A stretch of 38,084 bases of DNA from a virus (lineage: Duplodnaviria; Caudoviricetes), in the IMG/VR virus record IMGVR_UViG_3300017914_000816, positions 1-38,084 of that record. One strand, written 5' to 3'. Below, piece after piece: positions 1 through 38,084 of the stretch; within the stretch, counting starts at the first letter, position 1, and the number at the start of each line of letters is the position of its first letter. Below the pieces are notes generated by a model. It was not told the DNA's origin. It saw nothing but the letters and a program-made list of their open reading frames with translations, and ran no database searches. Position numbers and translations under genes: made by a program.

Positions 1-578
1 AACCATTCAGGATCAGGAACTTCCTTAGGTTGTTTTGTTTTCTTATCTATTACAGGATTGCCTTTGTCATCAAAGATACCTTTTAGTGTATGAAGTTCTT
101 GTGTAATACCATTGTATTGTGTAACATTCTCTGCCAATAGTTGTACAAAGTCTGTATCACTACTAACAATACAATGTTCATCATTAGGGTGTTTGTGTAC
201 CCAACGTGCAATAATATCATCTGCTTCTGCAATTTCACATCTTAATACAGAACAGTTTGTTTTTTCTTTTAAGAACGTTGTAAGGTCGTCAAATGCCTCC
301 CAGAACAATTTATCTTCTTCTTGTTCTGCTTCAGTTAAGGCTTGACGAGCGACTGCTCTATTCTTCTTATAAGGCTCATAAAAGTCTTTACGCCAACTAC
401 GTCCTTCCAAACAAAATACTACATGATCCGCTTGTTGCTTTTGCCAGCATTTAAGAACGGCATTCAATGTAATATGTACTGCTAGTCCTAGTTTCTCCCA
501 ACTATCACTGCCTCTAAAGGCAACGTGTCTTGCTCTAAAGAATGTGTTGGCTGTGTCTACTAGTAGATATTTTGTCAT
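1..578 (-). CDS. rnh: T4 RNase H-like 5'-3' exonuclease/flap endonuclease (partial, runs off window)
   Basis: Not in ORF track; read manually. ATG at 578 after GAGG RBS; MTKYLLVDTANTFFRARH...VFCLEGRSWRKDFYEPYKKNR...EADDIIA...IVSSDTDFVQL are FEN/PIN-like 5' nuclease motifs. Confidence 0.9.
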   Translation of the reverse strand, partial: MTKYLLVDTANTFFRARHVAFRGSDSWEKLGLAVHITLNAVLKCWQKQQADHVVFCLEGRSWRKDFYEPYKKNRAVARQALTEAEQEEDKLFWEAFDDLTTFLKEKTNCSVLRCEIAEADDIIARWVHKHPNDEHCIVSSDTDFVQLLAENVTQYNGITQELHTLKGIFDDKGNPVIDKKTKQPKEVPDPEW

Positions 579-587
579 TGATTCCTC

Positions 588-761
588 TTATTTGTCATTT
601 AAAACGTCTGGTGTAATAGCATCTACAATATTAACGGCTGTGTTTACAGTTGCTTTAGCAGTATAGATAACTGTACTTGTAGTTGTATCAACTACGGCTA
701 CTGTTGTACTACAACCTGTTAATAATACTATAAATGTCAATCCTAAGATTAATTTTTTCAT
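588..761 (-). CDS. small lipoprotein (57 aa)
   Basis: MKKLILGLTFIVLLTGC: signal peptide with lipobox LTG-C; fills the gap between neighbouring genes. Confidence 0.75.
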   Translation of the reverse strand: MKKLILGLTFIVLLTGCSTTVAVVDTTTSTVIYTAKATVNTAVNIVDAITPDVLNDK

Positions 762-763
762 AG

Positions 764-1690
764 TTACATTGTAAGCAATTTTGTTGTTTCTGTCAAGTGC
801 TGAATTAGTTTCTCACCAATAAGACGGTGTTGGTCAATATTTAAATTAGGCAAAGTTAATGAATTATCATAATCGATATAATTTTTCTTCATCGCGTCGA
901 ACTTTTTATCTAAATAATTGTCTTTTTTAAACACTGAATTAATTTTAGCTCTGCCTCGAACTTTTGGAACATACTCTCCAATACTAGTTCGCAATATATC
1001 AATAAATTCGTTAGAAGTGTCTAATCCTGATAGTAAAGTCATTTTAAGTCTGTTATCGTGATATCTAGGATTATTTTTAGCATCAATATAGTTTTGTATT
1101 TCTGTTGTTTTAATTTGTTTTCTTCTGTAAATGTCATCTATCCAACGATTCATTTCTTTACAACAATGTTCCGTTATAATAAATCTATTATTATAATTTG
1201 CAGTTTCATTAATTACATTTTCTAGTTTTTTAAGTTTTTGAAAAACTGTTATATGATCGTTGTCTGTTGCTTTATTAATTTTATCTAGGGATTCTCTAAC
1301 TTTAGATACATCTTTTCCTTTATGTAACATCCATACCGCTTTGTCTATATTAACTATATCCGTGGGATTTAAACTGAATAAATTTAATTTACCTTTCGAT
1401 CCAGGTAAGTCAATTATAAACCAATTAATATCATCTGAATTATCATTAATATTATTTTTAATGATTTTTATCGATTGGTCGCATACACCTCCTAGTGTAA
1501 AGTTTTTATCGATAATGTAATAAACATATGCATCCATTTCTTTAGCAACACTATCAACCCATGAATCATATAAAATGTTAGGGTTTAGTGGTAAATTCTT
1601 TTTAGGCCATCGCTCATCATACGAACCGTCAGATTGTGGTACAATATGTAAATCACTTATGGCAAATACTTTGTTATTTGTTTCAATCAT
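764..1690 (-). CDS. hypothetical protein (308 aa)
   Basis: Long ORF, 4-nt overlap with upstream gene; no clear family. Confidence 0.75.
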   Translation of the reverse strand: MIETNNKVFAISDLHIVPQSDGSYDERWPKKNLPLNPNILYDSWVDSVAKEMDAYVYYIIDKNFTLGGVCDQSIKIIKNNINDNSDDINWFIIDLPGSKGKLNLFSLNPTDIVNIDKAVWMLHKGKDVSKVRESLDKINKATDNDHITVFQKLKKLENVINETANYNNRFIITEHCCKEMNRWIDDIYRRKQIKTTEIQNYIDAKNNPRYHDNRLKMTLLSGLDTSNEFIDILRTSIGEYVPKVRGRAKINSVFKKDNYLDKKFDAMKKNYIDYDNSLTLPNLNIDQHRLIGEKLIQHLTETTKLLTM

Positions 1691-2394
1691 ATTAATTTTA
1701 AAAATTCTTTTGTTAATGTTTTGTTTGCTAGTTTATCAAAATAACCTTTACGATAAGGCTTATGAGTTTTAGATAGAATCTCAACAATACTTTCATTTAG
1801 GAAGGAAACATTTTCAGGTAAGTTTAATTCTAAACTTTCTAAATGTGTAGTTCTATATAAAACTACTTTCTTTGTAATAGTACTTATCTTTTTAACAAAG
1901 TTTTCTAGCATAGCAATCTGTGGTTCTATTGCTATTCTATCTCGCATTTCGCATATTTTTAAGTATATGTTTTCTTGTGATTGGGATAGATATATTTCAT
2001 CTTTACCATCTAAAAATAGATATTCATGTGTAAGAAACTTAACATCATCTGTAATACCGAACATTGTTCTTATTTGTAAGTCATCGTCAAAGTAAACAGA
2101 TTGTAAATCAGGTATACCAATAAATGCTATAACTTCTTCATTACGAGCTCTTATATCTGTTTCGTAATGACTATAACTATCAGACATCTTTTGTATTGTA
2201 GTTCTATGATGTGCTTCTGTTATAGTACTTGCTTTATATAATTCTGCTAGTTGATTTACAAAACTTCCTGGTCTATTATCAGGATGTTCTCTTTCAACCA
2301 TACTAAAATATTTTTTATCTTCGTGTGCGAATCTACATAAGTTTACAGTACAACAACCGCTAGAATATCCATCACCGAGATTATAAAATATCAT
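1687..2394 (-). CDS. hypothetical protein, possibly degenerate SGNH/GDSL-like fold
   Basis: N-terminal IFYNLGDGYSSG resembles the GDS-x-S/T block I of SGNH-like phage proteins. Confidence 0.5.
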   Translation of the reverse strand: MIFYNLGDGYSSGCCTVNLCRFAHEDKKYFSMVEREHPDNRPGSFVNQLAELYKASTITEAHHRTTIQKMSDSYSHYETDIRARNEEVIAFIGIPDLQSVYFDDDLQIRTMFGITDDVKFLTHEYLFLDGKDEIYLSQSQENIYLKICEMRDRIAIEPQIAMLENFVKKISTITKKVVLYRTTHLESLELNLPENVSFLNESIVEILSKTHKPYRKGYFDKLANKTLTKEFLKLI

Positions 2395-2395
2395 C

Positions 2396-2773
2396 TTACT
2401 TTACTTCTGTTCTACCGTCGCCTAAGTCAGTAGTTTCTACAAAACCACTTCTACCTTCAGTGTTATACTGTTCCCAAGTACTTAATGCAACATTCTTACA
2501 AACTTGATTGAACCATTGGTCAACAATGTCTTCATCACTTGCACCATTGAATCCTTTGTCTTTTAATTCTTGTACAAAGTATTCATTCCAGTCTAATTCA
2601 AAAGCACCTTGTACTGGATTGTTAGCATCGATATCTAAACCAATCACTTCAACGTAAGGTTCTTTGTTTTTAGTTGCTTGGGCTTTGGCTTCAGCAGAGT
2701 TCTTTGGTGTTTGAGCAGAAATAGTTTTTTCTAACTTCTTCTGTGTACCGAACATTTTTTTAATAAACTCCAT
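2396..2773 (-). CDS. phage hypothetical protein (125 aa)
   Basis: AGGAG RBS; GAFELDWNEYF...IVDQWF. Confidence 0.8.
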   Translation of the reverse strand: MEFIKKMFGTQKKLEKTISAQTPKNSAEAKAQATKNKEPYVEVIGLDIDANNPVQGAFELDWNEYFVQELKDKGFNGASDEDIVDQWFNQVCKNVALSTWEQYNTEGRSGFVETTDLGDGRTEVK

Positions 2774-2866
2774 GCTTACTCCTTTTGTTAATATCCGCTT
2801 TTTCTAATAGCATCAATATCTAATATTTTATTTTCTTTTTTATAATGCTTTCTTGGCATATGTATT

Positions 2867-3763
2867 TTAGGTCCCCCAGGCATTTCCGAATAGGCTGATG
2901 TGTAACCTTGGGGTAAATCGCCATCCTCTTTCCATACAGATGTTTGCGACTTCTTGGACGTTAAGATTGTATTCTTCACTTCTACCACCCAACGGCATAA
3001 GATAGACAGGACATTCGATACCTGCGGCTTTATATTCTTCAACAGCCTTCCCAGCCTCGTCAATATCAGTTCTATCAGCGACAACAAACTTAAGATACAT
3101 ATCACTATTAGATACACTGCTATAATTAACAGCCACATTAGGCTTGATAGCAGTATTCCAAGGCTCTCCGCTAACACTGAGTTTTGGGGAACAAGACCAA
3201 GTGACTTCAAACCTTGTTTGCTTGTCGAGATAGTTTCTAAAATCTTCATGTAAAAGTTGTGTAGTATTTGTTTCAAATGTGACATTTTTTAAGTCCTTCA
3301 TTTTAGGATGTTCAAACAATTCAATATAAAGCCTTTGCCATGCTAACAAAGGTTCACCACCTGTCATAATTAAGTGTATATCTTGTCCGTTATCCTGTGT
3401 CCACTTCCCATTAGGAGTTAGACTAATCAAATGTTCAACAACTTCATCTACACTTTTTAACATATTAAAATGTTTAAACTCAGGATAGATACTTGCATAT
3501 GTATCACAACCTGTGTGTATGATTGGCAAGTCGTTAAACTCTTTTGTATCTTTGTGTACATTCTTATCTAACAAGCCTTGCACTTCAGCATTATGAATTA
3601 CACCTTGTTTTTGTTTCTCGTCTCTCATTTGTTCACCACGTGGCAAACCAAAATTCATACAACGAAAGTTACAGCCAAAAGTTCTTAAAAATACACTAGG
3701 TACTCCTACATATTTACCTTCACCTTGTACACTGTAAAATGCTTCACTGTATCTTAGTTTCAT
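2867..3763 (-). CDS. queE: 7-carboxy-7-deazaguanine synthase (radical SAM)
   Basis: SEAFYSVQGEG, VFLRTFGCNFRC...GCDTY, MTGGEPLL, FETN, SPKL, RFTPRLH are QueE motifs; adjacent to queD. Confidence 0.92.
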   Translation of the reverse strand: MKLRYSEAFYSVQGEGKYVGVPSVFLRTFGCNFRCMNFGLPRGEQMRDEKQKQGVIHNAEVQGLLDKNVHKDTKEFNDLPIIHTGCDTYASIYPEFKHFNMLKSVDEVVEHLISLTPNGKWTQDNGQDIHLIMTGGEPLLAWQRLYIELFEHPKMKDLKNVTFETNTTQLLHEDFRNYLDKQTRFEVTWSCSPKLSVSGEPWNTAIKPNVAVNYSSVSNSDMYLKFVVADRTDIDEAGKAVEEYKAAGIECPVYLMPLGGRSEEYNLNVQEVANICMERGWRFTPRLHISLFGNAWGT

Positions 3764-3909
3764 TACACAAACCTATCTATAATTTCTGTTACAGTTACAA
3801 ATAATCCGTAACTAAAAATACTAAAAAGTACTATAAAGCCAAACACACTAGGATCGTCCCAGCCTGTATCATCTTTAAATCCCATACGTCTACAAAACTT
3901 GTCAAACAT
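3763..3909 (-). CDS. small single-pass membrane protein (48 aa)
   Basis: MFDKFCRRMGFKDDTGWDDPSVFGFIVLFSIFSYGLFVTVTEIIDRFV; TAATG-coupled to both queD and queE. Confidence 0.6.
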   Translation of the reverse strand: MFDKFCRRMGFKDDTGWDDPSVFGFIVLFSIFSYGLFVTVTEIIDRFV

Positions 3910-4415
3910 TATGCACCTACCTTAATAGTTTTCTTACCTTGCGGATATTCCATTTCATAAATTGCACTATTGGCACCATGCTCAAAACATTCAACACTCT
4001 TAACTCTTACTGTAGGATTAAGTAGAGTACCCTCTAACATACCTTGTTTAAGTATATGTGTTAATTGTAAGAATGCCATTTCAGCAAAACGTTCCGCACC
4101 AACACGTGGCACAATTCTAACATTTGCTAAACCTTTGGCGTGTAATTCTTCTAATGCTCCTCGTTGTGGATCATCTTCTGCAACCACAAGTGTATGATCA
4201 AACATTTCTTCTAACCAATTTTTAAACTTTTTAAGTCCACCAAAGTCCATTACCCAGTTACGTTCATCAAGATTATCACATTCAAAGATAACTTTAAAAC
4301 CTAAACTGTATCCATGTATTAATTTACAATGGCTATGTTCTGCTCGCCATTGTCTAAATGCACAACTCAAACCTCTGTCATTGTTGTACGTTTTTGTACT
4401 GTAAAATTTACCCAT
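3909..4415 (-). CDS. queD: 6-carboxy-5,6,7,8-tetrahydropterin synthase (QueD/PTPS family)
   Basis: HCKLIHGY, WVMDFGGLK, FDHT, GAERFA, VECFEHGANSA; operon with queE. Confidence 0.88.
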   Translation of the reverse strand: MGKFYSTKTYNNDRGLSCAFRQWRAEHSHCKLIHGYSLGFKVIFECDNLDERNWVMDFGGLKKFKNWLEEMFDHTLVVAEDDPQRGALEELHAKGLANVRIVPRVGAERFAEMAFLQLTHILKQGMLEGTLLNPTVRVKSVECFEHGANSAIYEMEYPQGKKTIKVGA

Positions 4416-4437
4416 TTATTGCTCCAATTAAATTACT

Positions 4438-4467
4438 ATTATACATTATATTTAGGCCCGTTGTCAA
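4438..4467 (-). promoter_or_regulatory. composite sigma70-like promoter with CCTAAATA box (queD-queE operon)
   Basis: minus strand TTGACA-acgggCCTAAATAtaatg(18)-TATAAT, then GGAG RBS. Confidence 0.8.
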
Positions 4468-4475
4468 GGTTAATG

Positions 4476-5453
4476 TTAATAATCCCATACATCACATACA
4501 TAACCTTTGCCATTTGTATCACCAAAATCACCATCTAATGTTTCGCCATTATAAAGGATTTCTGTAATAATGTTATCGCCATTGGGCATTTCTATTGCTT
4601 TGATATCTAGTTTAGATACATCAAATGGCTTTCCGTTTGTTTTGAGATACACATCATTAAACGTACCTTTTTCGATACTCATACCATAAAAGACGTAATT
4701 GTGACCATCTTCGTCTGCTAATTTATCTAAATCAAAGTAATCTTGGTCTACTTCTTTATTGTTTCGTTCTAGTAGTTTATCCAAGTCTTCATTTTCACAT
4801 ACAGTTTCAAGCCACTTACTACCCCATGATTCATTTTCAACTTCGTCAACTTCTATCCGACAAGATTCAAATGTAACACCATTCATATGTTCAATGTCAT
4901 CTTTTTCATACCACTGTTGATGAAACTCGTGCTCCATATCATATAAGAAGTCTGCTTCTTGTGGAATATCAACGTGCTTACGAAATTCTTCTGCATCTAC
5001 CATATAACTATCTAGGCTATCATACTCTGGATGGTCAAGTTCTATTTCACCTTCTTTAACTTTATTCCAAAACTCGTATGCTTCTTTTGTGATGCGACCG
5101 TATACAGATTCGCCACCATAACCCCACAGTCTAATACGATAATGTCGTACTGGCTTTTTAATTGTTTCAATAAGTTCTTCGTGTGCTTCTTCTGTAGTTT
5201 GTACATCAGTTACGTTAGACACTTTGAAACTACGCCAACCTTTTGCATTCAAATCATATACGCCAATATTTTCTAGTTGTTTAGCACTAGGTTCTTTTTT
5301 AGGCTTATCGCTTTTAGGCATATGCTCTTCTGGAATCAAACTAGGATCGAGTGTGCAAGTCATAATACGTTGTTCACCGTTTAGTTTGGTAAATGTAATA
5401 ACAGACTCCTTTGTACGAAGTCGTTCCATAAGTTGTTCTCTATTGTAATTCAT
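4476..5453 (-). CDS. WYL-like/SH3-fold (Sm-like) domain protein fused to acidic C-terminal domain
   Basis: VITFTKLNGEQRIMTCTL...VYDLNAKGWRSFKVSNV is typical of phage WYL_2-like proteins; further ~230 aa acidic domain. Confidence 0.7.
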   Translation of the reverse strand: MNYNREQLMERLRTKESVITFTKLNGEQRIMTCTLDPSLIPEEHMPKSDKPKKEPSAKQLENIGVYDLNAKGWRSFKVSNVTDVQTTEEAHEELIETIKKPVRHYRIRLWGYGGESVYGRITKEAYEFWNKVKEGEIELDHPEYDSLDSYMVDAEEFRKHVDIPQEADFLYDMEHEFHQQWYEKDDIEHMNGVTFESCRIEVDEVENESWGSKWLETVCENEDLDKLLERNNKEVDQDYFDLDKLADEDGHNYVFYGMSIEKGTFNDVYLKTNGKPFDVSKLDIKAIEMPNGDNIITEILYNGETLDGDFGDTNGKGYVCDVWDY

Positions 5454-5715
5454 TATCGTTTCCTGCTTCTAAATCCATACTCTGCCACTGGTTGTCGTCC
5501 CAATAATTGAATATATCAAAAAAACCTTGTTGCATAATTGAACTAGAATGCAAACTTTCGTTTGCCCATTTTTTAATCTCTGCGATTTGATCTTCGTTTA
5601 ACTCTGCAACATCTTCAACATTATAAAAAGAACACACTTGCTCTGATACTCTGTCGTAGATATCATTCTCTACTTGTTCTTCATGTTTGTGGACTCTATT
5701 CCATTCAAAAGCCAT
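5440..5715 (-). CDS. hypothetical protein
   Basis: ORF coupled to neighbours, GAGG RBS. Confidence 0.7.
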   Translation of the reverse strand: MAFEWNRVHKHEEQVENDIYDRVSEQVCSFYNVEDVAELNEDQIAEIKKWANESLHSSSIMQQGFFDIFNYWDDNQWQSMDLEAGNDNELQ

Positions 5716-5969
5716 TACTGCACCTCTTTTACTTCGTCTAATGCTTTATTCAAAATTTCAAATATCTTTGTCTGCATTTGGCTCTTTTGAGATTCAATTT
5801 TATTAGTTGAATTTAATTCAATTTGAGTTACAGCCAAAGGTTTCATAAATCCTTCTGGATTAACCATTTCAGTGTGTAAGTCCTTAACCATAACAGCCAA
5901 GTAAACTAACAAACCAAAAATAGATAGATTAATAACTACATTAATCCTACTTGCTATATCTTTTTTCAT
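5715..5969 (-). CDS. membrane-anchored hypothetical protein
   Basis: N-terminal TM helix VVINLSIFGLLVYLAVMV; GGAGG RBS. Confidence 0.7.
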   Translation of the reverse strand: MKKDIASRINVVINLSIFGLLVYLAVMVKDLHTEMVNPEGFMKPLAVTQIELNSTNKIESQKSQMQTKIFEILNKALDEVKEVQ

Positions 5970-6835
5970 TTGCTTTCCTCCGTGTTCATAAGTTTAAGTA
6001 ATTTCTTTTTACTAGATGCTTTGTAAATATTATCCATATAAATTATTTGTGTTGGAAATATACCTGCATCTTGTCCTTTTTCCCAATTAGTGTCTAAACC
6101 ATTATGTGATAAGAATCTAGTAATACCTGTTTGATATATTCCTGCTTTAATATAAAATCCTTTGTTTCCAGATCCTGATGTTTTACCTTTGTAATCAACT
6201 TTTAGTTCATCATTAACCCATATTTTATAAAACCCTTTGTCATCATGTTTTGACATAGTCACATTCATAATAATATGAGTCCACTTCCCTTTCATATCAT
6301 CAATGTTCATAAGTGTTGTTTTACGAAATGGATAAGGTATTTTAGGTCTTCCGTGAATTAAAAGATGTGCTATGATATTACCATTGCCGTCATCTTCCAT
6401 TTTAAAGGAAGGACCTTTACCTTTTTCATATAATTGAAAAAAGGAAGTTATAGTAGGATATATGGATTTAAAATCTTCTGGTATATAAATGCTATAAGAT
6501 ATCCATTGATCCGAGCCATACCATTTCTTTCCACTGAGCTCGCTTCTCATTCTGTCTTGCCCACCGCCATAGCCGTCGTACTCTGTACCACAATCTGTGT
6601 ATGTACCCCACTGATCATTACCACAATCAAATGGAATAGCAACAAATTTATAAGATTTTTTACCTAATACAGGTTCACCAGATCCTGCTTTTACAATAGA
6701 ATAAGATTTACCTATTTTGCCTGATGCAACACTGGGTTTTAATTCTTGATTGCTTAAATCATTATTACCAAAGGCATATGCATTAGAAATACCTAATGCA
6801 AATATTAACACAACTGTTGATAGTATCTTTTTCAT
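5966..6835 (-). CDS. secreted polysaccharide lyase-like (beta-jelly-roll, heparin lyase I-like) protein
   Basis: Sec signal MKKILSTVVLIFALGISNAYA; RSEL, WISYSIYIP, FFQ, GKWTHI, KIWVND, YIKAGIY, IYMDNI motifs. Confidence 0.7.
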   Translation of the reverse strand: MKKILSTVVLIFALGISNAYAFGNNDLSNQELKPSVASGKIGKSYSIVKAGSGEPVLGKKSYKFVAIPFDCGNDQWGTYTDCGTEYDGYGGGQDRMRSELSGKKWYGSDQWISYSIYIPEDFKSIYPTITSFFQLYEKGKGPSFKMEDDGNGNIIAHLLIHGRPKIPYPFRKTTLMNIDDMKGKWTHIIMNVTMSKHDDKGFYKIWVNDELKVDYKGKTSGSGNKGFYIKAGIYQTGITRFLSHNGLDTNWEKGQDAGIFPTQIIYMDNIYKASSKKKLLKLMNTEESK

Positions 6836-7065
6836 TATTGTACCTCCATATATGTTTCTGACAATTCACCTTTTTCAATTAACTCGTCTTGGATTTCCTG
6901 TGCAGTTAAATCTGCATAACCGTTTTCCTGTCTCCAGTCAATCTCGTCTTCTATGTGATGCATTCTCATAATATCTTTTGTACCAATGCCACCTAGGCCC
7001 AATTTAAGTTCGTTTAACTCTCCCCTTAAATCTTCTATCTCCATTTGTTCTACTTTTTTATACAT
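6835..7065 (-). CDS. hypothetical protein (start re-assigned to MYKKVEQ)
   Basis: AAGGAG RBS before ATG at 7065; upstream part of the track ORF overlaps the promoter. Confidence 0.7.
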   Translation of the reverse strand: MYKKVEQMEIEDLRGELNELKLGLGGIGTKDIMRMHHIEDEIDWRQENGYADLTAQEIQDELIEKGELSETYMEVQ

Positions 7066-7089
7066 ATTTCTCCTTCTTTTTATTGTATA

Positions 7090-7117
7090 ATAATAACACA
7101 ATATACAGATTTGTCAA
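7090..7117 (-). promoter_or_regulatory. sigma70-like (early-type) promoter
   Basis: TTGACA-N16-TATTAT with TG extended -10. Confidence 0.65.
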
Positions 7118-7681
7118 CTACTCCCAAGGGTAAACTAACCACACATCCTCTTCATTTTTGTTAACTTCATGGGCAGAATAGTGTACATTTCCAAAATTAC
7201 TACCCAAATTCTCTGTTAAAACTGCAAATCTTACATTTTCACCAAATATTTGATCCCATAAAGGACTATTAGGTAAGCAGGATTGTTTCCAATCGTTTAC
7301 TAGCCATTCGAACGTAGCACCAGTATCATTAATATCATCTATGATTAAAATGTTTTTCATTTTGTCTGGATCGTATTTGAAAGAACCCATTTCAACGTTG
7401 TACTCTTGTGAGTCATCATATCCATATGCATCTTCACTCATCCAAAGATTACTTTCTGGTCCACTATCGAGTCCACCAGTATCTCGCAATCTAATATCAA
7501 TTGTGTGCATTGGAATACCTGTTCTATTACTCATCATAATAGCAGGAACAAGTCCACCTCTTGTAATACCAACAATATAGTTTGGTCTCCAAGAATCGTT
7601 ATACATTTGAGTAATAAGACTAGTTGTCATTTTCTCAATGTCTTGCCAGTCATAAACGTGTTTCTTAACTGTCATCTTCAT
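7118..7681 (-). CDS. type I phosphoribosyltransferase (xanthine/guanine PRT-like)
   Basis: IVGITRGGLVPA, PRPP-binding ILIIDDINDTGATF, C-terminal WLVYPWE. Confidence 0.88.
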   Translation of the reverse strand: MKMTVKKHVYDWQDIEKMTTSLITQMYNDSWRPNYIVGITRGGLVPAIMMSNRTGIPMHTIDIRLRDTGGLDSGPESNLWMSEDAYGYDDSQEYNVEMGSFKYDPDKMKNILIIDDINDTGATFEWLVNDWKQSCLPNSPLWDQIFGENVRFAVLTENLGSNFGNVHYSAHEVNKNEEDVWLVYPWE

Positions 7682-8060
7682 CTTCCTCTTTTGGGTTACC
7701 TATTAATCCTTCTAAACTTTTATAATGGTCATAGGCTTCTTTTAGTGCCTCCCACTTCTCAAGTTTTTCTGGATCAGGAACAAGTATTGCTAACCTGTCC
7801 TCTATAGTTTTTAATCTTTCTTTTACGTGGTCTAAATCAGTTGGTTCTAATTTCCAATCATAATCTTCAATACCAGAACCTGTCATAGATAAATCCAATC
7901 CTGCAGGACTTGTATTATTATAACCAATATCTATTGAAGGACTTAAAGTAGTATCAAATGTATAATTGTAACCATTATGGTTGTTATAAATAGAATCGAC
8001 ATTTACTTGTATTACGTCATCACCAAAGTCAAATTCTTTTTGTTGCTTGTCTGTTGTCAT
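7665..8060 (-). CDS. hypothetical protein
   Basis: ORF coupled to neighbours; C-terminal coiled-coil. Confidence 0.7.
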   Translation of the reverse strand: MTTDKQQKEFDFGDDVIQVNVDSIYNNHNGYNYTFDTTLSPSIDIGYNNTSPAGLDLSMTGSGIEDYDWKLEPTDLDHVKERLKTIEDRLAILVPDPEKLEKWEALKEAYDHYKSLEGLIGNPKEEDEDDS

Positions 8061-8545
8061 ACATTATCTCCTAAATGTGTTTTATGATCTACCCAAGTAT
8101 AGTTAATTACATCTATGCCAAGTGTTTTATCATAAACGTATTTAGGTATAACAAATCCCCAATCCTTTTTCTTCTTACCAGGAATAAAAATAGTCCAAGG
8201 TGTAACACCTGGTTCTAGTTCTACTCTATGCATACTGTTTGCTTTAGCACTTCTAAAAGTAAAAGGACCTCTCCATGTTCTACTGGAACCTACTACATTA
8301 CCTTGGTCATTTAGAATTGGATACCATTCCCAATACCCACCTTTAATAATAAATGTTGAATAGTTCCAAGGGTGATCGTGTAATTCATCTGGATCACTTT
8401 TTAAGAACTTATGTAGAAAAATATTAAAAGGAAATTTGTTTCTGTCTTTTAGAAACAAATAGTATCTTTCTAAATAAGGTTCTCCAGTTTGTCTGTCGTT
8501 AATAATTCTATAACGACCTAACCAAGTCATTAACTTTTTAAACAT
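8057..8545 (-). CDS. cupin-fold protein
   Basis: FLHKFLKSDPDELHDHPW...GGYWE...MHRVEL metal-binding cupin motifs. Confidence 0.75.
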   Translation of the reverse strand: MFKKLMTWLGRYRIINDRQTGEPYLERYYLFLKDRNKFPFNIFLHKFLKSDPDELHDHPWNYSTFIIKGGYWEWYPILNDQGNVVGSSRTWRGPFTFRSAKANSMHRVELEPGVTPWTIFIPGKKKKDWGFVIPKYVYDKTLGIDVINYTWVDHKTHLGDNV

Positions 8546-8859
8546 TTTACTCTACTTCCTTCCCACATTTCTGATTGTTCATAACGTTCAACCCATTTTA
8601 AATGTGCAGGTCTCATGCCATGCTTATCAGTCATATTAGTTACTTGTTCGCCTTGCAATTCTAATAGTAATGCTTCGTGTGGGTGCATGGCTTTAATCAT
8701 ATTACCTTCAGCCCAACTATAAACACACCAATCATCTGGATAAGTTTCAAACTCTGGATCCAGTCGTTGATTAAGATAATGCTCCTTTAATTGCTGACGC
8801 ATCATCTCAATCTCTTTGTCTGAATACACTCTTTTATTTTTATTAGAATTTCCAGCCAA
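8530..8859 (-). CDS. hypothetical protein
   Basis: ORF overlapping both neighbours. Confidence 0.65.
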   Translation of the reverse strand: MAGNSNKNKRVYSDKEIEMMRQQLKEHYLNQRLDPEFETYPDDWCVYSWAEGNMIKAMHPHEALLLELQGEQVTNMTDKHGMRPAHLKWVERYEQSEMWEGSRVKCLKS

Positions 8860-11812
8860 TGCTTACTCCTGCATTTAGTTCTTCAAAGCCACCTGTTCTC
8901 TTTTCAGCGAACACTTTGAAATCTACATTGTCTTTATTATACTTGTAATAAGCAGTAAAGTCAATGTTTCTTTGCTCTGTTTTCATATTAATTGTAGTAT
9001 CTGTATTGATTACTTCACCATCTAGTGTTCTAGCAGTAGGTACACTATAAGTCATTTTAGCATCTTCAATAGTAACCGGTTGACTTACTACTGCACCAAA
9101 ACCGTTTTTCTCTGCACCTAGTGTCCAAGTACTACTAACAACACCACCAGCATCTTTCAACATACTCCAATCATTACCATATTTGTTTTTGGTATAACCT
9201 AAACCAAATTGACCAAACACTTCAACGTTTTCATATGTTGCACTGTAATTCAAGTTAGCATAAGTTGTGTATGAATTCTCAAGATTACCATATGCACCTG
9301 TTTGTGTATTTGCAAGATAACTTTTATCTTCTGCAAAGAATCCAGGTTGTACACTCCAGTTAGCATTAATAGGATATGCAAACCAGTTAATGTGTTGTTC
9401 ATTGTTTGTATAACCAACATAGTTGTTTGTCAAAGACAATGTGCTAGTAAAGTTGTTTGCCCTTGTATCAGTTTTAACAACGTTACTCATATCTACATAA
9501 TAATCTCTTTCAAAACTATCAAGTACCATTACACTAGAAAGTTCTGCCAATGCACCACTACTACCTGAAGCATAACCAGATACTGTTGAAATGTTACCAT
9601 CTGTTCTACCACTAGTAGGAATACCCGTTGCTCCTACTGGTTGTGTAGCAGTATCCATATCCAACAAACCTTGTCCGTGTACATTCTCATCATAACCTGC
9701 AATAGTTTTATCAGCAGTTTGTGTAAGAAGTTTTACAAGGTTCTTACCTTTCATATGAGGCCACATTTGATGTATTACTGCCAATGCACCTGTTACGGCG
9801 GGAGCCGCCATACTAGTACCTGACATATGCAAGTAACCATCACCGTTGTTGTCTGTACTGTAAACACTTGTACCTGGAGCAAGGATGTAAAAGTCTTTAA
9901 TCTCTGCCGCATCTTTACAAGTATCATTTACATAAGTTGTACATACTGTACCTGCTTTGTTACTGAATCCTGAAATCTTTTTGTTAGCAATATCCCAACT
10001 ACCAACAACAATCATTTGTCCATCTAGGATCAAATTACCATTGTCATCAGTTGCAGTTGCCATTTGGTTCATACCAGCACTGTAATCTGTACCTTGGTTA
10101 CCAGCGGCTTTAACAAGTACCATTTCATTACCAAGTGATTGTTTCCAATAACCTGCTTCTGACTTGGCACCATTATAACCGTTTTGTCCATAATACCAAT
10201 GTGTACTATACCAGTTACCATCAGCACCTTTTGTAAGACTTGCTTTGAATCCGTTGTCCAACCTTACTTCAGCACTAACGTTAATTGCAATAGCACCATG
10301 CTCTTTACCCCAAGCCGCGGCGTTCCTTGCCCTGCTAAAACTATATGAAGTACTATCAGTTACTTTAGCAATCATCATCTTAACATCAGGAGCAACACCA
10401 ATCATACCAGTGTCATTCATTTCTGCACCAGTAATACCAGCAACGTGTGTACCATGTCCATTGATATCACTTACATCTGTTGAACCATCTATAAAGTTTT
10501 TAGTACTGTGAATTTGGTTATCCAAATCTTTGTGGTTAATGTTTGTACCACTATCAGCAATAATTACAATACTACCTTTACCAGTCCAACCTCTGCTCCA
10601 TGCCGCATCAGCCTTAATAGCCGCCAACAAATTATCTGCTTCGTAGTTAGCAAGAGCCATAAACTCTTCTGTTCTGTAAAGGTTAGCATCTTTAATTGCA
10701 CCGTCTGTTGGTGTACCTAAATCGCTATTAGTGTACTCGACAGTTTTATAGTTAACAGTGTCATTATTACTATCATCATTACCATTATCTGCATTGTCAT
10801 TGTTTTCCTCTTCGTTATTTTCTTCTTCGTTATTTTCTTCTTCTACAGGTGTGTCGCCATTCTTTACATACTCATATGTAATTACAGGACTTACTGGAAC
10901 ACTAACTGTTTCAGTTTCTGTTGTTTCAACAACTTTAACTGTACCATCACTCATAGTAACGTGATAGATTACATTCCAAGTTTTTTCAACAGTTTCTGAA
11001 TAGTTAGTTTGTACTCTATACTTTGTACAAGAACCTGTATATGTAGAACCATCTGTAAGTGTTTGGTCAACACAATCAACTTCACCGTGTAATGATTTAC
11101 TTACACCAGTTGCTTCTTTACCAATAACTTTTTGATTAACAAGTTCGTTTTTAACTTTCTCCCTAGAAACTTCTGTTGCTTCTTCGGGTACTTCAGGAGT
11201 TTCTTCTTTTTCTTCTTCCTTGTCATCTACCGGAGGAGTTTCTTCTTTTTCTTCCTCTTCTTTTTCTTCTTCTTCAACAATAGGAACAATATCAGTCTTT
11301 ACATCATCAACTGACTTTTCACCTTTACCAACTGCAACGAAATCAATTTTGTCTTCGTTTTCAGCAAAGGCTTTTACATCTAAATATTCTGAATGTTCAT
11401 CATCAAACTTACCAGAGTCTACAATACCCTGCCAAAAGTCTTCTTTACCATCATAGAAAACTTTTTTGTAACCTTTAAGTTTGTCCCAAGCAGTATCAAG
11501 TGACATAGTCTGACCATCTACTGTAACTTGGTATTTTGCAAACTCACTTGTATCTAAGTCTGCATTAGCATTCATCCATTTAAAAACTTCAACTGCTTCA
11601 GTGGCAGTCATTTTACCATCAGCAGTAACATCTCTCAATACTGAAAGTTGTGCAAAGTTATCTGTAGCAAGTGTATCAAAACTTACTGTACCAATATTAA
11701 TTGGAGTTGGAGCACTAATATTGACGGAACCACCGCCACCTCCACCGCCACCACAGGCAGTTAGTGCCAGCATACTTACCATTGATGTAATTGCTAGTGT
11801 TTTATTTTTCAT
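8843..11812 (-). CDS. lipidated subtilisin-like S8 serine protease with probable C-terminal beta-barrel (autotransporter-like)
   Basis: Lipobox LTA-C followed by poly-Gly; catalytic IADSG, HGTHVAG, AAGN, GTSMAAP; beta-strand-rich C-terminus ending SIGWKF. Confidence 0.9.
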   Translation of the reverse strand: MKNKTLAITSMVSMLALTACGGGGGGGGSVNISAPTPINIGTVSFDTLATDNFAQLSVLRDVTADGKMTATEAVEVFKWMNANADLDTSEFAKYQVTVDGQTMSLDTAWDKLKGYKKVFYDGKEDFWQGIVDSGKFDDEHSEYLDVKAFAENEDKIDFVAVGKGEKSVDDVKTDIVPIVEEEEKEEEEKEETPPVDDKEEEKEETPEVPEEATEVSREKVKNELVNQKVIGKEATGVSKSLHGEVDCVDQTLTDGSTYTGSCTKYRVQTNYSETVEKTWNVIYHVTMSDGTVKVVETTETETVSVPVSPVITYEYVKNGDTPVEEENNEEENNEEENNDNADNGNDDSNNDTVNYKTVEYTNSDLGTPTDGAIKDANLYRTEEFMALANYEADNLLAAIKADAAWSRGWTGKGSIVIIADSGTNINHKDLDNQIHSTKNFIDGSTDVSDINGHGTHVAGITGAEMNDTGMIGVAPDVKMMIAKVTDSTSYSFSRARNAAAWGKEHGAIAINVSAEVRLDNGFKASLTKGADGNWYSTHWYYGQNGYNGAKSEAGYWKQSLGNEMVLVKAAGNQGTDYSAGMNQMATATDDNGNLILDGQMIVVGSWDIANKKISGFSNKAGTVCTTYVNDTCKDAAEIKDFYILAPGTSVYSTDNNGDGYLHMSGTSMAAPAVTGALAVIHQMWPHMKGKNLVKLLTQTADKTIAGYDENVHGQGLLDMDTATQPVGATGIPTSGRTDGNISTVSGYASGSSGALAELSSVMVLDSFERDYYVDMSNVVKTDTRANNFTSTLSLTNNYVGYTNNEQHINWFAYPINANWSVQPGFFAEDKSYLANTQTGAYGNLENSYTTYANLNYSATYENVEVFGQFGLGYTKNKYGNDWSMLKDAGGVVSSTWTLGAEKNGFGAVVSQPVTIEDAKMTYSVPTARTLDGEVINTDTTINMKTEQRNIDFTAYYKYNKDNVDFKVFAEKRTGGFEELNAGVSIGWKF
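10799..10843 (-). repeat. 3x15-bp in-frame tandem repeat (EEENN)3 in protease linker
   Basis: gaagaagaaaataac x2 plus a variant copy; an EEEKEETP duplication also lies near 11196-11258. Confidence 0.8.
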
Positions 11813-11824
11813 CTAACTCTCCTT

Positions 11825-11914
11825 CTAAGAAAATAAACCAATTATAAAGAAGAATGTGAATAACCAAAATGCTACCCACAAACTTCCAGTAATTAAATTA
11901 ACTATGGCGTTCAT
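11825..11914 (-). CDS. 29-aa hydrophobic peptide
   Basis: ...LITGSLWVAFWLFTFFFIIGLFS; TAATG-coupled to upstream gene. Confidence 0.45.
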   Translation of the reverse strand: MNAIVNLITGSLWVAFWLFTFFFIIGLFS

Positions 11915-12171
11915 TACGCCGCCTCTAACATTTGCATTGGAACTGTGTAAACTGTGCCAATAGCACCATCAGTTTTAACCAAACATTTCTTTTGGTTAAC
12001 TTTTGTAATAGTACCCAAAGTCTTTTTAGTCTTTTGCACAATGTAAACTTTCATACCAACTGTTAGTGTTGATTTTGCATTAAGAACTTTAACTTCATTT
12101 ACAAAACTTGATAAAGCATTAAGTTCTGCTAACGACATTGACATAATTTCTTTTTTAAGATTTGCATTCAT
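11914..12171 (-). CDS. small SH3/KOW-like hypothetical protein
   Basis: LTVGMKVYIVQKTKKTLGTITKVNQKKCLV; GGAG RBS. Confidence 0.65.
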   Translation of the reverse strand: MNANLKKEIMSMSLAELNALSSFVNEVKVLNAKSTLTVGMKVYIVQKTKKTLGTITKVNQKKCLVKTDGAIGTVYTVPMQMLEAA

Positions 12172-12172
12172 A

Positions 12173-12376
12173 TTACTTGTCTCCTTTAATAAGAATTAAT
12201 GAACCAGTGATAAACATAGTAACACCAATAAACGCCGCCATCAGTGTTTCACTCAATGTGTTTGCTTGATCCATACATTTACCATCACAGTCACCACCGG
12301 CACCTGCCATAGCAATAAGACCCATAACTAACAGAAAAACACCAACTGTTTGCATTACTTTATTCATTGTTTTCAT
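12173..12376 (-). CDS. two-TM membrane protein
   Basis: Two hydrophobic helices flanking a CDGKC loop; AAGGAG RBS. Confidence 0.75.
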   Translation of the reverse strand: MKTMNKVMQTVGVFLLVMGLIAMAGAGGDCDGKCMDQANTLSETLMAAFIGVTMFITGSLILIKGDK

Positions 12377-12405
12377 TTAACTCCTTTTGTTTAACTTACT
12401 TTATT

Positions 12406-12433
12406 ATAGTAGCATATAATGGAAATCTGTCAA
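12406..12433 (-). promoter_or_regulatory. sigma70-like (early-type) promoter
   Basis: TTGACA-N16-TACTAT(AAT) with TG extended -10, just after a terminator. Confidence 0.75.
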
Positions 12434-12456
12434 CCTTTTACAGACAAAAAACCCAT

Positions 12457-12485
12457 AAAAAAAGCCTTGATTTACAAGGCTTTTT
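12457..12485. terminator. bidirectional rho-independent terminator
   Basis: A7-GCCTTG-attta-CAAGGC-T5. Confidence 0.85.
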
Positions 12486-12510
12486 AATCTTTTTTATAAA
12501 AAATAGTAAA

Positions 12511-12780
12511 TTATTCGTTACTAATTCGCTTGTTTAAGCGATATTGATCCTGTAATTTGAGGTATTTCTCGTATTCTTCACGTAATTCTGGGTATTCTCG
12601 CATTAGTATCCAGTCTGGAAATGGGCCTTCTTTCCATACATCATCTGTATATGCTTCAGTATCCGACATAGTTAATCCATGTGCTTCTATGACTTTTCTA
12701 ACACTTGAACCCATTTCTCGTTCGTATACTGTTTTACCGCCGTCTGGTGATTCGTAAATTTTAGGTTTTTCCTTGGGCAT
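12511..12780 (-). CDS. hypothetical protein
   Basis: Probable start MPKEKPKIYESPDGGKTVY. Confidence 0.7.
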   Translation of the reverse strand: MPKEKPKIYESPDGGKTVYEREMGSSVRKVIEAHGLTMSDTEAYTDDVWKEGPFPDWILMREYPELREEYEKYLKLQDQYRLNKRISNE

Positions 12781-13267
12781 CTTTGTACTCAAAGTTTTGA
12801 GTGTGGTCATTAATAGTAATTAATTTAGCACCATTTCTAATATGGAAATGTGTAGCCATAGGAGTAATAGGACTTAATGTAACTACTCTTTTAATGTGTG
12901 GCATTTCTTTATCAATAAACTGCTTTAGTTTTAGGATAATTTCTCTGCCTGCTCCACGTTTACGACTCCATACTGTATATGCAATCGCTATTGTTGGGTT
13001 TTCTTCTATACTAGATATCTTACTCATAAGTTCTAGTTCTTTTTCAGTAGTAGGAACTTCACTGGTAAAGGCTACGCAGACAATACCTTCTATACTATCT
13101 TCGTATTTGAGTCCATAGATTTTTCTGCCATACTCTGTTCTAAACGCCAAATCTAAATTTGGACGAACAGGATCTTCTGAAACATCAATGTCTTGTAACT
13201 CAACAAGTTCTGTTCCTTTAACCCATCTAAAGAAATTATCTAACTTGCCTTTATACTTTTGCATCAT
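12761..13267 (-). CDS. GNAT-fold / malonyl-CoA decarboxylase C-terminal-like protein
   Basis: AIAYTVWSRKRGAGREII (acyl-CoA-binding-like loop), VVTLSP, FHIRNGA. Confidence 0.55.
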   Translation of the reverse strand: MMQKYKGKLDNFFRWVKGTELVELQDIDVSEDPVRPNLDLAFRTEYGRKIYGLKYEDSIEGIVCVAFTSEVPTTEKELELMSKISSIEENPTIAIAYTVWSRKRGAGREIILKLKQFIDKEMPHIKRVVTLSPITPMATHFHIRNGAKLITINDHTQNFEYKDAQGKT

Positions 13268-13274
13268 AGAAATC

Positions 13275-13505
13275 CTAAACTATCTCTTCTACTATGCCGA
13301 GGGATTCGGCAACAATTAAAAGCACACCTGCCCACAATAGTGATCCGAAAAGGAGTGATACTCCTGCACCAATTCTTACTACACTTTTGACCAAACTGAC
13401 ATAAAAATGGCCCTTGCCCGGATCCTTGCCGGCAGGTGTGATCCCTGAGGATTCTTCTTCGTTCTTTGGAACGTAAACTCTTTCTGGTATTGGCATACTT
13501 GACAT
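13275..13505 (-). CDS. small membrane protein
   Basis: C-terminal hydrophobic hairpin; AAGGAG RBS. Confidence 0.7.
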   Translation of the reverse strand: MSSMPIPERVYVPKNEEESSGITPAGKDPGKGHFYVSLVKSVVRIGAGVSLLFGSLLWAGVLLIVAESLGIVEEIV

Positions 13506-13506
13506 T

Positions 13507-13608
13507 TTACTCCTTATCTTTTTCGCTATGTATCATAAATCTTACAAGTCCGTAAAAGACAAGAACACTAACAGGTACGCCTATAAAAAATAAACCTAAT
13601 AATTCCAT
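13507..13608 (-). CDS. 33-aa membrane peptide
   Basis: MELLGLFFIGVPVSVLVFYGLVRFMIHSEKDKE; fills gap. Confidence 0.5.
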   Translation of the reverse strand: MELLGLFFIGVPVSVLVFYGLVRFMIHSEKDKE

Positions 13609-13609
13609 A

Positions 13610-13771
13610 TTATCTTTTTATTGGTTTTCTTTTTTTAGACTGCGTTTTTCTTGCCTGTCTTTGTTTCTTCATATGGTTTTGTAACCATTGATGATCCTTA
13701 TCCATTAATACAGATCCATCTGAATAGATATGCATTGTCTCAGGCTTTGTAGTCTTTATTTGTTTATTCAT
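13610..13771 (-). CDS. small basic protein (53 aa)
   Basis: MNKQIKTTKPETMHIYSDG...KKQRQARKTQSKKRKPIKR; overlaps end of SET gene. Confidence 0.5.
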   Translation of the reverse strand: MNKQIKTTKPETMHIYSDGSVLMDKDHQWLQNHMKKQRQARKTQSKKRKPIKR

Positions 13772-14075
13772 TAAAGTCCTTATATAGAGTATATTTTGCA
13801 GTCAACTCTTCTCCTGCTTTGATAGGTTTTACTGTAATCAAATAACATACAGGTATCTGATGCCAAAAACCTCTAACGTTTTTACAGTTAGGTTCTTCTG
13901 AGTGATTGTAGAAAGCACCTAAGGCAGTTCGTATAGCACCATGTGGAAAGTTCTTATTCATAATATGAACTATACCTAATACCATATCGGCATCAAAGTC
14001 TTTTGTAGCAAAGAGTCCTAGCCCTTGTACATTAGATTCTTTAATAGTTAATCCGTCTGGTAATGGTCTATACAT
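13764..14075 (-). CDS. minimal SET-domain lysine methyltransferase
   Basis: GLGLFATKD, FYNHSEEPNC, IKAGEELTAKY are canonical SET motifs. Confidence 0.88.
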   Translation of the reverse strand: MYRPLPDGLTIKESNVQGLGLFATKDFDADMVLGIVHIMNKNFPHGAIRTALGAFYNHSEEPNCKNVRGFWHQIPVCYLITVKPIKAGEELTAKYTLYKDFNE

Positions 14076-14275
14076 TATTCAAAATCTGCTCTTACTATGT
14101 GCTTTCTCAATGCTCTAACAAGTTCTTCGATTTTATCTATTACTGCAATCATATCTCTATCAGTAATATATTTTTGTTTTTCTCTTAACTTGTCATACTC
14201 TTTTAGAGGTATAGTTACAGTACTTTGTTCATTTTCAAAAGTATGATCTACATCTCTGTCGTCAACACTTGTCAT
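14075..14275 (-). CDS. hypothetical protein
   Basis: Coupled ORF. Confidence 0.7.
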   Translation of the reverse strand: MTSVDDRDVDHTFENEQSTVTIPLKEYDKLREKQKYITDRDMIAVIDKIEELVRALRKHIVRADFE

Positions 14276-14281
14276 AAGTTC

Positions 14282-14968
14282 CTATCTAGGAGCGAACTCC
14301 TGTTGTAGTTTAATGTTATCCATAAACTCTTTTTTAGTACCCATGTCTTCAGTAAAGGCACCGCGAAGTACAGTTGTTTGTGTTAAACTACTGTGAGCAC
14401 CAATACCTCTGTTTTCACAACAACCATGTGTTGCTTGTAAGTAAACACCTACGTTAGAACTTCCTGTTGCTTTTTGTATTTCATCAGCAATAACATTATT
14501 AAGTTCTTCTTGTAGTGTTCCACGTCTTGCACACCATTGTGCAATCCTTGTATACTTGGATAGTCCAATTAGTTGCTCTGCCGCAATAATTCCAATATAT
14601 GCTACACCACTTACTGGTTGGTGGTGATGCGAACATACACTTTTAATTTCGCTTCTTACAACCAACATACCTTTATAACCATTTTCTACATGATTAGGAA
14701 ATGCAGTTGCATTGGGCATTGGATTATAACGACCAGACATGAGTTCGTTAATATACATCTTTGCAAGACGTCTACCTGTGTCCATACTATTAGGATCAGT
14801 ATGTCTATCAATAACTAATCCATCTAATACAGATTCAAATTTTGGCGTGAGTTCATCGATAAGTTTTTGCTTATCACCTTCTTCAAGGTATTGACTAATA
14901 TTATCTCCAGCCCAATAACGACCGTTACCGGACTCGATTCGCTTTTTAATTGTTTCGCTTATGCTCAT
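14282..14968 (-). CDS. folE: GTP cyclohydrolase I
   Basis: DTGRRLAKMY, SVCSHHHQP, IGLSKYTRI, LQEEL, ATHGCCENRG. Confidence 0.95.
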   Translation of the reverse strand: MSISETIKKRIESGNGRYWAGDNISQYLEEGDKQKLIDELTPKFESVLDGLVIDRHTDPNSMDTGRRLAKMYINELMSGRYNPMPNATAFPNHVENGYKGMLVVRSEIKSVCSHHHQPVSGVAYIGIIAAEQLIGLSKYTRIAQWCARRGTLQEELNNVIADEIQKATGSSNVGVYLQATHGCCENRGIGAHSSLTQTTVLRGAFTEDMGTKKEFMDNIKLQQEFAPR

Positions 14969-15007
14969 TAATTTCTCCTAGTTATACACGGCGAGACGTG
15001 TTTTTAT

Positions 15008-15037
15008 ATTGTATGATATTATTTAGGCAAATGTCAA
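15008..15037 (-). promoter_or_regulatory. composite sigma70-like promoter with CCTAAATA box (folE)
   Basis: TTGACA-tttgCCTAAATAatatca(18)-TACAAT. Confidence 0.78.
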
Positions 15038-15237
15038 GCAAAATATTTGTTTAACATCTCTAATCTATCATGTGCAGTAGCCATTTTATCCAATTCTTTT
15101 TGAATTGTTTCAATGATATCACTATGCTCACCGATGCCTACAACCTTCTGCATATAGACTTCGATGTTAGTTTGATGTAGTTTAATCTCTGCTTCTGCGT
15201 GTGCCTTTGCGGCTTCGATTAATTGTTCTTTCAACAT
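15034..15237 (-). CDS. T4-like phage hypothetical protein
   Basis: VGIGEHSDII motif; GGAG RBS. Confidence 0.75.
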   Translation of the reverse strand: MLKEQLIEAAKAHAEAEIKLHQTNIEVYMQKVVGIGEHSDIIETIQKELDKMATAHDRLEMLNKYFA

Positions 15238-15246
15238 AACACTCCA

Positions 15247-15594
15247 TTACTTTTTATAGTTGCCTTTATCAGGGATAACGTGTCTTACACCACCCCTTGG
15301 GTCTTTCATATCGCCTTTACGTCGTGGTATTAAATGAACGTGTGGATACATAACAGTTTGCCCTGCTTCTGTACCTACATTTTGTCCAACGTTGTATGCA
15401 TCACAATATCCGTTTTGCACCCAATCATATCCCCAACCATAGGCGGCTTTGTAACACTTTTCTAACTTGTCCCAAGTTTCTTCTTTAGGAACAAATAGTA
15501 TGTGTCCTTCTGTAACAGGAAAGCCATCTTTAAATACTGTATAGTCTCTAGTATCTATAACAACGTCTTTCCAAGGTACTTCATTAAACTGCAT
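15247..15594 (-). CDS. HIT family nucleotide hydrolase
   Basis: DGFPVTEGHILFVPK, AGQTVMYPHVHLIPR; start re-assigned to MQFNEVPW. Confidence 0.88.
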   Translation of the reverse strand: MQFNEVPWKDVVIDTRDYTVFKDGFPVTEGHILFVPKEETWDKLEKCYKAAYGWGYDWVQNGYCDAYNVGQNVGTEAGQTVMYPHVHLIPRRKGDMKDPRGGVRHVIPDKGNYKK

Positions 15595-16678
15595 CAACAC
15601 TATCCTTAATTGCTTGATATAGTTTAGTACCATCAAAGAACTGTTCAAGTTGATGTTGCAACTCTACGTTCTTTAATTTGTATTCATCATAATTTTCTAC
15701 CATGTCTTTAATCTTATCAACTAGTTTCCATGGATTTTTCTTTAAGTCATCGATGCTAGTTGTAAGTTCATTTGCATATTTAAATTCATTTGTATACATT
15801 TCATAGTAACTTAATCTATCAGGAACTAAAGGTAATGCACCTACAAGACTACCTTCATATGCACCAATGCCTAATGTTTCTTGTAAGTTTGCACTAAACA
15901 CAATCTTAGACTTTGCAAGTAACTGATGATACTCGTCTTTAGATAATTGCTTTTCTTGTGCAAATATAAATTCATAATCTGGAAGTAATGTTGCCAAATG
16001 TTCAAATATTTCTGGTTGTTTCTCTGGTGCCATTCTATGTGGAAACAATACAATGTTTTCTTTGTCTTTACCTTTGTATGGAGCCAGTGTACTTTTTAAG
16101 TACTCCATAGGCCAACCAACTATTTGCATCTGACCACTTGCTAAATTCTTTTCAATATCTTCTACAGTATTTAGAAAACTTTGAGCAAAAAGGTTTACAT
16201 GGAATCTTGTTGCAAAGAAGTTATGGTCATAACATTCAAACATACTTGCTTCTGCATAACGTACCCAAGGTTTAGCACCAATTAGTCTACCCAAAAAGTC
16301 TGCTGGATCATAACTACCGGCGTGCCACATACCGCCAATTTTAATTTTGATATTTAATAGTTCAGCCATATACTTTAACTGAATTACTGTAGGGTTCCAT
16401 GCATCTGTATACAAGAAGTAATCACCGTCTTTAACTGTACCACTTGCTACAAGGTTTGCAATTTCCAACATCTGTTGACTTTTATAACTGTTGGTACCGG
16501 CAAAGTTTAAAAAGGCGCCTGGTGTTGTAGTTTGCGGAACCTCTCCGCCACTAATTATCTGTACATGGTAATCTTCCTCACCTAAGAAAGTTTGCATCTG
16601 TTCTGGCAAGAACTTTTTCCACTGTGCCGTATACCTTGTTTCAACAGGTTCTAAATCAACTATGTAAATTGTTTTCAT
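15584..16678 (-). CDS. GT-B fold glycosyltransferase (GT4-like)
   Basis: VLFPHRMAPEKQPE, SANLQETLGIGAYEG (E-x7-E), VPDRLSYYEM; start MKTIYIVD. Confidence 0.85.
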   Translation of the reverse strand: MKTIYIVDLEPVETRYTAQWKKFLPEQMQTFLGEEDYHVQIISGGEVPQTTTPGAFLNFAGTNSYKSQQMLEIANLVASGTVKDGDYFLYTDAWNPTVIQLKYMAELLNIKIKIGGMWHAGSYDPADFLGRLIGAKPWVRYAEASMFECYDHNFFATRFHVNLFAQSFLNTVEDIEKNLASGQMQIVGWPMEYLKSTLAPYKGKDKENIVLFPHRMAPEKQPEIFEHLATLLPDYEFIFAQEKQLSKDEYHQLLAKSKIVFSANLQETLGIGAYEGSLVGALPLVPDRLSYYEMYTNEFKYANELTTSIDDLKKNPWKLVDKIKDMVENYDEYKLKNVELQHQLEQFFDGTKLYQAIKDSVDAV

Positions 16679-16842
16679 TAATTTCTCTTTTCTTTGATTG
16701 CTTCTTCCCATTTTTCTTTAACGGTTCTGCTATCGTTGTTTTCATATTTAATTTTGTAAGAGTGTTCATGTTCTTTTAGAACTTGAGTACCAAGTATAAA
16801 AGCAAATGCTAATACAAATGTTACTACATAAAACTTACTCAT
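16678..16842 (-). CDS. small membrane-anchored protein
   Basis: MSKFYVVTFVLAFAFILG TM helix. Confidence 0.55.
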   Translation of the reverse strand: MSKFYVVTFVLAFAFILGTQVLKEHEHSYKIKYENNDSRTVKEKWEEAIKEKRN

Positions 16843-17227
16843 GTTCCCCACCTGGATCATTTTTATCAAAATAAACTTTATGTGGATTACCTGCTTTATC
16901 ATAACCTATAGTATAACCTCTTGTTCTACCTAAACTATGATAACTGCCAAACTTATAATTTAGTTTGCCGCTTTTAATATCATGAAACTGTTTGAATGTA
17001 TAATACATAGCAAATATAATTGCAATATGTCCAACAACTAATCCAGTCCAAACGTTTGGAATAACCATACCCCAAACTAATAAAGTGAATGCCGTTGACC
17101 AAACAAAACTTAATACAGTTAATACTTGTAATCTAACAACTTTAGGTAATGCACGAAGGTCATTTTTCGTATCATCAAATAAAATTGTTGCCGCATTTAT
17201 CATCCATTGTTTCATAACTAACTCCAT
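16835..17227 (-). CDS. two-TM membrane protein
   Basis: Hydrophobic helices; ends NDPGGEHE. Confidence 0.75.
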   Translation of the reverse strand: MELVMKQWMINAATILFDDTKNDLRALPKVVRLQVLTVLSFVWSTAFTLLVWGMVIPNVWTGLVVGHIAIIFAMYYTFKQFHDIKSGKLNYKFGSYHSLGRTRGYTIGYDKAGNPHKVYFDKNDPGGEHE

Positions 17228-17230
17228 TAT

Positions 17231-17431
17231 CTATTTTCGTTTACGCATAGCCTTCCCGTCCCGAATCCATTGATTATATGGACGTCGCTTGTTGGCAATG
17301 CTTTTCTGCATATGCCCCCAAGGACTGTTATTTCTGCCGATATCGGCTTCATTGAATGGGTATCCATTCTCAACACAAAATTCACGGTACTCATCAATCT
17401 GCTTAAAGATTGTTTCCATGTGCGGTTGCAT
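17231..17431 (-). CDS. hypothetical protein
   Basis: YREFCVENGYPFNEAD; GAGG upstream. Confidence 0.65.
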   Translation of the reverse strand: MQPHMETIFKQIDEYREFCVENGYPFNEADIGRNNSPWGHMQKSIANKRRPYNQWIRDGKAMRKRK

Positions 17432-17455
17432 TTTTTAAGTATCCTCTTCATATAC

Positions 17456-17878
17456 CTATTGGTTCATATAAGCGTCTAGTGTTTTTTTGAACTTACCTGC
17501 GTGAGATTTTTCTGCTTTTGCAAGTGTTTCAAACCAGTCTGCAATTTCATCAAAGCCTTCTTCTCTGGCTGTTCTTGCCATACCAGGATACATATCTGTA
17601 TACTCGTGTGTCTCACCATGAATAGCACTTTTTAAATTTGCTTCTGTTTCCCCCATTGGTTCACCTGTTGCAGGATCTCCAACTTCTTCTAAATACTCTA
17701 AATGTCCATGTGCGTGTCCAGTTTCACCTTCAGCAGTTGATCTAAACACACCAGCAACATCTGGAGCACCTTCTATATCTGCCTTTTGAGCAAAGTATAG
17801 ATATCTTCTATTTGCTTGGCTTTCGCCTGCAAATGCATCTTTTAAGTTTTGTGCAGTTTTACTGTCTTTTAGTTCCAT
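17456..17878 (-). CDS. short-chain rubrerythrin (di-iron domain only)
   Basis: [36 protein letters not shown]; no C-terminal rubredoxin CxxC; start MELKDSK. Confidence 0.92.
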
Positions 17879-17894
17879 AAAGTTACCTTTATTG

Positions 17895-18356
17895 TTATTG
17901 TTTTTTGTAATCGTATTTGATAAACGATCCATTTTCCCCGTCTTCACTTACTTCAATCCAAACAGAACGCTCAGGGTAACGTTCTTGGATTTTACCAAAC
18001 AAGTCATCACTCATCATTTCGCAAGACTTGTAATCTAACTCTAATGTCTTCTCCTCATAAAGTTTTTCTAACCAACGTTTAAATTGAATAAATTCAATAT
18101 CTCTGTCATTATGAAATACATCAATCCAAACTTTGAAATGGAAAATATGTCTATGCGGGTATCCTAAAAACGATACGTCATACTCATCGCCTGTTGCTAG
18201 TTTAGGATCATCTAATGCCGCTGGGTATTTGTGAATACCTTCTTTACGGAATGTTACCCAAATCATTTTACTTGCAGATTCTTTTTGTACAGTCTGTGCC
18301 TGCTTTACAGCCTGTGTTCTCATATCATCTAACATATCGTTATAGTATTGTCCCAT
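17895..18356 (-). CDS. QueD-like T-fold protein, DpdL-like (candidate CDG decarboxylase)
   Basis: LGYPHRHIF (LxxxHRHxF), DRDIEF, SCEM, IEVSEDGENG; genomic context with folE/queD/queE/TGT. Confidence 0.7.
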   Translation of the reverse strand: MGQYYNDMLDDMRTQAVKQAQTVQKESASKMIWVTFRKEGIHKYPAALDDPKLATGDEYDVSFLGYPHRHIFHFKVWIDVFHNDRDIEFIQFKRWLEKLYEEKTLELDYKSCEMMSDDLFGKIQERYPERSVWIEVSEDGENGSFIKYDYKKQ

Positions 18357-18359
18357 TGT

Positions 18360-18578
18360 TTACTCTTTTGCAATTTTATTACATTCTTGTTCGTTGGCTT
18401 TTAGACCTACGTTCTTATCATATAGCCATACATAACTATATGTCATTTGACCGTCATTAGTTTCAGCACACTTTTTACCAAAACTCAATGCAGGTGTTTT
18501 AATATGACCACTACAAGCAGTCATAAGCAATCCTACGGTTGCAATTAGTATTACATTTTTCATTTTATTATCCTTCAT
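18360..18578 (-). CDS. small lipoprotein
   Basis: Lipobox LMTA-C; two further Cys. Confidence 0.75.
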   Translation of the reverse strand: MKDNKMKNVILIATVGLLMTACSGHIKTPALSFGKKCAETNDGQMTYSYVWLYDKNVGLKANEQECNKIAKE

Positions 18579-18586
18579 ATACGTTT

Positions 18587-18615
18587 ATTATACATCTTAT
18601 TTAGGCAAATGTCAA
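18587..18615 (-). promoter_or_regulatory. composite sigma70-like promoter with CCTAAATA box (dpdL-like/GT operon)
   Basis: TTGACA-tttgCCTAAATAagatg(17)-TATAAT. Confidence 0.82.
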
Positions 18616-18776
18616 TGCTTTTGTGCATGAAGTTTATCTTTTATACGGAGTTTTTCTTTCTTAAGATCCCTAAGATCCTCTTTAGTACTCCAATCTCTTA
18701 CGTTATCTCTAACTTTTTCTGCTTCTCGAACTTCTCTTTTAAGTTCTTTATGCTTTTGATGTAGATCGTCTTTCAT
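18612..18776 (-). CDS. DUF465/YdcH-like small coiled-coil protein (54 aa)
   Basis: LHQKHKELK...LKKEKLRIKDKL; GGAG RBS; not in track. Confidence 0.6.
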   Translation of the reverse strand: MKDDLHQKHKELKREVREAEKVRDNVRDWSTKEDLRDLKKEKLRIKDKLHAQKH

Positions 18777-18979
18777 TTTACACTCCTTTTATTAGATTCG
18801 ATATTGTTTACAAAAACTCTAACAAGTCTTGAAACATCCACTTCCTCTTTTTTAAGTGTCTTAGGGTTAGTAAAAATTACTTTACTTTTGTTTGCTTCTA
18901 GTTGTATACCTATATTAGAAGCAACCACAATAGCGTCATCTGTATGCTTACGCCAATCGTGTGAACTATATGTTGTCAT
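18773..18979 (-). CDS. hypothetical protein
   Basis: GGAGG RBS. Confidence 0.7.
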   Translation of the reverse strand: MTTYSSHDWRKHTDDAIVVASNIGIQLEANKSKVIFTNPKTLKKEEVDVSRLVRVFVNNIESNKRSVK

Positions 18980-18987
18980 TCTTCCTC

Positions 18988-19542
18988 CTATTCAATAAAT
19001 GTATCACCCACGTATTTGTCCCAATCGGAAAAGTGTTCTTTGTTAATACAATTATCTAAAGGAACACACCAAACACCTGGATTCGTTTTATTAAAATCTA
19101 CATCATCAAATTTAACAGTTGCATTATGACTATTCAAATTCCATTGTTTCCAATAGCCAAGTTTTAAACTCATCATTGGAATAAATCTTCTATATTCAAT
19201 CCAAGCACATTCTAAAACGCCATCTCCATAAAGCATTAAATCAAAATCAAGTGTTACCCAAAAACCTTCATCAAGTAGCCCACAAATGTATTTGTCCCAG
19301 TCGTCCCAATCTCGTTCAGTGTCAGGTCTAAATGTTGTGCCTGTGCCTAAATAGATATGTTTAATACCATTGCCGTGTGCATGGTCTATTGTTCTTTTTA
19401 AATCTTGTATACCACATACAAACAAAGTAAGTTTACCAAACATAGGAGTTTTTTCAACTTCTCTGTTAATAAAGAACTTTGCTTTATCAGTTGTAATGAA
19501 CTTACCATCTTCCGTTTTATATGTTCTCATCATCTGTTTCAT
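18988..19542 (-). CDS. phage hypothetical protein in the TGT operon
   Basis: EVEKTP..GKLTLFV, HIYLG, VTLDFD, KFDDVDF..TNPGVWC; enzyme-like alpha/beta pattern. Confidence 0.75.
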   Translation of the reverse strand: MKQMMRTYKTEDGKFITTDKAKFFINREVEKTPMFGKLTLFVCGIQDLKRTIDHAHGNGIKHIYLGTGTTFRPDTERDWDDWDKYICGLLDEGFWVTLDFDLMLYGDGVLECAWIEYRRFIPMMSLKLGYWKQWNLNSHNATVKFDDVDFNKTNPGVWCVPLDNCINKEHFSDWDKYVGDTFIE

Positions 19543-19850
19543 TATGCTTGTCCTTTAAATGCAGATTGGTTATGCGAATCTTCTTCTTGTTGTTGTTTAA
19601 GTTCTTCTTCGAAGCCTTCTTGCAATAAATCAGATACTGATTTTTCGTCCATTTGAGCTTGTTTTGAATATTCTTCTAGTGCTTGTTCTTCATCAAGCAT
19701 ACGTTGTTTAAATCTTTCTTCTTGTGGAGTGTTTAACCAGTCTTCCCATTTAATAATTAATTCGTTTATCTTACCCATTGGATAATTTTTATGGACAAGT
19801 TCTGCTCTATACTCTTTTAATGCTTCAATTATTTGTCTTACTTCGTCCAC
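19542..19850 (-). CDS. hypothetical protein
   Basis: Coupled ORF, acidic helical. Confidence 0.65.
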   Translation of the reverse strand: MDEVRQIIEALKEYRAELVHKNYPMGKINELIIKWEDWLNTPQEERFKQRMLDEEQALEEYSKQAQMDEKSVSDLLQEGFEEELKQQQEEDSHNQSAFKGQA

Positions 19851-20767
19851 TTAATGTAACCTCTTGAGTAACCTTCTGGTCTATTGTTACCATCATCGAA
19901 TGCTTGTTTCCATTCTGTTTCTCTGTCATAACCTTTTGTCCAAAAGTTATCAATGTTTAATATACCAGACTGTATCATGTTTGTTGCATCTTTCATACAA
20001 AAATGAAAGTTTGGATTTCTAGGACTTGGAAAGAACATAGTTGCATTCTTCCAAAGTAGTTTACCAAATGTAGTTGTAACACCTTTTTTCTCTGCCGCCA
20101 GTACAACAATAGGATTATCTTCTAGTAAATATCCAAAATCAAATACAAGCGAGTTATCATCTTTTAAATCAATAACTACATCATACTTTTGTTTTGGTTC
20201 TGTAATTAATCTATCTTCCCAAAACTTTCTGTTGCTAGAACCTAATACATCTACAAACTCATCTAGTTTTAAACTTTTAAGTTTTGTATAAACTACAGTT
20301 GCTAAAAAGCCACTACCAATAATTAGTATCTTAGACTTTTCTCTTTTCATTAGTTCATCTAATATTGTCATTACAATATTAATACCACAAGCCACAGGCT
20401 CTACAATGTATTTAGGATCTGCTTCAGGCACTACTACATATTCTGTAGGCTTTGCATTATAATAATCTGCATATGCAGGCTCGCCTCTAGTAGCAACAAT
20501 GTCTCCAACGTTTGCATCTGTTACTTCTTTACCTACTTTAACTACTTCACCTAGTCCTTCATGTCCTTGCATTTCTAAAGGCAATGGACCAAAGTTACCA
20601 TTCATCATATCAATATCACTACGACATACACCGGTCATTAAAGCCTTAACTTCAATTTCATCTTCTTTAATGTCAGGCTTGTTCCACTCTGTTTCAACAA
20701 AGTTACCTGTACCAGTTGTGTGTAATAGTTTTACTAACATAGTTCTTCCATTTGTTCGTGTATCCAC
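19838..20767 (-). CDS. Zn-dependent medium-chain dehydrogenase (sorbitol/threonine DH-like)
   Basis: GVCRSD, GHEGLG, VEPVAC, IIGSGFLA; lacks 4-Cys structural Zn lobe; start probably MLVKLL. Confidence 0.85.
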   Translation of the reverse strand: MDTRTNGRTMLVKLLHTTGTGNFVETEWNKPDIKEDEIEVKALMTGVCRSDIDMMNGNFGPLPLEMQGHEGLGEVVKVGKEVTDANVGDIVATRGEPAYADYYNAKPTEYVVVPEADPKYIVEPVACGINIVMTILDELMKREKSKILIIGSGFLATVVYTKLKSLKLDEFVDVLGSSNRKFWEDRLITEPKQKYDVVIDLKDDNSLVFDFGYLLEDNPIVVLAAEKKGVTTTFGKLLWKNATMFFPSPRNPNFHFCMKDATNMIQSGILNIDNFWTKGYDRETEWKQAFDDGNNRPEGYSRGYIKWTK

Positions 20768-21612
20768 ATATCTTTTCTAAATTGATCTTCCCAATATGTA
20801 TCATTATGCAGGTTTTTGAGCCCTGTGTCAATCATTCTTTTATAGGCGTCTTCTGGGCATAATCCAAGGTTTACACGTTCTACGTAACCTAATATCTCAA
20901 AGTTTATACCAATATCATCATATAAATCAGTACGCCAATTAGCGAGTAAGTTGTATTCACAGAACCTAGTTTTGTAAGTCATACCCGCTTCATCATCTAC
21001 ATCATATATACCATTTGGATCAACTACACCATAGTCTGTATCAAGCAAGTCTTTTAGTTTCCAGTTTTGTTTTGCTTTCCCATTAGACATTTGTACATCT
21101 TCATAGTCTGGATTGAATACTTGATACAGACTTAACAAGTGTGGAAGTAGGTCTCTGCTTACACCACCATATGCTAATTCTTTAGTTGTAAACCATGTAC
21201 CAGGATTAGGTACTCTGTTTTTATTACACCAGTTAATATCAACTACACGACTTGTTCTTGCCATGTTAGTCATTTCATCTATATTGTGTCTAAACTGATT
21301 ATTCTTAACCATACTAATACGACATTCAGGAAAGTCATAATATAAATCAGCCCAGGCTTTAGCAGTTGCTAACCCAGGCTTTTCTATATAAAGTGTATGA
21401 CACCATGGTGCTATAAACCTTGCTATATCTTCATGTGTTTCATTTGGTGTACAGATATGTACAGTGTCATACATATCAATTGGCACTTCTTCTATGTCTC
21501 GATAATTAGCAGGTCTTTTAGTATCAACTGTTACAACTTCGTGACCCATTTCGTTTAGAATCTTAAAGTACAGTTGCCCAATACCCATTCCTACTATAAG
21601 ACTTTTCATCAT
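20734..21612 (-). CDS. Gfo/Idh/MocA family NAD(P) oxidoreductase
   Basis: IVGMGIG, ICTPNETH, YIEKPG, GGVSRDLLPH. Confidence 0.88.
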   Translation of the reverse strand: MMKSLIVGMGIGQLYFKILNEMGHEVVTVDTKRPANYRDIEEVPIDMYDTVHICTPNETHEDIARFIAPWCHTLYIEKPGLATAKAWADLYYDFPECRISMVKNNQFRHNIDEMTNMARTSRVVDINWCNKNRVPNPGTWFTTKELAYGGVSRDLLPHLLSLYQVFNPDYEDVQMSNGKAKQNWKLKDLLDTDYGVVDPNGIYDVDDEAGMTYKTRFCEYNLLANWRTDLYDDIGINFEILGYVERVNLGLCPEDAYKRMIDTGLKNLHNDTYWEDQFRKDMWIHEQMEELC

Positions 21613-23075
21613 GCCTCCGAGAATAAACTGTTAAATTGACTAGATGCATTTACAGTTTTCTTACCAACATACCCTCTTGTTCCAACTACTTTCATCCATA
21701 GTTTTGTGTGTTGGTCAATAAGTTCCAATGCTTTGTCTTTATCATCTAATTCAAACACTCTTGCAATAACATCTTTAACTTCTGTTTTATCAAAGTTATC
21801 ATCACATAGCATATTAGGATACTTACCTTTGTCATACTCTCTATTTGCTTCTTGTACACTGTTGATATGTGTATAAACATTATGGTTCATCATAAGTGCA
21901 TATGCAAAACTATCCCAACTAGTTTTAGTGCTTGTACCCATTCTGTTTACATCTGTTGGACTATAGATACATACATCATTTACTTTTAGTCCTTTTGTAA
22001 TAGGTGTAGGCATCCAAACAGTATCAGACTTCTTAAAGAACTCTGTAGCCATATCATCATAAGGTCTAGTATCAGAACTTAATGCTTTATCATCTGGAGC
22101 AACCGACATTAAATAACTCCATTTTTCATTTTGTTCTGTTCTATGCCCTGTGTACATTTGACCATTTGCAGTACATAAGAAAGGACTTGCACAATCAAAA
22201 GTAACTGTAAAGTTTTCATTATGATGTTTTCTAATTGCACGTTGTATATCTGTAAGTACTAGTGCCCATTCAAGTTTACTTGTACCTAAGAAGTGCATAA
22301 AGTCTTGTTTACCTTTTTCAAGTAAACCATCATAACGTAATTCAACAACACGTTTAAGAGCAAGGTGTAGGTCGCACATATTTTGTCCACCCATTGCCCA
22401 ACCATTAAAGTGTGCATCAGGATAAACTTTGGGATCACTAAACTGTTTCATTTGTGAATACCAATCGTCTGCTTGTGCAAAGTTCTCACCTTGTAGTACG
22501 TTTAAGAACTTACAATTACCATTACGATTTTTAATAAAGTATTCGTTGTTTTGTTGTGTGCCTTCTACTGCTTCTTGATAAGAACTAATCTTACTTGCAC
22601 TTGCACCTTCTGGACTTCTACTTACCCATGCAGGAATATCAAGTATCATTCCATAATCCATAAATGCGTCCATCCATTTTAGAACGCCATCACGTTTCTT
22701 TTGTGCTTGTGGACAGCCACTGCCTTTACGCCAGTCGCCTTCCCATTTACCCTTACCAATCTGGAATCCTCCACTGTCGCCTAACAGCCAACTAGTGTTA
22801 CGATTTCTATCTCTATACATATCTTCTCGATACATATCTTTCTGCAAATCTAAACTGGCGTGTCCAGCCGAGTGTAAACTCCACTGATACTGCCATAGAC
22901 CTTCAGGCGCCAACCAGTTAATACTTTCTACACCATGTTGTAGGAAACTAGGAACACGATTATAATCAATATACTCGTGTCGTCTTTGTCTACCTACAAA
23001 CAATGCATAGAATGTACTGAGTGCTGGCAAAAAGATTGCATAGTCTTTTTGTTGTTCTGTTAGGTTAGTATGCAT
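21609..23075 (-). CDS. TGT-family deazaguanine transglycosylase (DpdA-like)
   Basis: LGDSGGFQ, MILDIP, NVLQG, GWAMGG, MHFLG, TFDCAS are TGT motifs; between replisome genes and pathway genes. Confidence 0.85.
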   Translation of the reverse strand: MHTNLTEQQKDYAIFLPALSTFYALFVGRQRRHEYIDYNRVPSFLQHGVESINWLAPEGLWQYQWSLHSAGHASLDLQKDMYREDMYRDRNRNTSWLLGDSGGFQIGKGKWEGDWRKGSGCPQAQKKRDGVLKWMDAFMDYGMILDIPAWVSRSPEGASASKISSYQEAVEGTQQNNEYFIKNRNGNCKFLNVLQGENFAQADDWYSQMKQFSDPKVYPDAHFNGWAMGGQNMCDLHLALKRVVELRYDGLLEKGKQDFMHFLGTSKLEWALVLTDIQRAIRKHHNENFTVTFDCASPFLCTANGQMYTGHRTEQNEKWSYLMSVAPDDKALSSDTRPYDDMATEFFKKSDTVWMPTPITKGLKVNDVCIYSPTDVNRMGTSTKTSWDSFAYALMMNHNVYTHINSVQEANREYDKGKYPNMLCDDNFDKTEVKDVIARVFELDDKDKALELIDQHTKLWMKVVGTRGYVGKKTVNASSQFNSLFSEA

Positions 23076-23087
23076 TTACTACACCTA

Positions 23088-23819
23088 CTATTTAGATTGT
23101 GCTGGTAAGATATAATCGTATGTAATCATTCCGCTGTCAACAGTAATCATACTTGCACCCTCATCAGAGAATCGCATAGTAACATCACCTGGAAGACTTA
23201 GAATACTAATTACTTGTTGTACGGGCCACTGCCAACCATGTTTAAGAGCACCTGTAATATCAGGAGCAAATACAAAGTTACCTGCGTGTGTACTGTGGTC
23301 ACCAAAATAAAACTTCAAGTTACCATCTTCAGTTTTAGCAACGAAAGTTGTTTCTTCACTGTGTACTTGTGCCTGCATCTTAAGTCTTTGTACAGCCGCT
23401 ACACTTGGTTTAATTTCAACGTCCCACTTCACGCCTTTAAACTTAACTGTTTTAAGTTTGTCATTAATAACTTCACTTGTCATAAAGCGATAGTCATTTT
23501 TAAAGTCGCCTCTAACGTTTTCAAAATACAAGCCTACAGGAACTTCAGAACCATTACGTTCTTGTTTGCTAATTGTAATTTTAGCATCTTCCTTATATTC
23601 TTGAATGCCTAGCAGAATTGCTAGTTTATTTAGATTCGGCATACCAAAAGTTCCAATGAACTCTGCGTATGGATTCTTAAACTTTGCTTGAACAATAACA
23701 CTTCTGTCTTCAGCAAGTCCTTCAATACTAGTTTCAGTATCACTACCTTGTACTTTAATCAAATCAATAAAGCCTAGGCTGTGTGTATGCTGAACTATAT
23801 CATTTAAATAGTCTTTCAT
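23088..23819 (-). CDS. putative DNA sliding clamp (gp45-like)
   Basis: 243 aa, clamp-like beta/alpha pattern, directly downstream of PolB; inferred mostly from size and position. Confidence 0.55.
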   Translation of the reverse strand: MKDYLNDIVQHTHSLGFIDLIKVQGSDTETSIEGLAEDRSVIVQAKFKNPYAEFIGTFGMPNLNKLAILLGIQEYKEDAKITISKQERNGSEVPVGLYFENVRGDFKNDYRFMTSEVINDKLKTVKFKGVKWDVEIKPSVAAVQRLKMQAQVHSEETTFVAKTEDGNLKFYFGDHSTHAGNFVFAPDITGALKHGWQWPVQQVISILSLPGDVTMRFSDEGASMITVDSGMITYDYILPAQSK

Positions 23820-23849
23820 GTCGGTTTCACTCCATTAGTTATTTTTACT

Positions 23850-23878
23850 ATTATATTTAGGTTTTTGGTAAAAGTCAA
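23850..23878 (-). promoter_or_regulatory. composite sigma70-like promoter with CCTAAATA box (clamp-TGT operon)
   Basis: TTGACT-tttaccaaaaaCCTAAA(17)-TATAAT; the box overlaps the -10. Confidence 0.78.
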
Positions 23879-23885
23879 GTACATT

Positions 23886-26546
23886 TTACTCAAACGTAAA
23901 TAAGTCATTAAATTTAGTAGAAGTATTAGAATCTAATGTTAGATCCCATTCTAGTACTTCTAGTAAGTTGTTAATCTTGCTATCAATAACAGTACTTTCC
24001 ATAGCACCATCATCAAACGGCAACTCTTTAAACCATTTAGGCAAGTGTGTTTCATCTGTTGGATAAGCAACACTTGTATATCCTAAAGGATTTGCTTTTA
24101 GTTTACAAACAATAACTTTAGCACCATCTTTAATTTCAGTACTGTATCTGTCACTGTTCATTTTACGCAACCTATTCCAGTTCATACTTGCTCTAACGTG
24201 TCCTGGCATATTTGCTTTTCCAAGTCTTTCTTCTAATGCTTGGAACTTTGTCATGTTGTTAGCACGTCTTGGAGATCCTTTCTCCCATGCTGGCCTCAAC
24301 ATAAATTCTTCTTTAAATTGTTTTACTTTTTCTAATGTTTCATCTCTACCATTACCTGTAAGTACTCCAGTCAATACATCACTTAAAAAGTCCTGTACAA
24401 TCTTAGGTGTATCACTACGTTTAAGGTCAAGTCCCATAGCCTTAATCTTGCCTGGACTTTCTCCTGTATCTGTTCTAAAGCCTTCAATGTCATAATAAAG
24501 AAGTGCATAACGTTTCTTTGTAATAAACAAACCTTTACTTGCAACCATTTCTCTACCACCGACAATGATTTCACCATTCTTACGTGGACAATTAAATGCG
24601 TCTTTCATAAAGTCAGGAAAACTTTCATTTACTTTTTCTGCGATACTATCATAAAGTTTGATAGCAAAGTCTTTGTTCCAATCAAGTTCACCTTTTTCTA
24701 CTTGTTCTTTTACCATGGGCCATGCACTAAAATATGCACTATCAGTGTCACCATATATGATTGCTTTACCTAAATGATCATACTCACCTGTAATACATTC
24801 ATTTACATATGCGTCCATGTGTTTTGCAATGGCTCTACCAGATAATGTAGTACTTTGTCCAATACGTTTATCAAAGAATCTACAGCCTGGATTTAGAATA
24901 GCACCATACAAACTATTTAGGTTAATTTTTTTAACCAACTGTCGTTTATCCCAGAATGCTTTTTCTTCTGGAGTAGTTGCTTCACCTTTTTTCTTTTGTA
25001 GTTCTTTACGTTCGCTATACCATCTTGCTAGTAGTCCAGGGACAACACCTTCTTTATCACTTGAAAATATTGTACCATTAGCACTTAACATCCATGGGTT
25101 GTTTTGTAGGAATATCATTTTATATATTTGGGCACCTGTCATTACATCATTGCCACCATCTTCCCATTCAACAACAATCTCTTGGCTTGTGTCTTGTTTC
25201 ATAACAAGTTCATATTCAATACTACCAAACATACCTTCCCACGCATCTGCAAAAGACTTTTTATTATCCATTGCTTCTTTAACGTGTGTGTTTGTATAGT
25301 CTGGACGAAGTTGTCCTACGATAGTTTCATTACCCATGTTCAATGCTCTAATTGAACTAGGGTACAGACTGTTAATATCAATACTGCCAATCCAATCATG
25401 CAATCCTTTTTTAGGATATGCCACATAAGCACCTGCCGCCTGTGTGTTACCAAGTTCTTCTCTACTCTTACGACTTGGAACTACTAGCCCTCTTTCATGT
25501 GCTTCATTAATAATTGCCTGTTCTGTAACTGCTACTGCACCCATTGTTGTTTGCAGTAGTACAGTATTGGCGTGTGCAAGTTCACTACTCAATGCCATAA
25601 ACTTTAACTTCTCATCAAGTTTATTAAGTAGCATTGTATCTTGTCTATTATAGTCTAAAAACTTTTCAAAGTCATTGTTATATAACTGATCCAATGTTCC
25701 TTCATATTGAACTTTACGTTCATCTAATTCATATTCGCCAATAGCATCTAGCGAATAACTATGCATTTCATGATATGTATACTTACGATAAAGTTGCATA
25801 TAGTCCATATGCACTCTACCAATAGTATCAAATGTTAGTGTTTCTGCACCAAATCTTTCAAACGTTCTTGCTTTAGGCTTTTGTCCCCACAAACAAAAAC
25901 GTCTTGTATCATCTGCACTTAATACTCTTTTAACTCTGTTTACTAGATAAGGAATATCATAACCTTCACTGTTCCAGCCACTCAAAATATCTGCATCATC
26001 AATTAGTGTTAGGAATGTATCTAACAGTTGTGCTTCTTCTTCAAATAAGAAACAGTTTTCAAACTTATCTGTAATTGCTTTGGCATCTTCTTTAGTCATG
26101 CCTTTAGGAGACATACACAATGTAATCAATTGTTTTGACCATTGTAAGTATAGTGTAATTGCAGTTACAGGATTAAATGGATCTTCAGGACTACTGAATC
26201 CTCTATCTTTATCAAAGTCAACCTCAATATCAAAAAAGCAAGTATGCAAGTCTGGTGCATCTTGTCCAAGATAGTTTTCTTCTAGTACACGGAATACTGG
26301 ATTGAAATCACTTTCATAAAGACGTTTAGTCCCTACAAGTTTTATTTCTTTACGGAAATCTTTTAGTGTGCGACACTGTACTCTAGTTACAGGTGCTCCA
26401 TAGATACTACGATGCTTACCACGAGGGTCATCATAATAAAAGATATATTTTACTGGGAAATCTCTATATTGTCTTTTGCCGGTTTTATCACGTTCTACTA
26501 CGTGGATACGGTCTTTATCTCTGTCAAATAAACAGTCAACGTACAT
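23886..26546 (-). CDS. family B DNA polymerase (T4 gp43-like)
   Basis: Exo FFDIEV, GWNSEGYDIPY, YNRQD; Pol SIDINSLYPS, KINLNSLYG, YGDTDS, KKRY. Confidence 0.97.
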   Translation of the reverse strand: MYVDCLFDRDKDRIHVVERDKTGKRQYRDFPVKYIFYYDDPRGKHRSIYGAPVTRVQCRTLKDFRKEIKLVGTKRLYESDFNPVFRVLEENYLGQDAPDLHTCFFDIEVDFDKDRGFSSPEDPFNPVTAITLYLQWSKQLITLCMSPKGMTKEDAKAITDKFENCFLFEEEAQLLDTFLTLIDDADILSGWNSEGYDIPYLVNRVKRVLSADDTRRFCLWGQKPKARTFERFGAETLTFDTIGRVHMDYMQLYRKYTYHEMHSYSLDAIGEYELDERKVQYEGTLDQLYNNDFEKFLDYNRQDTMLLNKLDEKLKFMALSSELAHANTVLLQTTMGAVAVTEQAIINEAHERGLVVPSRKSREELGNTQAAGAYVAYPKKGLHDWIGSIDINSLYPSSIRALNMGNETIVGQLRPDYTNTHVKEAMDNKKSFADAWEGMFGSIEYELVMKQDTSQEIVVEWEDGGNDVMTGAQIYKMIFLQNNPWMLSANGTIFSSDKEGVVPGLLARWYSERKELQKKKGEATTPEEKAFWDKRQLVKKINLNSLYGAILNPGCRFFDKRIGQSTTLSGRAIAKHMDAYVNECITGEYDHLGKAIIYGDTDSAYFSAWPMVKEQVEKGELDWNKDFAIKLYDSIAEKVNESFPDFMKDAFNCPRKNGEIIVGGREMVASKGLFITKKRYALLYYDIEGFRTDTGESPGKIKAMGLDLKRSDTPKIVQDFLSDVLTGVLTGNGRDETLEKVKQFKEEFMLRPAWEKGSPRRANNMTKFQALEERLGKANMPGHVRASMNWNRLRKMNSDRYSTEIKDGAKVIVCKLKANPLGYTSVAYPTDETHLPKWFKELPFDDGAMESTVIDSKINNLLEVLEWDLTLDSNTSTKFNDLFTFE

Positions 26547-26594
26547 TTATTACCTCTGTTGCTTATGGCCAACATAGCCTTGTTACTTGCTTTA

Positions 26595-26837
26595 TTAAGC
26601 GATTGCGTTTTCAATTAAGCCTATAATATAAATTATTGTTAAGCCTGCGTTTAATACTATTAGTGAACGTTCTTTCCATAACACACCAACTAGTACCCAA
26701 ATACCGTTTGCTAATGTAAATGCATAACTATACCAAGGATATAAATTAAAACTTGCCATAGTTGCCGCGATTAGCAATATTATTGTGCCTAGCCATGCTA
26801 GTGATTGATATGGTTTAGTGTCCTGCTTCATACTCAT
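26595..26837 (-). CDS. small three-TM membrane protein
   Basis: Three hydrophobic helices. Confidence 0.75.
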   Translation of the reverse strand: MSMKQDTKPYQSLAWLGTIILLIAATMASFNLYPWYSYAFTLANGIWVLVGVLWKERSLIVLNAGLTIIYIIGLIENAIA

Positions 26838-26991
26838 CTTTTGAAATCATCTCCATCTCTATAGCGTCTATTTTAGCATTTTTATCTAAAATGTCAAGCG
26901 ATTTCATTAACTTTTTGTAAGTAGACTCTGTCCAAAAAACTGTTGCTTCTTCTGTGCCTTTAGTTATAGTTACTTTGTAATATACTGCCAT
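26815..26991 (-). CDS. hypothetical protein (58 aa)
   Basis: MAVYYKVTITKG...DEYEAGH; fills gap, not in track. Confidence 0.5.
   Translation of the reverse strand: MAVYYKVTITKGTEEATVFWTESTYKKLMKSLDILDKNAKIDAIEMEMISKDEYEAGH
26870..26897 (-). promoter_or_regulatory. sigma70-like promoter upstream of the polB unit
   Basis: TTGACA-N16-TAAAAT with TG extended -10; same layout as 7090 and 12406. Confidence 0.6.
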
Positions 26992-27005
26992 AATGTTTGC
27001 CTAAT

Positions 27006-27034
27006 ATATTATGGGGATATTCTCCCCATAATAT
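27006..27034. terminator. perfect 12-bp hairpin after peroxiredoxin (terminator or stability element)
   Basis: ATATTATGGGGA-tattc-TCCCCATAATAT; no clear U-tract. Confidence 0.6.
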
Positions 27035-27039
27035 CAAAT

Positions 27040-27594
27040 TTAACAACCTACTGATTCTTGTTCTAAATATGTCATCATATTTTCAGGTGTTGTTTCAATA
27101 TACGGATCATCGTCTGCTCCGTCATTGTTAATGCCTGGCTCTTGCCACCATTTTTCAATTACACCATTATTGATAACACACATATATCTCCAAGAACGAT
27201 TGCCAAAACCTCTATGATTTTTACCGATCAACATACCCATATATCTAGTAAAGTTACCAGAACCGTCTGGAATAACTTTTACGTTTTTGATTTTAAGTAC
27301 TTCAGCCCAAGCATTCATTACAAATGTATCGTTGACTGAACAACAATAAATTTCATCAATGCCCATGCTTTTGATTTTATCATAGTTTTCTTCAAAACTA
27401 GGAAGTTGTGTCGATGTACAAGTAGGAGTAAATGCTCCAGGTAGACTAAACAATACTACACGTTTACCTTTAAAATAATCGTCTGTAGTTTTTTCAGTCC
27501 ACACACCTTCATCAAAACTACAACCTTGTTCTAAAACAACGTCGCCTTCTCTAACTTTGAAATTTGTTAATGGGATTTTAAATCCTTCTACCAT
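27040..27594 (-). CDS. peroxiredoxin (Prx5/redoxin type)
   Basis: LPGAFTPTCT, SVNDTFVMNAW, IPDGSG, RSWRY. Confidence 0.93.
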   Translation of the reverse strand: MVEGFKIPLTNFKVREGDVVLEQGCSFDEGVWTEKTTDDYFKGKRVVLFSLPGAFTPTCTSTQLPSFEENYDKIKSMGIDEIYCCSVNDTFVMNAWAEVLKIKNVKVIPDGSGNFTRYMGMLIGKNHRGFGNRSWRYMCVINNGVIEKWWQEPGINNDGADDDPYIETTPENMMTYLEQESVGC

Positions 27595-27610
27595 TTTATG
27601 TTTTTCCTTT

Positions 27611-27892
27611 TTACCACCAATTTGCGGCTATTCCGAATCCAAATACATTAACTAAACTAAAATAGAATGTTAATACTGTTACCCATGCCGCGCCACGTCT
27701 AATTGATGCATAACATTGAGTGACTGATCCAATAAAGAATCCAGGGTATACATACATCATATTTGGATCCCTGGCATTGAATGCCAAGGTTAAACTTGCA
27801 CCGACTGTAAATATAAAACTTACTAATTCAAATGCAAATGCTGTCTTATCACTTTTATATGAGTTAACCCAAAAGGCTTTTATATTCTTCAA
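27611..27892 (-). CDS. three-TM membrane protein
   Basis: Hydrophobic helices; TTG start overlapping upstream stop. Confidence 0.7.
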   Translation of the reverse strand: MKNIKAFWVNSYKSDKTAFAFELVSFIFTVGASLTLAFNARDPNMMYVYPGFFIGSVTQCYASIRRGAAWVTVLTFYFSLVNVFGFGIAANWW

Positions 27893-28164
27893 GTATTTGA
27901 TCCGCCAATTTTACCTACAGTTGCTAGAATATTTTCTAGTGAACCATAATCATCAGCATTTTCTTGGAAGTTGCCTTTATGAGCAGTTCTAATAGCCTTC
28001 TTAAGTACACTAGGCTTAATACTCATTTCTTCTGCGATTGCTTTTACTGTGTCATTAAGACCTTCATTTAGGTCTTCTACTTCTTGCATTACACTAATGC
28101 CTTCATTGATTACCTGAGTTAGTTTTGCTTTTTCCTCAGGATTGAAAACTTTGTCTGCACTCAT
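27889..28164 (-). CDS. DsbA/GapR-like dsDNA-binding protein
   Basis: Helical 91 aa: LNDTVKAIAEEMSIKPSVLKKAIRTAHK pattern; AGGAG RBS. Confidence 0.55.
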   Translation of the reverse strand: MSADKVFNPEEKAKLTQVINEGISVMQEVEDLNEGLNDTVKAIAEEMSIKPSVLKKAIRTAHKGNFQENADDYGSLENILATVGKIGGSNT

Positions 28165-28198
28165 GTGAACTCCTTGTTCTAATTGATATACTTCTCTT

Positions 28199-28227
28199 AT
28201 AATATATGATTATGATACTGAAGTCAA
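28199..28227 (-). promoter_or_regulatory. sigma70-like promoter
   Basis: TTGACT-N17-TATTAT. Confidence 0.65.
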
Positions 28228-28236
28228 CCGTTATTT

Positions 28237-29304
28237 TTATGAAAGTTTAGGGTTGAATTGGAATAGCATTTCTTGTGGTTTTCCAGTAGTAATAATTGCT
28301 GGATTCTTTTTAGCAGTAGTAACTTTGTCAAAATCATCACCTGTAACCATAACACCTACGGCATTATCCGCCATACTAATACCACACAATACTTGCCATG
28401 CACCACCTTGTTCTGATTGTTTATACCAGTCAAAGTTTGCTCTAATATATGCTAATCTAACTGCGTTAGCATCTGCATTTGGTTTTGCGAATTCATTTGC
28501 AACTGCTTGTCCATGTGATTGGAATATTTCTTTAAATACTGCTTCACCCATTTTCTTTTTACCCGCTGGGTCATCTTTGTATGCTGAATTGGCAATATTT
28601 GTAAATGTTTCAATGTTCATACTAGATTGGTTTGCTAGGAATTCTTCAACTGGACCTTTCATTTTGGGATCACTAGTTACTATTTCTAACATTTTATCTC
28701 TGCTAGGAACATTACCTGTTTCACCAAAACGTCCACCACCTGAACCTTTTTTCTCACCAATAGCCGCTTTTACTTCTACAGGAGTATTGCCTACTGTAAC
28801 ATCACCTTTACCTTTGATAGTAATAGTTGAACTTAGAATAGCCAATGCGTGTTCCATTGGACCTTTCATTTGTTTTCCAACACCATATGCTCTCAAATGT
28901 AAAAACACTTCTTTGTTAACTGGACTATCATAACATAGTTTATCAATAGTATATGTTCCTGGTGTAACTAATACTTTTGGATTAATAACTTTGTTAGTAG
29001 CCAAGTTATCAGTAAACTTCATTTTCTCGCCATAGGATAGTGGAGCCTTTGCAATCTCACCTGCAATCTTCATTACTTCAGTGTCTGGGAATTCGTCCTT
29101 TAATACGGATGGTAGTACTGATGTGAATCTATCTAATACTTTGTTCTTGTTTAAAACAGTATAGATTTTATCTAGGACTTGTTCAGCCTGCTTTGCGGCA
29201 TCTTTATCATCAGTATTAGGATCAATTTGATTAATACTGTTGATGATTTCCTTTTTAGCAGTTTCTAAATCTGTGTATTCTCTAATAAATTGTCTGGCTC
29301 GCAT
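28237..29304 (-). CDS. late protein with PD-(D/E)xK-like motif and capsid-targeting-like N-terminus
   Basis: MRARQFIRE N-terminus; GPME...KGDV...VEVKA; ATAAATA at 29329-29335. Confidence 0.6.
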   Translation of the reverse strand: MRARQFIREYTDLETAKKEIINSINQIDPNTDDKDAAKQAEQVLDKIYTVLNKNKVLDRFTSVLPSVLKDEFPDTEVMKIAGEIAKAPLSYGEKMKFTDNLATNKVINPKVLVTPGTYTIDKLCYDSPVNKEVFLHLRAYGVGKQMKGPMEHALAILSSTITIKGKGDVTVGNTPVEVKAAIGEKKGSGGGRFGETGNVPSRDKMLEIVTSDPKMKGPVEEFLANQSSMNIETFTNIANSAYKDDPAGKKKMGEAVFKEIFQSHGQAVANEFAKPNADANAVRLAYIRANFDWYKQSEQGGAWQVLCGISMADNAVGVMVTGDDFDKVTTAKKNPAIITTGKPQEMLFQFNPKLS

Positions 29305-29334
29305 TATGCTTTATCCTATATTATAAATTATTTA

Positions 29335-30468
29335 TCACTTTATTAACTCAAAGTTCCATGGAATATATTGCCGATAATTAATATTCTTAACAGGTCCAAA
29401 CGAATCAACATAAGCATGAAACAGTTTTATTTGCTCTGGTGTATTAGTTTGCTTAATACAACCTTCTAAATAACTAATAACATCTTTATATTTGTTAGCA
29501 TCTATTTCTTTTATATTATCAATCGATTCTTGTAATACTTCATTTGGACATAATGATGCGTGTAAGTATTCTTGTTGTCCTAGTGGACCGTAGTCACAGT
29601 TAATGTTTAATCTTTTAGATTCTTTTATAATATCAGAAATTTGATGAACATTAAACACATGAACAACATAATGCCACATCTTTTTGATATTTTTATATTG
29701 ATTTATTAACTCCATTCTTTCTAAAAACCAGTCGTAATTATGTGGAGGTCTTACTACTTCATATAAATCGTAAACACCATCTATACTTATTTCTATAAAA
29801 ACATCATTGAACTTTTGTATTTTATCTAAGTATTCTTTTGATACACTTCCGTTTGTTGTAAAGGAAAGTTTACCTTGATAATTTTCTTCTTTAAGCATAT
29901 CTAGTATTTTGTGTAACTCTGGATGCATAAAAGGCTCGCCACCATTAAATTCTATTTGATTAAATTTATTTAAGTGACTTTTTATTTCTTCAGATTTAAT
30001 CCAGTCAACAATACTTTCTAGTTTTAAGTTGCCACTTTCAACGACCTTTTTAGTAAATTGTTGTCTTTTAAACTTTTCTTGCATAAAGTAATCATTTGGA
30101 TTATTTTCTAAAACTTTTTTATAATCTAGTCCAACTAAATGACTGCGTTGTGGCCTACATATATTGCAAGACTTATTACAGATATTACTATAAGCAAAAT
30201 GTAATTTCTTTATCTTCTTATTATTAGCCTGCGTTCTTAAACTATGCCCACTAATTTCTTCGTCTTTATAACAACGTCTACATCCTTCGATATATTCATT
30301 ATTATTCATTTGTTTTTTAATATTTGATAACCAGTCGCTTTGAAAATATTCAGTCGGTGTTACATAACTAGGTTCGTCTTTACTTCTAAACTGACAACAA
30401 GGTGCCGCTCTACCTGTTACGTCATAGTGTAACCCATGATCGATATAATGGCAATATCTACTATTCAT
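29335..30468 (-). CDS. radical SAM protein with N-terminal SPASM/twitch-like domain
   Basis: CNKSCNIC (CxxxCxxC), NGGEPF, TTNGS, ISIDG; N-terminal C..PCC..CRRC. Confidence 0.88.
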   Translation of the reverse strand: MNSRYCHYIDHGLHYDVTGRAAPCCQFRSKDEPSYVTPTEYFQSDWLSNIKKQMNNNEYIEGCRRCYKDEEISGHSLRTQANNKKIKKLHFAYSNICNKSCNICRPQRSHLVGLDYKKVLENNPNDYFMQEKFKRQQFTKKVVESGNLKLESIVDWIKSEEIKSHLNKFNQIEFNGGEPFMHPELHKILDMLKEENYQGKLSFTTNGSVSKEYLDKIQKFNDVFIEISIDGVYDLYEVVRPPHNYDWFLERMELINQYKNIKKMWHYVVHVFNVHQISDIIKESKRLNINCDYGPLGQQEYLHASLCPNEVLQESIDNIKEIDANKYKDVISYLEGCIKQTNTPEQIKLFHAYVDSFGPVKNINYRQYIPWNFELIK

Positions 30469-31109
30469 TATTTTTCTGATTCGTCTTTATAATTCCACTC
30501 GTCAGTATGTCCTACACTCCATTTAGGATTATTTTCTACTGTGTAGTTTTGTGTGCAAACTTTAAAGTCTGGTGTTTGTCTTTTACCTAATACTAAACTT
30601 TGATCTGTAAACACTATTCTATTATTTGGTTGTGCGGCAAACTGTCCATTGTCTAACTTAATAACATTAAAGGATTTGTGTTCGGGGTCATGTTCGGATA
30701 AGTTTTGGTTCAAATAGTTCCTATCTCTATGGGCGTTATCTATTGTGAAGAGGTATTCACCTTTGTGCATTTTTTTATCTTTGCCAAAGAACTCACAATC
30801 ACACAACATCGGCTTTTTAATTACAGTGATATCATAATCAAAGCAATCCCAAATCTGCAACGTATCTAACGGCAATTGGTCTTCCGTGTTATAATCCTTC
30901 TTCCAGACAAATGCACTGAGAGGTAATTTATCAAACAATGCGCCGTAGTCTGTGAGGAGTGTTTCGAAGTACAATGCTTTTCCTTCAACACTCTTAACTG
31001 ATATCCAAATACCCGGCGTTAGTTCTCCATGCCCGTACTCGAGATCATATAGATACTCTTTCTTTACATAAACATCTACTGGGGGTAAATTATGAACTAA
31101 AAACGCCAT
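30468..31109 (-). CDS. phage hypothetical protein
   Basis: MAFLVHNLPP...QIWDCF...EHK...GQFAAQPNNR; CTAAATA at 31148-31154 upstream. Confidence 0.8.
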   Translation of the reverse strand: MAFLVHNLPPVDVYVKKEYLYDLEYGHGELTPGIWISVKSVEGKALYFETLLTDYGALFDKLPLSAFVWKKDYNTEDQLPLDTLQIWDCFDYDITVIKKPMLCDCEFFGKDKKMHKGEYLFTIDNAHRDRNYLNQNLSEHDPEHKSFNVIKLDNGQFAAQPNNRIVFTDQSLVLGKRQTPDFKVCTQNYTVENNPKWSVGHTDEWNYKDESEK

Positions 31110-31146
31110 ACACAAATCCTTAAATCTTTTTAAATTTAATGTACTA

Positions 31147-31437
31147 CTATTTAGTTAGAATTTCTATGACAAGTTCGCCTTGTCCTTTAATTACTCTGTG
31201 GTATTTCTCTTTGGGAATAAAATGCGATTCGCCCATTATTAAGTCTTTGGGCAGTTCATTGTCCATTTGTAGTTTCCACCCATTACTACTAATAACTTTA
31301 ATAGTACGATCTTCAGCGTCTCTGTGCCATACTAAATCTTCGGGCCAGACTTCTGCTGGAAAAGTCCTTATTCTTTTGTTGTTTGGAAAGTCCTCTTCTA
31401 AGAAAGGATATATGTTACCACCAAGTTCCACCGCCAC
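31147..31437 (-). CDS. small cupin-like protein
   Basis: LVWHRD...FIPKEKYHRVIKG; start uncertain. Confidence 0.65.
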   Translation of the reverse strand: MAVELGGNIYPFLEEDFPNNKRIRTFPAEVWPEDLVWHRDAEDRTIKVISSNGWKLQMDNELPKDLIMGESHFIPKEKYHRVIKGQGELVIEILTK

Positions 31438-31996
31438 TTAATCCTAAACTTTTTGCATAACGTGGTAAACGACAAGCCCAATAGCCTGCTTTTGTTTTGT
31501 CTTTTTTGTTTTCGCAGTCGTGTCTACTAGCAAAACTTTTTCTTGCTTTTGGATCTCTCAATTTAACTGAAAGTTTTCCACCGCCACCTTCTGCACCAAA
31601 TTCAACTTTTACTACATTACCTGTTTTTGGATTTTTAGTGTAGACGTAGAACTTTTTACTACCACCACGTTTTGGTTTATTGAGATCAACATCTTTGCCT
31701 CTATACTCTGCTTCGCCAAGATGCTTTTGATGATTCTCTTCATCAATAATCATATCTAATGGAACATCGCCCCATCTAGTTTGCTCCCACTCTCCAAGTA
31801 GTGTATCGCGTAGGATTTCTTCGTCAAACCAATGTAAGTTTTTTAACTTACCTTCGTTATATAGTTTCCTCGACTCTCTATACATTTTAAAGTATTCGTC
31901 ACTACCCATACGAAAAACTGATTCGTGTAGTGGGATATTATTAGTAAGGTGATATTGTACACCTTCATTGCCTGGTAGTATTTCTCTGTACTTCAT
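31415..31996 (-). CDS. late protein, acidic N-domain plus basic C-domain (candidate internal head/DNA-binding)
   Basis: TATAAATA 5 nt before ATG; C-terminal KKFYVY...VEFG...RKSFASRH...AGYWAC. Confidence 0.75.
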   Translation of the reverse strand: MKYREILPGNEGVQYHLTNNIPLHESVFRMGSDEYFKMYRESRKLYNEGKLKNLHWFDEEILRDTLLGEWEQTRWGDVPLDMIIDEENHQKHLGEAEYRGKDVDLNKPKRGGSKKFYVYTKNPKTGNVVKVEFGAEGGGGKLSVKLRDPKARKSFASRHDCENKKDKTKAGYWACRLPRYAKSLGLSGGGTWW

Positions 31997-32001
31997 GTTA
32001 G

Positions 32002-32009
32002 TATTTATA
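32002..32009 (-). promoter_or_regulatory. T4-type late promoter
   Basis: TATAAATA-ctaac-ATG. Confidence 0.75.
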
Positions 32010-32721
32010 CATATTCAGTGAATATGCTTAACCCTGTTTTCTCTATAATTCCGTTATCTAAAAAGTTACTTGCACAATGTAATTTTGCACAATCGAATAT
32101 TATAACATTTCCGGGTACCCAATTACACTCTGTTTCTACACTAAACCCTTCCAACCATTCATTTTTCATATGTCCTGTATCAATGTTTGGCACTCTATTA
32201 TCCTCGTGCAATTTGTATACATCCTCATATGTAAATATGGGCTCATTTCCCTTTTCATACTTTCGTGCAGATTGTTTATTTTTAAAGCACTTTACAGGTC
32301 TATCAAAATACATCTGTTCAAAGATATAAAATTTTGCGTCTGTGTCGTTGGGTACCTTAAACTCTGCATAAACTTTTTCCAATGGTATTACAATACACTT
32401 GCCTGGAAGTATATTGGTGTCATGTGGAACGTCGTTGTGTAGTATGTGTGGTTGTTTAACTTCAAAGTAGTTACCTCCATAGGGTTTAATTTTTTTGCCA
32501 AGTACTTCTTGTACTCTATTCATAATGTCTTGGAAATGGCCATCAACTGCATCTGGTAATGCACTTGCTATTGGTCCTGTGTTCTTAAATACTTTTGCAG
32601 AATCGGGTCTATGCTTATGTACATTTAACAAATGTATTAGTGCTGATTCTGATATAAAGTTTTCAAGTTGTATTGTAGGACTACAATTATCTAGGATTGT
32701 TTGTTGTCTTTGGGTGAGCAT
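32005..32721 (-). CDS. 2OG-Fe(II) oxygenase-like protein
   Basis: HxD (LHND) and distal H (IIFDCAKLHCAS), final K. Confidence 0.65.
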   Translation of the reverse strand: MLTQRQQTILDNCSPTIQLENFISESALIHLLNVHKHRPDSAKVFKNTGPIASALPDAVDGHFQDIMNRVQEVLGKKIKPYGGNYFEVKQPHILHNDVPHDTNILPGKCIVIPLEKVYAEFKVPNDTDAKFYIFEQMYFDRPVKCFKNKQSARKYEKGNEPIFTYEDVYKLHEDNRVPNIDTGHMKNEWLEGFSVETECNWVPGNVIIFDCAKLHCASNFLDNGIIEKTGLSIFTEYV

Positions 32722-32849
32722 TCTTTACATCTACAATGTTTACAAACTTCGATCAAATAAGGTTCGTCATCAGTTCCGTAGTCACGTTCTTCTCTCCATA
32801 ACGGTTGACCACAATGTGATCCGTGTCCGCAATTTTGACAAGCATTCAT
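32691..32849 (-). CDS. Cys/His-rich zinc-binding mini-protein (52 aa)
   Basis: MNACQNCGHGSHCG...VCKHCRCKEC; not in track. Confidence 0.65.
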   Translation of the reverse strand: MNACQNCGHGSHCGQPLWREERDYGTDDEPYLIEVCKHCRCKECSPKDNKQS

Positions 32850-32852
32850 ATA

Positions 32853-35828
32853 CTACACACCTGCTAACTTTTTAAGTCTATCTAGTTCTGCTTTACGTTT
32901 TTTTAATTCGTCTTGCAATTCAGGATCATCTTTAGTATGTTTATTCATTTGGATATCTTGTAATGCTTTTTCTTTTGCTTCGATATCTTTTATTTCTTGA
33001 TCCTTAGTCTTGAACTCATCAACTTTTTTAAGTAACTGTTGTTCTTCTTCTCTAGTCACTTGCTCTCCTTCTTGAACAGTGTCTTCCATTGTTCTTTTGA
33101 TTACTGAATCTTTAACCATATTAGTTGCCGCACCGTATTTTACGGCTTCCCAATCTTTACCATAACGTTTTTTGAAATCAGCATCTGGCATTTTGTCAGC
33201 AATCTTATCACGTTTTTTAATTTGTGCTTTAGTTAATTTTGCTTCTAATAAACCTAAGTCTTGTAATCTATCATAGATCCATTCATCAGGCATACCAGTT
33301 CTTGCTTTCATAACACCATATGGCATTTCGCCTGAGTTTGAATAGTAATCAAATAACTCATCATATACTTTAGAACCGTAATCAATATCTTCTGCATCTG
33401 TAACATTGTGCTTGTCTAAGATTTGTTTAACTTCATCTTCTTCTGTTGCTCCTGCTACAGATTCGTTCAATCTTTTTTCAACTAGTTGTCTATATGAATT
33501 TAATATGTTCTCGTCAATAACACCTTCTGTTTCTGATTCGCCCATCTTACGTTTGTTTAACATACCAAATACTGCATTAGTTAATTTAACTAATCCTTCT
33601 TTAGTATTCATCATCTTTTTCATTTTGGCTTTGTTAGTGTCGTTAACTTTATCATATACTTGAGTAATAGCACTTGCAGTATATAAGTCAACTGTTAGAT
33701 GACCATCGTCTAATTGTACTTTAGCATTTTGCTTGTCTTTAACAATTAATCTTAATCTATCTAATACACTATTGCCTTTTGGAGTTGGCGCATGATCTTC
33801 TTCCATCATAGGTGCAAGGTCTTTTAATAAAAATTCTTTATCGTATCCTTGAGGTTCTAACATATCAATTAGTTTAAGGATTTCTTCTTTAGACCAACCC
33901 TTGCCAATGTAATCGCCTACTTCTGATTCTTCAGCAGGGCCACGGTTTCTAACACCTTTAATAATTGCATCATAAGTACTTTGCACTTTGCCAGTGTTAG
34001 ATTCGTTGATATCTTCGTTTGCTCTTTTTAGTGCGTTTGCAACGCTAGGGTGTTTTGATAAACCTTTTGCAATTTTTTCAATAGTAGCAACTGCACCACT
34101 GTAATTACCTTGTTTGTATCTTGGGTCATTTAATATACCAAATGCTTGTTTAATTTGTTTATCATCGAAACCAAGTGAACCATCGTTTGATTTTTTCATT
34201 AAGTCAGCAAGTTCTTTTTCTAACTTTGGAACATCTTTAGTAGTTAATCCACTTTTAGGTGCATTACGTTTTGCCATAGCAATCTGGTCCTTTTTAGCAT
34301 CAATCTTGTCTTGCAGATTAAGTACATTAACTCCCATTACTGTTCTTGGTTTTGGTTTACCTGTAGTAATATCGATATTAGGATCGTTGTCAACTTTTTT
34401 ATCTCCAGGCCATTTATTTGGATCATCTTCTTTAGTATGCAGATGTGCGTCTACACCAGCAGTATTTTTTAATTTTTTCATATCAGCAAATTTCTTTGCC
34501 GCGGCATAACTTGAAGGTGCTTTAATTTCTTCTTTGCCGTGTTTTGCATGAACTACTGTATATGTGTTATCTTCTTCTGATACAACATCTTCTAACATTG
34601 GATAGTATTTTCTTACTAGTGCGTCACGTTCTTCTTGTTCATCTGGTAAAATGTATCCACGTGTGTTATGTGCTGTCATAATCATATTCATACGTTTTTG
34701 TTCTTCTTCAGTACCAAACATCATAGCAAGTTCTACTGCATTTTCCGTATGCATATTTTCTGCTTCATTGTCTAAGAAATCTGTTTTAGTAAATGTGTAA
34801 TTTACTGGTAAAGGTAATTCTTGTTGTGTATCGTTTTCTTCAATGCCTACAAGTTCATCGAATTCTTTGTGTAAGTCATCATATTCACCATCTTTTAAAT
34901 TTTCCAAGTAGTAATATAATGAATCTAGTTGTGCTTGTTCGCCCGGATCTAATGCATGAACTTTTTCTTGTTGTTTAAAGATTTCAATTTCTTGTTCTAA
35001 TTCACGTCTGTTCATTGTCTCTGGATGCTTGTTAGTGCTTGTCCAAGGACTGTAACTTTCGTTTTCAATACTTTTCTTTTGGAAGTCTGCTAGTTGTTCA
35101 ATAGTATCAAAAGGACCACCTACCATCTTGCCATTTCTAAATGCAGAAAACTTACCGTCTTTGTGTACAGCCGAAATGCCATACTTGTTCATGCCTTTTG
35201 CATCATACTCTTCGATACTTTCATCGTACCCATCGTACTGTCTAAATTCGTCATATGTTATAAACATATCTGTATCTGGGTCATAGTACATACCTTCTTT
35301 TGGATCGTAGTATAATACTTTACCGCTTTTTGTAGGGAATGGACCTTCTAGTCCATCACGTTCTTGATACTTGTCTGTGTCATAATCTGGTAGTTTGTAA
35401 TAGCCCTCACCTAATCCTGCTAGTTGCATCATACGATCAATATCACTATCGGATTTTGCATATGCTGTCTTAGGCTTAGGTAACATTTTTTCAATACCAA
35501 TTAGTTTAGCAATTTTTTGGAAACCTTCCCAACTGCTAACCATTTTTTCATCTTCTTTAGATTGACTACTATCTCTTTGAGCCATCCAATTGTTAATTCT
35601 TGTAGCAAGTTTAGGATCAATTTCAACTACTTCACCATCTTTAAATCTTACAGGATGAGTACCTGATTTTCTTGCTTGAATATTTTGTAAAACTCTAGTA
35701 ACGTCACTTTGTTTAATTGGTTCTTTTTTATCACCAATACCAAACAATTCAATTAATTGTTCTTCACTATAATATTTTCTAGGTTCTAAACGTTCTTGTT
35801 TAGTAACATTAATATCGTTTACTTTCAT
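32853..35828 (-). CDS. large modular acidic protein, candidate internal head polyprotein
   Basis: 991 aa of short domains separated by Glu-rich linkers; ends RLKKLAGV; in late operon. Confidence 0.65.
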   Translation of the reverse strand: MKVNDINVTKQERLEPRKYYSEEQLIELFGIGDKKEPIKQSDVTRVLQNIQARKSGTHPVRFKDGEVVEIDPKLATRINNWMAQRDSSQSKEDEKMVSSWEGFQKIAKLIGIEKMLPKPKTAYAKSDSDIDRMMQLAGLGEGYYKLPDYDTDKYQERDGLEGPFPTKSGKVLYYDPKEGMYYDPDTDMFITYDEFRQYDGYDESIEEYDAKGMNKYGISAVHKDGKFSAFRNGKMVGGPFDTIEQLADFQKKSIENESYSPWTSTNKHPETMNRRELEQEIEIFKQQEKVHALDPGEQAQLDSLYYYLENLKDGEYDDLHKEFDELVGIEENDTQQELPLPVNYTFTKTDFLDNEAENMHTENAVELAMMFGTEEEQKRMNMIMTAHNTRGYILPDEQEERDALVRKYYPMLEDVVSEEDNTYTVVHAKHGKEEIKAPSSYAAAKKFADMKKLKNTAGVDAHLHTKEDDPNKWPGDKKVDNDPNIDITTGKPKPRTVMGVNVLNLQDKIDAKKDQIAMAKRNAPKSGLTTKDVPKLEKELADLMKKSNDGSLGFDDKQIKQAFGILNDPRYKQGNYSGAVATIEKIAKGLSKHPSVANALKRANEDINESNTGKVQSTYDAIIKGVRNRGPAEESEVGDYIGKGWSKEEILKLIDMLEPQGYDKEFLLKDLAPMMEEDHAPTPKGNSVLDRLRLIVKDKQNAKVQLDDGHLTVDLYTASAITQVYDKVNDTNKAKMKKMMNTKEGLVKLTNAVFGMLNKRKMGESETEGVIDENILNSYRQLVEKRLNESVAGATEEDEVKQILDKHNVTDAEDIDYGSKVYDELFDYYSNSGEMPYGVMKARTGMPDEWIYDRLQDLGLLEAKLTKAQIKKRDKIADKMPDADFKKRYGKDWEAVKYGAATNMVKDSVIKRTMEDTVQEGEQVTREEEQQLLKKVDEFKTKDQEIKDIEAKEKALQDIQMNKHTKDDPELQDELKKRKAELDRLKKLAGV

Positions 35829-35830
35829 TT

Positions 35831-36610
35831 TTAGTGATCCTCGTCTTTCATAAGTTCACCATCTGGCATTACATGATAACCGTCTGGGATAGGTTTACAC
35901 TTTTGTTCATCGTTGCAAAAGTATTCACCTTCCTTACAATCGTTTTTTGCTTCTGGTGTATACTCATGTTTATAATCTTCTAACTCTTGTTTTAAATTAC
36001 CTTCTGGTACAATGTGTGCCATTGCATCATAATGTCCATCTTCGATGGCTTCATAAGCATTTGATAATGCTTCTTGGATATTTTTTAAACCAGTTTTGTC
36101 ACCACCAACGGCATCAATTTTTCGTGCCACCATGCCGTCGATTCTAAATAACTTTTCTAAAGTATTAATCATTGCACTTGCTTTATGAAACATATTATTT
36201 ACATATGCTTCATCTGGTGTTTCTTCATTAACTGGTTCTGCTTCTTCTTTGTATTCATGTCCTTCGTCTTCGGCTGTTGAAGCAAAGGCTTCTAGTACTT
36301 GCTCTGTGGAGATAAAGTCGTCGCTTTCGATATGAAATACATTATCAGTATTATCATAATTTCCACTAGCAACAACTTCATTATCAATTAGTACGTCTAA
36401 GTTATAGCCGTCATCAAATTGTTCTGTCATTTCAATTTTAATATTGCCTTTAGTTGCAATAGTTTTGCTTTCGTTGGCTTCATTAAATCTACTTAAAATG
36501 TCACGCATTTCATTACTAGGTTGTTCAGAGGTTTTGTTTTCCTCTGCCTTGTAATTCTCTGTGGACATTTCATTTAGTTTATTCACCAATGATGCAAAAT
36601 CGTCTGACAT
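35831..36610 (-). CDS. acidic late protein
   Basis: AGGAG RBS; C-terminal C-x6-C-x5-C and YHVMPDG motif. Confidence 0.75.
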   Translation of the reverse strand: MSDDFASLVNKLNEMSTENYKAEENKTSEQPSNEMRDILSRFNEANESKTIATKGNIKIEMTEQFDDGYNLDVLIDNEVVASGNYDNTDNVFHIESDDFISTEQVLEAFASTAEDEGHEYKEEAEPVNEETPDEAYVNNMFHKASAMINTLEKLFRIDGMVARKIDAVGGDKTGLKNIQEALSNAYEAIEDGHYDAMAHIVPEGNLKQELEDYKHEYTPEAKNDCKEGEYFCNDEQKCKPIPDGYHVMPDGELMKDEDH

Positions 36611-36611
36611 A

Positions 36612-36977
36612 TTACTCTCCTTTAATTGACTCTTGTGGAACTATTTCTGCTGGAACCTCTGCTGGAGGTCCTTCTGGTTGTGGATTTGCCGGAACCGCAA
36701 CGATTGTAACATCATCACCAGCCATGTCATATTCCAAGTGGTGCTTTACACTACTCATATAGTCTGCTGATTTTGTAATCTTTGCTTGTACCCAGCCTTC
36801 TAAGCCTTGCTCTTCACTTACATTTTTTAACATCTTGTGAAGTTCAATGGCGTATTTCGCAATTTTGAATAAGTCCGAACGAGCCATTTGCACTTCATGG
36901 TCTTTCTCCATGTGATGTGCATCAGAGCTGATATCTTCATTTAATTTTTGTTTTTTAACGAATGTTTTTGCTCTCAT
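36612..36977 (-). CDS. late protein (candidate internal head protein)
   Basis: MRAKTF...LNED; EVQMA...LEGWVQAKITKSADY; GGAG RBS. Confidence 0.75.
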   Translation of the reverse strand: MRAKTFVKKQKLNEDISSDAHHMEKDHEVQMARSDLFKIAKYAIELHKMLKNVSEEQGLEGWVQAKITKSADYMSSVKHHLEYDMAGDDVTIVAVPANPQPEGPPAEVPAEIVPQESIKGE

Positions 36978-37007
36978 AATAACTCCAATTTCTTGTGTTC
37001 TATGTTG

Positions 37008-37015
37008 TATTTATA
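37008..37015 (-). promoter_or_regulatory. T4-type late promoter
   Basis: TATAAATA in intergenic gap, 30 nt before ATG. Confidence 0.75.
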
Positions 37016-37084
37016 CTTTTAATTCAAATATACTATCTTATAATATACCCATTATTCGACTAATAACACGTTAGAAAACTGTTA

Positions 37085-37309
37085 TTACTTGCCAAATATT
37101 GATTTTACTTTATTAGTATAAGGTTTGAATTTTGTCTTTTTCTTTTTAGGAGTTGTGTATCCGTATGGGTCTACTGCTTTACGAGCCTTTTTAGGATCTC
37201 CAAATAGTGGAAAAGCCAACTGAGCACCTGCTACTGCTACGCTATCTGTAGCACCTGCGGTTGCGTCTTCAGTGACTTTATTGTTCTGTGTTATTTCCCA
37301 AATTTTCAT
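37085..37309 (-). CDS. small late protein
   Basis: MKIWEI...VTEDATAGAT; basic C-terminus. Confidence 0.7.
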   Translation of the reverse strand: MKIWEITQNNKVTEDATAGATDSVAVAGAQLAFPLFGDPKKARKAVDPYGYTTPKKKKTKFKPYTNKVKSIFGK

Positions 37310-37314
37310 ATTAC

Positions 37315-37322
37315 TATTTATA
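37315..37322 (-). promoter_or_regulatory. T4-type late promoter
   Basis: TATAAATA-gtaat-ATG. Confidence 0.75.
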
Positions 37323-38081
37323 TTAATGATGCTCTGTCATGCTCAAGACTTTTAATACATTTTCCCATGTTTTTGGTATGTTCATTACTAAATGTATAAC
37401 ATTATCGTCCCAAGCGGCTGTTCTATGTGTTTTTCTTGTGTCTGCATAGTACAATCTCATAGGTTCAATATTAACACGTTTATAGTCGTGTTCCCATTCA
37501 AAGTTACCATGTCCACAGTTATCACTTAAAAAGCCTACAATTCTAAAACAGTCTCTACTTAAAAATGGTGTATCTCTGTGTGGAGGGAACCAGCCGCCTT
37601 TGTTTAATTTAACTATCATTGTTCTGCCCAGTGTATCGAATGCTTTTAATATAGGGTGCAATGATGTTAAGTTATGAAATGCTTCGGTTGGATATTTTAA
37701 ATCAATTTCGTTAACACGTTCGCCAAGTCGTTGTCTTACTTCAGGCATACTCAAACTATCTCCCACTGAGTCTCCTTCGGCACCTACTAACATCAATCCT
37801 TCTCTGTCATTGGTAACACCTTCACGTCTTAAATAAGGTACCCACTTGTCGTCGTATTGTTTTATTTCTTCGTTGAATAATCCTTTGTTAATTTTTATAG
37901 ATAAAGGAGCAAAGTCTCCTATGGCTTGTAGTTGTAATTCACAACGTAAATCGTTTTCAGTTATTTCAGGCATTTTACCATTTACAAAATAGTGTTTATA
38001 ATAATTTGGGCCATGCTTTCTTTGAGGCATCCAATTTATTTCTTTACCATCTTTAGTAAAATTATCGTCTTTATGCGCCAT
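37323..38081 (-). CDS. aspartyl/asparaginyl beta-hydroxylase-like 2OG-Fe(II) oxygenase
   Basis: LNKGGWFPPHRD...YYADTRKTHRT...IHLV. Confidence 0.7.
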   Translation of the reverse strand: MAHKDDNFTKDGKEINWMPQRKHGPNYYKHYFVNGKMPEITENDLRCELQLQAIGDFAPLSIKINKGLFNEEIKQYDDKWVPYLRREGVTNDREGLMLVGAEGDSVGDSLSMPEVRQRLGERVNEIDLKYPTEAFHNLTSLHPILKAFDTLGRTMIVKLNKGGWFPPHRDTPFLSRDCFRIVGFLSDNCGHGNFEWEHDYKRVNIEPMRLYYADTRKTHRTAAWDDNVIHLVMNIPKTWENVLKVLSMTEHH

Positions 38082-38084
38082 GTG

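Follow-up and report, generated by a model that had tools for sequence, protein, structure and literature searches.

In an uncultured large phage, the known gene set for placing a 7-deazaguanine in DNA is accompanied by a predicted glycosyltransferase (GT), and this combination makes it likely, on balance, that the phage DNA holds a sugar-bearing purine, namely a glycosylated 7-deazaguanine. The window, by which we mean the whole analysed stretch of 38,084 nucleotides, is an IMG/VR fragment estimated to be 11% complete (IMGVR_UViG_3300017914_000816), and all of the genes named below lie on the minus strand of the record. Every gene reported in the initial annotation was confirmed to be present: folE, queD, queE, a TGT-family gene, a second T-fold gene, and genes for a GT, a HIT hydrolase, a Gfo/Idh/MocA oxidoreductase and an MDR dehydrogenase.

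A probable QueC-free route to 7-deazaguanine

The window encodes the FolE, QueD and QueE that a DpdL-type (dDG) system requires: FolE GTP cyclohydrolase I (14282..14968; PF01227, E 2e-37), QueD (CPH4 synthase; 3909..4415; PF01242, PHROG 2389) and the radical-SAM CDG synthase QueE (2867..3763; PHROG 2076, E 1e-51; CxxxCxxC present). With these genes, GTP would be converted to CDG by established chemistry. The second T-fold gene (17895..18356) encodes DpdL, 57% identical to the DpdL of phage ACP17 and 33% identical to CGPG_00067 of phage phiST; its L64-xxx-H68-R-H70-x-F72 stretch is the LxxxHRHxF signature given as the DpdL motif in the accessible text of Cui et al. (2023; PMC10516641). As proposed there, DpdL would decarboxylate CDG to 7-deazaguanine (DG). 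The same text reports 100% dDG in phiST, in which DpdL is present, and no product from phiST and ACP17 DpdL plus DpdA in E. coli; its table includes PA5oct and ACP17, dDG being predicted for the DpdL route, and its supplement lists the PA5oct orthologues as DpdA3 and DpdL without QueC.

The TGT-family gene (21609..23075; 488 aa) lies directly after the clamp and PolB genes and encodes a DpdA-type DNA-guanine transglycosylase with no Pfam or PDB match of its own. The DpdA motifs D100-SGGFQ, D146, Q195-G, H261 and D294 are conserved, and the catalytic aspartates required of a DpdA are in place: D100, D146 and D294, which presumably keep their TGT roles, are invariant in the aligned family, which matches an estimated 4,600 or so stored IMG/VR stretches. 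Given these intact motifs, DpdA would exchange G for DG in DNA. In hhalign comparisons the protein scores better against ACP17-type DpdA2 (probability 76, E 2e-5) than against the short DpdA3 (probability 28, E 7e-4); it is 34% identical to PA5oct gp168, which is listed as DpdA3 in the accessible parts of PMC10516641 (accession matched by gene order). With DpdL as the second T-fold protein and a TGT orthologous to the DpdA listed for PA5oct, the QueC-free route is one already published (PMC10516641); the earlier suggestion of a QueC-independent CDG/DG route thus stands as the DpdL route, while its claim to novelty belongs to Cui et al. (2023).

As first noted, a search of the 38-kb record (11% complete) found no QueC, and none was found in PA5oct, Phosso or ACP17. 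An atypical QueC-like ORF scored above the cut-off in two of ten IMG/VR records, each from the lineage closest to the window's. The one in G001, the closest large relative (DpdA 86% identical), lies about 50 kb away and lacks the YG, VP(Y/F)RN and DxxxxF stretches seen in three phage QueCs; G007 gave a weak QueC match (E 7e-4). A weak QueC match in phage BUDD was rejected, as its sequence resembles instead what we take to be an NAD synthetase.

A GT4-like enzyme accompanies DpdA and DpdL

The GT gene (15584..16678; 364 aa from a probable ATG at 16678) encodes a GT-B, GT4-like enzyme. The window protein itself has no Pfam match, while PF00534 is matched by 15 of the 37 family members; Atlas clusters matching it are named glycosyltransferase family 1 (score 1.00), and weak PDB matches are to GT4 enzymes. 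Residues H119, R215, K220 and E267-x7-E275 are invariant across the family alignment, so that PF00534 similarity is joined by the features expected of GT4 (GT-B) enzymes, which we assume to act as a donor-binding Arg/Lys, an E-x7-E and an acceptor-side His. The end of the GT gene overlaps by 11 nt the start of the gene for the HIT hydrolase (15247..15594; PF01230). This coupling is real, but HIT is an accessory and not a core part (28/52 loci; see below). The T-fold gene and the GT gene, placed in one operon at the outset, share an orientation but are not adjacent, being separated by a rubrerythrin gene and three small ORFs.

We compiled 52 non-redundant viral loci anchored on DpdA with at least 5 kb downstream, and 61 viral loci anchored on DpdL with at least 3 kb downstream. 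GT, dpdL and a gene for a 184-aa protein stand behind DpdA in all 52 of the former, GT following dpdL, and GT likewise follows dpdL in all 61 of the latter; most of these loci represent one syntenic phage group, so these counts are not independent events, and about seven unrelated contexts count as independent for the association. A tblastn search with the window GT had left 15 of the 61 DpdL loci without a GT, an artefact, as all 15 carry a divergent GT subtype (type B). Other neighbours vary among the 52 DpdA loci (HIT in 28, PRTase in 33, cupin in 21, rubrerythrin in 1) and were ruled out as core parts.

The association extends beyond this group. GT lies beside DpdA in the unrelated cultured phages ACP17, BUDD, BCSR5 and BUCT-ZZ01, where the trio occurs in differing gene orders (folE-184aa-dpdA2-GT-dpdL-queE in ACP17). 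In these phages, though, DpdA belongs to a different subfamily (DpdA2) and has tested homologues in nt-1 and VH7D. Moreover, GT shares a locus with the window's DpdA subfamily in all 12 non-phage-like bacterial loci (alphaproteobacterial islands), several ordered yhhQ-GT-dpdA; dpdL is found in 7 of the 12 and not within the examined flanks of the other 5. By tblastn, no GT or DpdL match was found in Vibrio phage 2.275.O (same DpdA subfamily) or in pf16 (long DpdA2), both of which have QueC/QueF. Running counter to the association, Xanthomonas phage PhiXhv-12 has a distant GT relative (20-25%) beside Gat-QueC, PIG-L and Gfo, and no DpdL match. The idea of sugar decoration is well supported by genomic context, GT occurring with DpdA and DpdL wherever tested.

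These contexts bear on the view that GT and the dehydrogenases have no part in guanine modification, that their targets are instead virion proteins, the host surface or a hydroxylated pyrimidine, and that they just happen to lie in a shared replication block. The window's block is indeed a lineage-wide PolB-clamp-exonuclease region, and phage GTs are known to act on hmC/hoC and on virions (accessible text of PMC12619734); however, GT adjoins DpdA in unrelated phages with another gene order and in bacterial islands without replication genes, and no thymidylate-synthase-family gene was found in G001, G006, G007 or ACP17, although PA5oct has one. We regard this view as very unlikely. A TET/JBP search gave no match anywhere, controls included, and was hence uninformative.

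GT subtypes and putative sugar-tailoring enzymes

The GTs fall into two subtypes, A and B, the window's being type A, and the subtype tracks its sugar enzyme: GalE directly follows the type-B GT in 17/17 loci and the type-A GT in 0/44. In BCSR5, a PIG-L-like deacetylase is encoded two genes upstream of GT. Among the cultured phages, GT is of type A in PA5oct, Paride and ACP17, the first two with degenerate Gfo and MDR and ACP17 with neither; BUCT-ZZ01 combines type B with a second GT, and BUDD has a PIG-L-like neighbour. A DegT-like ORF after GalE was dropped as sugar-gene evidence, since type-A loci have it too. A DpdA-GT complex prediction (score 0.00) spoke neither for nor against a complex.

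In the window, the stop of the DpdA gene overlaps the start of the Gfo gene (GCATGATG), bearing out the coupling initially described, and the end of the Gfo gene overlaps the probable MDR start. The Gfo/Idh/MocA oxidoreductase (20734..21612; PF01408 and PF22725, both weak) conserves GxGxG, EKP and D153-xxx-H157; its best PDB profile match is DgpA (E 1e-11; runner-up 1e-6), which we take to be a glycoside 3-oxidase acting at sugar C3, and we therefore label it a predicted glycoside 3-dehydrogenase. The similarity to DgpA is distant, so the match does not fix the substrate. The Zn-type MDR dehydrogenase (19838..20767, probable start near 20740; PF08240), always found with Gfo, shows no variation at C48, H69-E70 or E123 across 20 aligned rows and lacks the structural-Zn cysteine loop. 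The redox-tailored sugar envisaged earlier is plausible on these grounds, but the pair is optional with type A (20/52 DpdA-anchored loci), and degenerate in PA5oct, whose Gfo and MDR lack the catalytic motifs. A quick tree requires six changes (at least four) for Gfo and MDR, a pattern consistent with repeated loss or gain. C3 redox tailoring of the sugar in the window's lineage is a doubtful proposition.

The pairing of GT subtypes with GalE, PIG-L, Gfo/MDR or a second GT4 fits an exposed, diversifying sugar, and argues against the alternative that the DNA holds plain dDG (or dCDG) and no sugar, GT serving instead to store, detoxify or activate a small molecule such as free deazaguanine. Small soluble molecules are common acceptors of GT4 enzymes, Gfo and MDR are typical soluble sugar enzymes, yhhQ, a free-base transporter, adjoins GT in the islands, and phiST has 100% dDG with DpdL and no GT. 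On the other side, phiST-like DpdL phages manage without a GT. We consider plain dDG unlikely.

The 184-aa protein

The conserved 184-aa protein (18988..19542), kept in 52/52 DpdA-anchored loci and also in ACP17 and PA5oct, is absent from the phiST flank. Its predicted structure (pLDDT 91 with a 56-row alignment, 35 from the single sequence) is a partial beta/alpha barrel, possibly QueE-like. Among the 20 best VIA rows are three QueE chains (Z 5.3-5.8; 5tgs with Z 5.8, rmsd 3.3 and 127 aligned residues; 4njg with Z 5.7), tied with STAS and Mre11 folds. The sequence and consensus have no CxxxCxxC Fe-S motif, hhalign against QueE was negative, Foldseek against PDB gave no match at E<=0.001, Atlas matches were all under 0.9, and the ACP17 homologue was the sole BFVD match. 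Small ORFs of BUDD and BCSR5 as further members are unsupported (E 0.3 and 0.015).

This protein enters into a further alternative, in which the acceptor is not DG but the CDG carboxyl, a 7-hydroxymethyl derivative made with its help, or host preQ0/preQ1. Such acceptors would supply a GT4 enzyme with an O- or N-nucleophile; DpdA2 enzymes are not strict in their substrate and accept CDG, preQ0 and preQ1 for insertion; the phage loci have the 184-aa gene as a core member and the phiST flank lacks it; the islands carry yhhQ, sometimes with no nearby dpdL; and G001 has its QueC-like ORF. Against this, GT is tied to dpdL (61/61) and was not found in the DpdA phages of QueC/QueF type that were checked, the G001 ORF lacks the three QueC stretches, and the QueE resemblance reaches only Z 5.3-5.8. 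We hold a different acceptor to be quite unlikely.

Proposed pathway and relation to known systems

With DG placed in DNA by DpdA, GT would move a hexose from an NDP-sugar onto it, as we infer from gene context, the donor for type A probably being host UDP-Glc or UDP-GlcNAc. Our best guess for the attachment is C7, freed by DpdL, or a substituent on C7, with N2 as the alternative. DG lacks a hydroxyl, and the acceptor atom of retaining GT4 enzymes is normally O or N, so that C-glycosylation at C7 would be unusual. In the weakest step, Gfo would oxidise the sugar C3-OH, and re-reduction by MDR would in the simplest case yield the C3 epimer. The glycosylated deazaguanine would shield the genome from host nucleases; PA5oct DNA resists five restriction enzymes with G-containing sites, a modified G being inferred and the base not named in the accessible text of PMC12191111.

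The system shares FolE, QueD, QueE, DpdL with LxxxHRHxF and DpdA with the phiST DpdL/DpdA3 dDG system, as far as the latter is set out in the accessible parts of PMC10516641; that system has no QueC, and none was found in the 11%-complete record of the window. It differs in its DpdA (488 aa and scoring better to DpdA2, vs. 259 aa in phiST) and adds the GT4, the 184-aa protein and the optional Gfo and MDR. As in the mdPreQ1 (DpdM) and fdPreQ1 (DpdN) systems described there, a second enzyme would decorate a deazaguanine placed by DpdA; those systems, however, need QueC and QueF and add methyl or formyl groups, whereas a sugar is predicted here. The association of GT with DpdA-DpdL is not in Cui et al. 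(2023): word searches found no "glycosyltransferase", "glucosyl" or "sugar" in the main text and no "glycosyltransferase" in the supplement. Neither a mention nor a chemical detection of a glycosylated deazaguanine was found in the open literature searched; an earlier mention elsewhere is possible.

To our knowledge and in the literature searched, the known sugar-modified bases of phage DNA are all pyrimidines, such as the glucosyl-hmC of T4. Others are the products of TET/GT clusters (Pyle et al.) and glycosylated 5-hydroxycytosine (PMC13326640), in the accessible text of which a word search found no "deazaguan-" or "purine". Common to these and our system are a GT-B and a varying set of sugar-tailoring genes, predicted to act after replication on a base already modified; here, however, that base would be a purine analogue lacking a hydroxyl. 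We tentatively put forward a wider possibility, that a widespread family in phages and bacterial islands produces glycosyl-7-deazaguanine, the first DNA purine to bear a sugar, possibly as a GT4-made C7 C-glycoside, with its sugar diversified like an antigen: galacto forms (type-B GT with GalE), a deacetylated amino sugar (PIG-L), a second sugar (second GT4) and, in the window, a C3-oxidised or epimerised sugar (Gfo and MDR). If true, a glycosylated deazaguanine would add a class to the natural DNA bases and a reaction to those known for GT4 enzymes. The dDG predicted in print for PA5oct and ACP17 would then need correction, and the lack of product from ACP17 DpdA and DpdL in E. coli may have its explanation here. 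PA5oct, Paride, ACP17, BUDD and BUCT-ZZ01 are cultured and span different predicted sugars.

The QueC-free deazaguanine route

Every gene discussed here lies on the minus strand of the window, which spans 38,084 bases and takes in an entire IMG/VR virus record. Its nearest cultured relatives for the module genes are the PA5oct-like Pseudomonas jumbo phages. Pfam, PHROGs and NCBIfam bore out the initial annotation as to folE, queD, queE, HIT (15247–15594), MDR (19838–20767) and Gfo (20734–21612), and the claimed absence of queC also held in this record, estimated to be 11% complete. The proposed coupling of the TGT-family gene (dpdA; 21609–23075) to Gfo is visible as an overlap, and Gfo also overlaps MDR. 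In the operon suggested for the second T-fold gene, the glycosyltransferase (GT; 15584–16678) and HIT, GT and HIT overlap; the T-fold gene has the same orientation as GT and does not adjoin it, one rubrerythrin (17456–17877) and three small ORFs lying between.

The T-fold gene (17895–18356, minus strand) encodes DpdL, with 57% identity to ACP17 gp125, 33% to phiST CGPG_00067 and the published LxxxHRHxF signature. In Cui et al. 2023 (PMC10516641), dG of phiST DNA is completely replaced by dDG; DpdL is proposed to be the CDG decarboxylase, an activity not reconstituted with phiST or ACP17 genes; and PA5oct is tabulated with DpdA3, FolE, QueD, QueE and DpdL and without QueC. Given this listing and the identity and signature of DpdL, the QueC-free route is already known from the literature: the genes fit the QueC-independent CDG/DG route of the initial annotation, but its novelty falls, as it is the published DpdL route. 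The consulted part of Iyer 2021 notes the PA5oct deazaguanine system and links no GT to it.

The 488-aa DpdA is 34% identical to PA5oct gp168 and retains D100-SGGFQ, D146, Q195-G, H261 and D294. Its profile is closer to ACP17-type DpdA2 (probability 76) than to the short phiST-type DpdA3 (probability 28), and on sequence it is therefore best seen as a separate long subfamily. The short DpdA3 of DpdL phages adjoins kinase-like and dUTPase/MazG-like genes (L135:6477-8460, L136:6683-8572, L137:4575-7543, L110:5430-7592), the kinase-like gene in D479 being annotated as a deoxynucleoside monophosphate kinase; these neighbours hint that full dG replacement in such phages may use the dNTP pool rather than post-replicative exchange.

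The search for queC beyond the window gave a divided answer. There was no QueC match in the whole records of PA5oct, Phosso and ACP17, but 2 of 10 large IMG/VR records (G001 and G002, the lineage nearest the window) carry, about 50 kb from the module, a QueC-like 195-aa PP-loop ORF above the Pfam cut-off. Since it lacks core stretches seen in three phage QueCs, it is probably not the QueC of the pathway. In G001 this ORF (L138:4988-5575) has a C-terminal cysteine cluster and oxygenase- and methyltransferase-like neighbours. The two near-complete, QueC-negative records (G006 and G007) carry a type B GT, unlike the type A of the window. PreQ0 may also come from hosts.

Linkage of the glycosyltransferase to DpdL and DpdA

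We pooled 126 DpdA-anchored IMG/VR loci (47, plus 79 more from the best 80 of 597), of which 79 were non-redundant and 52 had at least 5 kb downstream. In this set, drawn partly from the best 80 of 597, GT, dpdL and the 184-aa gene (18988–19542) each occur in 52/52 loci, folE in 46/52, HIT in 28/52 and Gfo together with MDR in 20/52, and QueC, QueF and Gat-QueC in 0/52. In these loci the proposed co-occurrence with this TGT subfamily is complete for GT and the 184-aa gene and partial for Gfo and MDR. Among 80 DpdL-anchored loci (best 80 of 596), GT is present in all 61 with at least 3 kb downstream.

As these loci belong mostly to one syntenic phage group, independent evidence comes from other contexts. 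Gene orders differ among ACP17 (folE-184aa-dpdA2-GT-dpdL-queE), BUDD (GT-TGT-dpdL-queE), BCSR5 (dpdL, then GT-TGT, then queE) and BUCT-ZZ01 (folE-GT2-dpdA2-dpdL-GT). From 21 genome loci, 9 were set aside as phage-contig-like or too short; all 12 remaining combine GT with the window-type DpdA subfamily, 7 of them also with dpdL. Several are integrase-flanked alphaproteobacterial islands (L123:9498-15477, L121, L124-L126, L128, L129) with yhhQ-GT-dpdA and an unknown protein of 540-600 aa, several with a second GT4 resembling that of BUCT-ZZ01; defence-like genes adjoin them, and they are possibly a bacterial version of the system. That GT is unrelated to guanine modification, a reading for which shared synteny leaves some room, is improbable beside these other contexts.

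Among 50,697 phage records, 28 matched DpdL, 23 GT and 18 both. Ten of the DpdL records gave no GT match, and we read the flanks of 6 of them (the GT profile being run on two). A short DpdA3-like gene is present in five, namely phiST, two in which phmmer identified it and two in which it was recognised on inspection; none was seen in the sixth, Bakedbeans. In Vibrio 2.275.O and pf16, DpdA is accompanied by QueC/QueF, with no GT or DpdL match. Five Xanthomonas/Erwinia records break the pattern, having a distant GT but lacking a DpdL match. We read one of them, PhiXhv-12 (L107:6885-10971), where Gat-QueC, a PIG-L deacetylase, the distant GT and a Gfo form one run, with no DpdA recognised in the flank; it perhaps makes a glycosylated archaeosine-type base.

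Proposed sugar tailoring and product

GT subtypes A and B share 22% identity, type B being 66% identical to the BUCT-ZZ01 GT. Directly behind GT, a GalE-like gene occurs in 17/17 type B and 0/44 type A loci (DpdL-anchored, best 80 of 596), both of the two type B genes scanned exceeding the TIGR01179 cut-off; the DpdA-anchored set (partly from the best 80 of 597) has it in 0/52. Gfo with MDR accompanies only type A (4/44 vs 0/17, best 80 of 596), too few for significance alone. This split ties GT to NDP-sugar chemistry and suggests that the sugar differs between lineages.

Catalytic residues are intact in the Gfo and MDR of the window. The top solved relative of the Gfo profile is DgpA (E 1e-11), which oxidizes glycosides at C3; levoglucosan and glucuronide-3-dehydrogenases rank lower. 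The presumed pairing of an oxidase with a reductase hints at a possible C3 epimerisation. Among cultured phages the pair occurs only in 11 PA5oct-like records. In PA5oct the Gfo-MDR-184aa triad (gp123-121, L150:7001-9278) lies 25 kb from DpdA and the NAD/Zn motifs of both enzymes are lost, yet both are full length in the 11 related records; the pair is therefore optional.

The GT of the window is GT4-like. We lean towards a scheme in which DpdA would place DG in DNA and GT would then add a hexose. It is possible, albeit rather doubtful, that the DNA carries plain dDG, as in phiST, and that GT yields a soluble glycoside. As to the attachment site, the fact that GT is linked almost exclusively to DpdL favours the DpdL product as acceptor and points to C7, whereas GT4 chemistry would lead one to expect a nucleophilic N or O; that a different 7-substituent carries the sugar seems unlikely. 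No glycosylated deazaguanine was found in the literature searched, a 2024 review falling outside that search.

Other genes of the window

The 184-aa protein has a confident predicted fold; it matches the QueE partial barrel with Z 5.8, no better than unrelated folds, and its sequence has no Fe-S motif. The window also encodes a peroxiredoxin (27040–27594), a twitch-domain radical SAM protein above the NF033640 cut-off (29335–30468), a polysaccharide lyase bearing a signal peptide (5966–6835) and a 989-aa subtilase (8843–11812) whose N-terminus resembles that of a lipoprotein and which also has an acidic linker and, at the C-terminus, a probable beta-barrel.
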